Origin: an uncultured Gammaproteobacteria bacterium
GTDB taxonomy: Bacteria > Patescibacteriota > Patescibacteriia > Patescibacteriales > UBA12465
Length of the DNA stretch: 64,000 bases
Reading direction: 5' to 3'
NCBI GenBank assembly: GCA_964470695.1
Contig: CAYYDR010000002.1
Location: forward strand, 200,401 to 264,400
Part shown: positions 1-64,000 of the stretch, piece by piece
How the letters are laid out: every line of letters begins with the position of its first letter
Numbering within the stretch: position 1 is the first letter of the stretch
Position numbers and translations under genes: made by a program
The notes under the pieces: model-generated
Told to the model about the DNA's origin: nothing
Seen by the model: the letters and a program-made list of their open reading frames with translations, nothing else
The model's database searches: none

Positions 1-1
1 G

Positions 2-3000
2 GGAACTTATACCATTGATGCTTATGGCGCTTCGGGCGGACAGGGAACGAGTTATACGCAATATGCTTTTGGTAAGGGGGCGCGCATGAAGGGAGACTTC
101 TTTTTGTATGCTGGGGAGGTTATTAGAATTTTAGTTGGTCAGCAGGGTCCGAGCGGAACTCATGATGGCGGTGGAGGTGGTGGAACTTTTATAGTTAGAC
201 AGATGGGCTCAATCCCTATGGTTGTAGCGGGCGGCGGCGGCGGAGCGAGTTATAGTGGGGCTGGTGCTGATGCGGTTACTACGACTAGTGGTACAGCTGG
301 TCCGCAGGGCGGAACGGGCGGAACAGCGGGCGGCGGCGGAACATCGGCGGGGCATGCCGGTGCCGGGGCTGGTTTTACTACTAATGGTGGCAACGGTCCC
401 TCTAGTGGCAGTAGTTGTAATGGCGGCATTTCTTATATTAATGGCGGCAATGGTGGTTGCGCTGCTTCTACGGCGACGGGCGGTTTTGGTGGTGGCGGTG
501 GCACCCATGGATCAGGCTGGGGCGGCGGTGGTGGTGGTGGATATTCTGGTGGTGGCGCCTCTACTAGCAGTCAATATGGTGGCGGTGGTGGCGGTTCTTA
601 TAATGCTGGTACTAATCAGACTAATACCGCCGGCACTAGAACCGGACATGGCCAGGTTTTTATTACTTCGCCTGGTGGCGATGTTACCATAGTCTCTTAT
701 GGTGATGCTGCTAAGTTTACAGGCAATGTTTCTTTGATTGGCGGTATTAAGCTAGGTGATCCAGGGGCTGGTTGTAATTCTCAACTAGAGGGTGGTATAA
801 AATATTCTACTTCTACTAAATCTTTTTTAGGCTGTAACGGAGCAAATTGGTCCGGCTTTGTCAGCGGCAATACTACCCCTGATGCTTTTTCTTTTGTTAC
901 CCAGACTGGTTTAAATGCCGCAACGACTACCATATCTAATATAGTTCAGATTAATGGCATTATTTCTGTGGCCGCTTCGGCTAGCGGACCGGGTTCACCT
1001 CAGATTAGGGTTTGTACTGATGCTAGCTGCTCTAATGTTACTACTGATTGGACTACGGCCGCCTCAGTTTTAAACGGCCGGTATATACAGGCTAAACAGC
1101 TTAGCTCTAGCCAGAGTTTAGGCACCAATGCAGCTCTAATAGCAGTCGGTTCAAGTGTGGCTAGTTGGCAAGTGACAACCGCCAACACCACGCCAAATCC
1201 CTTTATTTTAACTGCGGCCGTACCCCAGACTTATAATAATAGTTCTACTGGTCAAACTGGTACTATCCAAACTTGGACAGTGCCTACTACTGGCACTTAT
1301 AGTATTGAAGCTTATGGCGCATCGGGCGGACAGGGAACGAGTTATACGCAATATGCTTTTGGTAAAGGGGCGCGTATGAAAGGTGATTTTGTTTTAACGG
1401 CTGGACATGTTATTAAAATTTTAGTCGGCCAGCAAGGACCTAGTGGTTCTAATGATGGTGGTGGTGGTGGTGGAACATATGTCGTTAATGAAACTACTGG
1501 GACATTGTTATTAGCAGCGGGTGGTGGTGGTGGTGCGAGTTATAGCGGCCCGGGCGCTGATGCAGTAACCGGCACCAGCGGTACAGATGGCGTGCAGGGT
1601 GGGGCGGGCGGCACAGGCGGTAACGGCGGCACCTCAATCGGTTGTGCGGGAGCGGGAGCCGGATATAATAGTAACGGTGGCAATGGCCCATCTTGTGGTA
1701 GTTGTGGCGGCGGCGTTCGTTACGCGGGCGGCGGAAACGGGGGTACTTGCGGTTATGCCACTACGGGCGGCTTCGGCGGCGGCGGCGGTACTCATGGCGG
1801 CGGCTGGGGCGGCGGCGGCGGTGGCGGATATTCGGGTGGTGGCGCCTCTACTAGTAGCCAATATGGCGGCGGCGGCGGCGGTTCTTATAATGGCGGAACT
1901 AATCAATCTAATACGGCTGGCAATAATACTGGTCATGGAAAAGTCATTGTCACTGGTTCTAGTGGCGCTTTGTATCCTTTAAATACTTTAGTAAGTTCAA
2001 ATGTAGCACAAGTTACTGGTTTGACTGTTAATTCGTTAGTATTTTTAGCCGGTAGTGGTACGCCTCAATATAGACTTTGTAGTAATTCGGATTGTTCTAG
2101 TGTGTCTAGAGATTGGGGAACCACAACAGCCCCTATTGCTAATAATACTTTTTTACAAGTAAAAGCTTATAGTCCTAGTGCTTCTAATTCTACGACGACG
2201 GCTTTAGTTAGTATTGGGACCTCTACCACCCCATTTAATATTAATACGGGAAGCGATTTTGTGAACGCTTTTACTATTGCTAATACTACTAATGCTTATT
2301 TAAATTCCATTGTTTCTTCCACTCCGGTTCAGATTACTGGCAATACTGTCCCGGCCGGTATAGTTGTTACGGGATCTGGCTCGCCAACAGTTAGAATTTG
2401 TACTGACGCTGCTTGTAATAATCTGGTTGGCAATAATACTTATAATAATACCTCTACCGGTTATACGGGCACCATTCAGACATGGACAGTTCCGGTTACA
2501 GGAACTTATATTATTGAAACTTGGGGAGCAGAAGGCGGTAAGGCGACCAGTTATACTTATAACGGCGGCAAAGGGGCGCGCATGAGAGGTGAATTTTCTT
2601 TAACGGCTGGCGAAGTAATTAAAATTTTAGTTGGCCAAAAGGGTGGCGCTTATTCTAATGAAGCGATGGGCGGCGGCGGAACTTTTGTGGTTAAACAGAA
2701 TGGTAATGTGCCTTTAATTATAGCGGGCGGCGGCGGGGGATCATCCGGAAATAATGCTACTTATAGTACTGGTATGGATGCTTCTATTACGACCAGCAGT
2801 ACCGCTAGTCAGAATAATACTTGCGCCGGTGTCGCTGGTCCAAATGGTGGCAGTGCTTGTTCAAATGCTGGTTCTGGAGCGGGATTCAGTGGTAATGGGC
2901 AAGCTGGCTCTGTAAGTAGAATAGCCTATGCTTATACTAATGGTGGTAACGGAGCTGACACCGGTGAAAATTATACTGGCTATGGCGCTGGTGCGAGCGG

Positions 3001-4258
3001 CGGTTTCGGCGGCGGCGGGGGTTCCCATGGTGGGGCTAGTTATGGCGGTGGCGGGGGCGGGGGTTATGCGGGAGGAAGCGCCTATACTAGTTATTATGGT
3101 GGCGGCGGCGGAGGCTCTTATAACGCTGGCACTAATCAGTCTAATAGCGCCGGCGTCCAGACCGGCCATGGAAAAGTTGTTATTACTATGCCGAATTTAG
3201 CTCTTTCTTCTGGTCAGTATATTCAAGTTTTAGTTAATGCTGCCAAGGCGGCTAGTACTCCGACTACGGCGACGGTTACAGTTGGCTCGGGCGCACCCGT
3301 TACTTATACAGTGACAACCGGGACTGGCTCAGCAACGGCTTTTAGTTTTACCGATCAGACTGGAGTTTTAAAAAATACGGTTATCTCTTCAAACATAATT
3401 CCTATAACTAGTACGACTATAGTTGGGGCCACAGTAAGCGGAGCGGGGTCTCCCCAGCTTAGGATTTGTAGTACCAGTGATTGTTCTGCAGTAGTAAAGG
3501 ATTGGAGTGCGGCGGCTGACATTTCTAGTGGTCAATATTTACAAGTTAGGATGACTAGCTCTTTATCTGATTTAACAGCCATTATTACTAATGTTTATGT
3601 TGGTGATAAATCATCAAATTGGAGCGTTACTACTTTAACGCAAATTAGTCCGACCGGATTATCTTTAACACATAGCGCTAATTATAAATATTTCACTATC
3701 AATTGGACGGCTGGTACTGGTAACGGCGGGGCGGGCAGTTGTAAATTGCAGTTTATGGATCAGAACGTTTCTGGTACTTGGAAAGATATTGCTGGCACTT
3801 CTTTAAATTGTGACACTAATGTGTCTGGCCAAACTATTTATTTGCCAGAAGATTTTACTAGTAGTTGGACCAGTACTCATCAAGTTAGAATATATGTAAA
3901 TAATATTGCTCAGTCTGGAGGTACTTTTCCGCAGACTATTTCCTGTACTTCCCAGGGTCCTTCTTATTATAATCCTAGCCCTAATATTGATGAAAATTGC
4001 AACGGTAAGTTTGATGATCAAATAGAGTGGTATCAAAATACTTATCAGTGCTCTGACCAGGGGAATATTTGTGCTCATATGTGGACTTCAAATAGTACTG
4101 AAAATTGTGGTACTCAAGAGGGCGATTGGGGCGGCGGTTGCTACAGTTCTCTTAACTGTTACTATTGGTATGCGGGCCACTCTTATGGCACCTTTGCCGA
4201 GAGCCCTAGTTATGCTAATAACTGTATCTGGGATGAGTGGGTTTATTATTATTACTAA
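2..4258 (+). CDS. Giant secreted/surface protein with at least 3 ALK/LTK-type glycine-rich domains (GRD, Pfam Gly_rich-like); 5' end cut by the window edge
   Basis: Frame 2 is open from base 2. Bases 2-85 encode GTYTIDAYGASGGQGTSYTQYAFGKGAR, the same module as at 1292-1375. There are three copies of TGTY.IE..GA.GG...GKGARM.G.F.L.AG..I.ILVGQ.G...GGGGGT(F/Y)VV...AGGGGG...GFGGGGG.HGG.WGGGGGGGYSGG...GHGKV.IT, interleaved with ~95-aa Cys-pair beta-type modules. The Cys-rich tail ends in YYYY. Confidence 0.8.
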   Translation, partial: GTYTIDAYGASGGQGTSYTQYAFGKGARMKGDFFLYAGEVIRILVGQQGPSGTHDGGGGGGTFIVRQMGSIPMVVAGGGGGASYSGAGADAVTTTSGTAGPQGGTGGTAGGGGTSAGHAGAGAGFTTNGGNGPSSGSSCNGGISYINGGNGGCAASTATGGFGGGGGTHGSGWGGGGGGGYSGGGASTSSQYGGGGGGSYNAGTNQTNTAGTRTGHGQVFITSPGGDVTIVSYGDAAKFTGNVSLIGGIKLGDPGAGCNSQLEGGIKYSTSTKSFLGCNGANWSGFVSGNTTPDAFSFVTQTGLNAATTTISNIVQINGIISVAASASGPGSPQIRVCTDASCSNVTTDWTTAASVLNGRYIQAKQLSSSQSLGTNAALIAVGSSVASWQVTTANTTPNPFILTAAVPQTYNNSSTGQTGTIQTWTVPTTGTYSIEAYGASGGQGTSYTQYAFGKGARMKGDFVLTAGHVIKILVGQQGPSGSNDGGGGGGTYVVNETTGTLLLAAGGGGGASYSGPGADAVTGTSGTDGVQGGAGGTGGNGGTSIGCAGAGAGYNSNGGNGPSCGSCGGGVRYAGGGNGGTCGYATTGGFGGGGGTHGGGWGGGGGGGYSGGGASTSSQYGGGGGGSYNGGTNQSNTAGNNTGHGKVIVTGSSGALYPLNTLVSSNVAQVTGLTVNSLVFLAGSGTPQYRLCSNSDCSSVSRDWGTTTAPIANNTFLQVKAYSPSASNSTTTALVSIGTSTTPFNINTGSDFVNAFTIANTTNAYLNSIVSSTPVQITGNTVPAGIVVTGSGSPTVRICTDAACNNLVGNNTYNNTSTGYTGTIQTWTVPVTGTYIIETWGAEGGKATSYTYNGGKGARMRGEFSLTAGEVIKILVGQKGGAYSNEAMGGGGTFVVKQNGNVPLIIAGGGGGSSGNNATYSTGMDASITTSSTASQNNTCAGVAGPNGGSACSNAGSGAGFSGNGQAGSVSRIAYAYTNGGNGADTGENYTGYGAGASGGFGGGGGSHGGASYGGGGGGGYAGGSAYTSYYGGGGGGSYNAGTNQSNSAGVQTGHGKVVITMPNLALSSGQYIQVLVNAAKAASTPTTATVTVGSGAPVTYTVTTGTGSATAFSFTDQTGVLKNTVISSNIIPITSTTIVGATVSGAGSPQLRICSTSDCSAVVKDWSAAADISSGQYLQVRMTSSLSDLTAIITNVYVGDKSSNWSVTTLTQISPTGLSLTHSANYKYFTINWTAGTGNGGAGSCKLQFMDQNVSGTWKDIAGTSLNCDTNVSGQTIYLPEDFTSSWTSTHQVRIYVNNIAQSGGTFPQTISCTSQGPSYYNPSPNIDENCNGKFDDQIEWYQNTYQCSDQGNICAHMWTSNSTENCGTQEGDWGGGCYSSLNCYYWYAGHSYGTFAESPSYANNCIWDEWVYYYY
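21..75 (+). repeat. Intragenic near-identical DNA repeat; partner at 1311-1365
   Basis: Bases 32-75 are identical to 1322-1365 (44 nt, tcgggcggacagggaacgagttatacgcaatatgcttttggtaa). This reflects recent duplication or gene conversion between GRD copies. Confidence 0.9.
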
Positions 4259-4263
4259 TTTCT

Positions 4264-4866
4264 ATGGTGAAACAGAAAATAATTTTATTAGTCTCAGCCC
4301 TTAGCTTATTATTAGTTGGTTTTATTTTGGCGCTCAGTCTCGGTAAAGGGGGTAATGATAGGGGTTTGGAGGCTTTAGAATTGGCCGCTAATCCGCCAGT
4401 TACCTATACTAAAACCCCCGTTGTTGAATCAACGGTTGAATTAGTGCCGCCCTATGTTCCCGAGAAAAACATAGAGCCGACTCCGCCACCTATTCCCGAA
4501 GGAGCCAAACTTAACAGCCGTTTTGTTCTGGCTCCGACTAAGCCAGCAGAATCAGTTACTGATCCTATTACTGGCCAGATGACTAAAATTATCAATATTA
4601 ATGTTAATGAAAATATATCGCCCGATAAGATTTATTTAAGTAAAGGCGATTTGGTTAGTTTAAAAATTAATAATCAGCAGTTATCTACTCTGACTTTGGT
4701 GAGTAATGATAAAACCAGAATGAGCGATATGGAAATAGCGCCTGGAGAATCTAAAACGGTTGTTTATGATACTCTAAAAACCAGTGATTTATTTTTGATT
4801 TGTCAGACTTGCGTTCCGCCTAAGCCTTTAAATATTAAAATTTTAGTCGGCGGCGCTCCGAAATAA
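4264..4866 (+). CDS. Small N-terminally membrane-anchored protein with a degenerate cupredoxin-like C-terminal domain (partner of GRD protein 1)
   Basis: The ATG at 4264 is 5 nt after the upstream stop; I prefer it over the ORF-track start 4237, which overlaps the GRD gene. Features are TM helix MVKQKIILLVSALSLLLVGFILAL, a Pro-rich linker, and a beta-rich C-terminus with a CQTCVPP motif. It is a paralog of 8893-9507. Confidence 0.7.
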   Translation: MVKQKIILLVSALSLLLVGFILALSLGKGGNDRGLEALELAANPPVTYTKTPVVESTVELVPPYVPEKNIEPTPPPIPEGAKLNSRFVLAPTKPAESVTDPITGQMTKIININVNENISPDKIYLSKGDLVSLKINNQQLSTLTLVSNDKTRMSDMEIAPGESKTVVYDTLKTSDLFLICQTCVPPKPLNIKILVGGAPK

Positions 4867-4872
4867 TTTTTT

Positions 4873-7800
4873 ATGTCTAAAAGATTTACCATCACTATCA
4901 TTTCCTGTCTCGCCTTTTTTGTTTTTGCTTATTATGTTGAGGCGGCCTCTTTTTATACTTGGTGGGGCAATGTCGGTATTGGTAAAATTCCGACTTCTAA
5001 CTTAGATATTATTGGCGGTAATAATTCCACGGGGGTTGTTAATGGGACCGCTCTTTGTATTGCTAGCGATTGTAAAGCTTCTTGGGCGGCTGTTTCTGGC
5101 GGCGGTTTATCGGTTGGCAGTTTGGGCCAGACTGTCAGACATAATGGAACCAGCTGGCTAGCTAGCTCTTTGCTTTTTAATACCGGCAGTAATATTGGTA
5201 TTAATACGACTAATCCCCAAGCCATTCTTGATGTATATGCGACTTCAACCCCGGGCGTTGTGCCAGGCCCTCCGGTTAGCACTACTTATAATAATAGTTC
5301 AACTGGGTATACGGGGACTATTTATACCTGGACCGTGCCGGCTACCGCGACTTATACCATTGATGCCTATGGCGCGCAGGCGGGGACGCCGACCAACTAT
5401 TCTAGTTATTACGGCGGATATGGCGCGCGCATGAAGGGCGATTTTGCTTTAACGGCTGGAGAAGTAATTAAAATTTTAGTCGGTCAGCAGGGCGGCACTT
5501 ATTCTGTAGAATCAATGGGCGGCGGCGGAACTTTTGTGGTTAAGCAGACTGGTAATGTTCCTTTAGTAGTCGCGGGCGGCGGCGGCGGATCAGCCGCTAG
5601 TGGCCGAGGATATGATGCCGTTACTACAACTAATGGTACTACTGATAGATCTGGCTCTTGCGCTGGTGGAACTGGCGGAGGCGGAGGGACGGCTTGCGGC
5701 AACGGTTCGGCTGGAGCTGGTTTTACTGGTAATGGTGGCGGCGGCGGTTGTGGGTTAGTTTCTTACTCTTATCTTAATGGCGGTAATGGTAGTAATACCG
5801 GTCAATCTTGTACTGGTTATGGTGCGGGCGCGAGCGGCGGTTTCGGCGGTGGCGGCGGTACTCATGGCGGCACTACTTGGGGCGGTGGTGGTGGCGGTGG
5901 ATATTCCGGTGGCGGTGGTGGCCAAGGTTCTTATGGCGGCGGCGGCGGCGGTTCTTATAACGCTGGGACTAACCAAACTAATACGGCCGGCGCTAATACC
6001 GGTCATGGAAAAGTTATTATTACGACCGCGGGCGCTGATGTCCCAGTTATAGTTTATGGTAAAGCAGCTACGGCGCTTGGAAATTTTAATGTGGCTGGAG
6101 GCGCCAAGATAGGAGAGCCTGGCGTTATTTGCAATTCACAGATAGAGGGCATGATTAAATACTCTTCGTCCACTAAAACTTTCATGGGTTGCGACGGTAC
6201 GTCTTGGTCGGGTTTAATTAGTGGCAATACTACTCCAGATAATTTTTCTTTTGCAACTCAGACTGGTTTAAACGTGGCCACGACCACTTTATCTAATATT
6301 GTTCAAATTAACGGCATAATTTCAGTAGCCGTTTCCACTAGCGGTTCTGGTTCACCGCAGTTTCGTACTTGCAGCAATTCCAGTTGTACGACTGTTATTT
6401 CCGATTGGGTTAGCGCTGGCTCTATTGCTAATGGTAAATATTTACAAGTTAGACAGTTGAGTTCTGACCAGAGTTTAGGAACGAACATAGCCTCTGTTGC
6501 CGTTGGAACTACTGTTGCTTCTTGGGCAATTACGACGGGTAATACAACCCCGAGCTCTTTTAGCTTTACTGTGCCGTCTCTGCAACCTTTAAATACAGTC
6601 GTTAATTCTAATATAGTTCAGATTAATGGTCTATCTATCCCTTCGTTAGTAGTTGTGGGTGGTAGTGGTAATCCTAATTTTAGGACTTGCAGTGATAGTA
6701 CTTGTTCGGCAATTTTAAGTGATTGGCGGGCGACTAGCACTACTATTAGTAATAGCAGTTATTTGCAGTTGCGGGCTTCTAGTCCCGCTACTCCTAATGC
6801 GACAACAACAGCTACCGTCAGTCTCGGAACTTCCACTGTCCCGTTTTATGTTCCTAGCGGCAGCGACTTTGTTAATCCTTTTTCTATTGCTAATACTACT
6901 AATGCTTATTTAAATGCTATTTCCTATTCAGTCCCGGTTCAAATTACTGGTAATACAGTACCCGCTGCGATAACAGTAACGGGCGGCGGTTCACCGCGGG
7001 CGAGAGCTTGTACTGATTCCGCTTGCGCGAATCCGATTGGCAATAATACTTATAACAATACCTCTACTGGTTATTATGGGTCTTATCAAAGTTGGACGGT
7101 CCCAACTACTGGAACTTATACTATTGAAGCTTGGGGGGCTGAGGGTGGGACGCCGACTAGTTATCCACAGTCTACCGGTGGCAAGGGGGCTCGCATGAGA
7201 GGAGATTTTACTTTAACGGCTGGTGAAGTTATTAGAATTTTAGTCGGCCAGCAAGGGAAGAGTGGTACTAATGATGGCGGTGGTGGAGGCGGAACATATG
7301 TTGCTAAGCAGACTGGCAATGTGCCTTTAATTGTTGCTGGCGGAGGCGGCGGCGGCGGGTATATGGCTCCTTATGGCGCTGGAATGGATGCGGTTACTGC
7401 AACTAACGGTACTAATGATAGGGCCGGTTCTTGTACGGGCGGCACTAATGGCAGTGGCGGGACTTGTTGTTCTAACGCCGCTTCAGGAGCTGGTTTTACT
7501 GGCAATGGTCAGGCTTGCTCTAACGCTTCTCACCTGCCTTATTCTTTTATCAGTGGTAATGGTTACGGTGGTGCAGGACAGTATGCTCCCTATATTGACG
7601 GCGGATTTGGCGGCGGCGGCGCGACTCATGGCGGCGGCTGGGGCGGAGCAGGCGGCGGCGGATATTCCGGTGGTGCTGGGTCTAGTGGTCAATATGGTGC
7701 CGGAGGCGGCGGTTCCTATAACTCTGGTTCTAATCAGAATAATTCTCCTGGAGTTCAGGTTGGTCATGGTAAAGTTATTATTACTATGCCTAACCCCGTT

Positions 7801-8865
7801 ATTACTTCTGGCCAATATCTTCAGGTTCTCGTTAATGCGGCAGCGACCGCTAGTACTCCGACAACAGCGACAGTTACGGTTGGCTCTTCAGCTGTTTCAG
7901 CTACTTATACTACGACTACTGGCACTGGTTCGGCGACGGCTTTCAGCTTTACAGACCAGACTAACGTCGCTAGGAGTGCTTTAATATTATCTAACATTGT
8001 CCAGATAACTAGTACGGCGATTGTCGGGGCCACTATTACTGGCTCTACAACGCCTCAGATTAGGGTCTGTGGCAATTCTAATTGTTCTAGTGTTGTGACC
8101 GATTGGACTAATGCGGCTAATATTTCTAGTGGCCAATATTTACAGGCCAGAATGAATAGCTCGGCCGTTAATTTAACGGCCGTGACGGCTAATATTGCCG
8201 TCGGTGATAAGACAGATGTTTGGAGTGTAACGACCAATCAAGTTGATCCGACTAATTTAGTTTTAACTCATACGGCTAATCGCAATACTTTTACTATTTC
8301 TTGGACGGCCGGTTTAAATAATGGCGGAGCAGGAGGATGCAAACTTCAGTTTATGGATCAAAACGTAACGGGGACCTGGAAGGATATAACCGGTGCGGCA
8401 GCCACTTTAAACTGCGATGCCGCTCTCTCTAGCCAGACCATTACTTTACCTGAGAGTTTTACTAGTAGTTGGTCGGGGACGCACCAAGTCAGAATTTTCG
8501 TAAATAATAGCGGCTTATCAGGCGGGACCTTCCCGACCGCCTTATCGTGTACTGTTACAGCCGGCTCCTATAATTCCGCTACGGCGACTATTGATGAAGA
8601 TTGTAATGGCGCCTTTGACAATACAGTTCTCTATGATTCTTATACTGAGAGTTGTAGTAATCAGAGTCTTATTTGTGTGGAAAATTATGCCTCTTATGGT
8701 GATCCTAATTGTGGCAATGTTAGCAGTTGGGGAGCATATTGCACCTCTTCTGTGCCTCCTTGTTATACCCCTTGGTATGATAATAATTCTATTGGTTACA
8801 GACAGTTATCAGAAAGCTGGGATAATGGCTGTATCTGGACGGAAAATATTTACTACTATTACTAA
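4873..8865 (+). CDS. Giant secreted protein with 2 ALK/LTK-type glycine-rich domains, paralog of 2-4258
   Basis: It has a signal-peptide-like N-terminus (FFVFAYYVEA/AS) and a fibre-like NVGIGK...NIGINTTNPQAILDV segment. GRD copies lie at ~5285-6020 and ~7045-7790. The C-terminal ~440 aa are collinear with gene 1, and the protein ends IYYYY. Confidence 0.85.
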   Translation: MSKRFTITIISCLAFFVFAYYVEAASFYTWWGNVGIGKIPTSNLDIIGGNNSTGVVNGTALCIASDCKASWAAVSGGGLSVGSLGQTVRHNGTSWLASSLLFNTGSNIGINTTNPQAILDVYATSTPGVVPGPPVSTTYNNSSTGYTGTIYTWTVPATATYTIDAYGAQAGTPTNYSSYYGGYGARMKGDFALTAGEVIKILVGQQGGTYSVESMGGGGTFVVKQTGNVPLVVAGGGGGSAASGRGYDAVTTTNGTTDRSGSCAGGTGGGGGTACGNGSAGAGFTGNGGGGGCGLVSYSYLNGGNGSNTGQSCTGYGAGASGGFGGGGGTHGGTTWGGGGGGGYSGGGGGQGSYGGGGGGSYNAGTNQTNTAGANTGHGKVIITTAGADVPVIVYGKAATALGNFNVAGGAKIGEPGVICNSQIEGMIKYSSSTKTFMGCDGTSWSGLISGNTTPDNFSFATQTGLNVATTTLSNIVQINGIISVAVSTSGSGSPQFRTCSNSSCTTVISDWVSAGSIANGKYLQVRQLSSDQSLGTNIASVAVGTTVASWAITTGNTTPSSFSFTVPSLQPLNTVVNSNIVQINGLSIPSLVVVGGSGNPNFRTCSDSTCSAILSDWRATSTTISNSSYLQLRASSPATPNATTTATVSLGTSTVPFYVPSGSDFVNPFSIANTTNAYLNAISYSVPVQITGNTVPAAITVTGGGSPRARACTDSACANPIGNNTYNNTSTGYYGSYQSWTVPTTGTYTIEAWGAEGGTPTSYPQSTGGKGARMRGDFTLTAGEVIRILVGQQGKSGTNDGGGGGGTYVAKQTGNVPLIVAGGGGGGGYMAPYGAGMDAVTATNGTNDRAGSCTGGTNGSGGTCCSNAASGAGFTGNGQACSNASHLPYSFISGNGYGGAGQYAPYIDGGFGGGGATHGGGWGGAGGGGYSGGAGSSGQYGAGGGGSYNSGSNQNNSPGVQVGHGKVIITMPNPVITSGQYLQVLVNAAATASTPTTATVTVGSSAVSATYTTTTGTGSATAFSFTDQTNVARSALILSNIVQITSTAIVGATITGSTTPQIRVCGNSNCSSVVTDWTNAANISSGQYLQARMNSSAVNLTAVTANIAVGDKTDVWSVTTNQVDPTNLVLTHTANRNTFTISWTAGLNNGGAGGCKLQFMDQNVTGTWKDITGAAATLNCDAALSSQTITLPESFTSSWSGTHQVRIFVNNSGLSGGTFPTALSCTVTAGSYNSATATIDEDCNGAFDNTVLYDSYTESCSNQSLICVENYASYGDPNCGNVSSWGAYCTSSVPPCYTPWYDNNSIGYRQLSESWDNGCIWTENIYYYY

Positions 8866-8892
8866 ACAAAAGATTTCAATAACTAGATTATT

Positions 8893-9507
8893 ATGTTTTT
8901 TCTGACAAAACAAAAAATATTATTTTTTTCATCCGGCTTAATTATTTTACTAATTGGTTTTTTTGGCGCCACTTATTTTAATAATAAATCGTTTAGTCAA
9001 ATAAACAACCAAATAAATAATCACCCGGCGGCAAATTCTTCCGCCCCCCTTCAATCCGCTTCCGACGTCGCGCTTGTTCCGCCTTATGTCCCCGAGCAAA
9101 AGACGGCTCCAGTCATTAACCCTGGTCTTAACTCGGTTTCCGCTACTCCGGCGACTGAGACAGTGACTGATGAAAAAACTGGCGAAGCTACTAAATTGAT
9201 TGATATTGTCATGAATGATAAAATTACTCCTAGCAAAATTTATCTTAATAAGAATGATAATGTTAAGTTAAATTTTATTAATCAGCAGTCTCAAGACGCG
9301 CTTCTAGTTAGTCTGAATAAAACTCGGTTAGATAATATTAAAATTGCCTCTGGAGCGGAAAAAGCCGTTTCTTATGATACGACTCTTTCTGGTGATTCAA
9401 CTTTAGTCTGTCAGACTTGCACCCCGCCTACGCCTTTATTTATTAGAGTGTTAGTCGGCCGGGCACCCAAAACATCGCCGAGTTCACCGTCCGAACCACT
9501 TAAATAA
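8893..9507 (+). CDS. Small membrane-anchored degenerate cupredoxin-like protein (partner of GRD protein 2)
   Basis: It has an N-terminal TM helix and a shared VPPYVPE linker. Its C-terminus aligns with 4264-4866 (KIYL.K.D.V.L..INQQ...CQTCTPP...VLVG.APK). Confidence 0.7.
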   Translation: MFFLTKQKILFFSSGLIILLIGFFGATYFNNKSFSQINNQINNHPAANSSAPLQSASDVALVPPYVPEQKTAPVINPGLNSVSATPATETVTDEKTGEATKLIDIVMNDKITPSKIYLNKNDNVKLNFINQQSQDALLVSLNKTRLDNIKIASGAEKAVSYDTTLSGDSTLVCQTCTPPTPLFIRVLVGRAPKTSPSSPSEPLK

Positions 9508-9550
9508 GCTGAACCACTTAAATAAAATTAATAATCTAATTTAGAATAAT

Positions 9551-10186
9551 ATGGATAATAAATACAAAATCATTCTTCTTTTCGTCGGCCTGGGCATTAT
9601 CACGGTGCTACTAATAATTTTATTCGCGCCTCAGAAAAAAACTTCTAACTATCAGGCTCAGTCTTATCCTAATGCTGATAATAGTCCGGCCGCGGTCGCC
9701 CCTAAAGTCCCCTTAGATATTGAGGCAATTGTGACCAGCGAGGATATGGATAACTCTAAAATAGAAGCGCCAGGGGCTAATCCGATTACCCCAAGCAATC
9801 AGGTTGTTACTGTAGAAGGGAAGAAGACTTTAAATGATGTTTCTCCGACTTCGCCGCAAGCCCCTTCCCAGACCGCGCCGCTTAAGTTGGAAAATTTGTC
9901 ACCTAACGCCGTAAAAATTGCCATTGGTAATGGCGGATTTAGCCCGGTTGTTTTTAGCGTTAATGCCGGCTCGCCAGTGACTATGGCTTTAACTGCAGTT
10001 GATTCTTATGCCCATAGTTTGGTTTTTGATAGCCCGTCCTTATCGGCGGTCGGCGTCGGGGTTTATTCTGGAGAAACTCGCGCTATTACTTTTAACGCTC
10101 CGGAGCAGAAAGGCGAATATAATTTCCGCTGCAATGTCGGCGGACATGCCGGACGAGGTGAAATCGGCAAGATGGTAGTTAAATAA
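9551..10186 (+). CDS. Membrane-anchored cupredoxin-like protein (Cupredoxin_1-like) retaining candidate Cu ligands
   Basis: It has an N-terminal TM helix. The C-terminus reads FSPVVFSVNAGSPVTMALTAVDSYAHSLVFD...GEYNFRCNVGGHAGRGEIGKMVVK, a His...Cys...His...Met arrangement. Confidence 0.7.
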   Translation: MDNKYKIILLFVGLGIITVLLIILFAPQKKTSNYQAQSYPNADNSPAAVAPKVPLDIEAIVTSEDMDNSKIEAPGANPITPSNQVVTVEGKKTLNDVSPTSPQAPSQTAPLKLENLSPNAVKIAIGNGGFSPVVFSVNAGSPVTMALTAVDSYAHSLVFDSPSLSAVGVGVYSGETRAITFNAPEQKGEYNFRCNVGGHAGRGEIGKMVVK

Positions 10187-10235
10187 AATAGTCGTAAAAT
10201 AAATAGCAGTAAAATAATTCGGGCGCTAATTTTTT

Positions 10236-13200
10236 ATGGTTGATATTTTGTTAATTGTTTCCACTTTAATATTGGTTTATCTCTCAGCTTATGCCTTAAT
10301 CTTTCTCGGCTTAAGCTTTTTTGCTTTTTGGCCTAAGTCGCGCGCCTTAGCTTTTAAGACTGAAAAGATTCAGCTGGTTAATCGCGGGCCAATAGCGGTT
10401 TTAATTCCTTCTCATAATGAAGGCGAGGGATTAATTGACGCCATAGAAACTGTTTTGCGGCAGGACTACCCAGGCCTAGTAGAAATTTACATATTACTTA
10501 ATGATCAAAAAAATAATGAGGCGGAAATAAAAGCTTTAACCAAATTTTATGAATTTGATGCTTCAAGCGTATTTAATAAAAATAACCGACGCATCCATTT
10601 AATTTTAAGTAACTTCCAGGCCAAAAAAGATAAAATAAATTTTATCTTAAATAAATTAGACCAACCCTTTACCGCCATTTTAGATGCTGATCATCGCCCT
10701 ATCTCTAACTGGCTCAGTTCTTCGGTTGCACTTTTTCCTGGTTATTCAAATAACGCTAATATTTCAGAAATTATTGCCGTCCAAACTCGTCGTCGCCCTT
10801 TAGCTGTTACTCACTTAGCACAAATATGGGACTCCGCCCAGAATCATTTAGGCAATGAATTATTTAATAATTTTTTAAGCCGCCTCGGCGTGCGGCGCGG
10901 TGGTAAAGTTTTTTTTACTGGTACGGCCGCTCTTTTTAAAACCGCTATCCTTAAAAAATATCCGCTCTCAGATTCAGTAACCGAGGACACTTATCTTTCC
11001 TATACTCTATGGTGCGCCGGTTATCAGATTATTTATAATAGCCACTCCGCCTCTTACGAGGAGGTTTCACCTTCTTTCCGTGACTATGTTATGCGCCGCC
11101 GCCGCTGGAGTGCCGGCCATAGCCGAACTTTTTTTAAGCATCTGATAAAAATATTAAAATCGCCGCTCCCTCTGTTAGATAAAATAATATTATTAGGCCA
11201 TGGCCAATTTTATTTAATTCCTTTAGCCGTCTGGTTGCTCTTGAGTGTTTATGGCTATTATTTTTTTAGGCAGCTCGGCACTAATTTCCAATTCGCCGTC
11301 GCTCTAGCGGCTTTTTTTATCGCCGGTCTTCTAGCTTATGCTTTTAGGCAAAAAAATCGCCGTCTCTATGGTGATTGGCTAGTCGCTTGGCTATGGCTAT
11401 TGCCTCAACTGGCTATTGTCTCAGTTTATGTTTATAAATTTATCGGTGCCGAAAATTATTATTATATTTTGATTTTTCCTTATGCTAAGGACTGGCTAAT
11501 CTGGCACTCCGTCCTTATCGGTTTGCCGCTAGTAGCTTTCTTGGCTAGTTTTTATTTTTTTAAAGATTCCCGCCAGTTAAAAAGTTTGTGGCTAATCCCG
11601 ACTTATCTGATTACGATGGCCCTAGATATTTACGCTTCTTTACTGGGCTTTTGGGATATGCTTTGGGGTCGGTCTTATTGGTCGCGCATAACGCGGCGTA
11701 ATGCCTACTCCCGAAATTTAGTTTCGTCTGATTTAAGTGCCAGTCTCGTGACTGGCCAGGCGGCGCCTCGTTCTCGCCGTTTGCCTTATGTTTTAGCCGT
11801 AGCCGGCTTAATTACCGTGGTTGTTTTGAATGATTTATTGGCGGTAAATAACTGCGGGGAAATTAAGAAATTTTTATGGCCGCCTTTATTTTTAAAGCCT
11901 CAATCAGCCGTTAACCTTAAAATCAGCGAAGATAAAAAAATTGCTGCTCCAGAAAACTTGCGTCTTAGTATTTATGCGGCCTTGACCGGCGGCGATGGTC
12001 ATTTTAATTTAACTTATTATATTGATGATAAATTTATCGGCCAGAAAGAGTTAAAGGGGGCATTGCCTTTAGAACCGATTAAGATTATTGATACCGAGTA
12101 TCCTTTGGGCTGGCAAAAGCATAAATTAGAGGTGCGATTGCAGGGCCAGGGAGCGGACCTGCAGACCACTTGCAATCGGCGGACCGCCTTTTCTACGGTC
12201 TTAAAAGAATTACGCGGTTCGGATTTATATATTAATGGCGAAAAATTTTTGGTTAAAGGCTTAATCCCATCTTTTATGAACGGCCAAATTGATTTAGAAC
12301 TCGCTGATGGATTTAAGCAGTTCCAGGCGATAGGCATTAATACTATCCGCTTGTATCATCGGGCCAATTCCGCTCTTTTGAGAGCGGCCGGAGAGAATGG
12401 CTTGTTAGTTATTGATCAGCCTGACCGTTCCACTTGGGACGAATTAGATCTTACTAGTGATCGCCAAGTAAACAGTTATTTAGAGCGTTATCAGGAAATG
12501 GTGACGAGTCATATCGGCGAACCATACCTCCTCTGGGACGGCTTAGGCAATGAATGGGAATTAGGCGGCCAGACCAATATGGCTCAGCTAGTTAATTTAA
12601 GTGATGAGATTATGGCTAGAGCCGCTAAGGAGATTTATAATTGGCCCAGCTCTTATTCTACTTATTTTACTTTTATTAATTACCCGGTTGATATTAGAGG
12701 TATTAATATGCTTGATACCGGCCTGACTTATTGGAACCGGGGAATTAAAATTATCAAAAGTTTGTCTAAGCCGTATTATGCTAGTGAGTTCGGCGGTTTT
12801 GTCGCTTTTTGGGAGAAGACCGTTCCTGAGCTTCGTTTAAAGCGTTTAGCCGATGAATGGAATATCTTATTGAATAACGGCGCCCTAGGAGCTAATTTTT
12901 ATGAATCACATGACAATTGGGCGCAGTCTGTGGTGGTTGGCTATAACGATCCTTTTAAAGCCGACCAGCCTGATGATACCCGTGGTTTTTGGGATCATGA
13001 TAATAAGCCTAAGCCAGAGCTTAGGGTCTTAAAAAAATTATTAGCTGATTTAGAGGTTAATTCCGCCTCTGATACCATTAACCCTCAGGCCGACCAAATA
13101 AATTTAACAGTCAAAAATATCCGCCCCTATAATTTGCGGCAAGTAATTTTATCAGCCGTGGGGAAAGATTATGAGGTTGGCGACTTGCAGCCGGGTGAAG

Positions 13201-13970
13201 AAAAAAACCTCGTGATTGATAATTTAGTATTGGGAGAGGGAAATAGTATATCAGGAGTAGAAAACCATATTTTAACTTTAAATTTCCGTTATAATTCCCA
13301 CGCCGGGCTAGCCGGCGCCACCGAAGTTGATTTGCCCTTGCCGTTTCTAAGTAAAGAGCCTCGGATATTAAATGACGACTTCCAGGTAGAGTCAATTAGC
13401 GAAAACAAATTAACTGGGCGTTTACGTAGCTCCAGCGCGGTGGATTTAGTTTTGCCAGATAGCTGGCTAAATTTTAGTCTAAACGGCCAGGCTTACGCGA
13501 AAACAAAAACAAGATTAGAATTACCCCTCGCTAACCCTTACCAAGCCGTATCTGATCTAGAAATTTCTCGGGACGGGGAGGCCTGGTCCAAACTGGATGC
13601 TGATGATAAATTAGGTGCTGGCCAATATTATATCCGTTTCCGCTGGCCGGCCCTTAAAGCTAAAACTCAACATTTAATTTTAGCTGGGCTAGGCACTGGC
13701 CAGATTGAAATATTGTGGCGCGGGCAGTCTAAACGCCTGGCGGCGCATAATTATCGTGAGAATATAATTAGCGCCCTTGATTTACAGAATCCCCGGTCGG
13801 GCGAATTAATTACCATCGTCTTTAATCGCAATCAGACCGCTTATGTTAATAAAGATATGGTGCGCCGTGATTTCCGAGCTGAGGCTATTTTAAGTGAAAA
13901 TACCGATGTCCAGTTTGAGCGGCCACGGCTTTTTGCTCCGGTGGATATTATTTTGGAGAAAATAAATTAG
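10236..13970 (+). CDS. Fusion protein: multi-TM processive family-2 glycosyltransferase plus a C-terminal extracytoplasmic clan GH-A-like glycoside hydrolase region
   Basis: GT2 motifs are VLIPSHNE, ILDADH (DxD), VTEDTYLS (TED) and RRRRWSAGH (QxxRW type), followed by about 6 TM helices. The hydrolase part has INGEKFLVKGL...IGINTIRLYH, GLGNEWELGG (acid/base NE) and YYASEFGG (nucleophile E). Confidence 0.75.
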   Translation: MVDILLIVSTLILVYLSAYALIFLGLSFFAFWPKSRALAFKTEKIQLVNRGPIAVLIPSHNEGEGLIDAIETVLRQDYPGLVEIYILLNDQKNNEAEIKALTKFYEFDASSVFNKNNRRIHLILSNFQAKKDKINFILNKLDQPFTAILDADHRPISNWLSSSVALFPGYSNNANISEIIAVQTRRRPLAVTHLAQIWDSAQNHLGNELFNNFLSRLGVRRGGKVFFTGTAALFKTAILKKYPLSDSVTEDTYLSYTLWCAGYQIIYNSHSASYEEVSPSFRDYVMRRRRWSAGHSRTFFKHLIKILKSPLPLLDKIILLGHGQFYLIPLAVWLLLSVYGYYFFRQLGTNFQFAVALAAFFIAGLLAYAFRQKNRRLYGDWLVAWLWLLPQLAIVSVYVYKFIGAENYYYILIFPYAKDWLIWHSVLIGLPLVAFLASFYFFKDSRQLKSLWLIPTYLITMALDIYASLLGFWDMLWGRSYWSRITRRNAYSRNLVSSDLSASLVTGQAAPRSRRLPYVLAVAGLITVVVLNDLLAVNNCGEIKKFLWPPLFLKPQSAVNLKISEDKKIAAPENLRLSIYAALTGGDGHFNLTYYIDDKFIGQKELKGALPLEPIKIIDTEYPLGWQKHKLEVRLQGQGADLQTTCNRRTAFSTVLKELRGSDLYINGEKFLVKGLIPSFMNGQIDLELADGFKQFQAIGINTIRLYHRANSALLRAAGENGLLVIDQPDRSTWDELDLTSDRQVNSYLERYQEMVTSHIGEPYLLWDGLGNEWELGGQTNMAQLVNLSDEIMARAAKEIYNWPSSYSTYFTFINYPVDIRGINMLDTGLTYWNRGIKIIKSLSKPYYASEFGGFVAFWEKTVPELRLKRLADEWNILLNNGALGANFYESHDNWAQSVVVGYNDPFKADQPDDTRGFWDHDNKPKPELRVLKKLLADLEVNSASDTINPQADQINLTVKNIRPYNLRQVILSAVGKDYEVGDLQPGEEKNLVIDNLVLGEGNSISGVENHILTLNFRYNSHAGLAGATEVDLPLPFLSKEPRILNDDFQVESISENKLTGRLRSSSAVDLVLPDSWLNFSLNGQAYAKTKTRLELPLANPYQAVSDLEISRDGEAWSKLDADDKLGAGQYYIRFRWPALKAKTQHLILAGLGTGQIEILWRGQSKRLAAHNYRENIISALDLQNPRSGELITIVFNRNQTAYVNKDMVRRDFRAEAILSENTDVQFERPRLFAPVDIILEKIN

Positions 13971-13983
13971 CGGATTTATTTTC

Positions 13984-14012
13984 TTGACCCTCGTCTTAGT
14001 AATTGCTATAAT
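13984..14012 (+). promoter_or_regulatory. Sigma70-type promoter
   Basis: TTGACC 13984-13989, 17-nt spacer, TATAAT 14007-14012. It lies upstream of 14043. Confidence 0.55.
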
Positions 14013-14042
14013 ATAAGAAGTTTTTATTAACTTATTTATTTT

Positions 14043-14249
14043 ATGAAAAAATCATTTATCGGCCCCTTATTGACCGTGATTGCCTTGGCCCTGGTCTTGG
14101 CAATGTTTATCTATTTTTATGTCTCTCTGAATCGGATGGAAAAGAGACTGACGACAGTTCAGACTTCTTTAGTAGAAGATTCTGGCAAGATTACCGCTAT
14201 CGTTAATTTCTTTAACGCTAATGCCAATGCCCAGAATACTCAAAAGTAA
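14043..14249 (+). CDS. Small membrane-anchored protein (68 aa)
   Basis: It has an N-terminal TM helix and a tail that aligns with the next gene (IVNFFNANA versus IVTFINNAT). Confidence 0.6.
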   Translation: MKKSFIGPLLTVIALALVLAMFIYFYVSLNRMEKRLTTVQTSLVEDSGKITAIVNFFNANANAQNTQK

Positions 14250-14316
14250 TTTAATAAATAATATAACTAGTCCGGCCGGATCATTAACTCCGCGCCGTGA
14301 CCTAAGTAATAATACT

Positions 14317-14547
14317 ATGAAAAGAGAATTTGTTTTCCCTCTAGTGGTTGGCCTTATCTTAGGCGCTTTAGTAATGATTTTTTGGCAGTTCAATGCCCGT
14401 TTAGCTAACGTCGCCGCCGGCGTCGTCCAGTTAGAACAGGCCACTAGCCAGAACACTAAGACCGTTGGTGACATTGTTACCTTTATTAACAATGCGACTG
14501 GCCAGAAAGCCCCGGCTGCTCCAGCGGCGGAAGCTCCTAAGCAGTAA
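14317..14547 (+). CDS. Small membrane-anchored protein, tandem paralog of 14043-14249
   Basis: I prefer the internal ATG 14317 (MKREFVFPLVVGLILGALV...) because the ORF-track start 14221 overlaps the previous gene. Confidence 0.55.
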   Translation: MKREFVFPLVVGLILGALVMIFWQFNARLANVAAGVVQLEQATSQNTKTVGDIVTFINNATGQKAPAAPAAEAPKQ

Positions 14548-14571
14548 TCTTAGAAATCATAAAATTCTGAG

Positions 14572-14607
14572 CCCTGCCTCTGCTTAAGAGGCAGGGTTTT
14601 TGTTTTT
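14572..14607 (+). terminator. Intrinsic terminator
   Basis: CCCTGCCTC-tgcttaa-GAGGCAGGG followed by TTTTTGTTTTT. Confidence 0.85.
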
Positions 14608-14612
14608 GCTAT

Positions 14613-14641
14613 TTGACGCGCTAGCTTCTTTGGGCTAAAAT
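14613..14641 (+). promoter_or_regulatory. Sigma70-type promoter of hutU, followed by the palindrome ATCACT-ct-AGTGAT (14647-14660) at about +1
   Basis: TTGACG 14613-14618, 17-nt spacer, TAAAAT 14636-14641. The 6-2-6 inverted repeat lies immediately downstream. Confidence 0.5.
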
Positions 14642-14733
14642 AATTAATCACTCTAGTGATAAAGTATTAACAGATTTGCCCTTTAAAATAAGAAAATAAA
14701 CAGTCATTCATTAACTAAGTGAGGAACACGGTC

Positions 14734-16743
14734 ATGAAAAAGAAGTGGTTTAAGGAAGTCAGTGGCGTTAGATTATCATCTTATCTGCCGGCCAAAAAAT
14801 TTTTTAAAGATGGTACTCGTCGCGCGCCTGATCGCGGACTGGAATTAAGTCCTGCCGAAATCAAGTTAGCGCTTCATAATGCTTTGCGCTATTTGCCGGC
14901 AGAGTTACATGCCAAAATGGCACCGGAGTTTTTACAAGAGTTAAAAACAAGGGGCCGGATTTATGGCTATCGTTTTCGCCCGGCCGGAAGAATCAAGGGA
15001 AAGCCGATTAATAGATATGTCGGTATTCCCGAGGCTAGAGCCCTTCAAGTCATGATTGATAATAATCTTGATTTTGAAGTTGCTCTATATCCTTATGAAT
15101 TAGTGACCTACGGAGAAACCGGACAAATTTTTCAGAACTGGATGCAGTATCATCTGGTTAAGAAATATTTGCAGATAATGAATAATAACCAGACTTTAGT
15201 AATTAGCTCCGGACATCCGGTCGGTTTATTTCCGTCTTCTCCTAACGCTCCCAGAGTCATTAGTACTAATGGGCTTCTAGTTGGGAAATGGGATAATCCG
15301 GCTGAATTTAAAAGGCTAGCCGCCCTCGGCGTTTCTAATTATGGTCAGATGACCGCTGGTGGTTGGATGTATATTGGCCCGCAAGGCATTGTCCATGGCA
15401 CTTATATCACCATCTTAAACGCAGCCAGAAAGTATTTAGGCTGGCCCGATGATAAAAATTTGGCCGGTGTTTGTTTTGTCTCTTCTGGTTTGGGAGGCAT
15501 GTCATGCGCTCAGGCTAAAGCTATGAAAATAGCGGGCGGGATTGCTGTTATTGCCGAAGTTGATGATAACCGCATCCGTATGCGCCTAGAACAAGGTTGG
15601 ATAGAAAAAGCCACTAACGATTTATCGGAAGTAGTTAAGCTAATCGCGGAGTATAAAAAATCCGGCCAGTCTTTAGCTTTAGGCTATCATGGTAACGTCG
15701 TTGACTTACTGGAATATCTGGGTGAAAAATTCGTATCAGTTGAATTAATTTCCGATCAGACCTCATGCCATGCCGTTTACGATGGTGGTTATACGCCAGC
15801 CGGACTTAATTTTTTGGCTGGGCGCCAGCTGCTAGGAGAAGACAAGGAGGCCTTCCGCGGTCAAGTTGACCTTTCTCTAAAGCGCCATTTTGCGGCGATT
15901 AAACGGTTGGTAGTAGAACAAGGTGCCCACTTCTGGGACTATGGTAATAGTTTTATGGCTTCAGTTTTTGAAGCCGGCGAAAAATCCATCGCCAAAAATT
16001 CTGAAGATACCAGAGACGGATTTATTTGGCCGTCTTATGTAGAAGACATTATGGGTCCGATTTGTTTTGACCGTGGTTTCGGTCCTTTCCGTTGGGTTTG
16101 TTTAAGTGGTAAACAGGCCGATTTGGATTATACGGATAGAATAGCTTTGAGTTTAATTGACCCTAAGAAAAGTTCTTTGCATTACGATAATCATAATTGG
16201 ATTAAAATGGCGAAGAAAAATAAATTAGTGGTCGGGACTAAGGCGAGAATTCTCTATAATGATGAAGAGGGAAGAATAGAAATCGCGTTAGCTTTTAATA
16301 AGGCGGTTAGAGAAGGAAAAATTGGCGCGGTTATGATTGGCCGTGATCATCATGATGTTTCCGGGACTGATTCGCCATTTCGCGAAACCGCCAATATTTA
16401 TGACGGCAGTCGCCCGACCGCTGACATGTCTGTCCAGTGTTTTGCCGGTAATGTCGCTCGCGGTCTGACTTTAGTTGTCTTATCTAATGGCGGCGGAGTC
16501 GGAATTGGAAGAGCCAGTAATGGCGGCAACGGCATTGTTTTAGACGGTAGCAAAAAGATTGACCGAGTTATCAAAAGCGGCTTATCTTGGGATGTTATGG
16601 GTGGAGTAGCTCGTCGTAATTGGGCTAGAAATCTTGGCGCCATGGAGACAGCTAAACGCTGGAATGAAAAACATTCGGAGGAAGGTCAGATAACCATTCC
16701 GTATTTGGTTGATCCAGATTTGATAGACCAGTTGGTTGATTAA
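14734..16743 (+). CDS. hutU: Urocanate hydratase
   Basis: The signature GGWMYIGPQGIVHGTYIT is present, with full-length collinearity. I prefer the ATG 14734 with GAGGA 8 nt upstream over the GTG at 14719. Confidence 0.93.
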   Translation: MKKKWFKEVSGVRLSSYLPAKKFFKDGTRRAPDRGLELSPAEIKLALHNALRYLPAELHAKMAPEFLQELKTRGRIYGYRFRPAGRIKGKPINRYVGIPEARALQVMIDNNLDFEVALYPYELVTYGETGQIFQNWMQYHLVKKYLQIMNNNQTLVISSGHPVGLFPSSPNAPRVISTNGLLVGKWDNPAEFKRLAALGVSNYGQMTAGGWMYIGPQGIVHGTYITILNAARKYLGWPDDKNLAGVCFVSSGLGGMSCAQAKAMKIAGGIAVIAEVDDNRIRMRLEQGWIEKATNDLSEVVKLIAEYKKSGQSLALGYHGNVVDLLEYLGEKFVSVELISDQTSCHAVYDGGYTPAGLNFLAGRQLLGEDKEAFRGQVDLSLKRHFAAIKRLVVEQGAHFWDYGNSFMASVFEAGEKSIAKNSEDTRDGFIWPSYVEDIMGPICFDRGFGPFRWVCLSGKQADLDYTDRIALSLIDPKKSSLHYDNHNWIKMAKKNKLVVGTKARILYNDEEGRIEIALAFNKAVREGKIGAVMIGRDHHDVSGTDSPFRETANIYDGSRPTADMSVQCFAGNVARGLTLVVLSNGGGVGIGRASNGGNGIVLDGSKKIDRVIKSGLSWDVMGGVARRNWARNLGAMETAKRWNEKHSEEGQITIPYLVDPDLIDQLVD

Positions 16744-16777
16744 AAAGTAGCTAATTTATGGACAGGAGAAATATAAA

Positions 16778-17419
16778 ATGAAAACGCTACTCTTGTTGTC
16801 TAGTAGTAAATTTCTTAACAACGATCTGACTGATTATTTGGGTCGACCCTTAAGCTCTCTGCGAATCGCTCATATCATTGATGCCTCAAAGGGCGAGAAG
16901 GACCCTATTAATTTACCTTGTTTAGGTAGAGCGAGAGGTATATTCCGACAGAATGGTTGTTATTTTGAAGATTTATATCTAGAAGGGAAAAAGGAAACTG
17001 AGCTCCGTAGTATCTTAAAAAGTTTTGACGCCGTCTTTGTTAACGGCGGCAGTACTTTTTATCTATTGCGGGCTGTTCTCGCCAGCGGGTTTGCCGAGGT
17101 TGTTAAAGAGTTATTGCCTCAAGGTCTAATTTATATTGGATCCAGCGCCGGTGCTTATGTAGCTTGCCCCACTATTGAAATGACTCTGTGGATAGATCCG
17201 CATAAGTATGATTATTGCGGGTTAACTGATTTTAAGGCGATGAATTTAGTGCCGTTCTTGGTAACTACTCACTATACCGCCAAGCAGAGAGATATTCTTA
17301 GAGCTAATACCGCTGCCGCTAACTATCCGGTTAAGATTCTTAGTAATAAACAGGCCATCTTAGTAAAAGACGACTATATTCAAATCCTGGGCGGAAAAGA
17401 AATAAAATTGTTTAAATAA
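16778..17419 (+). CDS. Peptidase S51 family (dipeptidase E-like)
   Basis: FVNGGSTFYLLRAV...IYIGSSAGAYVACP (nucleophile Ser motif). An SD sequence AGGAG lies upstream. Confidence 0.75.
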   Translation: MKTLLLLSSSKFLNNDLTDYLGRPLSSLRIAHIIDASKGEKDPINLPCLGRARGIFRQNGCYFEDLYLEGKKETELRSILKSFDAVFVNGGSTFYLLRAVLASGFAEVVKELLPQGLIYIGSSAGAYVACPTIEMTLWIDPHKYDYCGLTDFKAMNLVPFLVTTHYTAKQRDILRANTAAANYPVKILSNKQAILVKDDYIQILGGKEIKLFK

Positions 17420-17447
17420 TTTATAATTTGTTAACCATTTAAAAGCC

Positions 17448-17477
17448 AGCCGCACGACTAGTTCTGCGGCTTTTTTA
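17448..17477 (+). terminator. Intrinsic terminator
   Basis: AGCCGCA-10 nt loop-TGCGGCT followed by T6. Confidence 0.8.
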
Positions 17478-17502
17478 TTATTTTTTGATAGGCGGCAACC
17501 AA

Positions 17503-17531
17503 TTGACAATTTTACCTAATTTTGGTAAATT
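17503..17531 (+). promoter_or_regulatory. Sigma70-type promoter (extended -10) of hisS-hutH
   Basis: TTGACA 17503-17508, 17-nt spacer, TGgTAAATT ending at 17531. Confidence 0.55.
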
Positions 17532-17646
17532 ATCCTGAAGGTCTTTTGATTTAAATACTAAAGATTCTAAGCCCTTTAACATCAAAATAGCAAACACACT
17601 AAGCAAATAAAAAATAAAGTCAATCACAAACAAGACCGGAGGTCTT

Positions 17647-19086
17647 ATGGAAAAGAAACTAGTTAAACCAGACAGCCCGGCAGGGTTTCTGGATTTTCTA
17701 ACACCCGATTTTCTGGCGCGTGAAAGCGCCCTGAAAGTCATAAATAGAGTATTTAGGTCGTATGGATACGACCAGATTGAAGGGCCAGTAGCGGAGTTTC
17801 TGGACGTTCTGATCGGGGAAGACGAAACCAGTAAAAATATCTTTCTTCTCCGTGATAACGGCAGGTCTTCTGTGGAGCAGCAAATGGCTCTCCGTTTTGA
17901 CCTTACCGTTCAAACCGCTCGCATTTTGGCCGCCAATCCTTATGACCCAAAAACTCAGACCGGGATTAAGCTGCCTTGGCGACGCATGGTAGTCGGACCA
18001 GCTTTTAGGACCGATCAGCCGCAAAAAGGGCGGTACCGTCAATTCTATCAGTTTGACATTGATATCTTGGGAACAAGCTCAATGTTAGCTGATGCGGAAG
18101 TGGTTTCTATTATTAATGAAACTTTTCGCGCTCTCGGTATTGAGAGCTTCCTGATAAAAATTAATAATAGAAAAATTCTTAACAGTATCGCGGATTTAGT
18201 AGATTTGCAAAGCCGGCCTAAAGTTGACCGGGAAAATATTCTTCTAGCCATCTTAAGAATCTTGGATAAGATGGAAAAGATAGGTTTGGACGGCGTAGAA
18301 AACGAATTGTTGGCTGTGCCGGAAAGTGAATATGATCCTCGGCCAAATTTATCTCCACTCGCAGTAGAAAAGATAAAAAATCTCCTTTCTATTCCTGGAA
18401 GTAATTTAGAAAAGCTAAAAGCCGCTAAACAGATTTTTGCCGGGATTAAAATTGCCGAAGAAGGAATCGCGGAGCTGGAAGATATTATCCGGCTTTGCCC
18501 CGATGCTTCAGAGGTGGTTGAAGTTAATTTTTCGGTTGTCAGGGGGCTGGATTACTACACTGGCCCAGTTATGGAGACCTCTATTTTAGGTGCTGAGGAA
18601 TTTGGCAGCGTCTTCTCGGGCGGTCGCTATGACAACCTAATGGAACGGTTTACTGGAAAACCTTTACCCGCTGTCGGGGCTTCAATCGGCGTTGATCGCC
18701 TATTTGCCGCTTTAAAGCATTTAGGCCTCATCAAAACCGATAAGCAGTCGGCGACGGAAGTTATTATTCTGGATATTGATGCGTCCCTGACGCAACTCTA
18801 TTTACAGGTAGCAAAGGAAATAAGAACTATGGGCTATAACGTGGAAATCTGTCTATTAGAAGATAAAACGTTTAAGTCCCAGTTCAATTTTGCTCTTAGC
18901 CGGGGAGCAGCCTTTATGATAATTCTGGGCGCTGATGAAGCAGCCCGGGGAGTTGTCAAATTAAAAGACCTGTCTTCCCGCAAACAGATTGACCTTACTT
19001 TTTCTGAGCTAGCTCATTATTTTCAGAAGCTAGCAATAACAGAACTCGCAAATAAAATGATTGTAGGAGTTAAGCATGAAACGTAG
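17647..19086 (+). CDS. hisS: Histidine--tRNA ligase (archaeal/eukaryal-like motif set)
   Basis: RFDLTVQTAR, motif 2 FRTDQPQKGRYRQFYQFDIDILG, motif 3 GGRYDNL...PAVGASIGVDRL, and a C-terminal anticodon-binding domain. Confidence 0.9.
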   Translation: MEKKLVKPDSPAGFLDFLTPDFLARESALKVINRVFRSYGYDQIEGPVAEFLDVLIGEDETSKNIFLLRDNGRSSVEQQMALRFDLTVQTARILAANPYDPKTQTGIKLPWRRMVVGPAFRTDQPQKGRYRQFYQFDIDILGTSSMLADAEVVSIINETFRALGIESFLIKINNRKILNSIADLVDLQSRPKVDRENILLAILRILDKMEKIGLDGVENELLAVPESEYDPRPNLSPLAVEKIKNLLSIPGSNLEKLKAAKQIFAGIKIAEEGIAELEDIIRLCPDASEVVEVNFSVVRGLDYYTGPVMETSILGAEEFGSVFSGGRYDNLMERFTGKPLPAVGASIGVDRLFAALKHLGLIKTDKQSATEVIILDIDASLTQLYLQVAKEIRTMGYNVEICLLEDKTFKSQFNFALSRGAAFMIILGADEAARGVVKLKDLSSRKQIDLTFSELAHYFQKLAITELANKMIVGVKHET

Positions 19087-20749
19087 AATAATAGAAACCG
19101 TGGTCCTTAACGGCCACAATTTGACAATGGAGGAAGCTGTTGCGATTGCTCGCGGCAGCTTTGATCATCAAGGAAAAAGAGTTTATCCACTTGTTTCCTT
19201 AGACCCTCAAGCCAGAAACGATATTAAAGAATTTCGCGATGGCTTAGAAGCAAGAATCGCTGCTGGCGATATTATTTACGGCGTTAATACCGGTTGCGGA
19301 ATTAAAAAAGGCACCATAATCCCTAATGATGAAATTGATGATTATCAGGCTCACTATATTCCGGCACATTGCGTGGGATTTGGAGAACCTTTTAGCGAAG
19401 AAATAGTCAGATTAGCAATGGTGCTCAGAGTTAATTCTTTTGCCCTAGGACACTCCGGTGTCCGTTTAGAAATATGTGAGAAGATCCTGGAGTTATACAA
19501 CAAGAACGTCATACCATTTATTCCTGAAAAAGGTTCAGTCGGTGCTAGCGGAGATTTATGCCCTCTGGCTCATATGTCAGCTACTATGCTCGGATTGACC
19601 GGACAGCAGGCTTACTGGGTGGGCTCTCTAATGGAAGCCAAAGAAGCTTTGAAAATGGCAGGAATAGAATCAATAACCCTTAGAGCTAAGGAGGCGATGG
19701 GCCTGACCAATGGATCCACCTTTACCTTAGCTATTGGACTGTTAGCGGTTTATGACGCCAGAAAATTATTCTCGTATTCTAATTTTGCCGCCGCCTTATC
19801 ACTTGAAGCAATAAGAGGTGAAAAGGCTGCTTTTGATCCTCGTGTCCACAAAGCCCGTAAGAATTCTTATAGTATGGAAGTAGCTGAGACTATTCTTGAT
19901 TTAACTAAGAATTCTCAGCGCATGACTGCCGGGTCTCAGGCCGTTTGTCTGGAAGCAGAAAAGAAAATAAAAAAATACGATGACCGTTGGCATGAAAAAA
20001 CTCTTCCTCGGGTTCAAGACGCCTATTCTTTTAGGGGCTACCCTCAGGTTGCCGGGCCAGTCTTGAAGAATTTGGAATATGCTTATCAGGTATTTATTGA
20101 TGAGATAAATGCCGCAACGGATAATCCTCTGATTTTTAAGATTAAAACTGAAGGACAACCGGATAGATTTGAAACACTGTCTGGCGGTAATTTCCACGGC
20201 GAACCATTGGCTCAGGCTGTAGCGATATTGGCTATTGGCATGCAGAGTCTGGCCGGTATCTCTGATCGCCGATTCTATTCGCTAACAATGCCATCAACTA
20301 GTTACGGTTTGCCGGCTGATTTAGTCGGTCCAACTAAAAGTGATTTGAACACTGGATTTATGATTCTCCAATACACTACAGCCTCTCTAGTATCGGAGAA
20401 TAAAATACTTTGTTATCCAGCTGTTGTGGACTCTATACCCACCTCAGCAAACCAAGAGGACTACGTAAGCATGGGCATAATTGGCGCCCGTAACTTGCGT
20501 GAAGTCATCAACAATACCTACGGAATTATTGCTGCCGAATTATTAGCAGCGGCTCAAGGCATCTCTTTAACTGAAGATGAATTAAAAACCTCGAGCCACA
20601 GCAAGTTAGGCGACAAAACAACTTTGATCTTTAACAATATTCGTAAAGTTGTGCCCCCTATGCTAGAGGATAGATACATTTATACCGACTTTAGAAAAAT
20701 GATAGATTATCTCTTAGAGCATAATCCCGAAGACCTATTCGCCGACTAA
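19076..20749 (+). CDS. hutH: Histidine ammonia-lyase
   Basis: MIO-forming GSVGASGDLCPLAH. The start overlaps the hisS stop by 11 nt, and an SD sequence AGGAG lies at 19065-19069. Confidence 0.93.
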   Translation: MKRRIIETVVLNGHNLTMEEAVAIARGSFDHQGKRVYPLVSLDPQARNDIKEFRDGLEARIAAGDIIYGVNTGCGIKKGTIIPNDEIDDYQAHYIPAHCVGFGEPFSEEIVRLAMVLRVNSFALGHSGVRLEICEKILELYNKNVIPFIPEKGSVGASGDLCPLAHMSATMLGLTGQQAYWVGSLMEAKEALKMAGIESITLRAKEAMGLTNGSTFTLAIGLLAVYDARKLFSYSNFAAALSLEAIRGEKAAFDPRVHKARKNSYSMEVAETILDLTKNSQRMTAGSQAVCLEAEKKIKKYDDRWHEKTLPRVQDAYSFRGYPQVAGPVLKNLEYAYQVFIDEINAATDNPLIFKIKTEGQPDRFETLSGGNFHGEPLAQAVAILAIGMQSLAGISDRRFYSLTMPSTSYGLPADLVGPTKSDLNTGFMILQYTTASLVSENKILCYPAVVDSIPTSANQEDYVSMGIIGARNLREVINNTYGIIAAELLAAAQGISLTEDELKTSSHSKLGDKTTLIFNNIRKVVPPMLEDRYIYTDFRKMIDYLLEHNPEDLFAD

Positions 20750-20798
20750 GAAAGCTTGTTCATAAAATAATTAAGTAATTTTAATCAATAATTTATCC

Positions 20799-20830
20799 CC
20801 GGCCCCTGAAATAAACAGGAGCCGGTTTTT
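20799..20830 (+). terminator. Intrinsic terminator
   Basis: CCGGCcCCTG-aaataaa-CAGGaGCCGG followed by T5. Confidence 0.7.
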
Positions 20831-20845
20831 ATTTTTAAATCTTAT

Positions 20846-20875
20846 TTGACACGCATAGTATAAAAATGGTATATA
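20846..20875 (+). promoter_or_regulatory. Sigma70-type promoter (extended -10)
   Basis: TTGACA 20846-20851, 18-nt spacer, TGgTATATA ending at 20875. Confidence 0.5.
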
Positions 20876-20942
20876 TTTTAGTTAAATTAGTTCATTAATA
20901 AAAAATCAATTTATTTTTAATTATTTTCCAAGGAGCATTGTA

Positions 20943-21758
20943 ATGAATAAACTTGTTTTAATGGATTTAGATTTAACTTTAATTGATCGGGGGTATAACT
21001 TAACCGTTCCCTTGGACCAGATCAGGCCTGTTGTAGCGGCCGCTAAAATGAGGGGAATAACTATGGGACTAAATTCTGATTCTCCCTATGAATCACTTAG
21101 ACGTTGGTATGATAGCCTTGGTTTAAATGGACCGATTATTTCCGAAAGAGGGGCGAGAGTGTATTTGCCCGATTGGCCGACCCCGATAGATTTTTCCTCG
21201 CCTGGCGCTAGTCTTTTCCCGCGTCTGAGAGAAGATTTTATCAAAAATCTCCCCTCAGTTTGTTCTCATGTTCTTTGTGGCGATGCTAATAATCTGCAAG
21301 CTCAGCCTCGTCCCGATCCAGTCGGCGATAAATTCATTATAGTTAATGGTTATCGTGAGAGGAGTATTAGTTTTTTTGCTCGTCAGGTCGGTCCCGATGG
21401 CAAGCTTATCGCCGAACCAGACTTGCTTAAAAAGGCGGCTAGCCTCCTTAATGATTTGGCCCAGAAGTATCCCTTGCTTTGGGAAGAAAGAGATATTGAT
21501 GATAACCCAGATTACTGCATTTATATAATGCACAGCCGGATTTCCCAGAAACATTCTACGGTAGTTAGGCTACTAAATGAGTTTAATTTAGAGCAGCTAT
21601 GGATGGTGGGCGATAATCTGCCCGATTTCATAGATGACTTAAGGGTTAATCATGTCGCCGTCGCTAACGCCCGCGACACCTTCAAGGCCAAAGCTAAAAT
21701 AATAACCGCTAAGCCCATTACCGAAGGAGTATTAGAATTTTTAGAAGCCTTAGCTTAA
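20943..21758 (+). CDS. HAD-superfamily phosphatase (Cof/IIB-like)
   Basis: Motif I LMDLDLTLID, late motif VGDNLPDFIDD, and an SD sequence AAGGAG. Confidence 0.6.
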   Translation: MNKLVLMDLDLTLIDRGYNLTVPLDQIRPVVAAAKMRGITMGLNSDSPYESLRRWYDSLGLNGPIISERGARVYLPDWPTPIDFSSPGASLFPRLREDFIKNLPSVCSHVLCGDANNLQAQPRPDPVGDKFIIVNGYRERSISFFARQVGPDGKLIAEPDLLKKAASLLNDLAQKYPLLWEERDIDDNPDYCIYIMHSRISQKHSTVVRLLNEFNLEQLWMVGDNLPDFIDDLRVNHVAVANARDTFKAKAKIITAKPITEGVLEFLEALA

Positions 21759-21792
21759 GATTTTATCTTAAGGTGTTGGTATTTTTTAGACA

Positions 21793-21819
21793 GCAGCTGA
21801 ACCAATCGGCTGCTTTTTT
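21793..21819 (+). terminator. Intrinsic terminator
   Basis: GCAGCTG-aaccaat-CGGCTGC followed by T6. Confidence 0.75.
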
Positions 21820-21894
21820 ATAGCCATTTTGTTTATCTATTTTAAGATTTTTATTGATTTTTTGACTTTAATCTGTCATTATTTTAGTAAGCAT

Positions 21895-22557
21895 ATGTTT
21901 GATAGAGCTAAAACAATTTTTTTTGATTTGGATGGAACTCTCTATAAGATGAAGGGTGGTTCTTATAATGAATCGCCGCTTAAGCGTTATGTTCTAAAAA
22001 ACGCGGCCTCTTTTATTTCTTTTAGACTAAAAAAGAAAAAAACTGAAGGCAAGCGAATATTGGAAAGTATTCTAAAAAAATACGAAGAAGAGATAAGTAT
22101 TGGTGTGGAAAAAGAACTAGGTTTAGATCGTCATGATTATTTTAATACAGTTTGGGATATTCCCGCTCGCTCTATAGTTAGTCGGGAGAGGAATTTACGC
22201 GTCAATCTTTTAAAGTTAAAAAAACGTTATCGTCTGGTAATTATATCGGACGCCCCATTAGTCTGGACTAGAAATGTTTTAGTTGAGCTGGGGATATATG
22301 ATATATTTAAGACTAATATTTTCTCCGGAGAGAGTAATATTCGTAAAGGATTTAAGACCGCCTTCCCAAGTATCATGAAAACCCTGAAAGTTAAAGCAGA
22401 GGAGTGTATTTCCGTTGGAGACCAGGAGCATAGCGATATAATACCGGCTAAAAAATTAGGCCTTAAGACCGTTTTTATCAGCCAGACCCAGAAATCAGTC
22501 TCAGCTGACTATAATATTAAATCTATTAAAGAATTAGCAGATCTATTATTAAAATAG
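21895..22557 (+). CDS. HAD-superfamily hydrolase (subfamily IA-like)
   Basis: FFDLDGTLYK at the N-terminus when started from ATG 21895, plus SVGDQEHSDI. The ORF-track start 21829 would add a nonsensical hydrophobic leader across the promoter. Confidence 0.65.
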   Translation: MFDRAKTIFFDLDGTLYKMKGGSYNESPLKRYVLKNAASFISFRLKKKKTEGKRILESILKKYEEEISIGVEKELGLDRHDYFNTVWDIPARSIVSRERNLRVNLLKLKKRYRLVIISDAPLVWTRNVLVELGIYDIFKTNIFSGESNIRKGFKTAFPSIMKTLKVKAEECISVGDQEHSDIIPAKKLGLKTVFISQTQKSVSADYNIKSIKELADLLLK

Positions 22558-22701
22558 AAATAACTTTTTGCTTTGGCCAAAGCATAAAAAGGTGGTGTTT
22601 TTCTCTTGACTCTTTTAAGTATATATGTCATACTTAATTGAGTTATTTTTTTTATTTTTTAGTAGTTCATTAATAAAAATATTTTTTATCAAGGAGATAA
22701 A

Positions 22702-23583
22702 ATGAAATCAGTGATAATACAATTACTAGAGAGCTTGTTGCAAGCCGAGTTTATCGGTGAATATTCCCCAGGACATATGGGAGCATCAGTCTTACGTTTC
22801 AAACATCTAGTCAAAGGGGCATTGGTAGTTAAAATAGCTGCTGATGATGGGTCTATGGCCGCTCAAGACATAGCTGATAACCTAGTCGGGTATCAAAAAA
22901 TAAGACTTATAGGAGGGGGAGGCATCCTGCCCGACAACCTAGAAGAATTGACCGTTCCAGGCTATAAGGCCATTGTAATGAGTGATTTGGGTAAAGCTAT
23001 CCGTTACTCAGAAAAATGCCCTATTAAAGCTAAACTTCTCTGGCTCCACTATCTGGATATTGTTATGGTGACTAGGAAGACGGCCTCTAAATTAGCCAGC
23101 GATTACAATCCCAAGCTTTTTATTGAAGAGGTTTTAGAAGCTATCAAGCGCTTTGAAGGAGAAGGGGCGGTAATTTCTAGTGCTATCAGCCAGTCTGATT
23201 TATCTGATAATTATGGCGACCCCGCTCTAATGCTGCTTGATTTTACTCCTGATAACGTTTTTATGACCCCAGCCAATCTATCTTTCATAGACCCCTGGAA
23301 ACAGAAGAGTTATCTAGGCCATCCGGCAGTTAGCATCGGTCAGTTCGTTACCTTATGCCGTATTTATGCGGTAAACGGTTATGAAGAAGCGAATAGCTTC
23401 TTAAGAAAGACTTGCCTTAATGAGATGCCGAAATTGATTGATTGCAGCCCTAAATCAGTAGAGAAAGCTTTTCGCTTGGGAGCTACTTTACAGCTGGTTT
23501 TATCGGCTTATGTTCGCCGGGTCTCTGAGCCGGAAAGAGCGGAAGCCTTTCTAGACGAGGCCAAACAATTGTGGGTGCAGTGA
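22702..23583 (+). CDS. Kinase-like protein (aminoglycoside/choline-kinase phosphotransferase fold)
   Basis: VVKIA (beta3 Lys) and LLDFTPDNVFM...SFIDPW, resembling the HxDxxxxN...D catalytic loop. A strong SD sequence AAGGAG is present. Confidence 0.45.
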   Translation: MKSVIIQLLESLLQAEFIGEYSPGHMGASVLRFKHLVKGALVVKIAADDGSMAAQDIADNLVGYQKIRLIGGGGILPDNLEELTVPGYKAIVMSDLGKAIRYSEKCPIKAKLLWLHYLDIVMVTRKTASKLASDYNPKLFIEEVLEAIKRFEGEGAVISSAISQSDLSDNYGDPALMLLDFTPDNVFMTPANLSFIDPWKQKSYLGHPAVSIGQFVTLCRIYAVNGYEEANSFLRKTCLNEMPKLIDCSPKSVEKAFRLGATLQLVLSAYVRRVSEPERAEAFLDEAKQLWVQ

Positions 23584-23587
23584 TTTG

Positions 23588-23618
23588 GGGTGGTGTTCTA
23601 ACAGACATCACCCTTTTT
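23588..23618 (+). terminator. Intrinsic terminator
   Basis: GGGTGGTGT-8 nt loop-ACATCACCC followed by T5. Confidence 0.75.
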
Positions 23619-23668
23619 ATAAAAAATAACTCAAAATATATCTAAGGGCGAGGTAGGGAGCAGATTAT

Positions 23669-23697
23669 TTGACATAATTCTACGAATAAGCTATTAT
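23669..23697 (+). promoter_or_regulatory. Sigma70-type promoter of the His-leader/PRTase-like unit
   Basis: TTGACA 23669-23674, 17-nt spacer, TATTAT 23692-23697. Confidence 0.6.
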
Positions 23698-23714
23698 TGT
23701 ATTAATCGTAAAAT

Positions 23715-23792
23715 ATGAATAATTATCAATTAATCACAATCTCTATCCATCATCACAATCACCTCTCCCGAGAAGAGATTAATTTTGGTTAA
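23715..23792 (+). CDS. Candidate 25-codon His-rich leader peptide MNNYQLITISIHHHNHLSREEINFG
   Basis: The ATG is 18 nt after the -10 element. Codons CAT CAT CAC AAT CAC lie at 23748-23762, and a terminator lies 38 nt after the stop. There is no clear SD sequence. Confidence 0.45.
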   Translation: MNNYQLITISIHHHNHLSREEINFG

Positions 23793-23829
23793 TTATTTTT
23801 TAAGATAAATTAAACTAACCTAACTTGAT

Positions 23830-23850
23830 CCCTTCTCAGAAGGGTTTTTT
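23830..23850 (+). terminator. Leader (attenuator-type) intrinsic terminator
   Basis: CCCTTC-tca-GAAGGG followed by T6. It sits between the promoter and the SD-preceded start at 23912. Confidence 0.6.
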
Positions 23851-23911
23851 GTTTTAAATGGCAAATGATAGTTCCTTTAAAAATTTTATAAACATAAACG
23901 GAGGAAGGACG

Positions 23912-24796
23912 ATGAATCGATCCTACATAGTTTCGCAAGATATCCAACTGCTCTTAAAACAATGGGCAGGACAGAGAAATTTTATTTTACCATCAGCAGA
24001 CTTCTTTGCCGCTTCACGTTTAAGAATGACTGAGAAGTTAGAGCAGATTTTCAAGCATGTCAAAATGCTTGAAGAAGAGGATTTGCAAAAAGGTGCTGCG
24101 AGCCTTATCCAGCATAGTATTTTCCCGGTCGTCTCTCTAGACAGAATTTATGTGGAGGCCGAACATTATTTAGACTTGACGCGCTTATCAATAATCGCCG
24201 ATAGCGTATTTAATGAAATTGGTCTGCAGAGCAGACACGGAGCGCCCAGTATAGATGATCAAGTTAATTTGTTAATGCTTGATTTATCTGAGCAAAAGCT
24301 CCCTTGGACTATAGCCTTATTTGATGACGTTATCTATTCGGGAAACGGAATCTTAAAAGTTATAGATCTATTGAAAAAAGTCGGTGTGACAGTGGCCGAA
24401 GTTTACGTGGCTGTCGGCGTTACTAAGGGGGTAGATAAAATTCGAGCCCGAGACATCCCAGTAAAGTGTGTTTACGAATTTGATGAAGTAATTGATGAAA
24501 TTTGTGAGCGTGATTTTTTCCCTGGCGTCCCCTTGTCCGGCAAATTGATAGACGGAGTAAGACATACCTACCTTTCCTTAGAAAACATTGGTGATTGTGC
24601 CTCTATTCCCGAGGAACACCAGAGAGACTTTTCATTATTTTGTTGGCAGCAGACAGCTGAATTGTTTGCCGCTATTGAAGAGTGCTCGGGTAAGCCAGTC
24701 CTATGTCGCGATTTGGGCGTTTTAATCCATGGCATTCCCACTAACGGTACGCGTTATGTAGAAGCCATAGAAACTGTTCTTTTAAGCCTTAACTAA
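23912..24796 (+). CDS. Type I phosphoribosyltransferase-like protein of unknown specificity
   Basis: PRPP-loop-like IALFDDVIYSGNGILKVIDLLKKVG. I prefer the ATG 23912 with GGAGGA 6 nt upstream over ATG 23858, which abuts the terminator. Confidence 0.5.
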   Translation: MNRSYIVSQDIQLLLKQWAGQRNFILPSADFFAASRLRMTEKLEQIFKHVKMLEEEDLQKGAASLIQHSIFPVVSLDRIYVEAEHYLDLTRLSIIADSVFNEIGLQSRHGAPSIDDQVNLLMLDLSEQKLPWTIALFDDVIYSGNGILKVIDLLKKVGVTVAEVYVAVGVTKGVDKIRARDIPVKCVYEFDEVIDEICERDFFPGVPLSGKLIDGVRHTYLSLENIGDCASIPEEHQRDFSLFCWQQTAELFAAIEECSGKPVLCRDLGVLIHGIPTNGTRYVEAIETVLLSLN

Positions 24797-24828
24797 ACTG
24801 AGGTTAGTCTCGAATAGTTTAGAAGAAT

Positions 24829-24857
24829 AACCGGTAATCTAATTTACCGGTTTTTTA
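24829..24857 (+). terminator. Intrinsic terminator
   Basis: AACCGGTAA-6 nt loop-TTACCGGTT followed by T6. Confidence 0.85.
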
Positions 24858-24876
24858 TTTCTAAATGGCGTTATAG

Positions 24877-24905
24877 TTGACTTTTTCTCAGAAATTAGGC
24901 ATTAT
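24877..24905 (+). promoter_or_regulatory. Sigma70-type promoter
   Basis: TTGACT 24877-24882, 17-nt spacer, CATTAT 24900-24905. Confidence 0.45.
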
Positions 24906-24940
24906 TATCTTAGTAAATCACAATAAAATTGACTAAAAAT

Positions 24941-25483
24941 ATGAAAGAAACAGACAGAAAACTACAAATAGGCGTGATGGGCTCAGCCGCCGACTTAAAT
25001 TATTCTAAGAATATAGAAGAATTGGCTTTTGCGATTGGCCAGGAAGTTGCTAAAAGCGGCAATATTACTGTTTACGGAGCCGAAAAAGATTATGATTCTT
25101 TATCAACGGCGGCTTCTCGGGGCGCTAAAAGTCTTAACGGTTTAACGGTCGGAGTAACTTATGGTAAAGGGAAGGACATTTGGGACAAAGAAGGCAATAC
25201 GGATGTTATTATTGTAACTGGTTTGGAGCGTGGCGGGGGGAGAGAATTTGTTTTGGTAAATTCTTGTGATGTGATTATTATTGTCTCAGGTGGCTCAGGA
25301 ACTTTAACCGAATCAGCTATTGCTTATCAGATGAATATTCCTATTATCGCTTTATCCGGTACGGGCGGTTGGGCTGATAAATTAGCCGATACTTATATTG
25401 ACGAAAGACAGCGAGTGAAAGTTGTGTCCGCCCAAACCCCCCAAGAAGCGGTCGCTTTAGCGATTAAGTTAGCTAAAAATTAA
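24941..25483 (+). CDS. LOG/TIGR00725-like Rossmann protein (nucleotide-binding, possible phosphoribohydrolase family)
   Basis: IGVMGSA...GLERGGGREFVLVNSCDVIIIVSGGSGTLTE. The ATG 24941 lies inside the ORF that the track starts at TTG 24929. Confidence 0.55.
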   Translation: MKETDRKLQIGVMGSAADLNYSKNIEELAFAIGQEVAKSGNITVYGAEKDYDSLSTAASRGAKSLNGLTVGVTYGKGKDIWDKEGNTDVIIVTGLERGGGREFVLVNSCDVIIIVSGGSGTLTESAIAYQMNIPIIALSGTGGWADKLADTYIDERQRVKVVSAQTPQEAVALAIKLAKN

Positions 25484-25553
25484 ATTAAATAGTAGTTAGC
25501 GTTTTTAGATTCTTTAATAAATTAATATAAACTAAAATCATTGAGGAGTGCCA

Positions 25554-26087
25554 ATGAAAACAATGACCGTAGAACCAGATTTAGCCACAGCCGTAAAAGA
25601 GGCAGAAATCTTAGCTATTAAACACGGCGGCTTTTACGCTATTATTCTTGATAACTGGCGGGGCTGGTATTTTATATATGATAGTCCTGAGGTTAGACTA
25701 TGCAATAATGATTGTGCTAATTGCAAATTGTATGAAGCGGTTAGCAGCAGTAGTGAAAATTCTCAGTACGCTCATTTTTTTGAAGCTAGTGAGTTAGATA
25801 AGAAGATGTTCGGGCCGCATAATTTCCGCAATTGCAAAACTCTGGATGGTTACAAAAAATCCTATGAATATTTTCTGGTAAATGAAACTAATTCACCAGA
25901 AGAAATTAAAGATGAACTTGATTTACTTTTAGGCATGAGAATAGTCTATGCTCAGGAGGGGAGCTCTTCTGATTTAGAGCTTAGCTTCAAGCGATCAGTT
26001 ATTGACTCTGTTTTGGCTCAGTGTGAAAAAGCTAAAAGCAACATAATTCGCGAGCATCTTTTGTCTAGAAATTTTTCAATCAGTTAA
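25554..26087 (+). CDS. Hypothetical protein (177 aa)
   Basis: ORF with a GAGGAG SD sequence upstream of ATG 25554. I recognise no motifs. Confidence 0.5.
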   Translation: MKTMTVEPDLATAVKEAEILAIKHGGFYAIILDNWRGWYFIYDSPEVRLCNNDCANCKLYEAVSSSSENSQYAHFFEASELDKKMFGPHNFRNCKTLDGYKKSYEYFLVNETNSPEEIKDELDLLLGMRIVYAQEGSSSDLELSFKRSVIDSVLAQCEKAKSNIIREHLLSRNFSIS

Positions 26088-26110
26088 AAGAAGCGTTATT
26101 ACTAAAGCTC

Positions 26111-26138
26111 TTGACATATTTATAATTTATGTTAATAT
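26111..26138 (+). promoter_or_regulatory. Sigma70-type promoter upstream of tRNA-His
   Basis: TTGACA 26111-26116, 16-nt spacer, TAATAT 26133-26138. Confidence 0.45.
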
Positions 26139-26189
26139 TCAATATTAAATTATAAGTCCTTTTAATAACAGATCAAACAAAGCTGAACC

Positions 26190-26263
26190 GGGTTCGTAGC
26201 TCAGTTGGTCAGAGCGCCAGATTGTGGATCTGGAGGTCGTGGGTTCGATCCCCACCGTTCCCT
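26190..26263 (+). tRNA. tRNA-His (anticodon GTG at 26224-26226), atypical acceptor end
   Basis: Manual cloverleaf. The D arm is GCTC/GAGC, the anticodon arm is CCAGA-TTGTGGA-TCTGG, and the T arm is GTGGG-TTCGATC-CCCAC. The acceptor GGGTTCG/CGTTCCC has two U:U mismatches (4:69 and 5:68). Position -1 is C, the discriminator is T, and no CCA is encoded. Confidence 0.7.
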
Positions 26264-26266
26264 CGC

Positions 26267-26299
26267 ACGGCAATTCTTTAAATGAATTGCCGTTTTTTT
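26267..26299 (+). terminator. Intrinsic terminator after tRNA-His
   Basis: ACGGCAATTC-7 nt loop-GAATTGCCGT followed by T7. Confidence 0.85.
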
Positions 26300-26314
26300 A
26301 TTATTATCTCTCGG

Positions 26315-26343
26315 TTGACACTAACGCCCTGAATTGCTATATT
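26315..26343 (+). promoter_or_regulatory. Sigma70-type promoter
   Basis: TTGACA 26315-26320, 17-nt spacer, TATATT 26338-26343. Confidence 0.55.
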
Positions 26344-26403
26344 TTATTATTGGTTCTTTTATAAACGGATTTACTTAACAACGATCAATATCCCGGAGGT
26401 TCA

Positions 26404-27003
26404 ATGCCTAACTCAGATGTAATATTAGGGGTAGTAGATGAAGAAGAGCATTTTTATCTTCCTGCTATTATTCCCGCAACCCTAACTAACGGCGACTCTG
26501 CCATCAAGGCAGCTTTGAAATTTTATCAAAAAGCCGGCCTAGTCCCGTCTGGCCTGGAATGTCCAGCCATGAATATTGTCCCCCATAAATTGTTTAAGTT
26601 AGCGACATTAGGGGAAGCGTTTACTTCTAATGGCAGTAGTTTAGACGACAACTGTCTGACCGTGGAACAATCCATATTATTTATATCCAATTTTCGTCAC
26701 TGGATTATAAAAGATGGTAATATCACTTGCTGTTTCTTACTAAAAATAGATGAACAGTATAAAGCGGTTTGCCTTTCCATGTGGCCGAGCTGGTATGAAA
26801 ATTTGACGATTCGTTTTGTAAGGTCCAACCTTTTGGTCCCTTTTCAGAATTTGTCGGTTAATCAATCGGGAGCTAAAAGCCAGGAAGATTGTCTGGGAAT
26901 GATAGGCGATGGTAATGCTATCCTGCAGATTTTTCCAGTCAATCATCCCGAATTATTATCTCCGGAGATGAATATTATAGTTTTATTGCCGTCTTGCCCT
27001 TAA
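26404..27003 (+). CDS. Hypothetical protein (199 aa)
   Basis: ORF with a GGAGG SD sequence. I recognise no motifs. Confidence 0.5.
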   Translation: MPNSDVILGVVDEEEHFYLPAIIPATLTNGDSAIKAALKFYQKAGLVPSGLECPAMNIVPHKLFKLATLGEAFTSNGSSLDDNCLTVEQSILFISNFRHWIIKDGNITCCFLLKIDEQYKAVCLSMWPSWYENLTIRFVRSNLLVPFQNLSVNQSGAKSQEDCLGMIGDGNAILQIFPVNHPELLSPEMNIIVLLPSCP

Positions 27004-27019
27004 CGGCTCGTCGTAAAGT

Positions 27020-27047
27020 CCTCTTTTAAACTTAAAGAGGGCTTTTT
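27020..27047 (+). terminator. Intrinsic terminator
   Basis: CCTCTTT-7 nt loop-AAAGAGG, then gc and T5. Confidence 0.6.
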
Positions 27048-27051
27048 AATT

Positions 27052-27083
27052 AAAAAAGCATCGGTTTATAGCCGATGCTTTTT
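27052..27083. terminator. Bidirectional terminator between convergent genes
   Basis: A6-GCATCGG-7 nt loop-CCGATGC-T5. Confidence 0.75.
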
Positions 27084-27106
27084 GGTATTTTCGTTAACCG
27101 TTTTTA

Positions 27107-27739
27107 CTAACTTAATCCTAGCAGGGCGGTAATATATATCAACAAGAGGTTGGTAATATACAGAAGACTCCCGGCCTGGAGACCGGCGACACCGTCATCC
27201 ATCATTACCCCAAATGGACTTTCTAGCTGATCAAAAAATTTGACCGGCCAGATCTTGATAATATCAAATAATCGGAAATAACCAAACCCTATAATTAGTA
27301 GAACAGCCATTTTCCAGGAAATAGTTTCAACGCTTATTAGCCCTAAGAAAATTGGGTAATAAGTAATAAACATTCCCCAGATTTCATCAACGACGATGTT
27401 ATTCTGGTCGTGAGTTTTGGTTTTTCCTTTCCAATCAACCCGTGGTCCGATTACCTTCTCGGCTAATCCGATGGTTGTGCGCCCCAAGAAGTAAATATAG
27501 ATCAATATGCTGGCATATTTTACTATTGCCCCATATAAATCGCAGGATCCGTCTGTCAGGGTCGGCTGGCAGCAAACCGCCATAGCGGCTAGACAAAATG
27601 GGATAGCGAATAGACTGCCCCAGGTGCCTGCCATACTCTTTTTGGTTATAGACGGGATAAACCCCGTATAGAACCAGCTAGCGATAAAGACAGCTAGTTT
27701 TTCGTTGAAATCTCTTCCTAGCATAATCTGTTTCTCCAT
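27107..27739 (-). CDS. pgpA: Phosphatidylglycerophosphatase A family protein
   Basis: PgpA-like blocks MAGTWGSLFAIP, NIVVDEIWGM, FRLFDIIKIWP and GVMMDDGVAG. Confidence 0.7.
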   Translation of the reverse strand: MEKQIMLGRDFNEKLAVFIASWFYTGFIPSITKKSMAGTWGSLFAIPFCLAAMAVCCQPTLTDGSCDLYGAIVKYASILIYIYFLGRTTIGLAEKVIGPRVDWKGKTKTHDQNNIVVDEIWGMFITYYPIFLGLISVETISWKMAVLLIIGFGYFRLFDIIKIWPVKFFDQLESPFGVMMDDGVAGLQAGSLLYITNLLLIYITALLGLS

Positions 27740-27895
27740 TTAGTGTTTAAAGTTTGTTATAGTCTAAATTTCTATTTAAATGAACGCCCGCCACTAATTA
27801 ACTATTATTTCAGGTATACTATTTTTATTTATAAAAGTCAAATGGATAATCTCAGTCGGCCGTCTTTTTGGCTAGTTCAGGAAATTCTATCTTTG

Positions 27896-30096
<2,201 letters not shown>

Positions 30097-30098
30097 TT

Positions 30099-30386
30099 AT
30101 GCCAATCACTAGAGAAGAAATAAATCATATTGCGGAATTATCTCGTTTAGAGCTTACTGATGAAGAAAAGACTAGATACGGTCTGCAGCTGGACGCCATC
30201 TTAAAATATGTCAGCCAGCTGGACGAGGTTGATACTTCTAAAATTGAGCCAACCGCTCAGGTAAGCGGACTGGTTGATGTTTGGCGCGAGGATAAAGTTA
30301 ATGATTGGTCGCCGAACGAAGTTGCCGAAGCTTTGCATCAAGGCGAGCTGGAGGACCGCCAGATAAAAGTAAAGCGAGTCCTTTAA
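30099..30386 (+). CDS. gatC: Asp/Glu-tRNA amidotransferase subunit C
   Basis: The 95-aa sequence ITREEINHIAELSRLELTDEE...LDAILKYVSQLDEVDT is typical of GatC. It lies 2 nt after ligA and upstream of gatA. Confidence 0.9.
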   Translation: MPITREEINHIAELSRLELTDEEKTRYGLQLDAILKYVSQLDEVDTSKIEPTAQVSGLVDVWREDKVNDWSPNEVAEALHQGELEDRQIKVKRVL

Positions 30387-30412
30387 GTTAAGGAATTTTT
30401 TTATATTTTTTT

Positions 30413-31852
30413 ATGTCTCTTAATATATTAACCATTAAACAAGCACGTCAGAAATTAGACAGTGGTGAAATAAGCGCACGCGCTATTGTAATTGATTGCT
30501 TGGCGCGAATCAGGGAAATTGATCCAGAATTAAACGCTTGTTTAGCGGTAGATGAGAAAGCGGCCTTAGCCGCCGCTGATGAAGCAGATCATAGACTAAA
30601 ATCCGGTGAACGCGGCTCTCTTTTAGGTATTCCGTATCTCGCTAAAGATAATATTATGACGCGTGGTTGGCGTACTAGTGCCGCCTCAAAAATTTTAAGC
30701 GAATACGTTGCTCCGTATGACGCGACAGTTATTAAAAAATTAAGAGAAGCGGGTGCTATTCTTTTGGGCAAGACCAACATGGATGAATTCGCCCATGGCG
30801 CCTCAACCGAAAATTCCGCCTACGGCTCAACCAAAAATTATCATGATCCTAGCCGTGTCCCGGGCGGGTCTTCTGGCGGCAGTGCTGCCGCCGTGGCCGC
30901 CGATATGTGTTTATTCGCTTTAGGTTCAGATACGGGCGGATCCATCCGCCATCCCGCTAGTTTCTCTGGCGTAGTCGGTTTGAAGCCTAGTTATGGGCGC
31001 GTTTCTCGTTCTGGCTTATTATCTATGACCTCTTCAACTGATGTTATCGGTCCTTTGGCTAAGACCGCTTATGACGCTGCCTTAGTATTAGAAGTAATTG
31101 CGGGACGCGATACCTTAGATGCGACTACTGCTCATGAAATCACTGATGAGTATAGCGAAGAAGCTGAAGGAGAGTCTGATCTAAGCGGCTTGATGATAGG
31201 TCTGCCAAAAGAATATTTTTTAGACGAATTAGATGTTAGCGTCGCCCATAAAATGGAAGCAGCGGTTAAAAAACTAGAAGCAGCTGGTGCCCGCTTTAAA
31301 GAAGTTAGCCTCCCTTATACTAAATATGGCATTCCCGTTTATTATATAATTACTCCATCAGAAATTAGCTCTAACTTAGCGCGCTTTGACGGCGTCGGCT
31401 GGGGCTCATCTGATGATGAGGCTAAGAATTTACAGGAATTTTATAAGAAGAGCCGAGGAGCGGGCTTTGGACAGGAAGTAAAGCGCCGGATTATGCTCGG
31501 CACTTATGCTCTTAGCGCTGGTTATTATGACGCCTATTATAAAAAGGCCCAGGCAGTTAGAACTTTAATTGTGGATGATTTTAAACAAGTTTTTAAACAA
31601 GTAGATTTATTATTAACTCCGACCGCGCCGCATCCCGCTTTTAAAATTGGTGAACAGGCCAATGACCCTCTAGCGATGTACATGGAGGATATTTTTGTGA
31701 CGGGAGCATCTTTAGCTGGATTACCAGCCATATCCGTGCCAGCCGGGCGCGTTCCGGCGGCCGATGGGACCGAAATGCCCATTGGTGCTCAGTTAATAGC
31801 GCCACGGTTAGAGGAAAAACTGTTGTTTAGAGTAGCGAAAGCACTAGAGTAA
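30413..31852 (+). CDS. gatA: Asp/Glu-tRNA amidotransferase subunit A (amidase signature)
   Basis: GIPYLAKDNI, GGSSGGSAAAVAA and GSDTGGSIRHPASF. Confidence 0.95.
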   Translation: MSLNILTIKQARQKLDSGEISARAIVIDCLARIREIDPELNACLAVDEKAALAAADEADHRLKSGERGSLLGIPYLAKDNIMTRGWRTSAASKILSEYVAPYDATVIKKLREAGAILLGKTNMDEFAHGASTENSAYGSTKNYHDPSRVPGGSSGGSAAAVAADMCLFALGSDTGGSIRHPASFSGVVGLKPSYGRVSRSGLLSMTSSTDVIGPLAKTAYDAALVLEVIAGRDTLDATTAHEITDEYSEEAEGESDLSGLMIGLPKEYFLDELDVSVAHKMEAAVKKLEAAGARFKEVSLPYTKYGIPVYYIITPSEISSNLARFDGVGWGSSDDEAKNLQEFYKKSRGAGFGQEVKRRIMLGTYALSAGYYDAYYKKAQAVRTLIVDDFKQVFKQVDLLLTPTAPHPAFKIGEQANDPLAMYMEDIFVTGASLAGLPAISVPAGRVPAADGTEMPIGAQLIAPRLEEKLLFRVAKALE

Positions 31853-31879
31853 ATAAGCGTTAAAATAAATCAAATATCT

Positions 31880-32653
31880 ATGAAAAAATTGTTTAAAAAA
31901 CATGAAAATCGCTTATTAATTATTGTCGTCGTGGTCATGATTATTGTTTTTATAATCTTATCCATCGTAAATTTATTTAAGCAAGATAAAAATGATGATA
32001 GGGAAGGCGACAATTATTTAAGCACTCAGACTAATTTTAATACTGCCTCTACTAAAATTGATAATCCTCAGGCGGCTAGTTATATCGCTCCGGATTTGCC
32101 AACCCTGAAAGATAATGACAAAATTTTTGGTTCAGCCGATGCCCCCCTTAAAATTTTTGTTTATGAAGATTACACCAATATTTTTAGTGCCTCTTTGGCT
32201 GATACTTTAGAAAAGATTAAAGCGGAAGCCGGTAATAAGCTTGCGGTAGTTATTCGTTCTTATTTTAAGGACGCCCCGCTAGCCTTAAAAGCCTCGGCCG
32301 CAGTTGATTGCGCTGGTGAGCAGGGGAAATGGGTGCAAATGCGCGCCCTATTATTCGCGCGGGCTAAGAATCATCAGTCATTAACACCGGATTTTAGTTC
32401 ATATATTAAGCAATTAAATTTAAATGGCGAAGAATTTGCCGTCTGCTTGACTAATGCCGAAAAATCAGGAAAAATAGAGAAGTCCGCGGCTGAAGCCGAG
32501 TCCTATATGGTCCAGGGGACGCCAACAATTTTTGTCGGCGATGAAATGATTTTAGGCGCGCGGCCTTATGAAAATTTTATAGACTCTAATGGCGATCAGA
32601 TTGAAGGACTAAAAACGATAGTTGATAAGAAATTATTGATTGAGAATAAATAA
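31880..32653 (+). CDS. Membrane-anchored DsbA/thioredoxin_4-like protein lacking the CxxC active site
   Basis: GSADAPLKIFVYEDYTNIFSAS occupies the place where the family has (D/E)FxCPxC. Family blocks CAGEQGKW and VQGTPTIFVGD are kept. Confidence 0.6.
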   Translation: MKKLFKKHENRLLIIVVVVMIIVFIILSIVNLFKQDKNDDREGDNYLSTQTNFNTASTKIDNPQAASYIAPDLPTLKDNDKIFGSADAPLKIFVYEDYTNIFSASLADTLEKIKAEAGNKLAVVIRSYFKDAPLALKASAAVDCAGEQGKWVQMRALLFARAKNHQSLTPDFSSYIKQLNLNGEEFAVCLTNAEKSGKIEKSAAEAESYMVQGTPTIFVGDEMILGARPYENFIDSNGDQIEGLKTIVDKKLLIENK

Positions 32654-32666
32654 GAATAAAAAATTG

Positions 32667-32755
32667 GGAGAGTTCGCATAGTTGGTCTAGTGCGCACGCC
32701 TGGAAAGTGTGTATACCGCAAGGTATCGAGGGTTCGAATCCCTCACTCTCCGCCA
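32667..32755 (+). tRNA. tRNA-Ser (anticodon GGA at 32702-32704), CCA encoded
   Basis: Acceptor GGAGAGT/ACTCTCC, anticodon arm CACGC-CTGGAAA-GTGTG, long variable arm ATACC-gcaa-GGTAT, and T arm GAGGG-TTCGAAT-CCCTC. The gene ends GCCA. Confidence 0.9.
32735..32753 (+). repeat. 19-bp direct repeat (att, tRNA-proximal copy) cgaatccctcactctccgc
   Basis: Identical to 48928-48946. Confidence 0.9.
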
Positions 32756-32783
32756 AGACAATTTAGTATCGGATAGACCCACG

Positions 32784-32808
32784 AAGCCTCGTATTTACGG
32801 GGCTTTTT
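32784..32808 (+). terminator. Intrinsic terminator after tRNA-Ser(GGA)
   Basis: AAGCCTCG-tattta-CGGGGCTT (one G:U pair) running into T5. Confidence 0.65.
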
Positions 32809-32922
32809 GGTATATTTTAAACGTTACTCCGTTTATTAGACCGTTTATTCCCTATATTAAAATATAGAGAAAAACTGGTATTAAGCATATATTATTGGTA
32901 TAATAAGAAAAATAAAAGCATC

Positions 32923-33300
32923 ATGAAACTTAGACAAACACTTACAACTCTGGCTGTTTTAGCGGGATTAATCGTTGTTCTGGCCAACTGGCAGGTTTGC
33001 TTACCTGATGGCTGTGTTTTTAGTTATCAAGCTCAAACATGCCAAGATGGCAGTTGCTTTAACGAAGGTGTTGGCAGCCATTTGCAAGAAAGATTAGCAT
33101 TTTTAACTGTAATCGCAAGTAATAATTTAATTGGTGGTTTGTTGATTGTAATCATTGCATTTTTTTTATTACTGAATAATAAAGCATTACTTTTAGCCTG
33201 CCATCATAAATTTAGAATAACATTAAAATATTTTTCTCTTGATTATAACTTGTTAAATTTTTTATTTGCCAAGGGGTTACTGCATCCAAAAATTTATTAA
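32923..33300 (+). CDS. Small membrane protein with Cys-rich loop (125 aa)
   Basis: Two TM segments and the loop CLPDGCVFSYQAQTCQDGSCF. There is no homology I can name. Confidence 0.45.
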   Translation: MKLRQTLTTLAVLAGLIVVLANWQVCLPDGCVFSYQAQTCQDGSCFNEGVGSHLQERLAFLTVIASNNLIGGLLIVIIAFFLLLNNKALLLACHHKFRITLKYFSLDYNLLNFLFAKGLLHPKIY

Positions 33301-33371
33301 TAAGTTCGCACAAAACTATCTTTTTTGTAATTGATAGTTTTTTATTTGTGTAATTATTAATAAATTTAAAT

Positions 33372-34388
33372 ATGAATATAAGTAAAAAAGCAAATAAACA
33401 AACATTAACTGGGGTTATTGCTGGAATAGTTTTGGTAATTATATTGGGTTCGATATATTTTGCTATTCAAGCATATAAAGAAAAAATATCGTGGTTGCCA
33501 GTAGAAAATATTGAAGAAAAATCAACTAGTTTTGTAAATTCTGAACTTTTACAAGGTAAGGGCTCGGCTACGGTAAAGGTAACTGGAAAGGAAGGAAATC
33601 TTTATAAGTTAGAAGTTGTCTATAACGGGCAAACTATTAATTCTTTTGTGTCTAAAGATGGTTCAAAGTTTTTCCCACAATCATTGGAAATGATTAAAAG
33701 TGCTCAGGCTGGCAGTCAGGAAAATACTAACAAAACAAACTCTGAAACAGTCGCTGATAATATTGATAAAAAAACCGATAAACCAGTAGTAGAATTATTT
33801 GTTATGAGTCATTGTCCTTATGGTTTACAGATGGAAAAAGGAATTGTGCCAGTTGTAAAAGCCTTGGGGGATAAAATTGATTTCAAGCTTAAATTTACTG
33901 ATTACGCGATGCATGGTGAAAAGGAATTAAAAGAAGAGTTGAACCAGTATTGTATTCAAAAAGAACAACCTAAAAAACTTTTAGCTTATTTGGATGCCTT
34001 CTTAAAAAGTGGCGACTCGGAAACAAGCATTACTGAATCTGGTGTAGATAAAAATAAAATGCTTAGTTGCGTAACTCAAACAGATAAAGAATTCAAAGTC
34101 TTAGAAAATTTTAGTAACAATTCTGGTTTCAAGGGGTCTTATCCTGGTTTTGAGGTTTTTAAAGCGGATAATGCTAAATATAATGTTGGCGGATCTCCTA
34201 CTTTAATTATTAATGGATCACAAAGTGAAAGTGCTAGAGATTCAAAAAGTTTATTAAAATCAATTTGTTCCGCTTTTAATAATCAACCTAAAGAATGTTC
34301 CACTCAACTGTCTGGTGATGCCCCGGCTCCAGGTTTCGGTATTGGCACAGCACCTTCTGGCGGTTCAGGCAGTGGTTGCGGACAGTAA
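33372..34388 (+). CDS. Membrane-anchored thioredoxin-fold protein (single-Cys CPYG motif)
   Basis: N-terminal TM helix; ELFVMSHCPYGLQ; GGSPTLIINGS; and a Gly/Ser tail ending GSGCGQ. Confidence 0.55.
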   Translation: MNISKKANKQTLTGVIAGIVLVIILGSIYFAIQAYKEKISWLPVENIEEKSTSFVNSELLQGKGSATVKVTGKEGNLYKLEVVYNGQTINSFVSKDGSKFFPQSLEMIKSAQAGSQENTNKTNSETVADNIDKKTDKPVVELFVMSHCPYGLQMEKGIVPVVKALGDKIDFKLKFTDYAMHGEKELKEELNQYCIQKEQPKKLLAYLDAFLKSGDSETSITESGVDKNKMLSCVTQTDKEFKVLENFSNNSGFKGSYPGFEVFKADNAKYNVGGSPTLIINGSQSESARDSKSLLKSICSAFNNQPKECSTQLSGDAPAPGFGIGTAPSGGSGSGCGQ

Positions 34389-34448
34389 TTAAATGTATTA
34401 ATCGGGGGTAATGTAAAATTATCCCCGATTAATAATTAGTAGAAATAT

Positions 34449-35660
34449 ATGTTAAATTCAGAAATAATAAGAGCGGACTTCAAAATATTTAATAAAGTAG
34501 GCAATAAAACACTTCCTATATATTTTGATAATGCTAGTATGAGTTTAAAACCGAGGCAAGTGATTGAAGCCATGGATGATTATTATTTTAATTATCCTAC
34601 TGCTGCTGGCCGAAGTTCATATAAATTGGCAGAAGTAACAACAAACAAAATAAAAGAAGTTAGACGTCTGGTCGCTAATTTTATTAACGCCAGTAATGAT
34701 TCGGAAATTGTTTTTGTTAGAAATACCACAGAAGCTATAAATCTTTTGGCTCATTCATTAAAACTCGGTGCTGGCGATATAATCTTAACTACAGATAAGG
34801 AACATAATTCCAATTTAATTCCTTGGCAGATTTTAGTTGAGAAGAAAGGCATTATTCATAAAATCGTTAAATCTAAAAATGATGGCACTTTTGATCTGGA
34901 TAGTTATAAAGAATTAATCAAAGGAGTGAAGTTAGTAGCTATGGTTCATACCTCTAATTTAGATGGTACAACTATTCCTGCTAAAGAGATTATTAAGATT
35001 GCTCACGATAATGGTACTCTGGTTTTGCTAGATGCCGCTCAAAGTGCACCTCATAAAAAGATTGATGTTAGAGATTTGGATGTAGATTTCTTAGCTTTTT
35101 CTGGACATAAGCTATTGGGCCCAACTGGCACTGGTGTTTTATACGGTAAATATAGTTTACTGGAAAAATTAGAACCATTTATAGTTGGTGGCGGTACTGT
35201 CGAGTATTCTACTTATACAGAATATAAAATGTTAAACGCACCTGAAAAATTTGAGGCAGGGTTACAGGATTATGCTGGAATTATTGGTTTAGGTGCGGCA
35301 GTGAAATATCTCGACGCAGTCGGCTTTGAAAATATTAGAGAACAGGAGCTTAAACTTAATCAATATATAACAGAAGAAATAAGCAAAATACCAAGAATTA
35401 AAATTATTGGTCCGCTTGACCCGTCGCTTAGATCGGGAATAATATCATTCTATATTGATGGTCTAGATATGCACCAATTTGCGTTATTGCTTGACGAAAT
35501 GTCCGGTGTTATGATTAGATCAGGACGGCACTGTGTTCATTCTTGGTTTAACGATAAAAAAATTAAAAATTCCGCCAGAGTGTCTTTGTATTTTTATAAT
35601 ACAATGGAAGAGGCGGAAACACTGGTAAGCAGTTTAATAAAAATTATGAAGATTATATAA
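34449..35660 (+). CDS. Cysteine desulfurase, class V aminotransferase (SufS/CsdA-like)
   Basis: PLP-Lys motif FSGHKLLGPTGTGVLYG and catalytic Cys loop RSGRHCVH. Confidence 0.85.
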   Translation: MLNSEIIRADFKIFNKVGNKTLPIYFDNASMSLKPRQVIEAMDDYYFNYPTAAGRSSYKLAEVTTNKIKEVRRLVANFINASNDSEIVFVRNTTEAINLLAHSLKLGAGDIILTTDKEHNSNLIPWQILVEKKGIIHKIVKSKNDGTFDLDSYKELIKGVKLVAMVHTSNLDGTTIPAKEIIKIAHDNGTLVLLDAAQSAPHKKIDVRDLDVDFLAFSGHKLLGPTGTGVLYGKYSLLEKLEPFIVGGGTVEYSTYTEYKMLNAPEKFEAGLQDYAGIIGLGAAVKYLDAVGFENIREQELKLNQYITEEISKIPRIKIIGPLDPSLRSGIISFYIDGLDMHQFALLLDEMSGVMIRSGRHCVHSWFNDKKIKNSARVSLYFYNTMEEAETLVSSLIKIMKII

Positions 35661-35666
35661 AAATTT

Positions 35667-36599
35667 ATGCTATGTATAGTTGCTCTAATAGGGTTCTCGA
35701 TACTTGGTATTTTCAGTGCTACTCATAGAATTTTAGCAAAGGAGGCTCTGGATTGTGTGTTTAGACGAATAACACTAAGACCTTGTAATACTGGTTTTAA
35801 GGAAAAAATAAAAAATAAAATACTAGTCAGGTTAATGAGTCGCTCTGTTTTTGTGGCTCGCTTATTTAACAAACATTTTGAGATTTTTTCTTGGATATTT
35901 TTTATTCTGATGGTCGGCAGTACTTTTTGGGTGGTAAAAGGCGGTTATAATTACTATCTGTATGGTAGTTGTAACGGTTTAAACCAAGCCGGTTTTTGTG
36001 CCTTTGATCCTAAGGGGGAAAATAATAAAGTGACTGATATTAGTCAGCAATGTGGTGCTGTTGAAAAGAAAGAAGAGAATGTGACTTTGGAAAATATTGA
36101 TTTATCAACTTTTCCAACCAAAAATATTAATTCAAAAGATACAGTAGTTTTGATTGGTTGTTATGAATGTGATTACACTAGGAAAGCTTATTCCGATATT
36201 CAGAAATTAGTTAGAGATAAAAAAACTAATTATATTTTTGCCCATTATCCTGCTAAAGAAAATACTAACTATCTGTCAGAAGTCGGTTATTGTGTTTATA
36301 AAGAATACGGAGAGAGATTTTGGGCCTTTAATGATTATTTGTTTACAGTTGATAAAGTGGAAATTTATCAACCTGAATACATTGGAGCAATATTGAAAAA
36401 TTTTGATTTTGACGAGAAAAAAATAAGTGATTGTGTCAGTAGCCCAGAAATTAAGAAAATTGTTGCAGGTCAAGTTAATCAATTAAGAAAAACTCATCTA
36501 TACGGAACGCCAACAGTATTTATAAATGGGAAAGCCTTGGTCGGGCCGAAGCCACTAAGAGTTTACAAGAGTATGCTTAATAAATTTATTATATTTTAA
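35667..36599 (+). CDS. Membrane protein with C-terminal DsbA-like thioredoxin domain (CYEC active site)
   Basis: N-terminal TM segments with Cys pairs; VVLIGCYECDYTRKAY; YGTPTVFINGK. Confidence 0.6.
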   Translation: MLCIVALIGFSILGIFSATHRILAKEALDCVFRRITLRPCNTGFKEKIKNKILVRLMSRSVFVARLFNKHFEIFSWIFFILMVGSTFWVVKGGYNYYLYGSCNGLNQAGFCAFDPKGENNKVTDISQQCGAVEKKEENVTLENIDLSTFPTKNINSKDTVVLIGCYECDYTRKAYSDIQKLVRDKKTNYIFAHYPAKENTNYLSEVGYCVYKEYGERFWAFNDYLFTVDKVEIYQPEYIGAILKNFDFDEKKISDCVSSPEIKKIVAGQVNQLRKTHLYGTPTVFINGKALVGPKPLRVYKSMLNKFIIF

Positions 36600-36603
36600 A
36601 TAT

Positions 36604-38535
36604 ATGGATAATTGCTGTGATAGTTGCTCTGATAAAAAAAAGAGCGAAATTAAAACAAAAACAAATAAAATTTGGTGGCTAGTAATGGCTTTATTGTTTA
36701 TTGCCCCTCTTGAAATACTGTCGCTCTTCTCAATTGACCTAGCTATATGGATTAAATTACCACTTTTTATCGGTATTATTTTTATTTTTGGTAGGGCAAC
36801 TATTATTAGCGGTTTTAAAAGTCTATTTAAATTAAATTTCTCAGATATAAATCTGTTGATGACTATTGCTATTATTGGAGCCATATTTTTGCAAAAATAC
36901 GAAGAAGCCGCTATCATCGTTGTTTTGTTTAGTTTGGGTGAGGCTCTTGAAGAATATGGTTTAGAGCGAAGTCGACAGGCTTTAGAAAAATTGGTTAATA
37001 ATTTTCCGAAAACAGCTGAACTTAAAGCTGGAAATAGAATCGTAAGCATCGATCAAATAACAATCGGGGAACTTATAATTATCAGGCCTGGAGATCAGGT
37101 TGGCTTAGATGGTGAAGTGGTATATGGGGGTAGTCTAGTTGACGAATCAACGATTACTGGGGAACCGCTACCAAAAAGCAAAAGCCTTGGTGAGAAAATA
37201 TACGCTGGGTCAATTAACATCGGCGGTTATTTAGAAGTTAAAGTTTTAAAAGAATCTAAGGATTCAACTTTAAACAAAATTGTGCAGTTAACAGAAAATT
37301 CTTTAAAGAGAAAGGCTGATTCACAAAAGTTTATAGAAAAATTTGCTCGTTATTATACTCCGGCCGTTACTGCCTTTGCAGTTATTCTATTTATTATTCC
37401 GGTTTTATTTTTTGATGGATCTGTAGCTTTTTGGTTAGTTCAATCGTTAACCATTCTTTTAATATCTTGTCCCTGTGCTTTAGTAATCTCTACTCCTATT
37501 TCAGTTTTTTCTGCGATTGGAAATGCCAGTCAAAAAGGAATTTTAGTGAAAGGCGGTAAAGCCATCGAAGACTTGGCTTGTATTACTGAGATTGGTTTTG
37601 ATAAAACTAAAACACTTACAGTTGGCAAGCCCGAAGTAACTGATATTATTCCCTTTAATGGTTTTACTAAAGAAGAAGTCTTAAGTTGTTCGGCTGGGTT
37701 AAGTGAATATTCTGAGCACCCGTTGTCTCAAGGAATTGTTGAAAAAGCTAAAAAGGATGGAATAAATATTCACGGCTTCAAAAATTTTCAATCAGTCCAA
37801 GGGCAAGGCATTGTTGGTGAATGTTTAGTTTGTACTGATATAAAACATTGTTTAGGTAAAATAAATTTGATTGATAATCAGATTGGTAAAATGGAGTTAA
37901 GCGAACTGATGGCTAAAGAAAAAGAAAGACTGGAAAAAGAAGGCAAGACGGTTGTATTTCTGGGTGATGAAAAAGCCATAAAAGGACTAATAGCCTTGTC
38001 TGATAGAATAAAGGATGAAAGTAAACAAGTAATAAAAGAGTTACAGGAACAAAAAATAAAATGTTTTATGGTGACAGGTGACAATGATGGAGCTGCTCAG
38101 TATGTTTCGAGCGCTCTTGGTATATCAGAAATACATTCAGGAAAGTTACCGGAAGATAAGGCGGAGCTCATCATTAATAAATCAAAAAATAATATAAAAG
38201 TAGCCATGGTTGGTGATGGTGTAAATGATGCACCTTCTTTAGCTGGAGCCAGTGTTGGTATTGCTATGGGCTCTCTTGGTTCTGATATTGCCATTGAAAC
38301 TGCTGATATTGCTTTAATGAATGATGATCTTAAGTTAATTCCTTATATAATTAAATTAAGTAAAAAAACGGTAACTAAAATTAAATTTAATACTTATTTT
38401 GCTCTTGGCACGAAATCGATTTTTCTGATATTAGCAGTTATGGGTATAAGTAATTTATCATTAGCTATATTTGCCGATGTGGGTGTAACCGTAATCGTGG
38501 TAGTTAATGGTTTGAGTTTGTATAGATTTAAATAA
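36604..38535 (+). CDS. P1B-type heavy-metal-translocating ATPase (Cd/Zn/Pb-like, CPC motif)
   Basis: N-terminal MDNCCDSCSD, TGEPLP, SCPCALVISTP, phosphorylation site FDKTKTLT (DKTKT, not DKTGT), SEHPL and GDGVNDAP. Confidence 0.88.
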   Translation: MDNCCDSCSDKKKSEIKTKTNKIWWLVMALLFIAPLEILSLFSIDLAIWIKLPLFIGIIFIFGRATIISGFKSLFKLNFSDINLLMTIAIIGAIFLQKYEEAAIIVVLFSLGEALEEYGLERSRQALEKLVNNFPKTAELKAGNRIVSIDQITIGELIIIRPGDQVGLDGEVVYGGSLVDESTITGEPLPKSKSLGEKIYAGSINIGGYLEVKVLKESKDSTLNKIVQLTENSLKRKADSQKFIEKFARYYTPAVTAFAVILFIIPVLFFDGSVAFWLVQSLTILLISCPCALVISTPISVFSAIGNASQKGILVKGGKAIEDLACITEIGFDKTKTLTVGKPEVTDIIPFNGFTKEEVLSCSAGLSEYSEHPLSQGIVEKAKKDGINIHGFKNFQSVQGQGIVGECLVCTDIKHCLGKINLIDNQIGKMELSELMAKEKERLEKEGKTVVFLGDEKAIKGLIALSDRIKDESKQVIKELQEQKIKCFMVTGDNDGAAQYVSSALGISEIHSGKLPEDKAELIINKSKNNIKVAMVGDGVNDAPSLAGASVGIAMGSLGSDIAIETADIALMNDDLKLIPYIIKLSKKTVTKIKFNTYFALGTKSIFLILAVMGISNLSLAIFADVGVTVIVVVNGLSLYRFK

Positions 38536-38557
38536 ATATTATTTAGAAAATATTACA

Positions 38558-39913
38558 TTATTCATTTCTCAGATTTAAATTTTTATCTTTTAATGTAATC
38601 TTGCTTCTCAAATTGGCCAGTAACTCCCTTTTTTCAACAGAACTTCCTTCTTTAAGCACGTATCTAGCATAAACACGCATATCAACTGCGGGCTTATGTT
38701 TTTTGTGAGGCTGTTTTTCCCCAAGTATCATATTTTGAAATTTGTTTAATCGCTCAACTTCCATTTCCATTCTGGTCAGTATTCCGAGTTCGTTCATATC
38801 TACTTTATCTATTATTTTTAATAATTCAGTTATTAATTCTTCTTCTCTAATATATTTATTTTTACAGAACCTATCTCTGGCCCTCGAACAACCATAATAA
38901 ATATAATGAGCCGTTGTTCCATCTTTAAGTTGTTTGTATTTATCTTCCGCCGATATGCCTGATCCGCAACAGCCGCAAGTAATCAGTTTTGTGAAAGCGA
39001 ATTCCTTGTTTTCCCTTTGAATATTATCTCGTTTAAGTTGGACTTTGGTCTTCTCAAATAATTCCTGGGTAATTAGTGGCTTATGTTTTCCTTGATACCA
39101 ATTGCCACTTCCTCTCGGTTTTTCAAATACGCCATAATAGAAAGGATTATCTAGTATTCTGTATATGCCGCTTAAAGTTAATGGTTTATTACCTCTAGTA
39201 TAAAAATTTAGCTCATGCCTGAGCCAATGATATAGTTTCCGTCCACTATATTTTTTATAGGCCACCATCTCAAACATTTGTTTTATAGCAGGGGATCGTA
39301 GCGGATCAACTATAACCTGGCATTTCTTATCCATTCTATTTTGATTTAAATAGCCGAGTGGCGCTCGCCCAACCCATAATCCCATTTCTGCTCTTGTTCT
39401 TAGTCCACGCTTTACATTAACGCCTCTATTATCATTTTCTAATTTGGCCTGTGATCCTAAAATCATCAGCAGAAATTTTTCATTAGGATTATTGGTAAAT
39501 CTTTGGCTGAAGGTGCGAATTTCTTTTAATATCCCTTGGTCTATCAAATCTACGATAGATCCTAGATCTCCAGCGTTTCTAGATATGCGATCTGGCGCCC
39601 AAGTTAGGATAGCATTGAATTTACCTTGTCTTATATCACTCACTAATTCGTTAAAGATTTTGCGTTGGCCAGTCTCTTTAGCGCTGTGTGATTCTCGCCT
39701 AATTTCGATAATATTTAGATTCTCTCGAGTGGCTAGATCAAGCATCTCTTTAATCTGGCTATCAATGGATAGTACCTGTCTTTCCTCGGATTCCGTGGAC
39801 TTTCGGGCGTAAAGGCAGTATTTGAGCGTTTCTTGCGGCAAGACCCCTAGATTAGCCCCATTTTGGCCTTCTAGGGTCGTTTTGGGGCTTAAAACTGTGC
39901 TTGTTTGGTTCAT
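38558..39913 (-). CDS. Large serine recombinase (resolvase domain + recombinase domain + zinc ribbon + coiled coil)
   Basis: YARKSTESEERQVLSIDSQ (catalytic Ser), DRISRN, Zn ribbon CGCCGSG...YYGCS...C. It is homologous to 59605-60984. Confidence 0.88.
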   Translation of the reverse strand: MNQTSTVLSPKTTLEGQNGANLGVLPQETLKYCLYARKSTESEERQVLSIDSQIKEMLDLATRENLNIIEIRRESHSAKETGQRKIFNELVSDIRQGKFNAILTWAPDRISRNAGDLGSIVDLIDQGILKEIRTFSQRFTNNPNEKFLLMILGSQAKLENDNRGVNVKRGLRTRAEMGLWVGRAPLGYLNQNRMDKKCQVIVDPLRSPAIKQMFEMVAYKKYSGRKLYHWLRHELNFYTRGNKPLTLSGIYRILDNPFYYGVFEKPRGSGNWYQGKHKPLITQELFEKTKVQLKRDNIQRENKEFAFTKLITCGCCGSGISAEDKYKQLKDGTTAHYIYYGCSRARDRFCKNKYIREEELITELLKIIDKVDMNELGILTRMEMEVERLNKFQNMILGEKQPHKKHKPAVDMRVYARYVLKEGSSVEKRELLANLRSKITLKDKNLNLRNE

Positions 39914-40034
39914 ATGGTTATAGTTGTTTAACCAATGAATGACGCAATTTGGCGGGGAAGTCCAGGCCTCAGAAGTAGATAAACTGTAGGTAACTTTTCT
40001 TTACTTTTAGGCTATTTTGAGTTATATTTTAAGT

Positions 40035-40207
40035 GCTAAACCGTAACCAAATTTCGTGAAGTCGCACCCATTATTGGGTGGCCTTGGCTTATTTGCATAC
40101 AGGAACGGACACACCGACCCTTATGCAAGTAGGCGTCTTCACGGACACTGATTGCGGTTTAGCGACCGGGTCGGGTGTCCGTTTTTGTATTTACGGACAT
40201 CGGACAT
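40035..40207. repeat. Repeat- and inverted-repeat-rich spacer upstream of the recombinase
   Basis: (A)CGGACA occurs 4 times in direct orientation (40105, 40141, 40193, 40200) and once inverted (40176-40182). Long-range complements are GCTAAACCG 40035-43 / CGGTTTAGC 40155-63, CGTGAAGTCGC 40055-65 / GCGTCTTCACG 40133-43, and ACGGACACACCGACCC 40105-20 / GGGTCGGGTGTCCGT 40168-82 followed by T5. Confidence 0.5.
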
Positions 40208-40232
40208 TCATAACTTATTAATTAAATAATCT

Positions 40233-40568
40233 ATGAAAAAATGTCCATTTTGTTCCGAAGAAATTCAGGACGAGGCCATTAAGTGCAAGCATTGCGCCTC
40301 AGATTTAGTGGTCACCGTAGTCAACGGTGAAAAAATAAACAAACTAACCTGCAAGCAATGTGGCGGAGAAATGGTAAGAAGAAAAATTTATAGCAATATT
40401 GGCTCGTCTCTGCTTATTTTTTTCTTAGGATTTATTTTCGCCCCTTTTAGTAACGTTATAGGCGGAGCATTATTCATTGTTGGTTTGATTTTATTCATTA
40501 TTAGAATAGCATCCCCAAAAAGATATTGGGTATGTAATAAGTGTAGCTACAAGATTGAGAAGTGGTAA
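40233..40568 (+). CDS. Double zinc-ribbon membrane protein (111 aa)
   Basis: CPFC...CKHC and CKQC...CNKC flank two TM helices. Confidence 0.55.
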
Positions 40569-40577
40569 TAAAATAAT

Positions 40578-41003
40578 CTATAGTTCTTCTCTGCTTTTTT
40601 GGCCGCTCTCCATGTCTTTAATAGTGGAATCCAGTTCTTCATCGGACATATTCGAGAGATTCTTATGTCCGCAAGTCTTACAATGATCACCCGGTATCGG
40701 GGCTACCGGACTTATGGGCAACGGATTAGACATATAGTTTTCATGATTATGAGATAAATAAAATTTAGAGGCATTTATATTGCCCTTCTTAGCCTGAGAA
40801 ATAAGCGACATCTCTACTATTTCGTTGGTTCCCATTCTCCCTTGTTCTAAAGCAATATTTACTCTTTGCTTGAAATCCGAATTATCTTTTAGCCAACGAT
40901 ATATAGTTGCCCGAGAAATGCCTATTTTCTTGGCTGCATAGTAGATAGTAGGCATTTCTCGGAGAAACTCAATAAATCTAGATTTTTCCTGACTAGACCT
41001 CAT
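40578..41003 (-). CDS. HTH DNA-binding protein (phage terminase-small-subunit-like N-terminus)
   Basis: TIYYAAKKIGISRATIYRWLKDNSDF...KFYLSHNH. The start overlaps the methylase stop by 11 nt. Confidence 0.5.
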   Translation of the reverse strand: MRSSQEKSRFIEFLREMPTIYYAAKKIGISRATIYRWLKDNSDFKQRVNIALEQGRMGTNEIVEMSLISQAKKGNINASKFYLSHNHENYMSNPLPISPVAPIPGDHCKTCGHKNLSNMSDEELDSTIKDMESGQKSREEL

Positions 41004-42330
41004 ATATTTTTACCCGCTTCTTGCCGGTATACTTTTCCCAACGGTTGAGTATCACCTCGGCGTAGACTGGAGATTTCTCCATTAAAAAGCATTTCCGGCC
41101 TAGCATGGTCGAGGCAATAAGCGTACTACCGGATCCGCCGAATGGTTCAAGAACCAGTTGGTCGCGCTTGGTTAGAACTTTGATATAGGGAATGAGGATA
41201 TTTGTCGGTTTCGTTCCAAAGATTATTCCTTGACCAGACGATTTTTCATCTGCGGCCACATGTTCAATGAAGTCGGTTGGGCAGTATTTTTTGCCAGCCT
41301 CATAATTTTCCCATTGCGGTTTACCAGAAATGGCGAAAAGAGCAGTTTCATATTCATTCTGTAAGCCTTCACCCTCACCTTCTAGATTATACTCGATATT
41401 AGCATCCTCAGTGCACCCGACAACGGCTATGTCATATTTATTGAAGAATTTATACTTGGCGGCAAAGCCCTGGACTCGATTATTGAGATGCCACACAATC
41501 ATATTCTTTACTTTCCAGTGTTTTTCCATTTCATTCCATATTGTCCGGATGTTCTTCCAGTTTTCGTAGACGATGATAGAGGCACTATCGGCTTGAACTT
41601 TAGCCACACCGCACATCCATAATTCGGTGAAGTTATTGGGCAGGGAGTCGGTTTCTAAGTAACGCCTGTTCTTCTTAGCGCCAAAGCCAGTGGTTGCTTC
41701 GCCATGACGTGATTTGCCGTGTAAGTAATCTAATAAATAAGGGGGATCTGTTAATATTAGCGAAAATTTATTCCCATCAGCCAGCTTTAGCATGTCCGCT
41801 TCAATCGTGCTATCGCCGCACATCAGTCTCGATCCATCTAAATCATAGATATCGCCTTTTTGGATATTGATTTCATTAATATTCAATTTCTCTAGCTCCT
41901 TATTCAGGTCAAAAATTTCCTCAGTCGGATCTTCCTCAAAGATTTTATCTAATTCTTCAGAATCAAATCCGACATCTTTCAGAAATTCTTCATCAAATTC
42001 AGCTAATAGAGTAAGATCGAATTCGCCTTGATTTTTGTTCAGTCTGAGATTGAGCTCCTTTTCTTTTTCTATATCTGGAATGTTCACATAACAAACTGGC
42101 ACTGTCTCAAAGCCCAGTTCTTTAGCCATCGCCCAGCGGAAGTGGCCACCGATGATGATATTCAGGCGCTCTGGAGCTGAATTAACTACAAATGGGTCGA
42201 CTAACCCAAAGCGTTTGATACCTTCTTTTAGCTGTTCAGCCGCTTCTTTATCCCATTTTCTAGGATTGTACTCGGCTGGTTTTAACTCGTTGATTGGCAG
42301 GTATGTGACCTGTAGTTTTTCTTTGTTCAT
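40993..42330 (-). CDS. ParB-like nuclease domain fused to N6A/N4C DNA methyltransferase (beta class)
   Basis: ParBc block LKPAEYNPRKW...IIIGGHFRW. Methylase motif IV is LILTDPPY and motif I is LEPFGGSGSTLIA. Confidence 0.85.
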   Translation of the reverse strand: MNKEKLQVTYLPINELKPAEYNPRKWDKEAAEQLKEGIKRFGLVDPFVVNSAPERLNIIIGGHFRWAMAKELGFETVPVCYVNIPDIEKEKELNLRLNKNQGEFDLTLLAEFDEEFLKDVGFDSEELDKIFEEDPTEEIFDLNKELEKLNINEINIQKGDIYDLDGSRLMCGDSTIEADMLKLADGNKFSLILTDPPYLLDYLHGKSRHGEATTGFGAKKNRRYLETDSLPNNFTELWMCGVAKVQADSASIIVYENWKNIRTIWNEMEKHWKVKNMIVWHLNNRVQGFAAKYKFFNKYDIAVVGCTEDANIEYNLEGEGEGLQNEYETALFAISGKPQWENYEAGKKYCPTDFIEHVAADEKSSGQGIIFGTKPTNILIPYIKVLTKRDQLVLEPFGGSGSTLIASTMLGRKCFLMEKSPVYAEVILNRWEKYTGKKRVKIYEV

Positions 42331-42373
42331 AGATTTATGAATTAATTATTAAGCCATAAAATAGTTAATAAAT

Positions 42374-42438
42374 AAAAAAATCCGAGAGAAATTCAAAAAC
42401 TCTTAAAACATAAAAGATTTGAATCTCTCTCGGATTTT
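42374..42438. terminator. Long A-run/T-run flanked hairpin (bidirectional terminator-like) in the methylase leader
   Basis: ATCCGAGAGAAATTCAAA / TTTGAATCTCTCTCGGAT pair at 17 of 18 positions with a 20-nt loop. A7 lies on the left and T4 on the right. On the minus strand the hairpin is followed by T7 and sits 44 nt upstream of the ATG. Confidence 0.55.
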
Positions 42439-42562
42439 CTAGAGCATCTATCTCCCCCGAAAGAATAAAATAAAAATATATTTGACTAAATAATTCCGCA
42501 CGTTCCCCCTGAGTGTGCTTGAATAGTTAGGGAACTACAGATAAAGAACGATTGATACCTTT

Positions 42563-42591
42563 ATTATAGTACGAAATCAAAAAGTCTACAA
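42563..42591 (-). promoter_or_regulatory. Sigma70-type promoter (minus strand) for the ParB-MTase operon or a leader RNA
   Basis: The reverse complement reads TTGTAG (42591-42586), 17-nt spacer, TATAAT (42568-42563). Confidence 0.45.
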
Positions 42592-42685
42592 TAGCATTTT
42601 TTTATTTAAAATTAGTTAAATTATTTTATAAATAAATTTAAATTAGTAAATTCTGTAAATTGCGTTTAATCTGTTTAAAATATTA

Positions 42686-42714
42686 TTGACATTTCTTTAT
42701 TTAGGGTGTATATT
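42686..42714 (+). promoter_or_regulatory. Sigma70-type promoter of the LexA-like operon
   Basis: TTGACA 42686-42691, 17-nt spacer, TATATT 42709-42714. Confidence 0.6.
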
Positions 42715-42735
42715 ATGGTTAGTAATAAAAAATAT

Positions 42736-43371
42736 ATGCATAAAAACCAAGAGAGCTTGATTGAGTTGGCTAAAAAAAAGGATATTTCAAAAATGAGTTA
42801 TCGGGAAATAGGCCGGGAGGTAGGTATAGCAAATCCGCAGACTGTTGTTCATCATCTTAATCAATTAAAGAGGATGGGGCTTTTGTACCTTGGTTCTGAC
42901 AATAAGCAAAAAGTAGCCAAAAATGAACCGTTCGTGACCGACAATCTATTTAATATTCCTATTCTAGGGTGTGCCAACTGCGGTCAGGCCTTAGAGTTAG
43001 CGCAACAGAATCTTTTAGGCTTTTTGAAAATTTCTCCTAGGATATTGGAGCGTAAGAGGCCGGATCAGCTTTATATTGTTAAAGCGGTGGGCGAATCAAT
43101 GAACCAGGCTCGAGACGTTAAAGGTGGTCCTATAGAAAATGGTGATTATGTTATAGTTGACTACGGAAACAAGGATCCGCAAGACGGGGATTATGTTTTA
43201 TCAGTCATTGATGGTGCGGCTAATATAAAAAGATTTTATAAGAACAGGAAAGAAATCAGACTAATCTCTGAATCCAGTTTAGGTATTCCACCGATTATTT
43301 TACACGAAGATGATTTAGAGGCTCACGGTTATTTGGTAAATGGTGTCGTAGTCAGAGTGATTAAGAATTGA
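42736..43371 (+). CDS. LexA/CI-like repressor (wHTH + S24 peptidase)
   Basis: N-terminal HTH MSYREIGREVGIANPQTVVHHLNQLKRMG, S24 Ser VKAVGESM, and Lys ANIKRFY. The ATGs at 42706/42715 lie inside the -10 element, so ATG 42736 is the first plausible start. Confidence 0.8.
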   Translation: MHKNQESLIELAKKKDISKMSYREIGREVGIANPQTVVHHLNQLKRMGLLYLGSDNKQKVAKNEPFVTDNLFNIPILGCANCGQALELAQQNLLGFLKISPRILERKRPDQLYIVKAVGESMNQARDVKGGPIENGDYVIVDYGNKDPQDGDYVLSVIDGAANIKRFYKNRKEIRLISESSLGIPPIILHEDDLEAHGYLVNGVVVRVIKN

Positions 43372-43381
43372 TTATAAAAAT

Positions 43382-43624
43382 ATGTCTAATTATCATGTAT
43401 CAAAAGATAAAGATACTGGCGACTGGCGAATAAAACGTGAAGGTGCTGATCGCGCCAGTGGCTTTGCTGACACTCAAAAAGAAGCTGAGAAAATTGCTAA
43501 AGAATTATCTGGCAATTCTGGCGGTGGTGAAGTCAGAATCCATGGTCGAGATGGAAAAATTCGCGACAGCGATACTGTAGCTCCTGGCAATGACCCGTGC
43601 CCTCCAGTTGATAAGAAAAAATAA
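43382..43624 (+). CDS. DUF2188-family small protein
   Basis: YHVSKDKDTGDWRIKREGADRASGFADTQKEAEKIAKEL...VRIHGRDGKIRDSDT...PPVDKK matches the DUF2188 pattern as I recall it. Confidence 0.7.
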   Translation: MSNYHVSKDKDTGDWRIKREGADRASGFADTQKEAEKIAKELSGNSGGGEVRIHGRDGKIRDSDTVAPGNDPCPPVDKKK

Positions 43625-43629
43625 TTAAT

Positions 43630-46600
43630 ATGAAATGGATTGATGTAGGAGATATAAAAAATTGGGTTAACGGTAAACAAAGGCATTGTGCTCAAACGTT
43701 GCCAGAGCTTATTCGTAGGCTTATTTTTGCTACGTCCTCGACGATAGAAGAAATCAATTTTCCAAGTGGTGATAGTGTAGCAAATGGAGGCTGGGATGGA
43801 TATTTAAAAACACCAAATATTTCTCCTTTATTTCCATCAGGCATTTCTGTTTGGGAAATTGGCACAAAAAAAACTCCGGGCAAGAAGGCTGATGCTGATT
43901 ATTTAAAAAGAACTACTAATCCGTTAGGAGTTAATAAAGGTGATACTAGTTTTGTTTTTGTAACTCCATATACTTGGCAAAAGGGCAAGGAGTGGGAAAA
44001 AAATAAAAGGCTATTAAATGAATGGAAGGATGTTCGAGTCGTGTCTTCTGATCATATTGAATTGTGGCTTGAATCGGCTCCGGCAGTAGCGTTATGGCTT
44101 GGTAGACAAATAAAGGGACTATCTGATCAGATTCGTGATATTGAAGGCTTTTGGGAGGAGTGGGCTGTTGCCACCAATCCGGAAATGACGGCAGAACTTG
44201 TTTTAGGAGGAAGAATCAAAGAAGCAAAACACATACAAAATTGGATAAAAGATAAAGCGTCTATTGTAGAGGTTAGAGGAGATTCGCCTGATGAGCCATT
44301 CGCTTTTTTTTATAGTGCAGTTTCAACTCTTCCAGAAGCCGAAAAAATACAAGTTTTTTCACGTTGTATTGTTGTTGAAGATATAAAACAATTTCGTACT
44401 TGTGTTACTACTTTTCAAAACCCTCTCATTATTGCTGCTCCATCTGAGTGCAGAGATGCGGCCGGATTAGCGGTAAAAAATGGGCATCATGTATTTTTAA
44501 GCGCCGATTCAAAATCACTAGATTTTCGTTCTAATCTTTTGCAGCTTTCTCGCCCCAGGCGCGAGATAGTGGAAGAATGTTTAAAAAAATCTGGCCTCTC
44601 TGAAAAAGATTCAAGAAGTCTTGCGAGAGATTTTGGTAGAAGTATCCCCGTTCTGAGACGTCATCAATTTGTGGCAAGCGCTAAAATACCTGAATGGGCT
44701 AGCGAAGACTCATCTAAAACATTGATTCCATTATTGTTTGCCGGTGCATGGGATGAAAATAAAGAAGGCGACAGACAACTTATCGAGCTATTAGCAGGCG
44801 TTTCTTACGACGAATATATTAAATTATTATCTCCGCTCCTTTTAATTGATGATTCCCCAATTAGGAAAGTCGGCAGTGTTTGGATACTAAAATCTCCCCT
44901 TGATGCTTGGTACATAATTGCTCTAAATGTTACTGATGACAATTTGAATCTTTTCGAACAAGCAGTGGCTGCTGCTTTAACAAAAACTGATCCTAAATAT
45001 GATTTAGAAGCGGAAAAACGCTGGATGGCTAGTGTATACGGAAAATCTAATCCATACTCTGAGTGGGTTAGAGAAGGTTTGGTTGAATCACTAGTTCTAA
45101 TCGCCGTTTATGGCAATCGTTCGCCTTTTATCAAAACATCTACTCAGATATTTGCAGACAACGTAGTTAAAAATATTCTTGCCAGTGCAAATAAATGGGA
45201 GATGTGGGCGTCTATCAAGGATGTGACTCCGCTGTTAGCAGAAGCCTCTCCTGACGCTTTTATGAGTGCTGTAGAAAAAATCATAATTGAAGATAAGGGA
45301 CTTTTAAAAGACCTTCTATCAGACGATGGAACAATGTTTGGCGAGTGTCGTCATGCTGGTTTGCTTTGGGCGCTCGAATCAATTTCTTGGAGTCCGGAAC
45401 ATTTTTCTCGTGCTGTAAATATACTGTATGAGTTATCAAATATAGATTTAGGAGGCAAATGGAGCAATCGCCCCATAAATAGCCTGAAAGATATTTTTGC
45501 GCCAGGACTACCACAAACTCATGCTGATCCGAATCAACGCTTATTAGTTTTGAAATCATTTATAGAGAAAGACCCTAAAACTACTTGGAGATTTGTTAAA
45601 GATTATTACGGAATGGGATCAATGAGCGAGTCCCATATGTTTAGGTGGCGTGATACCGGCGGGAGCCGTCGTGGTTTAGAGCACGAGAGTCCAGATGATC
45701 ACTCTGTTTACATTAAAGGGTTATTGCCATTATTTACTGAATTAGCTTGTAAAAAAGAAAATATAATTTATGCCACTGATGATTTCACTCGTCTATCGGG
45801 AGATATAAGAGAGTATCTTTTAAAAACGTTAGAAAAAGAAACTATCAATTCTTTTTCCGTGGAAGAAAGATTGGAAATTTTTCATAATGTAAGAGAAGCT
45901 TTAAATTGGGTTAATAGTTATGGTAAAGATGAATTCCGCAAGCAAATCCCTGCGTTAGAAAATATATATAAAAAATTCACTCCTGAAAATATTTTAGACA
46001 AATATGGTTGGCTAATAAGTGATCCTTGGCCGAGATTACCTCAAGGAGAGCCAAAAGATTATGAGGCTAAAAATGACACCGTAAAAATCGCTCAGGAAGA
46101 AGCAGCTAGAGAAGTTTTAAATCAAGTTTCGGCAAAAGACATAGTTTATTATTCTACAACAATAGGATATCCAGGAGTTTTTGGACGCATACTTGGTAGA
46201 ATTGTAAATAATGGCGAAGAAGAAAACAAGATATTTGATGAGATGATCAAGGATTACGCAAAAAATTCAATATTTATTCAAGGTTATGTTACTGGTAGGT
46301 TTGAAAAAAATGGTGATGGTTGGCTAGAGCAGCAAATTACAAGATTAAAAGAGTTAGGCGTCTATTCTGCTGAAGCTTGCGCTTTGTTATATCTTGGGAG
46401 AAAAGAGAATGCTGAAACATGGTCTATGATTAGTAAATATGGGGAAGACGTGGAAGACTCTTACTGGAGACAAGCCACTGGATATTCTGTAGATAACAAA
46501 AAGGAAGACGCATATATTGCAATAGAAAAACTGTTGGATGTTGAAAGACCGGCAGCAGCCCTTAAAATTGCTGGCGACTCTGATATACTGGTGCCAAGCC

Positions 46601-47415
46601 AGCTATTGCAAAGACTCCTTCAGGATTTTGTAAAAATTGAAAATAATGAACCACGGGATAGAACAATGGATGTATATTATTTAGGAAATATATTTAATCA
46701 ACTATATCAAAGAAATGATTTGCCATTAGAGGTTGTAGCAAAACTCGAATGGCCATATGTTTCTTTATTTGATGAATTTAAACGTTATACAACTTTTTCA
46801 ACAGCATTACATCGAAATTTGCAAACAGACCCTTTATTATTTGCCCAACTAATACCTTTTTTATATAAATCAAGTAACAAAGAATTTGATAAAGATAATA
46901 AATTAGATAAAAAATCTCAAGAAAGGATGTGGCATGTCGCTCATGATTTATTAGATTCCTGGTATCTCCTACCTGGATTAGAGGATGATGGAAATTTGGA
47001 CGAAGAAAAATTAAAAAAATGGATAGTTGATGCTCGCAGTAAATGCCAAGAAACTGGTCATGTTACTGGATGTGATATTCAAATTGGATTTATATTAGCA
47101 CATTCTCCTAGCAATCTAGATGGAACATGGCCACATGCGGCCGTTTGCAATATTATAGAGTTTTTAGATAATGAGACCATTGATAGACATATTGAAAATG
47201 AAATATATAATAGCAGGGGCGTTACTTCAAGAGGGTTAAATGATGGAGGTGCACAAGAAAGAGACTTAGTTCAAAAATATAAAAAAATGAGCGATGACGC
47301 TAAAGCTAAGTGGCCGCGAACCAGTAGATTGCTATTGAATATTTCTAAATCTTATGAGCTCGAGGCAAAAAGACATGATGTCGATTCTGATTTGCATGAT
47401 TTAAGCTGGAAATAA
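43630..47415 (+). CDS. 1261-aa protein of unknown function: N-terminal alpha/beta domain (possible PD-(D/E)xK-like) followed by a long helical-repeat body; no NTPase motifs found
   Basis: The start is 5 nt after DUF2188. The N-terminus reads LPELIRRLI...SGDSVANGGWDGYL...SVWEIGTKK...DADYLKR. I could find no Walker A (GxxxxGK[ST]) and no DExx helicase box by eye. Confidence 0.75.
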   Translation: MKWIDVGDIKNWVNGKQRHCAQTLPELIRRLIFATSSTIEEINFPSGDSVANGGWDGYLKTPNISPLFPSGISVWEIGTKKTPGKKADADYLKRTTNPLGVNKGDTSFVFVTPYTWQKGKEWEKNKRLLNEWKDVRVVSSDHIELWLESAPAVALWLGRQIKGLSDQIRDIEGFWEEWAVATNPEMTAELVLGGRIKEAKHIQNWIKDKASIVEVRGDSPDEPFAFFYSAVSTLPEAEKIQVFSRCIVVEDIKQFRTCVTTFQNPLIIAAPSECRDAAGLAVKNGHHVFLSADSKSLDFRSNLLQLSRPRREIVEECLKKSGLSEKDSRSLARDFGRSIPVLRRHQFVASAKIPEWASEDSSKTLIPLLFAGAWDENKEGDRQLIELLAGVSYDEYIKLLSPLLLIDDSPIRKVGSVWILKSPLDAWYIIALNVTDDNLNLFEQAVAAALTKTDPKYDLEAEKRWMASVYGKSNPYSEWVREGLVESLVLIAVYGNRSPFIKTSTQIFADNVVKNILASANKWEMWASIKDVTPLLAEASPDAFMSAVEKIIIEDKGLLKDLLSDDGTMFGECRHAGLLWALESISWSPEHFSRAVNILYELSNIDLGGKWSNRPINSLKDIFAPGLPQTHADPNQRLLVLKSFIEKDPKTTWRFVKDYYGMGSMSESHMFRWRDTGGSRRGLEHESPDDHSVYIKGLLPLFTELACKKENIIYATDDFTRLSGDIREYLLKTLEKETINSFSVEERLEIFHNVREALNWVNSYGKDEFRKQIPALENIYKKFTPENILDKYGWLISDPWPRLPQGEPKDYEAKNDTVKIAQEEAAREVLNQVSAKDIVYYSTTIGYPGVFGRILGRIVNNGEEENKIFDEMIKDYAKNSIFIQGYVTGRFEKNGDGWLEQQITRLKELGVYSAEACALLYLGRKENAETWSMISKYGEDVEDSYWRQATGYSVDNKKEDAYIAIEKLLDVERPAAALKIAGDSDILVPSQLLQRLLQDFVKIENNEPRDRTMDVYYLGNIFNQLYQRNDLPLEVVAKLEWPYVSLFDEFKRYTTFSTALHRNLQTDPLLFAQLIPFLYKSSNKEFDKDNKLDKKSQERMWHVAHDLLDSWYLLPGLEDDGNLDEEKLKKWIVDARSKCQETGHVTGCDIQIGFILAHSPSNLDGTWPHAAVCNIIEFLDNETIDRHIENEIYNSRGVTSRGLNDGGAQERDLVQKYKKMSDDAKAKWPRTSRLLLNISKSYELEAKRHDVDSDLHDLSWK

Positions 47416-47422
47416 AAAATAT

Positions 47423-47908
47423 ATGACATGGTACAAAAAGTATTTAACCGAATATAAAAAAGAAATTATCGTATCAGTAACATTTACTATTATCTTTGCC
47501 ATATTTTTATCGTTGTGGCATTATGCACTTGGAAAGAGTTTTGTCTGGAAAGAAATTGACCCAATACCAAAACCACAAGAATTTGTCAGATTTATTTATA
47601 GCGCACTTGTTTTTGCAACATTCGGTGCTTTTTTATATTGGATTAAATTTTATAAATTTTTACATTCAGTAATTGTCAGGGAGCTAGGAGCCTGGAAATT
47701 GTATAGAGACATCAAGTCGGTTATTTGGACTTCATTGATTTTAGTGATGTATTTTTTTGTTGTCCCGAAAGTTATTGATTTTCTAAACAGTACTATTTCA
47801 ATTATTTATAATTTATTCTTTTTTATTGTTTATTTATTACCGCCACTCCTCGTGTCAGTATTAATAATTATATTTGTAATTTATTTAATAAGGAAATCTA
47901 ATAAATAA
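47423..47908 (+). CDS. Four-TM small membrane protein (161 aa)
   Basis: The start is 7 nt after the upstream stop. Four hydrophobic helices are present and the C-terminus ends in a basic tail (IRKSNK). Confidence 0.65.
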   Translation: MTWYKKYLTEYKKEIIVSVTFTIIFAIFLSLWHYALGKSFVWKEIDPIPKPQEFVRFIYSALVFATFGAFLYWIKFYKFLHSVIVRELGAWKLYRDIKSVIWTSLILVMYFFVVPKVIDFLNSTISIIYNLFFFIVYLLPPLLVSVLIIIFVIYLIRKSNK

Positions 47909-47912
47909 AAGT

Positions 47913-48557
47913 ATGGCTAATTTTCATCTTAACTTAGAAGATAGTATTGGCATTTCTGAATCAGTTACTGCTCGATCTGAGTCAAATTACTTAATCATTA
48001 AGAATAAAGAAATTTGTTCTAGTATATTAAGAATGCCAGAGCCAGGCGAGAACGACTTGATTGATTTTTTCGTTTCAATTCACTTAGTTATGGAAATAAG
48101 TCTTAATACTTTTTTTCGTGTAATATCACTGAATGAAATGCAAAAAAGAGTAGATCCCTTGGCCGTAATAAAAAATTTAGACGGGATTAATTTTATAGAT
48201 AAAACTATTTTATTTATTTATAATTCCCATTTTAATTTTAATGGAGATGTAGATAGCGCTGACCGATACCATTCTATTATTGGCCAACTAAGGCAATTCT
48301 CGGAACCGAGAAATAAGTTATTGCACGGACATTCAATAAGTACAATTTTTCATCAGGACACAAATAGACATTCAGATACTAGAAATATTATTACGCGAGA
48401 AAGGATGAATAGTCAGATAAGTTTATATAAAAGTGTTATGGATGGATTAAAATTCTATTTTGATTGTCTGCGGTCATCATTTAGCGTTAGCGGAAAAGAC
48501 ACTATAAAAAGAGAATATTTGGACGATGGATTTCTTAATATAAATAGTAATGATTAG
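47913..48557 (+). CDS. 214-aa protein with HEPN-type Rx4H motif (candidate RNase effector)
   Basis: The start is 4 nt after the upstream stop. The motif is SEPRNKLLHGHS (R133...H138, nt 48309-48326), in the R-N-x-x-x-H form common in Abi-type HEPN domains. Confidence 0.6.
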   Translation: MANFHLNLEDSIGISESVTARSESNYLIIKNKEICSSILRMPEPGENDLIDFFVSIHLVMEISLNTFFRVISLNEMQKRVDPLAVIKNLDGINFIDKTILFIYNSHFNFNGDVDSADRYHSIIGQLRQFSEPRNKLLHGHSISTIFHQDTNRHSDTRNIITRERMNSQISLYKSVMDGLKFYFDCLRSSFSVSGKDTIKREYLDDGFLNINSND

Positions 48558-48782
48558 TGATTATATATTTAAGCCCTCTAAAATTGAGTATATATTTATT
48601 ATTTTGTAAATTATTAGCCAAAATAATCAATAATCCCTTATAAATCGCTAAAAGCTCTGCAGTGTCTCATTTGTCTCATTTACCCGACCCACTTACTTAT
48701 TTTGGGCTCAAAAAAAGACGCTCAAAATTCCTTATAAACCTCGCTAATGGTGGTATCTAACCCGGTTAGCCCGCTAACGAAA

Positions 48783-48810
48783 ATAACCTCACCTGCGTGA
48801 GGTTATTTTT
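48783..48810 (+). terminator. Intrinsic terminator ending the LexA-like operon
   Basis: ATAACCTCAC-ctgc-GTGAGGTTAT running into T5. Confidence 0.8.
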
Positions 48811-48815
48811 GTTAA

Positions 48816-48946
48816 TGTTGTAGTTGGGGAGGGATTCGAAAGCCGGAGGCGATGCGCACTTGTGCGCCGCCGAGGCCGGGTCGGGGCGCTTGCTTTTCGC
48901 TGAGCGTAGCGAAAGCGAAAAGCTTAGCGACCGTGACCGAATCCCT
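48816..48946 (+). ncRNA. GC-rich, strongly structured element of unknown identity abutting the island end (candidate ncRNA or cis-regulatory/att-associated structure)
   Basis: A closing helix GAGGGATTCG 48819-28 / CGAATCCCTC 48928-37 encloses two hairpins. The first is GGCG-at-GCGCA-CTTG-TGCGC-CGCC (48838-61). The second is GCTTTTCGCT 48882-91 / AGCGAAAAGC 48904-13. The element is flanked by terminators on both sides and is very GC-rich for this genome. Confidence 0.35.
48928..48946 (+). repeat. 19-bp direct repeat (att, distal copy; displaced original tRNA-Ser 3' end)
   Basis: cgaatccctcactctccgc is identical to 32735-32753. It continues ACAT, so there is no CCA. Confidence 0.9.
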
Positions 48947-48950
48947 CACT

Positions 48951-48981
48951 CTCCGCACATAAAATAACCCTAGTAAAATGG
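48951..48981 (+). terminator. Weak intrinsic terminator (probable original tRNA-Ser terminator)
   Basis: AAAATAACCC-10 nt loop-GGGTTGTTTT with a T-run. Confidence 0.4.
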
Positions 48982-49005
48982 GGTTGTTTTTGTTATCCTT
49001 AAAAT

Positions 49006-49971
49006 ATGTTTTACCCCCTCCAAATATTAGCCGATTGGCTGACTTACTCAATTTTTAAAATTGCCCCGCAGACTCTAATAGCCAGCGCCTTAAATTTTTT
49101 TATTTTTGATACACTAAAAATATTTATTCTTCTTTTAGTTATCATTTTTCTAGTTTCTTATATACGTACCTATCTGCCGCCGGAAAAAGTTCGTTTATTT
49201 TTAGCTAAGAGAAATAGATTAACTGGACATATCTTAGCCTCACTGCTCGGTATAGTTACGCCTTTCTGCTCTTGCTCGGCTGTCCCTTTATTTTTAGGGT
49301 TTGTGGAAGCTGGAGTGCCGCTAGGTGTGACCTTTTCTTTTTTAATTGCCTCACCGATGATTAATGAAGTGGCTTTAGTAATGCTTCTGAGTTTGTTCGG
49401 TTGGAAGATATCCCTACTTTATGTTTTAAGCGGCTTGGTCATCGCTATAGTTTCCGGATTATTAATAGGCCAAATGAAGGTTGAACACTTAGTGGCTGAT
49501 TTTGTCTGGAAAAATAAATTAAAAGATGGCACTATGGTCGCCGCGTCAACCAGTCAGAAAGAAAAAATAGTTTATGCGCTTGATTATTCATTTAGTATTA
49601 TAAAAAATGTTTGGCCGTATGTTCTGATTGGAATTGGCTTAGGTGCCTGGATACACGGTTATGTTCCCGCTGATTTTTTAGTTAAATATGCCGGCGCTGA
49701 TAAATGGTATGCTGTGCCTTTAGCAACTTTAATTGGCATCCCATTATATTCTAATGCGGCCGGCATCATGCCCCTGGTCCATGCTCTAACGGAGAAGGGA
49801 GTGGCAATCGGTACGACCTTATCTTTTATGATGGCTGTTACCGCTTTGTCGTTGCCAGAATTTATGATTTTGAAAAAAGTTATGAAAACTAAGCTGATAA
49901 TTATTTTTGCCTCAATCGTTGGTTTGGGGATTATTTTTACCGGCTACTTTTTTAATGTTATTTTAAAATAG
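49006..49971 (+). CDS. PF03773/ArsP-like permease
   Basis: LLGIVTPFCSCSAVPLFLGFVEAGVPLGVTFSFLIASPMINE and about 8 TM helices. Confidence 0.7.
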   Translation: MFYPLQILADWLTYSIFKIAPQTLIASALNFFIFDTLKIFILLLVIIFLVSYIRTYLPPEKVRLFLAKRNRLTGHILASLLGIVTPFCSCSAVPLFLGFVEAGVPLGVTFSFLIASPMINEVALVMLLSLFGWKISLLYVLSGLVIAIVSGLLIGQMKVEHLVADFVWKNKLKDGTMVAASTSQKEKIVYALDYSFSIIKNVWPYVLIGIGLGAWIHGYVPADFLVKYAGADKWYAVPLATLIGIPLYSNAAGIMPLVHALTEKGVAIGTTLSFMMAVTALSLPEFMILKKVMKTKLIIIFASIVGLGIIFTGYFFNVILK

Positions 49972-49981
49972 AGTTGTAAAA

Positions 49982-50010
49982 TAAAAAAGCCCCCGTATCC
50001 TCCAGGGGCT
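49982..50010 (-). terminator. Intrinsic terminator for the minus-strand gene 50046-50315
   Basis: AGCCCC-11 nt loop-GGGGCT. On the minus strand it is followed by T6. Confidence 0.5.
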
Positions 50011-50045
50011 AAAATTTATATTTGTGTTTTTCTTCTTTTCTAGAA

Positions 50046-50315
50046 CTAAGAAATGAGATTGATTATTACAGCTGCTAAATATCGGCAGCCGGTGCTAATT
50101 AAGTCGGCTAAGATGCCAATATAGTAACCGATGCCAGGGAAGAGTCCAGGCAAAATCCAGTTGATTACTAGATAGATTATCCAGCCCAGTATTGCGCCGA
50201 AGATGAGCATCCAAACTACCTCACCGTTATCGGTGATAATCATAGCGATTATGAAGATGGCTGTAATGAAGCCAATAAACATTCCCCATAATGGCGAAAT
50301 CATCGCTGTTTCCAT
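50046..50315 (-). CDS. Small three-TM membrane protein (89 aa)
   Basis: Hydrophobic ORF with an SD-like AAGGGA upstream. Confidence 0.5.
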   Translation of the reverse strand: METAMISPLWGMFIGFITAIFIIAMIITDNGEVVWMLIFGAILGWIIYLVINWILPGLFPGIGYYIGILADLISTGCRYLAAVIINLIS

Positions 50316-50494
50316 GATTTATCCCTTTCTCTTTTAAATGTACAGCTACATCTACAACGTTATTTGGTATGGTCTATGCTTGATTAAAATACTTAATTAA
50401 ACTTAAGGACATTATACAATATTTTATTAATATTGTCAATGTTTTATTAAATAAGGCAAAAAAACCTTATTTTTTGTTAATATTACAGTAAGTA

Positions 50495-50523
50495 TTGACA
50501 AAATATTGTTAATATGCTATTAT
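50495..50523 (+). promoter_or_regulatory. Sigma70-type promoter
   Basis: TTGACA 50495-50500, 17-nt spacer, TATTAT 50518-50523. Confidence 0.55.
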
Positions 50524-50594
50524 TATTTTACGTAAATTTAAGAACCTTACCAATTTAAATCTCAAATAACCTCAAAAAAACAAGGAATCTTGTC

Positions 50595-51071
50595 ATGAAA
50601 AATCTAGTTCTCGCCCTCGTTTTGTTTATTGTTTCATTGCCTGGATCAACTAAGGCTCAGCATGTGGTCCCTTTAATTAACGATTCTCGGCAATATTCTT
50701 TTGCCGAATTGGATAGGCTTTATAAAAAAGCTTCGCCCCTGGCAAATGATGTTGAGGGCTTACCATTAGATAATAAAGATAATTATATCTTTATTAATGA
50801 TAAGTATCTGTTAATTATGTTGCAGACTTATCATCGCCCAATACATGGTTTGACGGAACAGAATATAATGCCGGAACACTATACCTGGAACGTGACCATG
50901 AATGGTCAGATAGTAGACATTCCTAATCGGTTGTCCTATCAATCCATTGAGCTCCCCAAGTTAATTGGCAGTGATATTGTTTTCAGAGCCGTAAACCGTC
51001 TTAGCAATAAATATTTTTATACCGTTATTTCTGATGACGGTAAAAAAGTTTATTATTTAAATCGTTATTGA
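50595..51071 (+). CDS. Secreted hypothetical protein (158 aa)
   Basis: Signal peptide MKNLVLALVLFIVSLPGSTKA/QH and an SD sequence AAGGAA. Confidence 0.55.
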   Translation: MKNLVLALVLFIVSLPGSTKAQHVVPLINDSRQYSFAELDRLYKKASPLANDVEGLPLDNKDNYIFINDKYLLIMLQTYHRPIHGLTEQNIMPEHYTWNVTMNGQIVDIPNRLSYQSIELPKLIGSDIVFRAVNRLSNKYFYTVISDDGKKVYYLNRY

Positions 51072-51101
51072 TTTTACAACCAAAAATAGCAAGAGGAAGC
51101 A

Positions 51102-51758
51102 ATGAATGTAAAAAATGTAGTGAAGCGTTTTAAGGAAATTGCCAGTCAAGTAAAATTTCAGGGCTGGTCGCTAGTCGGGAATTATGAGCTCGGTGAAAAA
51201 ATTCCGTATTTTGGGCAAGTACTAAAGTACAAGCTCAGAACCGGTAATGGTGACGAAGAATATTTTTCTTTAATCCGCCACTTCGGCTGGTGCGTTGTCT
51301 TTGGAGTCACCGAAGAGAATAATGTTGTTACCCTAGTGCAGTGGAAACCTGGCGTTAATCAGGCTAGCTGGGAACTTCCTCCTGGCGGTATTGGCAAGGT
51401 TGATCCAGGCGCTTCTCCGGAAGAAATCTTGGAAAAAACTAGAGCAATCTACTTAGCCGAAACCGGTTACGGCGGCGGAGAATGGACTAATCTCGGTTCT
51501 GTTCTGGTTGAAACCGGCAAGTATCGCGGCTCCGGTCCTAATGATCACGGTCTCCCGGCTCACCTGATGTTGGTGACCGGACTAAAGAAAGAGAAAGATG
51601 CCCGGCAGCCCAATAGGAACGAAATTATTGAAACTCTGGAAGTACCTTTAGATCAGTTTCAGGAAGTTTTGGAGTCTGGTCTATTTAATGAAGCGAGCGC
51701 TGTACCTTGCGCCATGCTCGCCTTACTCAAACTTGGCAAACTAAAGTGGGCAAAATAA
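51102..51758 (+). CDS. Nudix-fold protein with degenerate Nudix box
   Basis: WELPPGGIGKVDPGASPEEILEKTRAIYLAETGY resembles GX5EX7REUXEEXGU, but the RE/EE positions are substituted. Confidence 0.45.
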   Translation: MNVKNVVKRFKEIASQVKFQGWSLVGNYELGEKIPYFGQVLKYKLRTGNGDEEYFSLIRHFGWCVVFGVTEENNVVTLVQWKPGVNQASWELPPGGIGKVDPGASPEEILEKTRAIYLAETGYGGGEWTNLGSVLVETGKYRGSGPNDHGLPAHLMLVTGLKKEKDARQPNRNEIIETLEVPLDQFQEVLESGLFNEASAVPCAMLALLKLGKLKWAK

Positions 51759-51782
51759 TTGCCGCTATCACAAATTCTAAAG

Positions 51783-51813
51783 CCCCAACCTGAAAAGTGT
51801 TGGGGATTTTTTT
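51783..51813 (+). terminator. Intrinsic terminator
   Basis: CCCCAAC-9 nt loop-GTTGGGG, then a and T7. Confidence 0.85.
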
Positions 51814-51882
51814 ATTTAAAATAGTTTTGAGGCCAGTCGGGCGACCCTATAAAAACAGAGCTGGTTTTGCTATAATTAATTT

Positions 51883-52680
51883 ATGGTTAATTTTTTTATC
51901 CAAGTCGCTCAGGCTACGCTTATTCAGATTGTTTCTATCTTCGGAATTTTTTTTGTTTTAGGATTTCTGTTATCTAAAATTCAAGCCGCTATTTTAAAAA
52001 ATTATAGCCGCTCCATTGGATGGCGCGGTCTGCTTTGGACGGCCTGGCTAGGAACGCCCGTACATGAATATAGCCATGCTCTTTTAGCGGTTATATTCGG
52101 GCATAAAATAACCGAAGTAGTTTTATTTTCTCCCGACCCTAATACCGGAGAATTAGGCCATGTTAGCCATTCTTATAACCAAAGAAGTTTTTATCAGAGT
52201 GTCGGGAATTTTTTTATCGGTTTAGCTCCCTTAATCATCGGTCCGCTTATTTTAATTGTTCTTCTTTATGTCTTGGTGCCGCAGGGGCGGGAAGTATTTG
52301 CTCAGCTATCTTATCATCAAAATTCTTTAGCACTATTAGGGGATGGTGTTAAGCAATTTTTAATTTTGTTATTTTCTCCAGCCAATTTAACTAGTTATCG
52401 TTTCTGGATATTTTTGTATATTTCTTTCTGCATTGCTTCACATCTCGCTCCTAGTCAGAGCGATCGCCGCGGCGCTTGGCACGGCTCTCTAGTAATTATT
52501 TTCTGGTTGATATTTATTAATATCTTAGCGCAGTTAGCCAGCTTTGATATAACTAGCCGCATAGTTAGTTTATCTCGTTTTTTTACAGAGCTCGTGACTG
52601 TTTATATTTATACTCTGATAATTTCTCTGATTCATTGGTTTATATCCTATCTTATTCTTAGGCCCTGGCGGAGAAGCTGA
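51883..52680 (+). CDS. Polytopic membrane protein with HExxH motif (possible DUF3267-like zincin)
   Basis: TPVHEYSHALLAVIFGHK and about 6 TM helices. Confidence 0.45.
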   Translation: MVNFFIQVAQATLIQIVSIFGIFFVLGFLLSKIQAAILKNYSRSIGWRGLLWTAWLGTPVHEYSHALLAVIFGHKITEVVLFSPDPNTGELGHVSHSYNQRSFYQSVGNFFIGLAPLIIGPLILIVLLYVLVPQGREVFAQLSYHQNSLALLGDGVKQFLILLFSPANLTSYRFWIFLYISFCIASHLAPSQSDRRGAWHGSLVIIFWLIFINILAQLASFDITSRIVSLSRFFTELVTVYIYTLIISLIHWFISYLILRPWRRS

Positions 52681-52721
52681 AAAATTAAGCAGTATTATTA
52701 ATTAAGCCTAACCTAAATTTT

Positions 52722-53243
52722 ATGGCTTTAGAAAAAGTATTAGTAATGAGCCGGGCCAGAGTTATTGTCTTAGCCCAATTTATTGTTTTATTGTCTGCCG
52801 CTGTTTTTGCGCCCTTAGTTCATAATCAAATAATTACCGGTTCAATAGTTAACGCGACTTTGTTTGTGTCTGCCGCTCTTCTCGGCCTAGAGGGAGCAAT
52901 TTTAATTGGATTATTGCCTAGTCTTTTTGCTTTGACGGCCGGGACTTTGCCAATGGCTCTGGCGCCGCTTATTCCCTTTATAATGCTTAGTAATATTTTA
53001 TTAGTTTTAGTTTTTAGTTCATTAGGCAAGGCCGACTATTGGCTGAAAATGGTTAGTGCCGCGGTCCTAAAATTTATCTTTTTGTCCGCCGTTTCTTATT
53101 GGGTGGTTAATTTATTATTGCCCGGTAAAATTGCTGGCGCCGCCGCCGCGATGTTGAACTGGCCCCAGCTGATTACGGCTTTATTAGGCGGATTTTTGGC
53201 TTATGCAGTTTTGCGGAGCGGGCAGTTTATTAGTAATAAATAA
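52722..53243 (+). CDS. Polytopic membrane protein (173 aa), possibly an ECF S-component-like transporter
   Basis: Five or six TM helices and a NQIITGSIVNATLF block. The family assignment is weak. Confidence 0.35.
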   Translation: MALEKVLVMSRARVIVLAQFIVLLSAAVFAPLVHNQIITGSIVNATLFVSAALLGLEGAILIGLLPSLFALTAGTLPMALAPLIPFIMLSNILLVLVFSSLGKADYWLKMVSAAVLKFIFLSAVSYWVVNLLLPGKIAGAAAAMLNWPQLITALLGGFLAYAVLRSGQFISNK

Positions 53244-53267
53244 AAAACCATCGATTAATACCGATGG
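53242..53267 (-). terminator. Intrinsic terminator for 53294-54823
   Basis: CCATCG-8 nt loop-CGATGG. On the minus strand it is followed by T6. Confidence 0.6.
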
Positions 53268-53293
53268 CTGTTAAAAGTGAAAAATAAATTAAT

Positions 53294-54823
53294 TTAAACT
53301 TTTTCTTCTTCTAGATGGACATGGATTTTATGTCCTTTTTTTGTTAACTTTTCCGCGCCGATTTTAGATATTCCCTTATCATACTTATTAAAGATAATTA
53401 CTTCCATAATATTTCTTTCTTCCTTAAGAAATTTGATTGCTATTTTGGAGATATTGATAGTATGGTTAAGCTCTTTTAAAATAGCGAGAATTTCTTCGTC
53501 ATTCTTGGAGGCCAGGATCTTGGTTAACGGTTCCATCCAGTAATCACTATTAGCGTGATAGCCAACTTTTTTAATAATTTCCATAATACAGTTTTCGCTG
53601 TGTATGAATTTTATTAGAATTTGGCCAACATTTTGAATGAAGTCCGCTTTTTTTAGCAATGAGAATATTTCTTCCTCTTTTTTTTCTTCCAGCTTTAAAG
53701 CGGATAGAAAAACTTCGCAGGCCTTAGCTCGGTAGCTTATTTTTTTAAGTAGGTTCATAACCTCGTCACCAGATTTCTTATCTAAATTAAGATAAGGCGC
53801 GCAGGTAACACAGGCCGTATCGCTGAATTTATCCCGAAGAATAATGTCTATTAATTCTTCTTCGGTTTTGTTAATTAGGTCAAGACGACCAATTGCTAGC
53901 TCAGTGATATTTTTATTGCTATGCCCCTTTTCCCAAATAAAATAAATATTGCTTTCCAGCTTTAATCTTTTAATAGCCGAGGAGCAAACCTTTTCAGCAT
54001 AATTAGTCTGCTTGGCTATAGCTAGAATTAAATCCTCATTTTCTAGCTGTTCTATGGCCGCCTCGCACACCAGATAATTGTAATTTGTAGCCATTACTAG
54101 CCACATAATATTACCAACATCTTTGGTAGTGTAAATTACTTCCTGACAGAAATAAGGGTTGTATTCCAAGTTTTTAATCATTTCGGCTATTTCCGGCCAG
54201 GGCCGCTGTCTTAAGCATAGTTTTTGGTAGCAGATTTGGCGGGTTATAGCTTCCTCCTCTAGGCTGCTATCGCTGGATTTTTCAATTACTGTTAAAAGAT
54301 GTTCCGGTAGTTTAAGATAGGGGGTAATGGCTGGTTTAGCTAGCCAGTTGAAGTTTAGCTGTTCTAGTAGTTTCCAGAGTTCATCTTCGGTCTTATCTTT
54401 TAGCTTGATGAACGGCCAGCAGGCCTGGTAAACTTCCGAACGGTGGGATTTCGCCATGAATCTTATTATTTCTTCTTCCTTAAAGATACTAAAGTCAAGC
54501 ACTTTAGCGGCCGGAATAGCGATTGACCAGTGATAATTTGTCTTTTCTAGTAGAATAAGGACAGCTGATTTAGAATGAATAGATAGATCCAAATATTCGC
54601 CAGCTGGTCTAAAAATTGTTTCTTGATATTTTGTTTTTTCAATCAAGTCCCAAAATTCTCCGTCACCCCAGCCGAGAGTTTTTAGAAGTTTAATTCCTTT
54701 TTGACAGGCAGTATTATCATAACTGCTGTCTGTCATAATTTTTACTATTGTCTCCGGTACATTAGTTACCGCTAGTAGCTGTAATGCTAAATCTGTTTCT
54801 AGTGTTTTTGTTTCCATTTTCAC
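53294..54823 (-). CDS. 509-aa all-helical tandem-repeat protein of unknown function
   Basis: There are about 12 degenerate ~38-aa units of pattern (E/D)E(I/L)..LL.K..Y......AI..LKLE (for example EEIFSLLKKADFIQNVGQILIKF and EEILAILKELNHTINISKIAIKFLKEE). Confidence 0.6.
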   Translation of the reverse strand: MKMETKTLETDLALQLLAVTNVPETIVKIMTDSSYDNTACQKGIKLLKTLGWGDGEFWDLIEKTKYQETIFRPAGEYLDLSIHSKSAVLILLEKTNYHWSIAIPAAKVLDFSIFKEEEIIRFMAKSHRSEVYQACWPFIKLKDKTEDELWKLLEQLNFNWLAKPAITPYLKLPEHLLTVIEKSSDSSLEEEAITRQICYQKLCLRQRPWPEIAEMIKNLEYNPYFCQEVIYTTKDVGNIMWLVMATNYNYLVCEAAIEQLENEDLILAIAKQTNYAEKVCSSAIKRLKLESNIYFIWEKGHSNKNITELAIGRLDLINKTEEELIDIILRDKFSDTACVTCAPYLNLDKKSGDEVMNLLKKISYRAKACEVFLSALKLEEKKEEEIFSLLKKADFIQNVGQILIKFIHSENCIMEIIKKVGYHANSDYWMEPLTKILASKNDEEILAILKELNHTINISKIAIKFLKEERNIMEVIIFNKYDKGISKIGAEKLTKKGHKIHVHLEEEKV

Positions 54824-54965
54824 GCTCTCCCGAGTTTAGTTGTCATTAAGGTTTATTTTATTTTCCAGACGTGTTTAAATAGTTTTTAAATAACAAATAA
54901 CCCTCTAATTTAGCATTTTTAATCTTATTTTGTCAATAAAATAGAGTTTATGCTAAAATATAGCT

Positions 54966-55634
54966 ATGAATAAAAATTATCAATATCTCGGGACTATCAG
55001 CGTCTTTTTTGTCGCTGTGCTGCTTATTTCTAATATTGCTTCGTCTAAGATAGTCGGCCTTGGCTGGCTGACTTTTGATGCTGGAACTTTATTATTTCCT
55101 TTTAGCTATATCTTTGGCGACATTTTAACCGAAGTGTATGGCTATAAACAATCCCGCCGCGTTATTTGGCTCGGTTTTAGCGCCGCCCTTTTAATGTCGC
55201 TAGTTTTAATTGTAGTGGGCTATTTGCCGCCGGCCGCGGATTGGAATAACCAGGATGCTTATAATAAGATCTTAGGCCTAACGCCGCGTTTAGTATTGGC
55301 TAGTTTAGTCGCTTATTTAGTGGGCGAATTTGCTAATTCTTTTATATTAGCTAAGTTGAAAATTAAGACCCAGGGCCGCTGGCTATGGACGCGCACTATC
55401 GGCTCCACTTTAGTCGGAGAATTATTAGATAGCGTCATTTTTGTGGTTCTGGCTTTTGGCGGTATTTTAGCTACGCCGCTGCTTGTTACCGTTATTATTT
55501 CTAATTATGTTTTTAAGACGGCAGTAGAAGTTATTTTTACTCCCTTAACTTATCGTTTCGTTAAATTTCTTAAAACAAGAGAAGGGGAAGATTATTATGA
55601 TAATGAGACTAACTTTAACCCTTTAAAGTTCTAA
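54966..55634 (+). CDS. yhhQ: Queuosine-precursor transporter (YhhQ/DUF165, VUT family)
   Basis: LLFPFSYIFGDILTEVYGY and GEFANSFILAK blocks, with 6 TM helices. Confidence 0.8.
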   Translation: MNKNYQYLGTISVFFVAVLLISNIASSKIVGLGWLTFDAGTLLFPFSYIFGDILTEVYGYKQSRRVIWLGFSAALLMSLVLIVVGYLPPAADWNNQDAYNKILGLTPRLVLASLVAYLVGEFANSFILAKLKIKTQGRWLWTRTIGSTLVGELLDSVIFVVLAFGGILATPLLVTVIISNYVFKTAVEVIFTPLTYRFVKFLKTREGEDYYDNETNFNPLKF

Positions 55635-55638
55635 GCTT

Positions 55639-56199
55639 ATGCCTAATGTTTTTATCTTTCATGGCACCGAAGGATATCCAGAAGAGAACTGGTTCCCTTG
55701 GCTTAAGAAAGAGTTAGAAGAAAGAGGCTGCCGGGTCTTTGTGCCGCAGTTTCCTTCGCCGCCCGGCGTCGCCGCTTCAGTAGCGGAGTGGTTTGCTGTC
55801 CTTAAAGATTATGAAAAGGATATTAATGAAGAAACTATTCTTATCGGCCATAGTTTAGGCGGCGTTTTTACTCTTCGCTTATTAGAAAAATTAACCCAGA
55901 ATGTTAAAGCAGTTTGTTTGACTGGGACGCCGGTTGGGATACGGCCGCTTTTTAATTATGATCGCGATGATAGTTTCAGCGGCTTTTCTTTTAATTGGCC
56001 GGTGATTAAAAGCCGATCAAAAAATTTTATTGTTTTTCACTCTGATAACGACCCTTATGTTTCTTTGGGAAATGGCGAGGCCCTAGCTAAAGAGCTGGGC
56101 GTAGAATTATCTTTTATTCCTAACGCCGGTCATTTTAACGCCAAGGCTGGTTATTTTAAATTCCCCGAATTATTAAAAAAGTTAGACCAGATATTATAA
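55639..56199 (+). CDS. Alpha/beta serine hydrolase (YdeN/RBBP9-like)
   Basis: GHSLGG nucleophile elbow, FHSDNDPYV, and a late GH. Confidence 0.65.
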   Translation: MPNVFIFHGTEGYPEENWFPWLKKELEERGCRVFVPQFPSPPGVAASVAEWFAVLKDYEKDINEETILIGHSLGGVFTLRLLEKLTQNVKAVCLTGTPVGIRPLFNYDRDDSFSGFSFNWPVIKSRSKNFIVFHSDNDPYVSLGNGEALAKELGVELSFIPNAGHFNAKAGYFKFPELLKKLDQIL

Positions 56200-56214
56200 C
56201 TGGTCAGAAATTTT

Positions 56215-56868
56215 ATGCTGAATAATAAAAAACACACCAAGCTAAAACCGCAGATATTTTTTGTCCACGGCGGAATGACTTTTTATAATAAGAAAAACTA
56301 TTTTCATTATTTAAAAACTAGAGAGATTTCTTTGGTTAAAAAAGTTTCCTGGACCGGGGAATACTTCCATAAAAAACTAGGCCGAGATTGTGACATTATT
56401 CAACCGCGCTTTCCTTTGGAAGATGACGCTAAATATGCTGATTGGAAAATATATTTTACCAGATTTTTTCCTTATTTGCGCGATGGAGTTATTCTTATCG
56501 GCTCGTCGCTAGGCGGAATATTCTTAGCGCGATATTTATCGGAAAATAGATTTCCCAAAAAGATCCGCTCAGTTTATCTGGTGTGTTCGCCTTTTGATAA
56601 ATCCGGACTTTTAGAAGATTTGGGCGGCGGCTTCCGCTTAAAATCCGATTTGTCGTTAATAACTAAAAATTGTCCCCGCGTTACTTTTTTATTTTCCCAA
56701 AACGATGATGTTGTTCCAGCCGCTCACGCCGGTAAATATGCTAAAAAATTACCCCAGGCGCGAGTAATAGTCTATCCGCATATCAAAGGACATTTTAGGA
56801 TTAGCGAGTTTCCCGAAATCATTAAAATGATTAGGGAAGACTTAAAAAATAAATATGCTAAAAAATAA
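56215..56868 (+). CDS. Alpha/beta serine hydrolase (YdeN/RBBP9-like paralog)
   Basis: GSSLGG, SQNDDVVP, and a late GH. Confidence 0.6.
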   Translation: MLNNKKHTKLKPQIFFVHGGMTFYNKKNYFHYLKTREISLVKKVSWTGEYFHKKLGRDCDIIQPRFPLEDDAKYADWKIYFTRFFPYLRDGVILIGSSLGGIFLARYLSENRFPKKIRSVYLVCSPFDKSGLLEDLGGGFRLKSDLSLITKNCPRVTFLFSQNDDVVPAAHAGKYAKKLPQARVIVYPHIKGHFRISEFPEIIKMIREDLKNKYAKK

Positions 56869-58327
56869 AACCCCATTTTTTACCGCCCGCTTAAAAGAAG
56901 TTTATTATATTCAGAGCTTAAGCGCCCGGCCGCTCTTTCTTAATTCCTCGGCTGTGAGCGGTTTTAGTATGCGTAAATATTTAGGTTATAACTATCACCA
57001 TTTTTTGATTAATTATAATAATGATTACGGCCAGGGCTGCTACCTCTTGAAAGATTTTGGCCGGCTGTGGTTAACGATAAAGAAAAAGATGGTTAAGGAT
57101 AATAACTATTTAGAGCAGGTTAATCGCGAATACTGGCGGACGCTAAAGAAATATAATTCTTATTATCAAGCTATTAGCCAAGAAGATTTATCATCTTGGC
57201 CAGAAGCCCGCCTTTTAGAATATTTTAGAGTTTTAGTTCAAGCTCAGATTGATGTGGTCGGCGTTTCTCATATTATTGAGGTTATTGGTTTAAAAATTGA
57301 AGACGAATTCCGGCGGCAATTGCTAAAAGAACTGAAGGGGCATGACCAGGCTAATTTTAATTATCTTTTTCAAGCTTTATTAATCCCGACTAAGCCGTCT
57401 TTCGTTGTTCAGGAAGAGAGAGCTTGGCAAAAATTATTAGCTAAGAGGGCCAGCGGAATAGCGTTAACTAAATTATTATCCGTTCATCTCCAGAAATATT
57501 TTTGGCTGCAAAATAGTTACGCCGGACCCCAGCCATTAACTCTGAAACAGTTAGAAGTCCGTTACCGTCTTGATAGGCGAGAAAATCGGCCGGCTAATTT
57601 AGTTGCTAATCAGGCGGTTATTAAGGAAAGATTAATGAGTAAATATAATTTTTCCGTCCAGTTGAGAAAAACTATTAATGTTATTGACTATACTGCTGCC
57701 TGGCAGGACGAACGTAAAGCGGTTATTTTTAAAAACATCGGCTACCTCGGTTTAGTGTCGGAAGAAATAGCGCGGCGCTTAAAAATAAAACCGGAGCTGA
57801 TATATTATTTAAGCGACAGTGAAGCCTTAAAGCTGAAAACATTTTTTGATTTAAAGACTTGGCTGCCCGAATTAAAGAAGCGAGTATCTGGCGTGCTTTT
57901 CTTTATGAATCCCCAGGGAGAAAGCTTTATTAGCGGGGAAGAATATAAAAAACTAGACCCGCATCAGACTCTGGTAAAATCTTTCGGTGCCGATCAGGCG
58001 GGCCGGGAATTGCGTGGCACTATCGCTAATGCCGGTCCGGCCTTAGTGGGACCAGTGAGAATACTCAAAAGCTTAGCGGATATTAAGAAGGTAGAGCCGG
58101 GGGATATTCTAGTCGCCTCTATGACTAGGCCGGAATTTATGTCAGCTATTCGTAAAGCAGCCGCGATTATTACCGATGAGGGCGGAATTACCTGCCACGC
58201 CGCGATTATTGCCCGAGAGTTGAATATCCCGGCCATCATTGGCACTAAGGTCGCGACTAAGATACTGCGTGATGGATGCCTGGTGGAAATTAAAGCCAAT
58301 CATGGATTAGTGCGAATATTAAAGTAG
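56855..58327 (+). CDS. PEP-utilising-enzyme mobile-domain protein (PpsA/PPDK-related swivel domain at the C-terminus)
   Basis: ILVASMTRPEFMSAIRKAAAIITDEGGITCHAAIIARELNIPAIIGT (phospho-His loop). It overlaps the upstream gene by 14 nt. Confidence 0.7.
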   Translation: MLKNKTPFFTARLKEVYYIQSLSARPLFLNSSAVSGFSMRKYLGYNYHHFLINYNNDYGQGCYLLKDFGRLWLTIKKKMVKDNNYLEQVNREYWRTLKKYNSYYQAISQEDLSSWPEARLLEYFRVLVQAQIDVVGVSHIIEVIGLKIEDEFRRQLLKELKGHDQANFNYLFQALLIPTKPSFVVQEERAWQKLLAKRASGIALTKLLSVHLQKYFWLQNSYAGPQPLTLKQLEVRYRLDRRENRPANLVANQAVIKERLMSKYNFSVQLRKTINVIDYTAAWQDERKAVIFKNIGYLGLVSEEIARRLKIKPELIYYLSDSEALKLKTFFDLKTWLPELKKRVSGVLFFMNPQGESFISGEEYKKLDPHQTLVKSFGADQAGRELRGTIANAGPALVGPVRILKSLADIKKVEPGDILVASMTRPEFMSAIRKAAAIITDEGGITCHAAIIARELNIPAIIGTKVATKILRDGCLVEIKANHGLVRILK

Positions 58328-58416
58328 AACCGGCTCCACGATTATTGCCCTTAAAATATGGGGCTCAAGATGCTATAATATAAGTATTAATATTTTAAAT
58401 AATTAATTTAAAACTT

Positions 58417-59319
58417 ATGAAAAAAATTATTTATTCATTAGCGCTAATTGCGTTTTTGGTTTCTATAGCTGCCTTATCAGCGGCCCGAGCCGAAGACTCT
58501 TCTGAAGATGTCATTAAAACTGATGCCACGGTAACCAGTTTCATGCCAAAGTTGAATGATCAGGACGGAAAAAAATTAGAGAAAATACCAGCTCCAGCCC
58601 AAATTTATCTTTATGAGAAAATTGAAAAAATGGGCACCGCTCTCTGGGGGGTTAGAAAGGATATGGTCCAGATTAAAAATAAGATAGAAAACAAGATAGA
58701 AAATAAGCTGGAAAATAAAATAGAGAATAAAATAGAAAACAAGATGCCGGCCCACGATAGATTGCTTGATGGCACTTTAGATACCAGTAAACTAGAAAAG
58801 ATTGTTAGCCCGGACCAGATTAAGATGTACGATAAAATTAAGAAAGTCGGAACCGCGCTCTGGGGAATCAAAAAGGATATTGGCGGCATGGTTAATCCTA
58901 AGCCAGCTATCATTACTGCCGAAAATTCGGCTTGCGTTATCAGTGCTATTGATGTGAAAGATAAAGCTCTGCAGGAAAAAGTCGGTGTAGCAGCGGAAAG
59001 TTTAAGGGCGGCTATTGGCTTGCGCAGTACCTGCCAGCAGCAGGCCGTTAAATCAACCGAAAGACAGAGAGAATATTTAGATGCTTGCGTCAAAGCTTTT
59101 AGAGAGGAGCATAAGAAAATTAATGAGACCGCCAGAAAAGCTCAGAATGATATTTGGGGAGTCTATAAGACTAGTCTGAAGTCTTGCCACCCAGTTGTTG
59201 CTACGACTACTTCAGCCACGGTTAGCACTGAGTCAGTTAAGGTTGAGCAGGGCGTTATCATGATTGAAGATGGCAGTGAAAATATTACCGATACTGTTTT
59301 GAAAATAAATCAAGAATAA
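58417..59319 (+). CDS. Secreted protein with internal duplication and (NKIE)n repeat
   Basis: Signal peptide ...AALSAARA/ED. The duplicated block is LEKI..P.QI..Y.KI.K.GTALWG..KD. The low-complexity stretch is KIENKIENKLENKIENKIENK. Confidence 0.6.
   Translation: MKKIIYSLALIAFLVSIAALSAARAEDSSEDVIKTDATVTSFMPKLNDQDGKKLEKIPAPAQIYLYEKIEKMGTALWGVRKDMVQIKNKIENKIENKLENKIENKIENKMPAHDRLLDGTLDTSKLEKIVSPDQIKMYDKIKKVGTALWGIKKDIGGMVNPKPAIITAENSACVISAIDVKDKALQEKVGVAAESLRAAIGLRSTCQQQAVKSTERQREYLDACVKAFREEHKKINETARKAQNDIWGVYKTSLKSCHPVVATTTSATVSTESVKVEQGVIMIEDGSENITDTVLKINQE
58678..58743 (+). repeat. 12-bp-period tandem repeat (about 5.5 units) encoding NKIE
   Basis: aataagatagaa/aacaagatagaa/aataagctggaa/aataaaatagag/aataaaatagaa/aacaag. 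Confidence 0.85.
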
Positions 59320-59341
59320 CTAGCTTTAGTTTGTTTCCCTA

Positions 59342-59372
59342 AAGCCCCGGCGTCTTTAGCGCCGGGGCTTTT
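59342..59372 (+). terminator. Intrinsic terminator
   Basis: AAGCCCCGGCG-7 nt loop-CGCCGGGGCTT followed by TT. Confidence 0.8.
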
Positions 59373-59418
59373 ACTTGATTTATTGTTTGGTTTTATGTTA
59401 GAGTTTATTTTGTAAATT

Positions 59419-59505
59419 GGAGAGGTGCCAGAGTGGTTTAATGGAACAGTCTTGAAAACTGTCGTCGATGAAAGTCGACCCAGGGTTCGAATCCCTGCCT
59501 CTCCG
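59419..59505 (+). tRNA. tRNA-Ser (anticodon TGA at 59453-59455), no CCA encoded
   Basis: Acceptor GGAGAGG/CCTCTCC, anticodon arm ACAGT-CTTGAAA-ACTGT, long variable arm CGTCGA-tgaaag-TCGACC, and T arm CAGGG-TTCGAAT-CCCTG. Confidence 0.9.
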
Positions 59506-59511
59506 CAGATT
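59499..59511 (+). repeat. 13-bp direct repeat (att, tRNA-proximal) ctctccgcagatt
   Basis: Identical to 63437-63449. Confidence 0.8.
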
Positions 59512-59534
59512 GTCAATATCGTTATCAACAGAAC

Positions 59535-59586
59535 AATTAGCTAGGGTTTCAAAGGGTTCTTTGAAGTTAATCTTAGCTAATTTTTT
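59535..59586 (+). terminator. Compound hairpin + T6 (current tRNA-Ser(UGA) terminator, island-derived)
   Basis: AATTAGCTA / TAGCTAATT enclose the inner hairpin TTCAAA-gggttc-TTTGAA, followed by T6. Confidence 0.45.
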
Positions 59587-59604
59587 GTTGGCTATTTCAG
59601 TGTT

Positions 59605-60984
59605 CTAAAGTATCTCATTAAGCATTTTTCTTTTATCGTCTAAACTGATTTTGAAAAATGCTTTTTTCATTGATTTAGGGGCTAAAAAGAAATTTCTGGT
59701 GAGTTCCAAATCTTTTTCTGTTAAGACTACTTCCTGCTCGCTTTCCAGTTTTTTGAGGGCTTCGTTAAATTCCTTTATCTCATTTTTTATTGCTGCCTCT
59801 TTGGCCTCGTAATCCCCCTGGCTGATCGTTTTATCCAGCCGCAGGTTAAATAGCTCGTCTTTCCTATTTTCTCGTTTCCTAATCTCGTTTAAGAGGTTAT
59901 TTTTGGCCTCCAGGTATTCTCGTTTGTCTGGATTGTGGTTAATGAGTAGCTCTCGGCTATTGTGGTACATACGCTCTACTAAGCCCTCGTCAATGACTAG
60001 GTTATCAAACACTCCTCCTAACGTTTTAATGGCTTCCTCCTCTTTGAGATAATGATTATGCTCGCTACAGCCGCCCCGGCCATTGGTGCAGTAGTAATAG
60101 ACGTATCGGCCTTTCTTTCGGCTAGCTGTCAGCAGGCAGCCGCATTTGGCACAGGTCATGAGTCCCCGGAAGTGAAAATATGGTCGTTTCTTTTTGGGGT
60201 GCTGTTTAAGATTCATTACCGCTTGGCACTCGTTAAATAGTTGTTTAGATATAATCGTTTCATGTTTGCCTGGATATTCTTTGCCGTGAAATTGCATGAG
60301 GCCACAATAGAAAGAATCATTAATTAGTTTATAGATCTTGCTCTTGTGATATTTAACATTGCCCCTACTTCTAAATCCCTCCTCATACATCTGATTAGCT
60401 AATTCTTTCATGGTATAATTGCCAGTCGCATATAGTTTAAATATCTTCTTGATATACTTCGCCCTAACTTTATCAATTTTAATTCCACCTTTCCCGTCAT
60501 TGAGATAGCCGATAGGAGCAAAGTTTGGCCATAACCCCTTTTCAATTTTAGTTTGTATTCCTCGTTTAACATTTTTTGATAAGTCCAAAATATATTGATT
60601 AGCCATTGAGCCCTCGATATTGAGCAAGAGAACATTATCACTGGGCAGATATTGCCTATCGCTCGTTTGGATAGCCTTAATATGCCCCTGTTGGAGCAAC
60701 CATTGAATTTTTCCGCTATCTATTGGATTACGAGACAACCTATCTATCTTCCAACAGATAATTCCGTAGTCTTCGGAGCTATTATTTTCTAATAGCTTAA
60801 CCATTTCTAAAAAAAGCGGTCTATTGTTTGGCAACTTAGCCGATTTGCTCTCGGTGTAGGTTAAAGCAATGTCTAGCCCCAGATTAGAAGCCAGTTTATT
60901 CATTTCTATCACTTGGCTTTCCAGAGATAGGATTTGTTTGCTCTTGTCCTCGGAGGACTTGCGAGCATAGAGGATGTATTTCAT
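59605..60984 (-). CDS. Large serine recombinase
   Basis: MKYILYARKSSEDKSKQILSLESQ (catalytic Ser), DRLSRN, Zn ribbon CAKCGC...YYYCTNGRGGC, and a C-terminal coiled coil. Confidence 0.88.
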   Translation of the reverse strand: MKYILYARKSSEDKSKQILSLESQVIEMNKLASNLGLDIALTYTESKSAKLPNNRPLFLEMVKLLENNSSEDYGIICWKIDRLSRNPIDSGKIQWLLQQGHIKAIQTSDRQYLPSDNVLLLNIEGSMANQYILDLSKNVKRGIQTKIEKGLWPNFAPIGYLNDGKGGIKIDKVRAKYIKKIFKLYATGNYTMKELANQMYEEGFRSRGNVKYHKSKIYKLINDSFYCGLMQFHGKEYPGKHETIISKQLFNECQAVMNLKQHPKKKRPYFHFRGLMTCAKCGCLLTASRKKGRYVYYYCTNGRGGCSEHNHYLKEEEAIKTLGGVFDNLVIDEGLVERMYHNSRELLINHNPDKREYLEAKNNLLNEIRKRENRKDELFNLRLDKTISQGDYEAKEAAIKNEIKEFNEALKKLESEQEVVLTEKDLELTRNFFLAPKSMKKAFFKISLDDKRKMLNEIL

Positions 60985-61020
60985 ATAGTTTTAGCTAAAT
61001 AGCTTTAAGGTGAATTATGG

Positions 61021-61216
61021 TGACGGCCCTTTGTGTGCGTATAGTCAAGTTAATATATATCTAGGGAAGGGCCGTCAGGATCGGCCGCGTTTTCCTTTTT
61101 TCGGCTCCCCCAAGGGGATGCCGCCAAAAAAAGGAAAAAACTGCGGCGGCCGGTCTGCCGTCCCCATTACTCTAACACACCGCTATTCCCGAAAGTTACG
61201 GGTAAAATTTAGGGGA
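61021..61216. other. GC-rich multi-hairpin element between the recombinase and the CHAT gene (candidate ncRNA or recombination/regulatory structure)
   Basis: Helix A is TGACGGCCCTT 61021-31 / AAGGGCCGTCA 61067-77. A ~79-nt rod (61078-61156) is built from GGATCGGCCGC/GCGGCCGGTCT, GTTTTCCTTTTTT/AAAAAAAGGAAAAAAC and CGGCtCCCC-caa-GGGGatGCCG. The helix TCCCC 61161-65 / GGGGA 61212-16 encloses CCCG-7 nt-CGGG. Confidence 0.4.
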
Positions 61217-61269
61217 ATTTTCTATCAAAAAGGCCAATTATTTCTATGTTTTTAGGGTAGCAGGTTAAA

Positions 61270-61397
61270 GTTCTGAAAAGTTCTGGTACCATTTTTCAGA
61301 ACAAGTCATATCTATTGTTTTTATTGAACTTTTTAATTAATGTTTTCAGAATAGCATAGGAGCATTTGGAAAAGTTTGGTCAAAGATTTGGTCAAAG
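61270..61397. promoter_or_regulatory. Iteron-like repeats upstream of the CHAT gene
   Basis: GTTCTGAAAA 61270-79 / TTTTCAGAAC 61293-302 form an inverted repeat, with an extra direct GTTCTG at 61280-85. The tandem TTTGGTCAAAG occurs at 61375-85 and 61387-97. Confidence 0.4.
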
Positions 61398-61507
61398 TTT
61401 ATATGATTAGTTTATGCAAAGGCACTAGAATATCATTTATAGAATGTATTTTTTAGATTTGCTGATTCTGTATTTTTATGGTATTTCTATAGAGTAGATG
61501 CATTATT

Positions 61508-63376
61508 ATGATTTTAGAAATAGATAAAAGGGCGGTTTGCATAACGCATGATTATAAAATGGCTGCCATTATTTCTACTTATTTCAACCATGAAAATCGG
61601 TATTTTTCGGTTTTTTATCTTCCGAATGTAAAAAAAGATGGAGATATAGTAAATAAAATATCAGGAGAAATAAATTCAATATTTATATCAAATAGAATTA
61701 TTAAATTAAAACCAGAATTTATAATATTGGCCGGATTAAGTAATTTTCAAAAGTCGCTGTTCAAAAAATTCAAAAATATATTAAGTATTGATAACCTTGA
61801 GGAAATTCATGACAAATTAAAAATTTTTAATAGTTTTGATGGTGATTTATTATGTTCAGAAAAAGATTTGATCAAGGGCTTGTTTGTTGCAAAACAAGAA
61901 AATAAGAGGATTATTATTGACAAATCAGCACCTCCAATTAATATCGTTAATAAAAAGAAAGGGATTATTTCAGTTATTGAAGATCATTTAGATGTCTTTT
62001 CTTTAACATCAATTAATTATATTTCTACTATTAAATCAGATTTGGTGATAATACCGTCAGTTTCTGAAAAACAATTGAGTCAGCTAAAAAAATATTTATT
62101 TAGGCACAAGAGTGAACCAGAAAATATTGAGATAGATTGTCATGTTAAAGTACTAACAAAAAATATAAGTGGAATTAAATTTAATATCTATACTAGAGCA
62201 ATTTTTTTCACTATTGGCGTGCCTTATGGGTATTTGATAAATAATTCTATACCAAATTCTCATGTTTTTAGCCGCCTTGTTGGCTATTTTATTTTTGATA
62301 ATATATTTATTAGTGAATTTCATGACACTTTTTTTTCATTTTTGAATTTTTCTATATTTAAAAATGACGAATCATCAAAAATTATTAAAATATTTAAAAA
62401 ATGTGGTTTTTATACCAAAAACTTATCAGAAGAAGATGGCACATCCACAAGATATAATTTTAAAAATTATGTAGAACATTTCCCGTATGATATTTTGCAT
62501 ATTTGTAGTCACGGAGGAATGTTAAGCGGGAACTTTATTAAAAAAGATTTTTTGGACGATAATGGGAATATGCATAGCTTGGAATATTATGAGGTGGTTG
62601 ATTTTGAAAAAATCGATAGAATTGATAGCAGAGGGGAACCGTTAATTGGCGTGACTAGAAAATTGGTTTATATAAAGTTAGACGGCTACCCTTGGGCAAG
62701 CGATGAATTACATAATGCGAATATTCCAGAATCAGTAATTAAAAAAATTAGAGACGTTTCTTCTATAGATGGGCTAAATGGTGAAGATGTGGTTATCGTA
62801 CCGTTTAAAGGATATATACCGTCGTCTTGTTATGTTAAATGTTTAGATAACATTCATCAGGGTAATTTTCATTATTTAGCTGGTCAAACATCGCCTATAA
62901 TTTTTAATAATTCCTGCCATTCATGGGATTCTTTGGCATATCAGTGGATAGGAAGGGGAGCGCGAGGATATGTAGGTACGCTTTGGGAAGTAGGTGATGA
63001 CGTCGCAAAATATTCAGCAGAAAATTTTTATAGATTTGCTTTAAATAATAATGCAGAGATAGTGTCTTGTGTATTTAATTTAAATAAAAGAATAAAAAAA
63101 GAAAAATATAAAAACATTTATATATATTGGGGCCTGCCTTTAGTAAAAATTGAAAAACCAGCAAAACCCATTATGCTAAAGAGTATAATTAGTGGTGTAT
63201 CGAGAGCATTAATGGAGCATTTAAGAGGTCTCGAATCAATATATAAAGATAAAAGTACAGAAGAAGAAGTCAGAGAAAATAGTTTTGATGTTTTAAAGTT
63301 TATTTTTAATGTTTTAGCATTTGATTTAAAAGTATTAAATTTAAATAAATTAAGACAAATTATTAATAAAAAATAG
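61508..63376 (+). CDS. 622-aa protein: unknown N-terminal ~330 aa + C-terminal CHAT (caspase-like clan CD) protease domain
   Basis: The His block is YDILHICSHGG and the Cys block is SPIIFNNSCHSWD. It also has the CHAT-typical tail GARGYVGTLWEVGDDVAKYSAENFY. Confidence 0.65.
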   Translation: MILEIDKRAVCITHDYKMAAIISTYFNHENRYFSVFYLPNVKKDGDIVNKISGEINSIFISNRIIKLKPEFIILAGLSNFQKSLFKKFKNILSIDNLEEIHDKLKIFNSFDGDLLCSEKDLIKGLFVAKQENKRIIIDKSAPPINIVNKKKGIISVIEDHLDVFSLTSINYISTIKSDLVIIPSVSEKQLSQLKKYLFRHKSEPENIEIDCHVKVLTKNISGIKFNIYTRAIFFTIGVPYGYLINNSIPNSHVFSRLVGYFIFDNIFISEFHDTFFSFLNFSIFKNDESSKIIKIFKKCGFYTKNLSEEDGTSTRYNFKNYVEHFPYDILHICSHGGMLSGNFIKKDFLDDNGNMHSLEYYEVVDFEKIDRIDSRGEPLIGVTRKLVYIKLDGYPWASDELHNANIPESVIKKIRDVSSIDGLNGEDVVIVPFKGYIPSSCYVKCLDNIHQGNFHYLAGQTSPIIFNNSCHSWDSLAYQWIGRGARGYVGTLWEVGDDVAKYSAENFYRFALNNNAEIVSCVFNLNKRIKKEKYKNIYIYWGLPLVKIEKPAKPIMLKSIISGVSRALMEHLRGLESIYKDKSTEEEVRENSFDVLKFIFNVLAFDLKVLNLNKLRQIINKK

Positions 63377-63436
63377 TAATTTATTTTTTTTCTAATTAAT
63401 ATTATTAAATAAATTTCTTTCCAATATAGTACCAAG

Positions 63437-63449
63437 CTCTCCGCAGATT
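63437..63449 (+). repeat. 13-bp direct repeat (att, distal copy)
   Basis: ctctccgcagatt is identical to 59499-59511. Confidence 0.8.
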
Positions 63450-63453
63450 ATAA

Positions 63454-63477
63454 ATAGCCCTTTTTAGGGCTATTTTT
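63454..63477 (+). terminator. Orphan intrinsic terminator (probable original tRNA-Ser(UGA) terminator)
   Basis: ATAGCCC-tttta-GGGCTAT running into T5. No gene ends here. Confidence 0.7.
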
Positions 63478-63505
63478 AATAGGAGTTTATCACTTGGGAG
63501 CGGCA

Positions 63506-63514
63506 TGGTATAAT
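63506..63514 (+). promoter_or_regulatory. Extended -10 promoter; near-leaderless start of ribokinase
   Basis: TGgTATAAT at 63506-63514. The ATG lies 9 nt downstream. Confidence 0.45.
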
Positions 63515-63522
63515 TAAATAAT

Positions 63523-64000
63523 ATGAACAAAGTAATAGTCGCGGGGAGTATTAATCAGGATATCGTCGTTTTTTCTAAAAGTCATCCTAAAATTGGCGAA
63601 ACTATCCTTGGTCTAGATATTAAATATTTCCCTGGTGGCAAGGGGGCGAATCAGGCCGTGGCCTCGGCAAAGTTTGGCGCAAAAACATTAATGTTGGGCA
63701 AGGTCGGTAATGATGTCTTTGGTAGGCAGTTAGTCGCCTTCCTTAATCAGCAAAGTGTTGAAACTAGGGTCTCGGTTGATCGGGCTATGCCTACGGGAAT
63801 AGCCATTATTACGGTAGCGGAAGAAACGGCAAATAATACTATAGTAGTTGTCCCTGGTGCTAATTTTGCTCTAGCAGAAGACAATATTAACAATGTAAAC
63901 TTTGAGAAAGGTGATGTTCTTGTTTCTCAATTTGAAATACCAATAAAAACAATAGTATCTTTTTTTAAAAAAGGCAGAGAGGTGGGGGCAACTAATATCT
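63523..64000 (+). CDS. rbsK: Ribokinase (PfkB family), 3' end beyond the window
   Basis: MNKVIVAGSINQDIVV...YFPGGKGANQAVASAKFG...GNDVFG. The frame is open to the window end and is not in the ORF track. Confidence 0.8.
   Translation, partial: MNKVIVAGSINQDIVVFSKSHPKIGETILGLDIKYFPGGKGANQAVASAKFGAKTLMLGKVGNDVFGRQLVAFLNQQSVETRVSVDRAMPTGIAIITVAEETANNTIVVVPGANFALAEDNINNVNFEKGDVLVSQFEIPIKTIVSFFKKGREVGATNI

Follow-up and report, generated by a model that had tools for sequence, protein, structure and literature searches.

The locus described here raises the question of why two genes for giant glycine-rich proteins are each followed, almost without a gap, by a gene for a small membrane-anchored protein, and what the small proteins might do for the giants. 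The answer that we favor, and consider somewhat probable, is that the small proteins (partners wA and wB) each serve their own giant at the membrane, either as a dock or as an assembly factor, and the giants would themselves be glycine-lattice adhesins of Patescibacteria. The window, by which we mean the whole stretch of 64,000 nucleotides that was analysed, begins within a tight gene array, of which positions 1-10186 form the 3' part and in which all genes lie on the plus strand:

2 to 4258, plus strand: giant 1 (P0002), open at the window start
4264 to 4866, plus strand: partner wA (P0122), 200 aa, with its ATG at 4264
4873 to 8865, plus strand: giant 2 (P0001), 1330 aa
8893 to 9507, plus strand: partner wB (P0121), 204 aa
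9551 to 10186, plus strand: cupredoxin wC, a predicted TM-anchored type-1 (blue) copper protein
10236 to 13970, plus strand: family-2 glycosyltransferase (GT2), 1244 aa, with a long C-terminal extension

The wA start codon lies 5 nt past the giant 1 stop, giant 2 begins 6 nt downstream of the wA stop, and 27 nt separate giant 2 from wB, so that the spacing of 5-27 nt between each giant and its small neighbor, as claimed in an earlier sequence-only reading of this DNA, is exact. Intergenic gaps across the array, which continues from wC directly into the GT2 gene, measure 5-49 nt, and shuffled sequences contain terminator-like sites at least as often as it does. The order of wC and then GT2 was also found in one related locus (L004) and is absent from more distant ones; the GT2 adjacency was rejected as a conserved feature because L004 alone keeps it.

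The two giants are paralogs and both have signal peptides. Giant 1 is 1577 aa at full length, of which the C-terminal 1418 aa are encoded inside the window, and its residues upstream of the window comprise a Sec-type signal peptide and a tail-fiber-like "GNVGIG...NP" region. Giant 2 runs from a signal peptide and a fiber-like N-terminal region through GRD-D, a linker, and the beta-modules M1, M2, M3 (in which GRD-E is nested) and M4 to the tail. The glycine-rich domains (GRDs), three in giant 1 and two in giant 2, and the other parts are placed as follows:

2 to 667, plus strand: GRD-A of giant 1, cut by the window start (~21 residues missing), 298 bits against the GRD profile
869 to 1183, plus strand: beta-module M1 of giant 1, ~105 aa with a C-x4-C pair, of no known family
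1184 to 1228 and 1964 to 2251, plus strand: the halves of M2 of giant 1, flanking GRD-B
1229 to 1963, plus strand: GRD-B of giant 1, nested in the first loop of M2 (by alignment)
2252 to 2437 and 3191 to 3325, plus strand: the halves of M3 of giant 1, flanking GRD-C
2438 to 3190, plus strand: GRD-C of giant 1, within M3 directly past its C-x4-C hairpin, with the PF12810 match at residues 833-1049
3326 to 3640, plus strand: beta-module M4 of giant 1 (by alignment)
3641 to 4255, plus strand: C-terminal tail of giant 1, without a Pfam or PDB match
5284 to 6027, plus strand: GRD-D of giant 2 (by module alignment)
6226 to 6861, plus strand: beta-modules M1 (6226-6540) and M2 (6541-6861) of giant 2, both uninterrupted
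6862 to 7047 and 7789 to 7926, plus strand: the halves of M3 of giant 2, flanking GRD-E
7048 to 7788, plus strand: GRD-E of giant 2, nested in M3, modelled
7927 to 8238, plus strand: beta-module M4 of giant 2 (by alignment)
8239 to 8862, plus strand: C-terminal tail of giant 2, ending IWTENIYYYY

One GRD in each giant follows the tail-fiber-like N-terminal region, and the rest are nested in loops of the ~105-aa Cys-pair beta-modules; the module halves around GRD-B, GRD-C and GRD-E add up to complete modules when aligned, and giant 2 has no GRD at the position equivalent to GRD-B. Both proteins close with a lineage-specific, Cys/aromatic-rich tail of ~205 aa, which in giant 1 consists of a conserved "CKLQFMDQNVSGTWKDI" beta region, then an "IDENCNG.FDD" motif, and then a Cys/Trp/Tyr-rich end whose last residues are YYYY. 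No significant match was found in Pfam, NCBIfam or the PDB sequences for the Cys-pair modules, the linker, the N-terminal region or the tail.

The claim of two paralogous giants sharing five repeated modules was confirmed: the modules are ~245 aa long, 61-64% identical to each other at the amino acid level (60-83% for DNA), and carry the motifs that had been quoted for them. Their assignment to the ALK/LTK GRD family also held. The giants score above the PF12810 gathering cut-off of 24.5 bits (giant 2, 40.5; giant 1, 28.6), with the Pfam match covering both copies in giant 2 and a single one in giant 1, three of the five in all, and a profile built from all five copies matched ALK with an E-value of 1.4e-18 and LTK with 2.4e-13. 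The glycine-poor N-terminal stretch alone (profile positions 6-72 against ALK residues 41-106) scored 40.4 bits with a bias of 0.1; the homology therefore reaches beyond the glycine runs and the match is not one of mere composition. The AF2 model of GRD-E, which has a pLDDT of 90-98 across the GRD and low-confidence flanks, contains, between flanking beta-strands, a long segment to which DSSP assigns neither helix nor strand. When this model was compared with the PDB by Foldseek, ranks 1-21 were all ALK/LTK TG domains (E-values 9e-13 to 9e-8), and the next match, the fiber of cyanophage Pam3, was weak (E 0.03); 68 viral proteins also matched the model, Synechococcus-phage virion structural proteins among them. 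Based on these profile and model comparisons, the modules are true ALK/LTK-type GRDs, predicted to have a TNF-like beta-sandwich and a polyglycine-II lattice. Variation between the copies peaks in alignment columns ~106-195 (28-55% pairwise identity), with 61-85% in the beta-core and main Gly strands. The presence of several GRDs in one chain had been thought unusual, but this view did not survive a wider comparison: 92 of 119 bacterial homologs contain at least two, and the largest number is six. The PF12810 family search returned 965 hits, and "glycine-rich protein" is an existing database label for such multi-GRD proteins. Bacteria commonly have the ALK-type GRD, and commonly use it in several copies.

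Both partners have the layout of type-II membrane proteins, with an N-terminal TM helix, a Pro-rich stalk and a domain of predicted cupredoxin fold. In wA the stalk contains LVPPYVPE and the domain ends in CQTCVPP; in wB the model places the TM helix at residues 15-27 and the domain, which has a CQTCTPP motif, at residues 81-190. Although wA and wB score below the Cupredoxin_1 (PF13473) cut-off of 27 bits (22.8 and 21.9, respectively), the AF2 model of the wB domain (pLDDT ~90) has a Cupredoxin_1 protein, 4hcf, as its top Foldseek match (E 7.2e-7, TMt 0.75), followed by FtrB (TMt 0.82), CupA (4f2e, TMt 0.80) and CuA domains. Similarly, hhalign matched the partner family with the wC-type cupredoxins at a probability of 91% (E 1.1e-6). 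The small proteins are therefore, as had been proposed and as far as profile and model comparisons can indicate, membrane-anchored cupredoxin-fold proteins and remote relatives of the adjacent blue-copper protein, without its type-1 copper site. The more specific statement that the His/Cys/His/Met set is lacking was right for both His and the Met, with an Asp or a variable residue at the first His position and QTC(T/V)PP replacing the C-terminal ligand loop, but not for the Cys, as the first Cys of CQTC is in register with the copper-ligand Cys. The resulting C-x-x-C-x-P loop is invariant at C173, C176 and P179 across six partner-family sequences. For wC itself, assignment as a TM-anchored type-1 copper protein is predicted from a Cupredoxin_1 score of 35.1 bits and a ligand set (H155, C194, H199 and M208) that is invariant in six sequences. 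From their sequences wA and wB appear to be diverged duplicates of wC, which is the likely parent of both. The wC family is almost confined to Patescibacteria MAGs, which places the host in the Patescibacteria (CPR) and makes the earlier description of it as an episymbiont a reasonable guess.

The partner family is extremely rare. A word-indexed search with wB returned wB itself alone, and an exhaustive HMMER search, by which the family was reached, found five members among 1.84e9 representatives; none was detected in a scan of the GTDB species representatives, a set without the window genome and its close relatives. All members with known context (two in the window, L004-L007 and L008-L011) lie directly downstream of a giant with the same tail, and a metagenome scan found this tail only at already known loci, two of which were recovered. 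No such partner accompanies the GRD giants that end differently (P0004, P0005, P0008 and P0084). The partner tracks the C-terminal tail of the giants and not the GRD, and the pairing is real, although limited to a very small lineage. The proposed synteny stood in part: the adjacency does recur in other genomes, but there is no general rule by which GRD giants adjoin cupredoxin-like genes, given that other Patescibacteria giants have no partner and that none of 56 wC-type loci holds a GRD, for which reason a rule for wC-type cupredoxins was rejected. Among the four tail/partner pairs, the divergence of the tails is not clearly mirrored by that of the partners; the L008 tail, for example, is the closest to that of giant 1, yet their partners are 32% identical. 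Because the adjacency represents only about three or four independent lineages, all of them close relatives, its conservation is weak evidence of function.

Our proposal would work as follows. The giants would be secreted and displayed as adhesin or fiber-like molecules; their rigid glycine lattice would present the variable loops, which, like those of phage fiber tips and ALK, may recognize a ligand carried by some other cell; and the partner, no longer an electron carrier, would be tethered in the membrane and either dock the tail of the giant whose gene directly precedes its own or help to assemble it. That the giants are displayed on the surface, that they bind ligands, and that they are linked to the partners physically or functionally are all inferences, and the adhesin role is suggested by analogy. 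A more specific version, which we put forward tentatively and regard as possible rather than probable, is that the copper-stripped cupredoxin docks or assembles the giants one-to-one at the membrane, and that its invariant CxxC loop recognizes or processes the Cys/aromatic tail of the cognate giant. We note that passive docks less typically have an invariant CxxC than redox or metal sites do, and that the pairing could arise as a by-product of the duplication of a "giant + cupredoxin" block.

A different possibility is that the partners are metal-handling or redox proteins, either binding Cu(I) or using a thiol-active CxxC on a membrane-tethered cupredoxin in the manner of CupA, and that they owe their position to block duplication with no physical link to the giants. 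This reading, which we think rather unlikely, draws on the invariance of the CxxC cysteines, the homology of the first of them to the copper-thiolate ligand, the resemblance of the model to CupA, a membrane-anchored Cu(I) chaperone, and to CuA domains, the genuine blue-copper paralog next door, the occurrence of a P1B-type CPC ATPase in the window, and a pairing without mirror-tree support. It does not readily account for a partner family found solely behind giants with one particular tail and kept as two diverged copies (42-52% identical), each with its own giant, instead of a common one. Moreover, the ancestral site has lost both its His residues and its Met, and there are no adjacent metal-related genes, the ATPase being 26 kb from the partners.

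Somewhat less likely still, in our estimation, is that the partners are dedicated extracytoplasmic foldases, that is, tethered CxxC thiol-disulfide oxidoreductases or chaperones acting on the Cys pairs or glycine lattice of the giant as it emerges from Sec, comparable to phage tail-fiber chaperones. The window-encoded parts of the giants do contain 28-31 cysteines, mostly in conserved pairs (a C-x4-C per beta-module, plus the Cys-rich tail), the CxxC of the partner is invariant, and in related loci a fiber-like gene is followed by one for a separate TM protein that carries a Peptidase_S74 chaperone domain. No Peptidase_S74 was found in the window region. However, the genome already encodes two DsbA-like proteins, GRD giants of other lineages with equally many Cys pairs do without a partner, and we know of no cupredoxin-fold thiol oxidoreductase. 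Nor is there sequence similarity between the partner and tail-fiber assembly proteins, and its Foldseek matches are cupredoxins, not proteins of the Tfa/gp25 type.

It is very unlikely that the cassette is phage-derived, with the giants and partners being the tail fibers and accessory proteins of a prophage or tailocin instead of cellular surface proteins. The GRD fold is common among phage virion and fiber proteins, the "GNVGIGTTNP" tail-fiber-like N-termini of the giants are shared with other CPR giants, and Peptidase_S74, RhuM and Bro-N genes occur in related loci. Against this, Sec signal peptides are present on the giants and TM anchors on the partners; nearby lie a glycosyltransferase, hut genes, HisRS and LigA, and phage genes for structure or packaging are absent close to the giants; and a scan of viral contigs yielded GRDs but no cupredoxin-like neighbor.

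A 44-nt perfect repeat, claimed earlier as a sign of gene conversion, is exact and the longest repeat in the region:

32 to 75, identical to 1322 to 1365, plus strand: 44-nt repeat between GRD-A and GRD-B

The run exceeds the expectation from the overall DNA identity of the two GRDs (73%), having been reached in 3 of 20,000 codon-column shuffles, and this local excess of identity is compatible with a short gene-conversion tract. That collapse or a chimeric join during assembly created the repeats or the tandem cassette, as might be suggested by a short-read contig (L012) that stops at window position 6886, the edge of a repeated module, is so improbable that we rejected it, based on the low identity of the copies and the short longest repeat, the intact state of every reading frame, two independent assemblies that match the window at 100% over 6886-17755 and 99.97% over 8151-11343 (the former part therefore being no artefact, with the 5' 6.9 kb supported by the window's own contig only), and the same gene order in L004, a different species with 72% DNA identity, and giant-partner-giant order in L008.

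If the one-to-one reading of the dock or assembly factor is right, it would represent a new means of attaching or maturing surface fibers in the cell-wall-poor, episymbiotic Patescibacteria, and the first role to be assigned to a bacterial ALK-type GRD protein. Apart from type IV pili, little is known of the molecules by which Patescibacteria attach to hosts (PMC11623550), and giant GRD proteins are plausibly among them. Bacterial proteins with ALK-type GRDs are abundant, with hundreds of matches in many phyla as well as in phages, and our literature searches found no functional study of them, a phage fiber paper being the one relevant return. The locus is a compact example, with several variable-loop GRDs on one chain, two of them inserted within other domains, and the dedicated partner gene per giant may offer an experimental handle on export, anchoring or folding. 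The partners, in turn, would illustrate the repurposing of a redox fold once its metal site is lost.

The closest characterized counterparts of the GRDs are the TG domains of ALK and LTK (PF12810; 7LRZ, 7N00, 7NWZ, 7NX0 and 7LIR), to which they are homologous at 25-29% identity, with the same order of motifs (W.VP..G.Y.I..GA.GG, ILVGQ.G and then successive poly-Gly strands). Unlike those of the receptors, the GRDs of the giants are bacterial, present in two to three copies per chain, in some cases nested in other beta-modules, and variable in their loops between copies, and they have no kinase, EGF-like, MAM or LDLa context. The giants belong to the same family as the bacterial PF12810 "glycine-rich proteins", which include Bacteroidota T9SS cargo with CHU_C and Por_Secre_tail, cadherin-like proteins of Verrucomicrobiota, Chengkuizengella and Planctomycetota, and proteins of other Patescibacteria. 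These are likewise large and secreted, with two to six GRDs per chain as the norm; the giants differ in having lineage-specific Cys-pair modules, the Cys/aromatic tail and a dedicated downstream partner, and in lacking T9SS or cadherin-type modules. Among phages, the fiber tips of Pam3 gp24 and Salmonella phage S16 gp38 (6F45) share with the GRDs the TNF-like sandwich, the glycine lattice and the variable distal loops, which in phage serve receptor recognition, but they are trimeric tips with one lattice, and the structural match to Pam3 is weak. Assembly of the gp24 fiber requires a phage-encoded accessory protein, the chaperone gp25 (7YPX; PMC9608196); in contrast to wA and wB, phage fiber chaperones are soluble proteins with no relation to cupredoxins. 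The TM-anchored blue-copper proteins of Patescibacteria, of which wC is an example, have been discussed as electron carriers (PMC5581439, PMC12931201). The fold predicted for wA and wB is that of Cupredoxin_1 proteins and of membrane-anchored metal proteins with a cupredoxin fold, as represented by B. anthracis 4HCF, Brucella FtrB (8VUK), S. pneumoniae CupA (4F2E) and CuA domains (E 7e-7, TMt 0.75-0.82), and an N-terminal membrane anchor is common to the partners and the membrane-anchored metal proteins of this fold; what sets wA and wB apart from these and from the wC type is the C-x-x-C-x-P loop, together with their occurrence solely behind the genes of giants.

The first 14 kb of the window (1-14000) carry six genes on one strand, separated by intergenic gaps of 5-49 nt:

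2-4258, plus strand: giant 1, a large secreted protein, open at the window edge
4264-4866, plus strand: wA, the small TM-anchored partner of giant 1
4873-8865, plus strand: giant 2 (P0001), 1330 aa, paralogous to giant 1
8893-9507, plus strand: wB, the small TM-anchored partner of giant 2
9551-10186, plus strand: wC, a TM-anchored type-1 copper protein
10236-13970, plus strand: family-2 glycosyltransferase (GT2), 1244 aa

Co-transcription of the array is plausible; within it, terminator-like sites are not enriched over shuffled sequence. The window holds the last 1418 aa of giant 1, whose complete form (P0002) has 1577 aa; beyond the edge lie a signal peptide and a region of 'GNVGIG...NP' motifs similar to that of giant 2. 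The giants are 17-21% glycine, and their glycine codons explain why G+C and G-skew are high in the first kilobases. The GT2 combines a cellulose-synthase-like N-terminal domain (residues ~50-380) with several TM segments and a C-terminal extension of ~700 aa without a Pfam match.

The genes of the window include those for HisRS, LigA and GatA, hut genes and tRNAs, so the DNA is cellular. Patescibacteria are usually described as metabolically minimal; here a histidine-degradation pair, urocanase (hutU) and histidine ammonia-lyase (hutH), lies on either side of the histidyl-tRNA synthetase gene (14719-20749). A P1B-type heavy-metal ATPase (36604-38535; CPC at residue 289, HP at 372, N-terminal CCDSC) is encoded next to two DsbA-like proteins (31880-32653 and 35667-36599, the latter with CYEC) and a class-V aminotransferase (34449-35660), and nowhere in the window is G+C lower than in this stretch (31880-38535; 33-35%). 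Two further stretches (38558-47415 and 59605-60984) have a gene content that suggests an integrated mobile element: two minus-strand genes for large serine recombinases, genes for a ParB-N6/N4 DNA methylase fusion, an HTH protein and a LexA/S24-like repressor, and an ORF of 1261 aa without a Pfam match.

The five ~245-aa modules of the giants (GRD-A, -B and -C in giant 1, GRD-D and -E in giant 2) align at 61-64% identity (60-83% at the DNA level) and contain every motif cited in the sequence-only reading, which had counted them correctly and placed them in the ALK/LTK glycine-rich domain (GRD) family. Both giants score above the Pfam gathering score for PF12810, and a profile of the five copies retrieved the PDB chains of ALK (E 1.4e-18), LTK (2.4e-13) and C. 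elegans SCD-2 (5.5e-4). Of the ALK match, 40 bits come from the glycine-poor N-terminal stretch by itself, with negligible compositional bias. Residues 664-1130 of giant 2, modelled with AlphaFold from an alignment 32 sequences deep, have pLDDT of 90-98 over the GRD, and the PDB matches of the model at ranks 1-21 are all ALK/LTK, followed by a cyanophage Pam3 fibre. Profile and predicted fold thus agree in identifying the modules as genuine ALK/LTK GRDs. The copies differ mostly in alignment columns ~106-195, where pairwise identity is 28-55%, while the sandwich core and main glycine strands retain 61-85%, a pattern that fits a rigid scaffold displaying variable loops.

The presence of several GRDs in one chain had been considered unusual. 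In all, 965 homologues were retrieved, and they are spread over Verrucomicrobiota, Planctomycetota, Bacteroidota (with T9SS sorting domains), Firmicutes (Chengkuizengella), Marinimicrobia and further Patescibacteria, together with one coral and one protist; those bearing a name are called 'glycine-rich protein'. At least two full-length GRDs occur in 92 of the 119 best matches, and six in one, although the query itself had two GRDs and the ranking therefore favours multi-copy proteins. Even with this bias, multi-GRD chains are clearly common in bacteria, which removes the main ground for surprise. The domain also extends to viruses: viral contigs encoding it exist, and 68 viral models in BFVD match the fold at E values up to 1e-3, Synechococcus-phage virion structural proteins among them. 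Many phage and giant-virus proteins with this fold (BFVD; contigs L072-L084) are automatically named 'receptor protein-tyrosine kinase' or 'PE-PGRS family protein', names that look like annotation artefacts derived from ALK or from glycine richness.

A feature that had gone unnoticed is the nesting of domains in the giants. Between the GRDs are four ~105-aa beta-modules (M1-M4), each with a C-x4-C pair. The flanks of GRD-C and of GRD-E, once joined, match an uninterrupted module from end to end, and these two GRDs are therefore inserted directly after the C-x4-C hairpin of M3. In giant 1, GRD-B interrupts M2 in its first loop, whereas M2 of giant 2 is uninterrupted; giant 1 is thus essentially giant 2 with one additional GRD. 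The modules, linker, N-terminal region and tail of the giants have no match in Pfam, NCBIfam or PDB sequences.

The additional copy, GRD-B, is the one that shares 44 nt with GRD-A (32-75 and 1322-1365). This identity, noted in the sequence-only reading, has no mismatch, and no longer repeat occurs in the region. GRD-A and GRD-B are 73% identical in DNA overall and 92-95% identical in the first ~90 nt, and a run of 44 nt was reached in 3 of 20,000 codon-column shuffles. A fair reading of the sequences is that the patch is a short conversion tract, or that a recent duplication was followed by divergence elsewhere. Assembly collapse, raised earlier as a possible source of the repeats, is ruled out for the 3' part of the array: 6886-17755 is reproduced at 100% identity by a Logan contig (L012), and 8151-11343 at 99.97% by an ENA contig. 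The gene order also recurs in a different species (L004, 72% DNA identity). The short-read contig L012 stops at 6886, close to where the M3/GRD-E repeat begins; GRD cassettes evidently fragment short-read assemblies, and such genes are therefore probably under-counted in metagenomes.

Identity between the small proteins wA and wB is 42-52% and varies with the region compared. Their Cupredoxin_1 scores (22.8 and 21.9 bits) do not reach the threshold of 27, which wC passes with 35.1 bits. Profile-profile comparison nevertheless aligns the wA/wB family with the wC family from the TM helix through the ligand cysteine (probability 91%, E 1.1e-6). The wB model comprises a TM helix, a disordered proline-rich stalk and a beta-sandwich (residues 81-190, pLDDT ~90) whose best PDB matches are a B. 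anthracis Cupredoxin_1 protein, FtrB, nitrosocyanin, CuA domains and the membrane-anchored Cu(I) chaperone CupA. The family assignments made from sequence were correct. H155, C194, H199 and M208 are kept in wC and five relatives. wA and wB were said to lack this ligand set, and indeed have no blue-copper site, as the upstream His is gone and QTC(T/V)PP replaces the His/Met loop; but the ligand cysteine survives, since the first Cys of C-Q-T-C is in register with the copper-thiolate Cys of the wC family and belongs to a CxxC whose cysteines (C173, C176), like P179, are invariant in the six family sequences.

The wC family is found almost exclusively in Patescibacteria MAGs, with the best match in Falkowbacteria (56%) and others in Paceibacterota, Jorgensenbacteria, Doudnabacteria, Colwellbacteria and Saccharibacteria, among others. 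For single-domain cupredoxins of CPR bacteria, a role in carrying electrons to NirK has been discussed (PMC5581439, PMC12931201). The gene after the wC type has a conserved size of ~510-600 aa and no Pfam match in most loci (L014-L069, L001, L003); in the window and in L004 the 1244-aa GT2 directly follows.

The proposed pairing of GRD giants with cupredoxin-like proteins is real but very narrow in distribution. When 1.84 billion representatives were searched exhaustively with HMMER, the wA/wB profile retrieved five proteins, wA and wB included, and a sixth came from a 90%-cluster database. Every member with context lies directly 3' of a giant ending in a common ~235-aa tail: in L004-L007 the order is giant, P0124, wC orthologue and GT2, and in L008-L011 it is giant, P0126 and the N-terminus of another giant. 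Scanning metagenomes for the tail with its profile recovered two loci, both within this set. The nearest other GRD giants (P0004, P0005 and P0008; four GRDs in the first two) have a different C-terminal module, and their loci lack a wA/wB-type partner, holding instead wC-type cupredoxins that retain their ligands, a stand-alone TM Peptidase_S74 protein and fibre-like proteins. The partner therefore tracks the tail and not the GRD.

Peptidase_S74 is a tail-spike chaperone domain that normally acts intramolecularly. The stand-alone membrane-anchored proteins (151-152 aa; L001 14989-15447, L003 15044-15502, L085 8440-8895) contain little else and may be a trans-acting version of it. In L001 and L003 the gene lies between a 647-660-aa fibre-like gene with 'GNVGIGTTNP' repeats and a wC-type cupredoxin; in L085, too, it is followed by a wC-type cupredoxin gene.

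We are confident that the locus encodes secreted, fibre-like multi-GRD proteins together with degenerate cupredoxin partners. More tentatively, and with the odds somewhat against the two roles holding jointly, the GRDs would serve as binding modules and wA and wB, tethered to the membrane, as docks or assembly factors for their cognate tails. We favor the dock or assembly role because tail and partner strictly co-occur, one diverged partner is kept per giant and the redox site has been lost. The invariant CxxC keeps two alternatives alive. It would suit an autonomous metal or redox protein, whose adjacency to the giants would be left over from block duplication. It would also suit a dedicated disulfide or folding catalyst, although with two DsbA-like proteins in the genome the need for a private oxidase is doubtful.

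We found no description of the giant/partner pairing in the literature searched. Among GTDB species representatives, a GRD occurs within 10 kb in 0 of 56 wC-type loci, and no cupredoxin is recorded within 8 kb of a GRD giant from Parcubacteria. The gene directly upstream of the wC type is somewhat more often large (800 aa or more in 10 of 42 loci, versus 29 of 368 other genes in the same loci), and the fibre-like N-terminal motif of the giants occurs in ORFs of 16 of the 56. The pairing elaborates, within a single lineage, on a looser habit of Patescibacteria, in which TM cupredoxins are encoded near giant surface genes.

Follow-up and report, generated by a model that had tools for sequence, protein, structure and literature searches.

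The 64,000-nt stretch of DNA analysed here (hereafter the window) contains, on the forward strand at positions 26190–26263, a gene for tRNA-His(GUG) in which no G-1 is encoded. The gene was called by ARAGORN as tRNA-His(gtg) (26190–26264) and matched the Rfam family RF00005 at 26190–26263 (65.7 bits, E = 4.7e-12; threshold 29 bits), and its delineation is further supported by sequence reading and family covariation. A cloverleaf above the gathering threshold and the GUG anticodon (GTG at 26224–26226) place it among the histidine isoacceptors. Position 1 is G26190, which forms the pair G1:C72, position -1 is C26189, and the discriminator at position 73 is T26263 (U73). With C-1 and U73 the gene lies outside the canonical bacterial definition of tRNA-His, in which an encoded G-1 pairs with C73; an 8-bp acceptor register including C-1 was ruled out, as C-1 cannot pair with U73. 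The 5' strand of the acceptor stem (GGGTTCG, 26190–26196) faces CGTTCCC (26256–26262), which places U26193 opposite U26259 (4:69) and U26194 opposite U26258 (5:68), and exactly two non-standard acceptor-stem pairs were flagged by Rfam. A first-pass annotation made from the sequence alone had reported the C at -1, the T discriminator, and the two U:U pairs in an otherwise sound cloverleaf, and all of these readings were borne out.

The gene is flanked by putative expression signals of its own. A promoter-like site on the same strand (26111–26138) consists of TTGACA starting at 26111, a 16-nt spacer, and TAATAT, with a TG upstream of the latter. CCA is not encoded, and the bases following position 73 (CGCACGG) form the opening of the hairpin of an intrinsic terminator (26267–26300, forward strand; 10-bp stem and T run), which begins 4 nt past the discriminator and whose hairpin itself spans 26267–26293. 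Within the surrounding gene island, an Rfam scan yielded neither a T-box nor a His leader nor any other Rfam family.

This island has a size of 13.9 kb (13971–27924) and encompasses hutU, a peptidase S51 gene, a histidyl-tRNA synthetase gene (hisS2), hutH, two HAD hydrolase genes, an unannotated ORF, a phosphoribosyltransferase-like gene, a SLOG/LOG-like gene, a second unannotated ORF, the tRNA-His gene, a third unannotated ORF, and pgpA. It is directly followed by ligA (27925–30096), whose product is 65–72% identical to proteins of the Patescibacteria group and Candidatus Falkowbacteria. Among relatives with a long contig, locus L136 has the most similar LigA (72% identity). Its GT2, ligA, gatC/gatA, dsbA, and tRNA-Ser(GGA) genes are collinear with those of the window, but GT2 and ligA are separated there by only about 760 bp, and the island is absent from this site. 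Judging from this comparison, the hisS2/tRNA-His/hut module is an accessory indel island in Falkowbacteria-like Patescibacteria. Neither boundary repeats nor a distinct base composition of the island were found. About 11 kb to its right, the window contains a large serine recombinase gene (38558–39913, reverse strand), a ParB-N6/N4 DNA methylase fusion (40993–42330, reverse strand), and a LexA/S24-like repressor gene (42706–43371); the region 38558–43371 is a possible integrated mobile element. To the left of the island, three cupredoxin-like ORFs of about 205–210 amino acids (4237–4866, 8893–9507, and 9551–10186) are interleaved within 4237–10186 with two ORFs of more than 1300 amino acids whose function is unassigned (86–4258 and 4873–8865).

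The synthetase encoded by hisS2 (17647–19086, forward strand), referred to as HisRS2, is a divergent member of the 'DLT' class of histidyl-tRNA synthetases with intact catalytic motifs. It scored 335.8 bits against the TIGR00442 equivalog (cut-off 286.75), carries the signatures RGLDYY, GGRYD, and GASIGVDR (HisA, HisB, and motif 3), and contains the anticodon-binding domain PF03129. The most similar solved structures are those of the Nostoc, Elizabethkingia, and human HisRS, in agreement with the archaeal/eukaryal style ascribed to this hisS by the first-pass annotation. The stop of hisS2 overlaps by 11 nt (19076–19086) with the start of a histidine ammonia-lyase-like gene (hutH; 19076–20749, forward strand) that contains the MIO motif ASG, and a urocanate hydratase gene (hutU; 14719–16743, forward strand; TIGR01228, 404 bits, above cut-off) is located upstream.

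Contigs encoding the closest homologs of the window HisRS2 were collected as relatives, and six further distinct loci were recovered: L001 (identical to L002 and L124), L126, L128, L132, L130, and L133. Their HisRS2 proteins are 72–53% identical to that of the window. The adjacency of hisS2 and hutH is kept in all seven patescibacterial loci; hutU and a gene for an AstE/AspA-family hydrolase are often close by, and hutU also adjoins hisS2 in L130 and L132. The overlap and the conserved adjacency suggest a translational coupling of tRNA charging to histidine catabolism. The genes between 20943 and 25483 of the window, namely those of the two HAD hydrolases, an unannotated 293-amino-acid ORF with a kinase-like 'LLDFTPDNVF' motif (judged by eye), and the phosphoribosyltransferase-like and SLOG/LOG-like proteins, are all conserved in L001 and L126 and may encode a pathway for small molecules (imidazole or nucleotide-linked) that is associated with the hut genes. 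L130 and L133 have an accessory gene set unlike that of the window island: a TrpR-family regulator, a CntK_N (histidine racemase-like) protein, a GNAT acetyltransferase, and an M15 peptidase are encoded upstream of the tRNA-His/HisRS2/hutH core (L130, 6829–7626; L133, 575–1327), and a ZIP metal transporter downstream of it.

Clustering at 50% identity divides HisRS2 proper into about three clusters, a compact group that covers CPR members and Desulfobacterales. No HisRS2 was found on viral contigs, and no close homologs were detected on phages or plasmids. In Desulfonema magnum (L131; CP061800, 5259869–5281263), a HisRS2-type gene is located beside gatB, dnaK/grpE, tilS, and ftsH, with no hut genes, and the HisRS2-type enzyme in Desulfobacterales looks like a housekeeping HisRS.

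A tRNA-His(GUG) gene was found at a distance of 0.1–7 kb from the hisS2-hutH pair in all seven loci, despite their differing gene arrangements. The acceptor strands of the six genes from relatives are GGGTTCG/CGTTCCC in L001 (U at -1, A at 73), GGGTCCG/CGGGCTC in L126 (A at -1, U at 73), GGACGCG/CGCGTCC in L128 (U at -1, A at 73), GGGTGCG/CGCGCCC in L132 (C at -1, A at 73), GGGTGTG/CACGCCC in L130 (A at -1, U at 73), and GGGTACG/CGTACCT in L133 (G at -1, U at 73). Together with the window gene, position 73 is thus U in four and A in three of the seven, and C in none. Position -1 varies freely (C, U, A, U, C, A, and G, with the window first), and G1:C72 is present in six of the seven genes. On this alignment, the missing G-1:C73 pair is a family trait of the HisRS2-linked tRNA-His, and position -1 is unconstrained. 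The GGG/CCC at the top of the acceptor stem is mostly kept, and pairs 4–6 drift. The TTGACAT...TATGTTAATAT block of the promoter-like site recurs in L001 and L126, and hairpins equivalent to the terminator are located 3' of the tRNA-His gene in all six loci from relatives.

The U:U pairs and the missing G-1 could also mark a non-functional copy, that is, a decaying pseudogene, as had been considered in the first-pass annotation, or an assembly artefact. In favor of this explanation, the acceptor stem contains two neighboring pairs that are not Watson-Crick, and the single-sequence fold shows no extra stability compared to shuffled sequences (z = -0.63). However, the Rfam score of the gene is high, and the seven-sequence alignment shows cloverleaf pairing in 96.6% of cells, a value that falls to 33–51% in slid registers. 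Both sides have changed in eight of the 21 pairs, which none of 500 shuffles reached, and such compensatory substitutions are accompanied by the conserved promoter and terminator. The tandem U:U (4:69 and 5:68) is confined to the sublineage of the window and L001; in other family members the same positions are paired as U:G, C:G, G:C, or A:U, which indicates ongoing selection for the helix. The acceptor stem with both U:U pairs is identical in three independent assemblies (the window, L001 from ENA, and L002 = L124 from JGI), and the U:U pairs are therefore not a sequencing error at 26193–26194 or 26258–26259, a possibility that had likewise been raised. Decay or artefact is effectively refuted as an explanation and retains next to no probability. 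The U:U pairs are a quirk of one sublineage and lie outside the shared identity set of the family tRNA-His.

When a pattern of the tRNA body without the acceptor stem was used to scan genome contigs, at least 120 loci were matched, with no Patescibacteria among the matches listed. Among these listed matches, two classes could be distinguished. The canonical class (Nitrospirales, Planctomycetes, Verrucomicrobia, Chlamydiia, Bacteroidales, and others) has G-1, C73, and a fully paired stem, whereas in the alphaproteobacterial class position -1 is not conserved, G1:U72 and A73 are present, and CCA is encoded. A scan of metagenome contigs retrieved one true family member (identical to L002) and two canonical genes. 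By its sequence, the window tRNA-His fits neither class. Genes of the alphaproteobacterial type (no G-1, G1:U72, A73) were also observed in L079, L081, L096, L099, and L114, which stem from metagenome-assembled genomes labeled Calditrichaeota, Hydrogenedentes, Nitrospiraceae, Acidobacteria, and Iamia; this reflects either bin contamination or a spread of this tRNA type beyond the RCS clade.

In the HisRS-tRNA complex of Thermus thermophilus, three arginines (Arg7, Arg115, and Arg122) and, from the other subunit, a Gly72'Gly73' loop hold G-1 and its 5' phosphate, and in the Caulobacter HisRS two aspartates take the place of the GG (PMC4357726). HisRS2 of the window reads 'PAGFLDF' at the N-terminus and 'DNGRSSVEQQ' at the pocket loop. 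By homology, the N-terminal position compared here is presumably that of Arg7, and the pocket loop that of Gly72'Gly73'. Across the HisRS2 family, the N-terminal signature is 'P(G/A)GFLDF' and the basic residue is absent in 117 of 120 sequences, and the GG loop is found in only five of 120, being otherwise variable or deleted. The canonical CPR HisRS, in contrast, contains 'PKGTRDW' and the GG loop in all of the best 120 matches. HisRS2 thus lacks both features that characterize a G-1-dependent HisRS of the T. thermophilus/E. coli type, the Gly-Gly pocket loop and the basic residue that precedes the N-terminal Gly, but keeps Q118, R121, and R123 (Escherichia coli numbering) and all catalytic signatures. 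The GG is retained in the sublineage of L130 and L133. The N-terminal Lys is also absent in many other DLT-class HisRS representatives, whose tRNA type is unassigned, and the N-terminal feature alone is therefore not diagnostic. Loss of the motif-2 Arg (E. coli R116) was given less weight as a sign of G-1 independence, since the G-1-dependent human HisRS has Asn at this position. These residues fit an enzyme that no longer cradles the -1 nucleotide, although they are only suggestive in this respect.

The first-pass annotation had also considered a post-transcriptional addition of G-1, in which a Thg1-like 3'-5' nucleotidyltransferase would supply the nucleotide and the canonical 429-amino-acid, G-1-dependent HisRS described below would charge the tRNA. 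A73, as in eukaryotes, is indeed present in three of the seven family tRNAs, some bacterial Thg1-like proteins can add a G opposite A73 (PMC3245924), and related genomes encode a canonical HisRS whose GG pocket is intact. The alternation between A and U at position 73 among close relatives is at odds with this route, because templated Thg1-like addition, the mode tied to C73, would yield U-1 or A-1, and eukaryal-type Thg1 requires A73 (PMC3245924), so that U73 fits neither known mode of Thg1. A Thg1 domain (PF04446) was found neither in the island nor in the 30 ORFs scanned in the 64 kb of genome covered by the window. The tight linkage of the tRNA gene to a HisRS2 without G-1-contacting features would also be left unexplained. 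Addition of G-1 after transcription is consequently regarded as very improbable.

The canonical 429-amino-acid enzyme is relevant to the role of HisRS2 in the cell. In L130 (NCBI GCA_900089805.1) and L133, the hut-linked hisS2 is located 8–9 kb from a second hisS that codes for this protein. The latter has more than 120 homologs with 70–81% identity, named Patescibacteria or Falkowbacteria histidine--tRNA ligase, and is therefore the housekeeping enzyme of the lineage. Both HisRS types share the contig fingerprints 831,406 bp, 25,859 bp, and 400,209 bp; HisRS2 and the canonical HisRS hence coexist in at least two related genomes, and in a third according to contig fingerprint. Between L130 and L133, HisRS2 is 77.5% and the canonical HisRS 79.8% identical, and this similar divergence indicates that both are under selection and maintained. 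In another Falkowbacteria genome (L134/L135), the canonical hisS resides in the same MgsA/response-regulator context without the hut/HisRS2 module.

These data bear on a further explanation, according to which the genome of the window would have no tRNA-His besides this one and would rely on HisRS2 as its sole or main HisRS, the canonical G-1 system having been completely replaced as in the RCS alphaproteobacteria. Neither a canonical HisRS nor any other second hisS, nor a second tRNA-His, is present in the 64-kb window, and no canonical HisRS with the contig fingerprint of the window (313,167 bp) or with that of 585,309 bp occurs among the best 120 matches, all of at least 70% identity. Moreover, the housekeeping context of the HisRS2 subfamily in D. 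magnum (gatB, dnaK, tilS, and ftsH) shows that such an enzyme can be the main one. This support extends over 64 kb of the genome and over matches of at least 70% identity, however, and it is opposed by the ubiquity and conservation of the canonical HisRS in the group, by its presence alongside HisRS2 in L130, L133, and the 400-kb contig, and by the rarity of HisRS2 among Patescibacteria, where it is located on an indel island. Complete replacement thus appears unlikely, with perhaps one chance in a few of being correct. No canonical G-1:C73 tRNA-His was seen in the HisRS2-bearing sequence examined, and a dual system would follow from the situation in the relatives. The first-pass annotation had proposed that a canonical tRNA-His elsewhere in the genome would make the window copy a pseudogene; this rule fails, because such a gene would be the second member of a dual system.

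The explanation that we consider probable is that the window gene gives rise to a functional tRNA-His without G-1 at any stage, which serves as the cognate substrate of the neighboring HisRS2, both being island-borne and likely parallel to a canonical pair. The tRNA gene is self-contained, having a sigma-70-type promoter and an intrinsic terminator of its own. This anatomy is directly visible, as are the conservation and covariation of the tRNA, its linkage to HisRS2, the indel character of the island, and the co-occurrence of both HisRS types in relatives. Following the known rules for RNase P, the transcript would be cut at the normal -1/+1 site, leaving a 7-bp acceptor stem that starts with G1, because no G-1:C73 pair extends the helix (PMC3245924). 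The 3' trailer would then be trimmed and CCA, which is not encoded, would for this reason have to be added enzymatically. HisRS2 is predicted to charge this tRNA mainly via the GUG anticodon, like the enzymes of Caulobacter, Acanthamoeba, and Trypanosoma. The requirements toward the acceptor stem look relaxed, with GGG/CCC mostly kept, A or U at position 73, and drifting pairs 4–6, and such relaxed constraints could account for the fast drift of these pairs and for the tolerance of the tandem U:U in the window and L001. The HisRS2/tRNA-His pair is inherited with hutH and hutU as an accessory island, and two parallel HisRS/tRNA-His systems per cell are most likely, with the island pair co-expressed with histidine degradation. 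The presence of a canonical pair in the genome of the window, the orthogonality of the two pairs, the processing site, and the role of HisRS2 as charging enzyme are parts of this scheme that we infer. In its strictest form, two mutually orthogonal HisRS/tRNA-His pairs, a canonical one with G-1:C73 and a G-1-less one on the island, would serve the same CAU and CAC codons in one cytoplasm, the latter co-expressed with histidine degradation; this proposal is tentative, and we rate its chances at somewhat less than even.

In Bacteria, the RCS alphaproteobacteria are the sole lineage known to lack an encoded G-1, and the unusual HisRS is known only from this group (PMC4338351, PMC3245924). A survey of tRNA identity in the CPR reported archaeal rules for Tyr and Trp and nothing for His (PMC5370408), and nothing relevant on the HisRS of CPR or Desulfobacterales, or on a HisRS linked to hut genes, was found in the literature searched, the coverage of which was incomplete. 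The family described here resembles the RCS system (Caulobacter crescentus; Wang et al., 2007; Yuan et al., 2011, PMC3064791) as a bacterial tRNA-His without encoded G-1 and with a discriminator other than C, which is combined with a eukaryote-like 'DLT'-class HisRS with an altered G-1 pocket and, presumably, with identity residing in the anticodon. It differs from the RCS system in several respects. HisRS2 is 33–35% identical to the chromid-borne HisRS of Cereibacter sphaeroides and Ruegeria, and 31% identical to that of Prevotella, which uses G-1, so that the RCS enzymes are no closer. The RCS HisRS have 'PKGFRDY', the loop 'DED-GD', and 'NEKPGPGR' in motif 2, whereas HisRS2 has 'GGFLDF' and 'PQKGR'; thus neither a close relationship to the RCS type, nor acidic residues in place of GG, nor the 'EKPGPGR' of motif 2 was found. 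CCA is encoded in the RCS tRNA, which has A73 and, as an identity element, G1:U72; the family tRNAs mostly lack CCA and combine G1:C72 with U or A at 73. The window tRNA-His accordingly shares with the RCS type the absence of an encoded G-1, but has neither G1:U72 nor A73. Finally, the RCS pair is the sole housekeeping system, whereas the pair described here is part of an accessory hut island, with a canonical HisRS alongside in relatives.

The cytosolic systems of Acanthamoeba castellanii and Trypanosoma brucei (PMC3561963, PMC4338351) likewise have no G-1 on tRNA-His, recognition there resting on the anticodon, and A. castellanii also combines a canonical with a non-canonical HisRS. These systems are eukaryotic, however, with the enzymes in separate compartments (cytosol and mitochondrion) and always A73, and the T. 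brucei and T. cruzi HisRS match the window HisRS2 weakly (E about 1e-28 to 1e-30). The (8/4) tRNA-His of alphaproteobacterial phages (Mukai et al., 2017, PMC5389517) also has no G-1 and carries A73 or U73, but is phage-borne and has an 8/4 arrangement of acceptor and T stem, whereas that of the window tRNA-His is a standard 7/5. With the canonical bacterial tRNA-His, whose G-1:C73 pair is kept by RNase P, the window gene shares the GUG anticodon and the overall cloverleaf, its D arm and anticodon loop being identical to those of many canonical genes; it differs from this system in the lack of G-1 and C73 in the tRNA and of the Arg7 equivalent and the conserved GG loop in the synthetase. G-1-less tRNA-His and G-1-independent HisRS are thus already known as a kind, and it is the accessory and possibly dual-system setting that is unusual here. 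By sequence comparison, HisRS2 and its tRNA-His apparently constitute a second case in Bacteria, independent of the first, in which histidine identity has been rewired. The suggestion of the first-pass annotation that identity rules are rewired in this lineage is thereby supported by a tRNA family without G-1:C73 and its linked HisRS2, with the qualification that the route is a dedicated paralogous synthetase on a hut island. That the hisS is such a paralog, that relatives carry a canonical HisRS, and that the U:U pairs are restricted to one sublineage are points beyond that annotation.

Few tRNA identity marks are as universal as G-1 on tRNA-His. If Bacteria have indeed found a second, independent solution, G-1 identity was abandoned more than once in this domain, here with a HisRS subfamily, an acceptor signature, and a genomic setting different from those of the RCS alphaproteobacteria. 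If the tRNA-His of Desulfobacterales also lacks G-1, the HisRS2 sisters would mark a large, unrecognized bacterial G-1-less clade. If the pair coexists with a canonical one, it would represent a natural orthogonal aminoacyl-tRNA synthetase/tRNA duplicate for a standard amino acid, which would bear on how identity sets are replaced in evolution and offer a ready-made pair for genetic-code engineering. The dual-pair reading would, if true, also capture how a synthetase with foreign identity rules can gain entry to a genome only along with its own tRNA. For the reduced genomes of the CPR, the coupling of hisS2 and hutH points to a so far unexplored connection of tRNA charging with amino-acid catabolism.

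Follow-up and report, generated by a model that had tools for sequence, protein, structure and literature searches.

A mobile island occupies the 3′ end of tRNA-Ser(GGA) in the window analyzed here, a 64,000-nt stretch of a Patescibacteria genome (GCA_964470695.1, contig CAYYDR010000002.1, positions 200,401–264,400 of the forward strand; Table 1). The region from 32754 to 48774 is probably a single phage-derived integrative element of 16,021 bp, inserted at the tRNA 3′ end by its own large serine recombinase (LSR), here termed LSR1. It is an island of an ordinary kind, and it is well delimited.

Table 1. Features of the island and its flanks, in window coordinates
Feature	Position	Strand	Basis and remarks
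tRNA-Ser(GGA)	32667–32755	+	Integration target; ARAGORN; Rfam tRNA, 54.6 bits
19-mer, copy 1	32735–32753	+	T-loop 3′ half, T-stem 3′ strand, acceptor 3′ strand, discriminator, C74
attL common core CCGC	32750–32753	+	attL/attR/attB comparison, attB from L003
Element-side arm P′ of LSR site	32754–32815	+	CAAGACAATTTAGTATCGGATAGACCC, then hairpin and T-run; TATCGG at 32767–32772
Cargo slot	32816–38557	+	Pfam; 32.8% GC; missing from L003 along with the whole island; length varies among relatives
125-aa membrane ORF	32923–33300	+	In cargo slot
Thioredoxin-like	33372–34388	+	Pfam; in cargo slot
Class-V cysteine desulfurase	34449–35660	+	Pfam; in cargo slot
DsbA-like	35667–36599	+	Pfam; in cargo slot
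P-type ATPase, heavy-metal-type, CPC motif	36604–38535	+	Pfam; in cargo slot
Large serine recombinase LSR1, 451 aa	38558–39913	−	PF00239, PF07508, PF13408; phrog_95 integrase, 6e-61; 52 relatives in viral contigs
Zinc-ribbon membrane ORF	40233–40568	+	Occupies large-terminase position of relatives
HTH protein resembling small terminase subunit	40578–41003	−	Pfam HTH; PHROG terminase small subunit families; syntenic in relatives
ParB-N / N6_N4 DNA methyltransferase fusion	40993–42330	−	Upstream of HTH gene and LSR in most relatives
S24-peptidase LexA/CI-like repressor	42706–43371	+	Pfam, PHROGs
DUF2188 protein	43382–43624	+	PF09954
1261-aa protein	43630–47415	+	phrog_18693 over full length, 8e-168; PDC-S16
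Two ORFs without family match (161-aa membrane protein; 214 aa)	47423–48557	+	
Element-side arm P	48730–48774	+	Ends in attR core CCGC (48771–48774); L003 rejoins window at 48771; junction alignment
Host trailer and terminator of tRNA-Ser(GGA)	48775–48825	+	Outside island; abuts tRNA in empty allele
RtT-like unit, 131 nt, 65% GC	48826–48956	+	Outside island, pre-existing; last 19 nt (48938–48956) are the second 19-mer
Second terminator	48961–48990	+	Diverged copy of tRNA trailer; terminator scan; trailer alignment

Empty allele and attachment core

The search for empty-site alleles in related genomes returned one, L003, a ~99% identical contig from another metagenome (ENA ERZ27284374). L003 aligns to window positions 31121–32762 and 48771–49484 at ~99% identity, with nothing between; its tRNA runs directly into the sequence from 48775 onward, and both copies of the 19-mer CGAATCCCTCACTCTCCGC are already there, 182 bp apart. 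Because L003 joins the tRNA to 48775 and already holds both 19-mers, the island spans 32754–48774. The mobile island proposed at this tRNA in a first-pass annotation is thereby upheld, with bounds taken from the empty site. The occupied junction is unbroken in contigs L216 and L217.

Within the window, the 19-mer has exact copies inside tRNA-Ser(GGA) (32735–32753) and at 48938–48956 and no further exact copy; a third, with 2 mismatches (59488–59506), is the 3′ end of tRNA-Ser(TGA). The first-pass annotation held that such a repeat is not expected by chance, in agreement with the shuffles (0 of 100 gave a match), and placed the proximal copy correctly; the distal copy, which it put at 48928–48946, is actually 10 bases away. 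It further took the repeat to delimit an island of 16.2 kb, with a T-arm crossover and the distal copy as the displaced tRNA end, a model in which the tRNA of the empty site would be joined to ACATAAAATAACCC. An exact 19-mer at both 32735 and 48938 is a pattern typical of tRNA-targeting tyrosine-integrase islands. However, the island-free L003 carries both copies, plus the 164 bp that separate the true junction, and with it the island's right end at 48774, from the second copy; no Phage_integrase domain was found in any island ORF of at least 75 aa; and in a related element, L084, a similar unit meets the same LSR arm at CCGC. We consider this repeat-delimited model very improbable.

The only sequence common to attL, attR, and attB is CCGC, that is, the last two acceptor-stem bases, the discriminator, and C74, outside the T arm to which the attachment core had been assigned. 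Identity limited to these bases is as expected for an LSR. Judging from this comparison, the crossover must fall within the 4 bases, and the exact crossover dinucleotide would be one of three, two of which (CG and GC) are palindromes, an unusual feature for LSRs. Recombination within CCGC would leave the tRNA intact and create no long repeat, and the expected empty junction is the tRNA joined straight to TAACGAAAATAACC. The final CA of the encoded CCA is supplied by the island; the empty allele reads CTCCGC directly followed by TAACG. The reconstructed attP (48730–48774 joined to 32754–32800) has weak dyad symmetry, and viral contigs yielded neither an excised circle nor an attP junction.

One short contig (2.3 kb) makes up the empty-site evidence, as might be the case if L003 were chimeric in assembly or had lost an ancestral 16 kb by deletion. 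However, its junction is precise, with tRNA and trailer intact and 4 nt shared; this shared sequence is too short for either a homologous deletion or an assembly join at k = 119. The nearest relatives, L004 and L005, are also without such an island after tRNA-Ser(GGA), and the composition of the island is foreign, which together leave this derivation of L003 with hardly any credibility. As the first-pass annotation had noted, the interval has a higher AT content than the core (35.1% vs. 40.8% GC), and its tetranucleotide correlation to the core is 0.87–0.92, as compared with 0.93–0.96 for core control chunks.

Phage-type genes, conserved arm, and variable slot

LSR1 contains Resolvase, Recombinase, and Zn_ribbon_recom domains. 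The catalytic domain (PF00239, 4.5e-20, residues 34–179) has a YARKS active-site serine motif, read in translation, and is followed C-terminally by PF07508 (1.5e-11) and the zinc ribbon PF13408 (6.7e-9). The gene looks intact, and LSR1 (38558–39913) would be the enzyme that catalyzed insertion of the element at the tRNA 3′ end. Pfam and PHROGs domain matches confirm the earlier calls of an LSR, a ParB-methyltransferase, a TerS-like HTH protein, and a LexA-like repressor; the gene calls that set a thiol/metal cargo block between the tRNA and the recombinase, which are 5.8 kb apart, also hold, as does the homology of LSR1 to the LSR of a second island, island 2 (34% identity, E = 5e-57).

Neither a large terminase nor virion structural genes were found in the island by Pfam or PHROGs. 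In two relatives (L164 and L166) TerL lies between the HTH gene and the LSR, where the window has 664 bp. Because close relatives carry the large terminase and the window copy is without it, the island is probably a defective phage-derived one: the element retains its repressor, ParB-methyltransferase, and small-terminase-like gene but has probably lost its large terminase, and with structural genes absent it is a prophage-like island.

The arm P′ is kept beside tRNA-Ser in four relatives (L164, L168, L169, and L170), whose LSRs are 64%–72% identical to LSR1, and beside an RtT-like unit in L084, where it matches the window arm at 94% over 81 nt. In each of the six elements, the window's included, the motif TATCGG is exactly 13 nt away from the tRNA end. 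Comparison of the right arm is limited, as the relatives' contigs end before it. Arm-to-LSR distances are 879, 1713, 2858, 4663, and 5805 bp, the last being that of the window. L084 shares the arm–cargo–LSR layout, with ArsR, thioredoxin, ArsP, DsbD, and a CDF transporter as cargo. The recurring arm at the tRNA and the varying distance to the LSR speak for a single element whose cargo slot, lying between att and int, is variable, rather than for a tandem composite. In this element the cognate arm of the recombinase site sits right against the tRNA, and the 5.8 kb between arm and LSR is a slot whose contents differ among family members, here thioredoxin/DsbA-like, cysteine desulfurase, and P-type ATPase genes.

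The first-pass annotation had left a choice between a tandem or composite element and cargo capture between att and int, of which the latter fits the comparative data. In a composite, two separate elements would have accreted at the same tRNA, one bearing the cargo (32754 to ~38500) and the other the LSR (~38500 to 48774). Such an arrangement would agree with the internal position of the LSR, with the lower GC content of the cargo slot (32.8%) than of the LSR–ParB-methyltransferase segment (39.1%, near that of the core), with a Logan contig that breaks 90 bp beyond the LSR stop, and with island 2, in which the LSR stop is 99 bp from its own tRNA. However, an att-like core or arm was not found at the 22-bp cargo/LSR junction or elsewhere within the island; the conserved arm of the family is at the tRNA and not next to the LSR, the slots of relatives measuring 0.9–4.7 kb; the whole 16 kb is absent as one piece from L003; and the remaining Logan contig breaks, located in a tRNA gene and within coding sequence, are not structural in nature. 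We regard two accreted elements as unlikely.

A structured unit downstream of the tRNA

The second 19-mer predates the insertion and forms the 3′ end of a GC-rich, structured unit that lies downstream from the tRNA. This RtT-like unit is present in the empty-site L003, where its period is 182 bp. Its 5′ GAGGGATTCG pairs with its 3′ CGAATCCCTC, and the closing helix pairs GAGGGAUUCG with CGAAUCCCUC in both MFE and centroid structures. The predicted fold has an energy of −75.1 kcal/mol (z = −4.9), as compared with −62.8 for the opposite strand, such that the + strand is favored by 12 kcal/mol. A terminator is present and a promoter consensus was not detected for the unit, which may be transcribed. 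The two trailer copies are identical at 30 of 49 positions, with shared blocks AAAATAACC and TTTTTGTTA, and the adjoining 19-mer at 19 of 19. The only other such unit found was in L084, where it, and not a tRNA, is the junction partner of the LSR arm.

This layout resembles that of the E. coli RtT/rttR repeats (tyrT-tyrV; RF00391), which have the final 19 nt of tRNA-Tyr as their end and a 10-bp closing helix to it, and which recur with a period of 178 bp. Both are units of ~130 nt that directly follow their cognate tRNA and end in its last 19 nt, with a 5′ arm that pairs with that end, GC-rich interior hairpins, a repeated trailer, and a period of ~180 bp. The closing helix covaries with tRNA identity in the E. 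coli units and in those of L220, in which a tRNA-Ser disrupted by a prophage is followed by four genuine RtT units. Unlike E. coli RtT, however, the window has a single unit rather than an array, after tRNA-Ser rather than tRNA-Tyr and in a different phylum, and its interior is not alignable. Attempts to recover the unit with covariance models were unsuccessful: Rfam RtT (family gathering threshold 45 bits) gave no match at E ≤ 10 in 48700–49050, and a custom RtT model, R1, gave 11.1 bits (E about 0.3; 0.34), aligning only at the ends, whereas the positive controls passed (L220, 54 bits; E. coli, 133–137 bits).

The failure of these models would be consistent with a different origin, in which the unit is a fossil attachment site, left by an older element (e.g., one with a tyrosine integrase and T-loop crossover), and not a functional RNA. 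The 19-nt block spans the T loop to the 3′ end, the site is a hotspot, tRNA 3′ fragments occur inside related elements (L170 and L188), and a toxin–antitoxin islet in L004 is flanked by repeats of tRNA end plus trailer. However, the 19-mer has stayed identical while the adjacent trailer diverged, the fold is strong and strand-biased, and layout and period match those of genuine RtT units, whose hairpins have compensatory changes. We consider a fossil origin possible but somewhat doubtful; it is a reading about origin, compatible with the RtT-like description.

More speculatively, RtT-type units could be widespread structured cassettes that copy a tRNA 3′ end and trailer, providing extra, tRNA-sparing landing sites for both serine and tyrosine integrases. 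The L084 unit joined to an LSR arm, the perfect 19 nt beside a diverged trailer in the window, and the L220 units all fit such a scheme, which we nevertheless rate as rather unlikely. If true, it would be the first explanation, in functional or evolutionary terms, of RtT repeats, which are still described as having an unknown mode of action (bioRxiv 10.1101/2024.07.17.603846).

Related systems and implications

LSR-integrated prophages and islands are known from the phiC31, Bxb1, TP901-1, and SPbeta type. The window element shares with these a three-domain recombinase, a short core without long att identity, unrelated element and host arms, and an integrase near one end; unlike them, it inserts not into a protein-coding gene or an intergenic site but at the very 3′ end of a tRNA gene, has up to 5.8 kb of cargo between integrase and att arm, and resides in a Patescibacteria host. 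In Mycobacterium, tyrosine integrases use tRNA sites, whereas a serine-integrase PICI does not insert at a tRNA gene (PMC10654092). Streptococcal serine-integrase ICEs insert within the protein-coding genes rumA, mutT, hsdM, and traG, carry conjugation modules, and have direct repeats of 2–8 bp and, in some, one or more CDSs between the integrase gene(s) and the target (PMC4701971). The window element is similar in its short direct repeat and intervening CDSs, but its genes are of phage type and its target stays intact. Phage mv4, with a tyrosine integrase, targets a tRNA-Ser 3′ end (bioRxiv 10.1101/2023.11.06.565760); as in such tRNA islands (P4-like, mv4), the target here is a tRNA-Ser 3′ end, the tRNA is preserved, and successive insertions accumulate, but there is no tyrosine integrase and no tRNA-derived block duplicated by insertion.

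These data provide a delimited attB/attP pair and a natural empty site for an LSR of tRNA-Ser 3′ ends in the poorly studied Patescibacteria, together with a conserved arm motif, TATCGG at +13, defined across a recombinase family of 50 or more members. Att pairs of this sort are raw material for integration tools and for the annotation of mobile DNA in reduced genomes. The case also urges caution, in that an RtT-like unit that was there beforehand, and not an insertion scar, can account for a perfect tRNA-derived direct repeat around foreign DNA. The RtT-like architecture beyond Proteobacteria, together with the LSR junction in L084, offers a lead on the unexplained RtT repeats. Finally, a swappable att–int slot that repeatedly holds thiol/redox and metal genes suggests a route by which traits may move among ultrasmall bacteria.

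Boundaries of the island at tRNA-Ser(GGA)

Look-up of the DsbA-like protein encoded just upstream of tRNA-Ser(GGA) recovered an empty-site contig, L003 (2.3 kb, from a different assembly, ENA ERZ27284374), in which both flanks are joined without the island, in line with the first-pass annotation's proposal of an insertion at this tRNA. L003 matches the window at 99.0% over 31121-32762 and at 99.2% over 48771-49484, with nothing between; the insertion is 32754-48774. The order in L003 is the tRNA (ending ...CTCTCCGC), TAACG, a terminator hairpin, a GC-rich block ending in the second copy of a 19-mer, ACAT, a second terminator, and ArsP.

The first-pass annotation had taken this 19-bp repeat, CGAATCCCTCACTCTCCGC, as the boundary of the island. 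The exact repeat is present, in exactly two copies in the window and with a match in 0 of 100 shuffles; the first copy sits within tRNA-Ser(GGA), and the second lies ten bases from where it had been placed. L003 lacks the island yet carries both copies, 182 bp apart, so that both exist without it, and the repeat does not delimit the insertion. A version with two mismatches forms the 3' end of tRNA-Ser(TGA).

The sole sequence common to attL, attR, and attB is CCGC, which comprises the last two acceptor-stem bases, the discriminator, and C74. Such a short shared core is the signature of a serine recombinase rather than of a tyrosine integrase duplicating a tRNA segment; the crossover therefore falls 6-13 nt downstream of the T arm, in which the attachment core had originally been located.

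The occupied attR junction is unbroken in two further contigs (L216 and L217, SRR137233xx runs), and the tRNA-Ser(GGA) site is therefore polymorphic between populations. The expected attP junction had no match in exact scans of viral contigs, and a search for an intact attP in contig L167 found none. The gatC-gatA-DsbA-tRNA-Ser(GGA) order is kept in both of the nearest island-free relatives, L004 (a Patescibacteria MAG with 75% GatA identity, the nearest species representative in a GatA genome scan) and L005, and neither the island nor the RtT-like unit follows the tRNA in either. None of the Logan contig breaks (38468, 43175, and 32744) was accepted as a structural signal: neighbouring contigs meet inside a gene at 43175/43219, and the break at 32744 is offset from the island junction.

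Features of the tRNA-Ser(GGA) island and its surroundings (window positions)
Feature	Position	Strand	Description
DsbA-like thioredoxin gene	31880-32653		core, just upstream of tRNA-Ser(GGA)
tRNA-Ser(GGA)	32667-32755	+	
19-mer, first copy	32735-32753		
Island	32754-48774		16,021 bp
Thioredoxin/DsbA-like gene	33372-34388		island cargo
Thioredoxin/DsbA-like gene	35667-36599		island cargo
LSR1	38558-39913	-	Resolvase, Recombinase, Zn_ribbon_recom domains (Pfam, PHROGs)
Small-terminase-like HTH protein	40578-41003	-	Pfam, PHROGs
ParB-N/N6_N4 methyltransferase	40993-42330	-	Pfam, PHROGs
S24 LexA/CI-like repressor	42706-43371	+	Pfam, PHROGs
1261-aa protein	within 43382-47415		
RtT-like unit	48826-48956		131 nt, 65% GC
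19-mer, second copy	48938-48956		last 19 nt of the RtT-like unit
tRNA-Ser(TGA)	59419-59506		
Island 2, left repeat	59499-59511		tRNA-Ser(TGA) end and trailer
LSR2	59605-60984	-	
Island 2, right repeat	63437-63449		

Attachment sites, arms, and unit end (slash, junction)
Element	Source	Sequence
attL		cactctCCGC/CAAGACAATTT
attR		GGTTAGCCCGC/taacgaaaataacc
attB	L003	cactctCCGC/taacgaaaataacc
attB, first bases after tRNA		TAACGAAAATAACC
Circular attP, expected junction		GGTTAGCCCGC/CAAGACAATTTAG
Arm against tRNA-Ser	window	CAAGACAATTTAGTATCGGATAGACCC
Arm against tRNA-Ser	L164	ATGGACAATTTTTTATCGGCGTGACC
Arm against tRNA-Ser	L168	AGAGACAATTTATTATCGGAGTCAAC
Arm against tRNA-Ser	L169	ATTAAGAACTTAGTATCGGATGTGACC
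Arm against tRNA-Ser	L170	ACCGAATTTTTAGTATCGGCAAGACCC
RtT-like unit, 3' end	window	...CUCUCCGC

Gene content, cargo slot, and relatives of LSR1

Pfam and PHROGs uphold the initial gene calls for the large serine recombinase (LSR), the ParB-methyltransferase, the TerS-like HTH protein, and the LexA-like repressor. The suggested compositional difference was also recovered: GC content is 35.1% in the interval vs. 40.8% in the core, and tetranucleotide correlation to the core is 0.87-0.92, below the 0.93-0.96 of core control chunks. Elsewhere in the window, positions 1-8000 hold several 100-250-nt stretches above 60% GC, with 1-kb windows at GC 0.51-0.53. The cargo between the tRNA and LSR1 encodes two thioredoxin/DsbA-like proteins, a class-V cysteine desulfurase, and a P-type ATPase with a CPC motif; since the core already carries a DsbA-like gene, the island adds paralogous functions rather than new ones. 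The start of LSR2 aligns with LKYCLYARKS, which leaves LSR1, as called, 29 residues longer at the N terminus; the true start codon of LSR1 may lie further downstream. The 1261-aa protein has no Pfam domain and matches phrog_18693 (unknown function) end to end (8e-168); a DUF2188 protein encoded just upstream of it matches the candidate defence family PDC-S16.

Relatives of LSR1 (52, at 44-74% identity, on viral contigs) have in common the gene order ParB-methyltransferase, HTH protein, LSR, and 14 of them have a tRNA gene downstream of the LSR, its 3' end toward the LSR stop codon at a distance of 120 bp to 4.7 kb. In the closest relatives, the DNA immediately adjoining tRNA-Ser shows homology to the left end of the island, and TATCGG stands exactly 13 nt from the tRNA end in the window and in L164, L168, L169, and L170. 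Between this arm and the LSR stop lie 879, 2858, 1713, and 4663 bp in these four contigs, respectively, and 5805 bp in the window. The constancy of the arm and the variability of this distance indicate that the recombinase's own arm lies at the tRNA and that the material between arm and gene is the variable part. Another contig, L084, carries an LSR1-type arm (94% identity to the window over 81 nt) followed by ArsR, thioredoxin, ArsP, DsbD, and a CDF transporter; beyond these, 63 nt of the LSR1 3' end remain, in unchanged orientation. The cargo of L084 comprises other genes than that of the window, on the same thiol/metal theme.

The first-pass annotation had suggested either a tandem element or cargo captured between attachment site and integrase. 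No second core or arm was found inside the window island, and the junction between cargo and LSR1 is a 22 bp AT-rich spacer. These data argue against a tandem and for a single element with a cargo slot. A P'-like motif at 52208 was dismissed as a chance match, being located in coding sequence without a core or second motif.

A large terminase is encoded between the HTH gene and the LSR in L164 and, more weakly, in L166, and a pooled PHROG scan of seven relatives identified three terminases as well as helicases and a polymerase. The window holds only 664 bp and a zinc-ribbon ORF at the large-terminase position, and no structural genes were found in its island, which is thus defective and phage-derived. 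Two LSR genes of the LSR1 family per contig were observed in several viral contigs (L170/L171, L177/L185, L186/L191, L197/L199, and L174, where the two are convergent and adjacent), an arrangement that echoes the two LSR islands of the window. Fragments of tRNA 3' ends unlike the adjacent tRNA occur just inside the element arm, 60-80 nt from the tRNA junction, in L170 (GTTCGAATCCCATACCCTCTA) and L188 (GGTTCGAATCTCACCCTCT); these may be relics of earlier hosts or integrations.

The RtT-like unit downstream of the island

The second 19-mer copy forms the end of a GC-rich unit. At its 5' end the unit has GAGGGATTCG, which is perfectly complementary to CGAATCCCTC in the 19-mer. With the closing helix formed by this pair, the + strand folds at -75.1 kcal/mol (z -4.9), compared with -62.8 kcal/mol for the - strand. 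The unit is followed by its own terminator, and its trailer is a diverged copy of the tRNA trailer (30 of 49 aligned positions identical, with shared blocks AAAATAACC and TTTTTGTTA); the 19-mer copies are identical at 19/19 positions. Gene callers placed no ORF over the unit, and a 79-aa ORF there is spurious. Interpretation as a tmRNA, a two-piece tmRNA, or a tRNA with an insertion was rejected, as ARAGORN returned none and no T-stem 5' strand lies near the 3' end. Nor was a MITE or terminal inverted repeat accepted as the primary explanation, given that the unit matches the tRNA at every one of these 19 positions at its right end.

A second unit of the same design follows a tRNA-like fragment and terminator in L084, starting GGGGGATTCGAA and ending AATCCCTGCCTCTCCGC, with the + strand favoured by 10 kcal/mol. 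At L084 8960-13135, the CCGC end of this unit is joined directly to the LSR1-type arm, so that the unit, not a tRNA, is the junction partner. L084 also carries an LSR2-like gene (52% identity, 4012-5553) and thus holds both element types, in an order unlike that of the window. A metagenome scan for ArsP yielded 80 loci, none with tRNA-Ser(GGA) synteny; among these the GC-rich unit occurs in L084 only, where nhmmer with the left arm of the island later located it. Exact scans of viral contigs gave no match to the 5' end of the unit, and Rfam assigned it to no family in either the window or L084.

Units of comparable architecture follow tRNA-Tyr genes in E. coli. In the K-12 tyrV-rttR locus, 178-bp RtT units each begin with GGGGAAGGAT, which pairs with the tRNA-Tyr-derived end. 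Each closes with AATCCTTCCCCCACCACCA, identical to the final 19 nt of tRNA-Tyr, after which comes the tRNA trailer. A gapped-pattern scan identified contigs L220 and L219. L220 (9899-10800) contains four tandem units with a 186-bp period after a 5'-truncated tRNA-Ser(CGA)-like gene. Prophage portal, capsid, and TerL genes lie on one side of this array and a P4-type tyrosine integrase on the other. Across three distinct sequences, compensatory changes alter both partners in 7 of 38 hairpin pairs, and two units match the Rfam RtT RNA (RF00391) at 54.0 and 53.8 bits (gathering threshold 45); L220 thus represents RtT units associated with tRNA-Ser rather than tRNA-Tyr. L219 was rejected as a unit, the model aligning only a T-arm minihelix beside a tyrosine integrase.

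When the units are aligned together, covariation of the closing helix with tRNA identity is seen (A-U in E. coli, G-C in L220), and the helix of the window unit is the tRNA-Ser version. The window unit resembles RtT in five respects: position, length, 19-nt tRNA end, closing helix, and ~180-bp period. It had no RtT match in Rfam at E<=10, scored 11.1 bits (E about 0.3, only the ends aligning) on a custom model of E. coli and L220 units, and the L084 unit was also undetected by RtT models. The block is accordingly termed RtT-like by architecture, with RtT membership unsupported by models. It may represent a functional RNA or else a relic of earlier integrations; how rtT RNA itself acts is still described as unknown (bioRxiv 10.1101/2024.07.17.603846).

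Putative integration mechanism and the wider tRNA-Ser locus

LSR1 would bind an element site composed of a P arm (...GGTGGTATC-N17-CCGC) and a P' arm (CCGC-N13-TATCGGATAGACC), and a host site consisting of the tRNA 3' end and its trailer, with strands presumably exchanged within CCGC; catalysis by LSR1 and the crossover dinucleotide are inferred. The tRNA-Ser(GGA) sequence would stay complete, its encoded CCA gained from the first two bases of the element, and the RtT-like unit and ArsP would be displaced 16 kb downstream. A lysogeny-type lifestyle would fit the repressor and methyltransferase, and the terminase loss argues against self-packaging by the present element. The boundaries, core, arm, and slot are observed directly in the contigs compared; any present-day mobility is putative.

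Short cores are a familiar trait of serine integrases. Of the 23 attB sites used by tyrosine integrases in Mycobacterium, 16 overlap a tRNA or tmRNA gene, and a PICI with a serine integrase is not integrated at a tRNA gene (PMC10654092). Serine integrases of streptococcal ICEs use protein-coding genes as targets, with repeats of 2-8 bp, and CDSs sometimes separate integrase and target (PMC4701971), and the phage mv4 enzyme, which acts at a tRNA-Ser 3' end, is a tyrosine integrase (bioRxiv 10.1101/2023.11.06.565760). An LSR target at a tRNA 3' end and a long modular cargo slot are the less common features of the window island.

Island 2, at tRNA-Ser(TGA), is bounded by a 13-bp direct repeat (CTCTCCGCAGATT), spans about 3.9 kb, and encodes LSR2, an 81-aa ORF, and a 622-aa protein with a weak CHAT-domain match. 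The 83 nt after its right end (63437-63517) are 84% identical (E 5e-17) to L004 8722-8804, the trailer directly after tRNA-Ser(GGA) in that island-free relative; relative to L004, all of 32754-63436 lies between the tRNA-Ser(GGA) end and its trailer. The segment 48775-59506, bounded by two tRNA-Ser 3' ends and core-like in composition (0.979), could represent a third, older insertion or else a rearrangement. L004 itself carries a 1.24-kb islet (8730-10045) with a RelB antitoxin, a YafQ/ParE toxin, and an ORF of unknown function, flanked by ~90-nt direct repeats of a tRNA-Ser 3'-end fragment and trailer; the fragment, GTCCCACCCTCTCCGC, is also present in L084 at 8970-8985. Together, the island 2 repeat, the likeness to the L004 trailer, and the RelB/YafQ islet mark the tRNA-Ser 3' ends of this clade as a layered integration hotspot.

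Follow-up and report, generated by a model that had tools for sequence, protein, structure and literature searches.

Small RNAs of the 3'ETS-leuZ type of E. coli are encoded immediately 3' of a tRNA and are released from the tRNA transcript. In their position they resemble the family of elements described below, but they are short, lack structure, contain no repeat of the tRNA end and form no arrays. Another likeness is to RNAs that borrow tRNA sequence and structure, namely bacterial Y RNAs (YrlA) and the tRNA-like domain of tmRNA, which are non-coding RNAs of a size similar to that of the family members. Y RNAs are 80-130 nt long, and some tRNA-mimicking RNAs undergo RNase P processing and CCA addition (PMC4201824). 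Their mimicry is of the folded T and D loops, whereas in the family the T-loop sequence lies within a helix, paired with its complement; moreover, the borrowed sequence is identical to that of the adjacent tRNA gene, and neither rsr, nor smpB, nor a tag reading frame accompanies it.

At the DNA level, the attC sites of integrons and the folded attP of CTX phage are imperfect palindromes whose stem reproduces a double-stranded target and whose inner part is variable and structured. They accumulate as tandem units beside a single fixed site, with preferential folding of one strand. Comparable features are seen in the family. However, no integrase is among the commonest families of its neighbours, its arrays have no R/L box consensus or cargo ORF, its 'target' is a tRNA 3' end that stays intact, and its cores are conserved, covarying and GC-rich, with many units having terminators of their own. 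Remnants of attR and cis-mobilisable elements at tRNA genes likewise show a direct repeat of the tRNA 3' end and an original terminator displaced downstream, but in the family only ~150-200 bp lie between, a conserved structured module is found there in many lineages, and the arrangement persists without an island. REP/BIME, MITE and PATE sequences are also small, hairpin-rich, intergenic, multicopy and patchy. In contrast to them, the family is not dispersed but tied to tRNA 3' ends in one orientation, its arms are those of the neighbouring tRNA, and no terminal inverted repeats of its own or short target duplications were seen.

The element analysed here lies in a window, i.e., a stretch of 64,000 nucleotides of DNA analysed as a whole, whose permease and DsbA-like homologues place it in the Patescibacteria (Candidatus Falkowbacteria). 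An initial annotation of the window had described a folded, GC-rich element upstream of an ArsP-like permease gene as the most GC-rich non-coding stretch of the window, and this was borne out: the GC content of the element is 0.64 compared to 0.37-0.39 for the window, and the only stretches richer in GC are coding, all of them within two giant glycine-rich ORFs at 86-8865. The predicted RNA fold of the + strand has an energy of -73.7 kcal/mol, while shuffled sequences gave -53.1 +/- 4.2 kcal/mol (z = -4.98, with none of 200 shuffles as good), and the fold of the - strand is weaker (z = -3.4). The closing helix, a 10-bp stem (P1) present in both the MFE and the centroid folds, pairs GAGGGATTCG with CGAATCCCTC. 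As had been proposed, its 5' strand is an inverted copy of the tRNA T-loop/T-stem, complementary to the 3' copy. Both previously reported hairpins are also present: GGCG-A-UGCGC-ACUU-GUGCG-CGCC spans 48848-48871, and GCUUUUCGCU.../...AGCGAAAAGC spans 48892-48923. The earlier coordinates were about right for the upstream hairpin (48780-48809, + strand), but most of the others were 10 nt too low. Thus, the helix placed at 48819-28/48928-37 is found at 48829-38/48938-47 on the + strand, and the downstream terminator placed at 48951-81 is found at 48961-90. Corrected positions are given in Table 1.

Table 1. Features of the element and of its partner tRNA in the 64-kb window.
Feature	Position	Strand	Sequence	Basis or remark
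Partner tRNA, tRNA-Ser(GGA)	32667..32755	+		ARAGORN; Rfam tRNA model, 54.6 bits
19-nt block within the tRNA	32735..32753	+	CGAATCCCTCACTCTCCGC	From T-loop C56 to one base past the discriminator
16-kb island	32754..48774	.		Between tRNA 3' end and element; boundaries approximate, within shared CCGC
Hairpin H0 ('upstream terminator')	48780..48809	+	AAAATAACCTCAC-CUGC-GTGAGGTTATTTT	Sequence; CUGC loop at 48793-48796
Spacer	48810..48828	+	GTTAATGTTGTAGTTGGGG	TGTTG(A/T) motif common to the closest homologues
P1 5' arm	48829..48838	+	GAGGGATTCG	Complement of the tRNA T-loop/T-stem 3' strand copy; MFE and centroid folds
P2 arm	48842..48876	+		GCC/GGC stem, GGA/GA (tandem G.A-like) internal loop, hairpin GGCG-A-UGCGC-ACUU-GUGCG-CGCC
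P3 arm, long hairpin	48879..48937	+	Base GGUCGGGGCGCUU.../...UUAGCGACCGUGACC; tip GCUUUUCGCU-GAGCGUAGCGAAA-GCGAAAAGC	
P1 3' arm	48938..48947	+	CGAATCCCTC	Copy of tRNA-Ser positions 56-65
Single-stranded 3' tail	48948..48956	+	ACTCTCCGC	Copy of tRNA acceptor 3' strand, discriminator G and one further C
Intrinsic terminator T2	48961..48990	+		Terminator scan

The 19-mer shared by the tRNA and the element has two exact matches in the window, at 32735-53 in tRNA-Ser(GGA) and at 48938-56, with zero expected by chance. The island between them has a lower GC content (0.30-0.39), and Pfam matches reveal a large serine recombinase (38558-39913, - strand), which is its sole recombinase, together with a ParB-methylase, a LexA-like repressor and metal/redox genes, those of a P-type ATPase and a SufS-like protein among them. 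The junctions of the island read CTCTCCGC|CAAG... and ...AGCCCGC|TAACG, the latter being ~55 nt upstream of the element. An island-free strain (L142), whose contig carries exactly the same DsbA-like protein as that found upstream of the window tRNA, has the order DsbA-like gene, tRNA-Ser(GGA) ...CTCTCCGC, TAACGAAAATAACCTCACCTGCGTGAGGTTATTTTTG, TTAATGTTGTAGTTGGG, element, T2 and permease. Its empty site reads ...CTCTCCGC|TAACGAAAATAACC..., with TAACG, H0 and the element directly after the tRNA, which lies 26 nt upstream of H0 and 55 nt upstream of the P1 5' arm. We therefore conclude that the island inserted, as a discrete unit, between the end of the tRNA and the upstream hairpin. In L142 the element is identical, both copies of the 19-mer are kept, and no recombinase adjoins the element. 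Since both copies are present in the empty site, the 19-nt repeat is not the att site of the island. A third strain (L002) carries an identical element behind the 3' end of tRNA-Val(TAC), with a different upstream hairpin. The strains are ~99% identical overall, so the identity of the element among them alone says little.

These data change how the element relates to the island. It had been placed at the island/core junction, but the island ends near 48774, upstream of H0; the 3' strand of its closing helix had been taken for the island's att repeat, yet both 19-mers pre-exist in the island-free strain. A structure used by the island recombinase is likewise not supported, given that the junctions are ~55 nt away, that both 19-mers stand in the empty site, and that the only recombinase is a large serine recombinase. 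We rejected the possibility that the element is attR of the adjacent island, because L142 has the whole element and both 19-mers, with the junction at CCGC|TAACG. As to a small RNA encoded by the island, a structured RNA is indeed the best reading, but it is not island-encoded, as the strain without the island has it. The repeated tRNA end misleads island-boundary calling.

Metagenomes were scanned with a pattern made of the tRNA-derived arms only (AGGGATTCGAA-N80-110-CGAATCCCTCNCTCTCCGC). The scan returned 83 loci and, after a covariance search, the collection comprised 71 non-identical loci with 103 distinct elements; an interior 22-mer of the window element had no match in JGI metagenomes. 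Nearly all elements follow an intact tRNA-Ser gene of the same strand at a distance of 17-91 nt, and the anticodons of these partner tRNAs are GGA, GCU, CGA and UGA. The 3' arm and tail match the last 19-22 nt of the partner tRNA (Ser, and also Gln and Ile), the 5' arm complements the 3' arm, and the cores are rich in hairpins. Identity with this tRNA covers 19 nt to ~40 nt, sometimes with the downstream flank of the tRNA included, and the tail is essentially unpaired in 77 of the 103 elements. CA follows 61 of them, resulting in an encoded CCA, and elements encode CCA where the tRNA does. A terminator-like hairpin stands behind 34 elements. Tandem arrays, in which 2-4 units repeat every 120-197 nt, occur at 20 of the 71 loci; one of them, from an abundant human-gut 'uncultured Eubacterium sp.', has four units, all with terminators of their own. 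The family is found in groundwater candidate-phyla bacteria (Patescibacteria) and in Clostridia, human-gut Eubacterium among them. Several unrelated-looking cores (types A-F) are framed by the same arms.

The 70 loci other than that of the window carry this kind of element behind a tRNA whatever lies downstream (e.g., serS, dnaX or SRP RNA). The commonest families of the 126 flanking proteins were of the housekeeping kind, class II aminoacyl-tRNA synthetase/SerRS and DnaX, and SRP RNA adjoins an element at three loci. These proteins matched 109 families, and the 25 commonest of them include no integrase, transposase, reverse transcriptase or other recombinase, tyrosine recombinases of the attC/CTX type being likewise absent, and no TROVE-domain (Ro60) protein. 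We conclude that the element is independent of the 16-kb island, that it follows tRNAs irrespective of downstream genes, and that it amplifies in tandem.

The window element has the traits of type A: the P2 GGAG/CGAG internal loop followed, in order, by the P3 base GGUCG.../...GUGACC. In L142 it lies, as expected for this type, no more than ~100 nt 3' of a same-strand tRNA; in the window the 16-kb island separates the two. Covariance model R1 matched the window element over its full length with 124.4 bits (E = 1.6e-29), the second-best of all matches, a score that is partly circular since the window sequence is in the R1 seed alignment; homologues that are independent of it reach 63-127 bits. 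When R1 was run on 650 kb of unrelated and related loci, it matched only the window's own species, apart from weak 25.8-bit matches to the tRNA-Ser genes of loci L143-L145. Close homologues (L220, L188, L217, L213, L198 and L150) have in common AGGGAUUCGAAAGCCGGAG...CGAGGCCGGGUCGGGGCGCUU...CUUAGCGACCGUGACCGAAUCCCUC and differ in their hairpin tips. The base of P3 is invariant in the closest of them. The window copy is a mosaic, its P2 matching that of L220 and its P3 tip those of L188 and L217. A homologue of H0, a hairpin with a C(U/C)(G/A)C loop and covarying stems, is found upstream of 16 family members, either in a terminator-like form with a U-tract, as in the window, or embedded as GGAGAGGAG-H0-CGUG-P1, in which case GGAGAGGAG pairs with the tail to give a continuous stem of ~19 bp. 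Thus, the upstream hairpin is part of the unit. In the spacer between H0 and P1 of the window copy, GGGG is able to add 2-3 weak pairs to P1, and no promoter of the sigma-70 type was scored there.

The arms change with the tRNA next to them. At locus L168, a divergent tRNA-Ser ends in ...GAATCCCCCCTGCTCCGA, and the arms of its elements are GGGGATTCG and CGAATCCCC-CCTGCTCCGA. At L193, the same core stands behind tRNA-Ser and tRNA-Gln in one contig, and each copy ends in the tail of its own tRNA. At L211, a type-A core after tRNA-Ile has a P1 formed by CAGGGCUCG/CGAGUCCUG, with a G.U pair, and the tail GUGGGCGCA. The 5' arm complements the 3' arm, if imperfectly; behind tRNA-Gln it reads CAGGG, compared to CGGGG in the native T-stem strand. 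We rejected the idea that a tRNA copy had gained an intron or insertion in its T-loop, because in the Gln and Ile cases the 5' arm complements the 3' arm and not the native T-stem strand. Introns reported in a paper on Patescibacteria tRNAs are group I introns of the anticodon loop. Type-A cores without tRNA-like arms were seen behind tRNA-Lys (L205), and an inverted arm precedes some tRNA-Ser genes (L199, L153 and L211).

The initial annotation had named a lack of conservation or covariation in other genomes as evidence against the element, and this is clearly not the case: both were found. RNAalifold analysis of 19 type-A sequences recovered P1, P2 and P3 with 11 compensatory pairs. In a model-based alignment of 32 distinct type-A sequences, a procedure that leans towards the modelled structure, 96.2% of the cells were paired versus 76% in shuffles and 26-52% in controls in which the partner was slid by 1-3 columns. 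For 13 pairs of this alignment both partners change, and covariation was scored at 0.53, compared to 0.14 in shuffles; P1 is invariant by construction, as it was fixed by the search pattern. The covariation is found in helices 2 and 3 of the family alignment, which belong to the P2 arm, and in helices 4 and 5, which belong to P3. The tRNA-sense strand, which is purine-rich, is the more stable one in 91 of the 103 elements (mean -49.6 versus -43.9 kcal/mol), and differences between tandem copies convert G.U to G-C pairs. Thus, the fold is conserved by compensatory changes and is better on the tRNA-sense strand.

Comparison with catalogued families gave no match. Rfam 15 was run on the window at the gathering score and on 48650-49100 at E <= 10, and no family matched the element, which the initial annotation had likewise not matched to tmRNA, SRP RNA, RNase P or 6S RNA or to a riboswitch. 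When two sets of 15 member loci were scanned, even at E <= 1, only tRNAs, SRP RNA and models overlapping tRNA-Ser were found. A tRNA or tmRNA was rejected since neither ARAGORN nor the Rfam tRNA and tmRNA models make a call on the element. The repeated tRNA end does provoke false tmRNA and tRNA-fragment calls, and in the gut array (L194) ARAGORN made one isolated, implausible permuted-tmRNA call. A bacterial Y RNA (YrlA) was rejected, as there was no Rfam match in the window or the member loci scanned and the T-loop sequence is paired in P1. 5S rRNA, hammerhead and other ribozymes, group II intron domain V, retron msr/msd and T-box were set aside for want of a model match or of the required neighbouring genes. 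A MITE- or REP-type repeat was also rejected, because the element occurs once in the 64-kb window, other copies are tied to tRNA ends, and no terminal inverted repeats were seen. The family pattern had no match in 2.9 million viral contigs, scans of viral contigs with two interior/junction patterns gave chance matches only, and BLAST of the element against plasmid and phage records yielded nothing meaningful. A literature search by keyword and by arm sequence found no description of the family.

The best explanation is that the element is a type-A member of a previously uncatalogued structured family in tRNA 3' trailers and that it is, most likely, a putative small non-coding RNA of the tRNA-sense strand, a reading for which we consider the case to be evenly poised. 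It is favoured by the conserved fold, the sense-strand bias, the co-orientation with the tRNA, the terminators, the high GC content in an AT-rich genome, and the core chromosomal context. The variety of cores framed by the same arms and the lack of the element in the nearest relatives weigh against it. The element would be transcribed with the tRNA or just after it. Because no promoter was scored between H0 and P1 and H0 is terminator-like, transcription of the window copy would need read-through or an unrecognised promoter. The tRNA-derived 3' module would give the RNA a tRNA-type 3' end, which suggests a shared maturation: it would use the terminator of the tRNA and, if CCA is encoded, also the enzymes that trim the tRNA and repair its CCA. 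The conserved core may be the working part, probably a protein-binding scaffold, and the anti-T-arm strand could compete for the 3' part of the upstream tRNA.

The nearest relatives bear on two further readings, in which the structure has no role of its own or belongs to the permease gene. In DsbA-anchored relatives (70% and 46% identity) the order is GatA, DsbA, tRNA-Ser(GGA) and a T2-like terminator, and there is no element. T2 is the orthologue of the terminator found right behind tRNA-Ser(GGA) in such element-free relatives (compare L146, ...CTCTCCGCagattttAAATAGCCCTGAAATAGGGCTGTTTTTG) and originally belonged to the tRNA. A tRNA with a new 3' end, followed by ~180 bp and by the old 3' end with the old terminator, is the layout of an integrated element, and islands demonstrably use tRNA-Ser ends in this lineage. 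One may therefore see in the element an inert scar, i.e., the right end (attR side) of an older, mostly deleted element integrated in tRNA-Ser, with no present function. We strongly disfavour this as very improbable, since a conserved, covarying fold in ~100 distinct copies of different lineages is not what a scar would show, nor would a scar keep a GC content of 64% in an AT-rich genome or turn up again with arms that fit other tRNAs. The initial annotation had also put forward a cis-regulatory leader (riboswitch plus terminator) controlling the ArsP-like permease gene at 49006, which now appears extremely improbable. The element does lie 50 nt upstream of this gene, with an intrinsic terminator in between, and the island-free strain, which had been singled out as informative on this point, keeps an identical element there. 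Other loci do not support the leader, however. The family is tied to tRNA genes and not to any downstream gene, and permease orthologues with 77-82% identity have upstream a plain tRNA-Ser(GCT) and terminator, a coding sequence, or an ArsR-thioredoxin operon. The element was absent from permease-anchored loci of 80 genomes, one of which has tRNA-Ser(GCT) directly upstream; in addition, no Rfam riboswitch matched at E <= 10, and T2 is the tRNA's own terminator. Finally, there is a negligible chance that the structure is incidental to a real gene, the 79-aa antisense ORF at 48812-49051 (- strand), which the initial annotation had thought might prove to be a conserved protein. An open frame with a TTG start is present, but gene callers left it uncalled on L002 and L142, it overlaps the permease start, and homologous elements of 110-138 nt have hairpin indels that are not multiples of three, so no reading frame is conserved.

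The main rival, which we regard as unlikely but of real weight, is a non-autonomous DNA cassette, consisting of a copy of the tRNA end, a spacer, a complementary arm and a hairpin core, that spreads at tRNA 3' ends. Its stem would mimic a double-stranded target, as in integron attC or CTX attP, and a recombinase from elsewhere or homologous recombination would insert and amplify it. A direct repeat of the target (19 to ~40 nt, at times into the tRNA flank) combined with an inverted copy, the arrays at 20 of 71 loci, and the locus where one core stands next to two tRNAs with arms matching each (L193) would all be expected of such a cassette. So would the mosaic variants, the patchy distribution, in which close relatives have no element, and the combination of several different cores with the same arms, which makes the arms, and not one core, the common denominator. 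Mini-hairpins of the GCGAAGC type, which are very stable in DNA, recur in the hairpin tips. A target-mimicking imperfect palindrome and arrays at one site are indeed observed, but an RNA stem together with unequal crossing-over explains them equally. Against a DNA cassette stand the absence of recombinase, reverse transcriptase and transposase genes from the common neighbour families noted above, and the absence of viral, plasmid or phage copies. The adjoining tRNA keeps its own intact 3' end, an outcome not expected of a simple crossover if the cassette came from a different tRNA, and the units are always co-oriented with the tRNA, often with terminators behind them and with a purine-rich sense strand. 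Invariant core nucleotides and changes of the G.U type also fit an RNA better, although a folded top strand of DNA could account for them too.

The preferred reading of the element as a small RNA leaves a part for DNA-level processes. The tail is identical to the tRNA though mostly unpaired, which calls for homogenisation at the DNA level rather than selection on RNA. Taken together, the identity that extends into the tRNA flank, the unpaired tail, the arrays, the patchiness and the mosaics show that DNA-level processes also shape the units. The repeat may have served unequal crossing-over and gene conversion, or a recombination mechanism dedicated to the units may be at work. Having a direct repeat in common with the tRNA gene would drive duplication, sequence homogenisation and loss by recombination, which would explain both the arrays and the patchy distribution. 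More tentatively, and with less than even confidence, we propose that the units are 'tRNA-templated' RNA cassettes, each a self-contained gene for a structured RNA, whose ends are written from the 3' end of the adjacent tRNA and kept identical to it, which colonise Ser, Gln and Ile tRNAs and stand in tandem in core loci of distant phyla without an element-encoded enzyme, and whose function is tied to the tRNA tail. Possible roles of such cassettes would be the control of tRNA maturation or folding by the competing anti-T-arm strand, or the presentation of a free acceptor-strand/CCA tail.

If the units are DNA cassettes, they would represent a recombinase-less analogue of integron cassettes that targets tRNA genes. 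If they are RNAs, they constitute a large and phylogenetically broad family that is missing from Rfam, with an unusual design in which the exact tail of the adjacent tRNA is borrowed and partly paired with an antisense arm. The finding raises the questions of what use is made of tRNA trailers and how the copies stay identical to the tRNA gene, and whether tRNA-Ser, its processing enzymes or Shine-Dalgarno-like GGAG sequences are targets of the antisense arm or of the free acceptor-strand tail.

The 16-kb island of the window is inserted exactly after ...CTCTCCGC of the partner tRNA-Ser(GGA), and contributes an encoded CCA. The empty site in the island-free strain, L142, reads CCGC/TAACG. Inspection of the sequence upstream of the element at other element-bearing loci showed that many of these have foreign right ends of a similar kind (...AACCCGAG..CCCGC) in this position too, so that the junction of the tRNA-Ser end with the element's upstream hairpin seems to be the target of an island family. 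Different edges were observed in a 99%-identical strain (L002, positions 1-110), where the 3' end of a tRNA-Val(TAC) and a different, compensated hairpin lie in front of the element, and where the 5 nt past the element tail differ too (TAACG versus ACAT). Judged from this comparison, differences both before the element and after its tail suggest that the unit has recombined at each of its edges.

Positions of features in the window and in comparison loci
Sequence	Feature	Positions	Remark
Window	16-kb island	32754-48774	encodes large serine recombinase
Window	tRNA-Ser(TGA)	59419-59506	second serine tRNA
Window	giant ORF	86-4258	1390 aa
Window	giant ORF	4873-8865	1330 aa
L188, L150, L217, L220, L183, L165, L204, L187, L215, L205, L211	sequence upstream of element		similar foreign right ends
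L199	intact tRNA-Ser, inverted arm upstream	about 4462-4571	- strand
L153	intact tRNA-Ser, inverted arm upstream	470-585	
L211	intact tRNA-Ser, inverted arm upstream	14095-14214	
L162	SRP RNA gene	1198-1296	
L177	SRP RNA gene	875-973	
L178	SRP RNA gene	1309-1407	

At L205 (about 9690-9950), tRNA-Lys is followed by two type-A cores (GCC-GGAG...CGAG-GCG-GGGUCG...GUGACC) with a CUGC-loop hairpin upstream, but without any T-arm-like arms or tRNA tail; the core can thus exist without the tRNA-derived stem. The inverted arm, A(G/A)GGATTCGAAC, lies 10-15 nt upstream of some intact tRNA-Ser genes, and could pair with the T-loop and T-stem of its own tRNA. At L154 and L161/L185, part of the tRNA tail (GAATCCCTCC) is present in a short additional copy immediately 5' of the element's 5' arm; this copy forms an alternative small hairpin in which that arm would be sequestered.

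Covariance model search revealed no element behind the second serine tRNA of the window, whose 3' end mismatches at 2/19 positions. The two giant ORFs contain stretches at 50-75% GC, versus 37-39% elsewhere in the genome, and their sole Pfam match is a weak one, to the ALK/LTK glycine-rich domain.

The permuted tmRNA called by ARAGORN across a gut Eubacterium element array (L194, 4924-5460) is probably a false positive, because tRNA 3' ends are repeated in the array. In three loci, tRNA-Ser/element arrays are closely followed by the SRP RNA gene; dnaX and serS are also often found next to such arrays. We therefore conclude that these arrays are located in a conserved stable-RNA/housekeeping neighbourhood.
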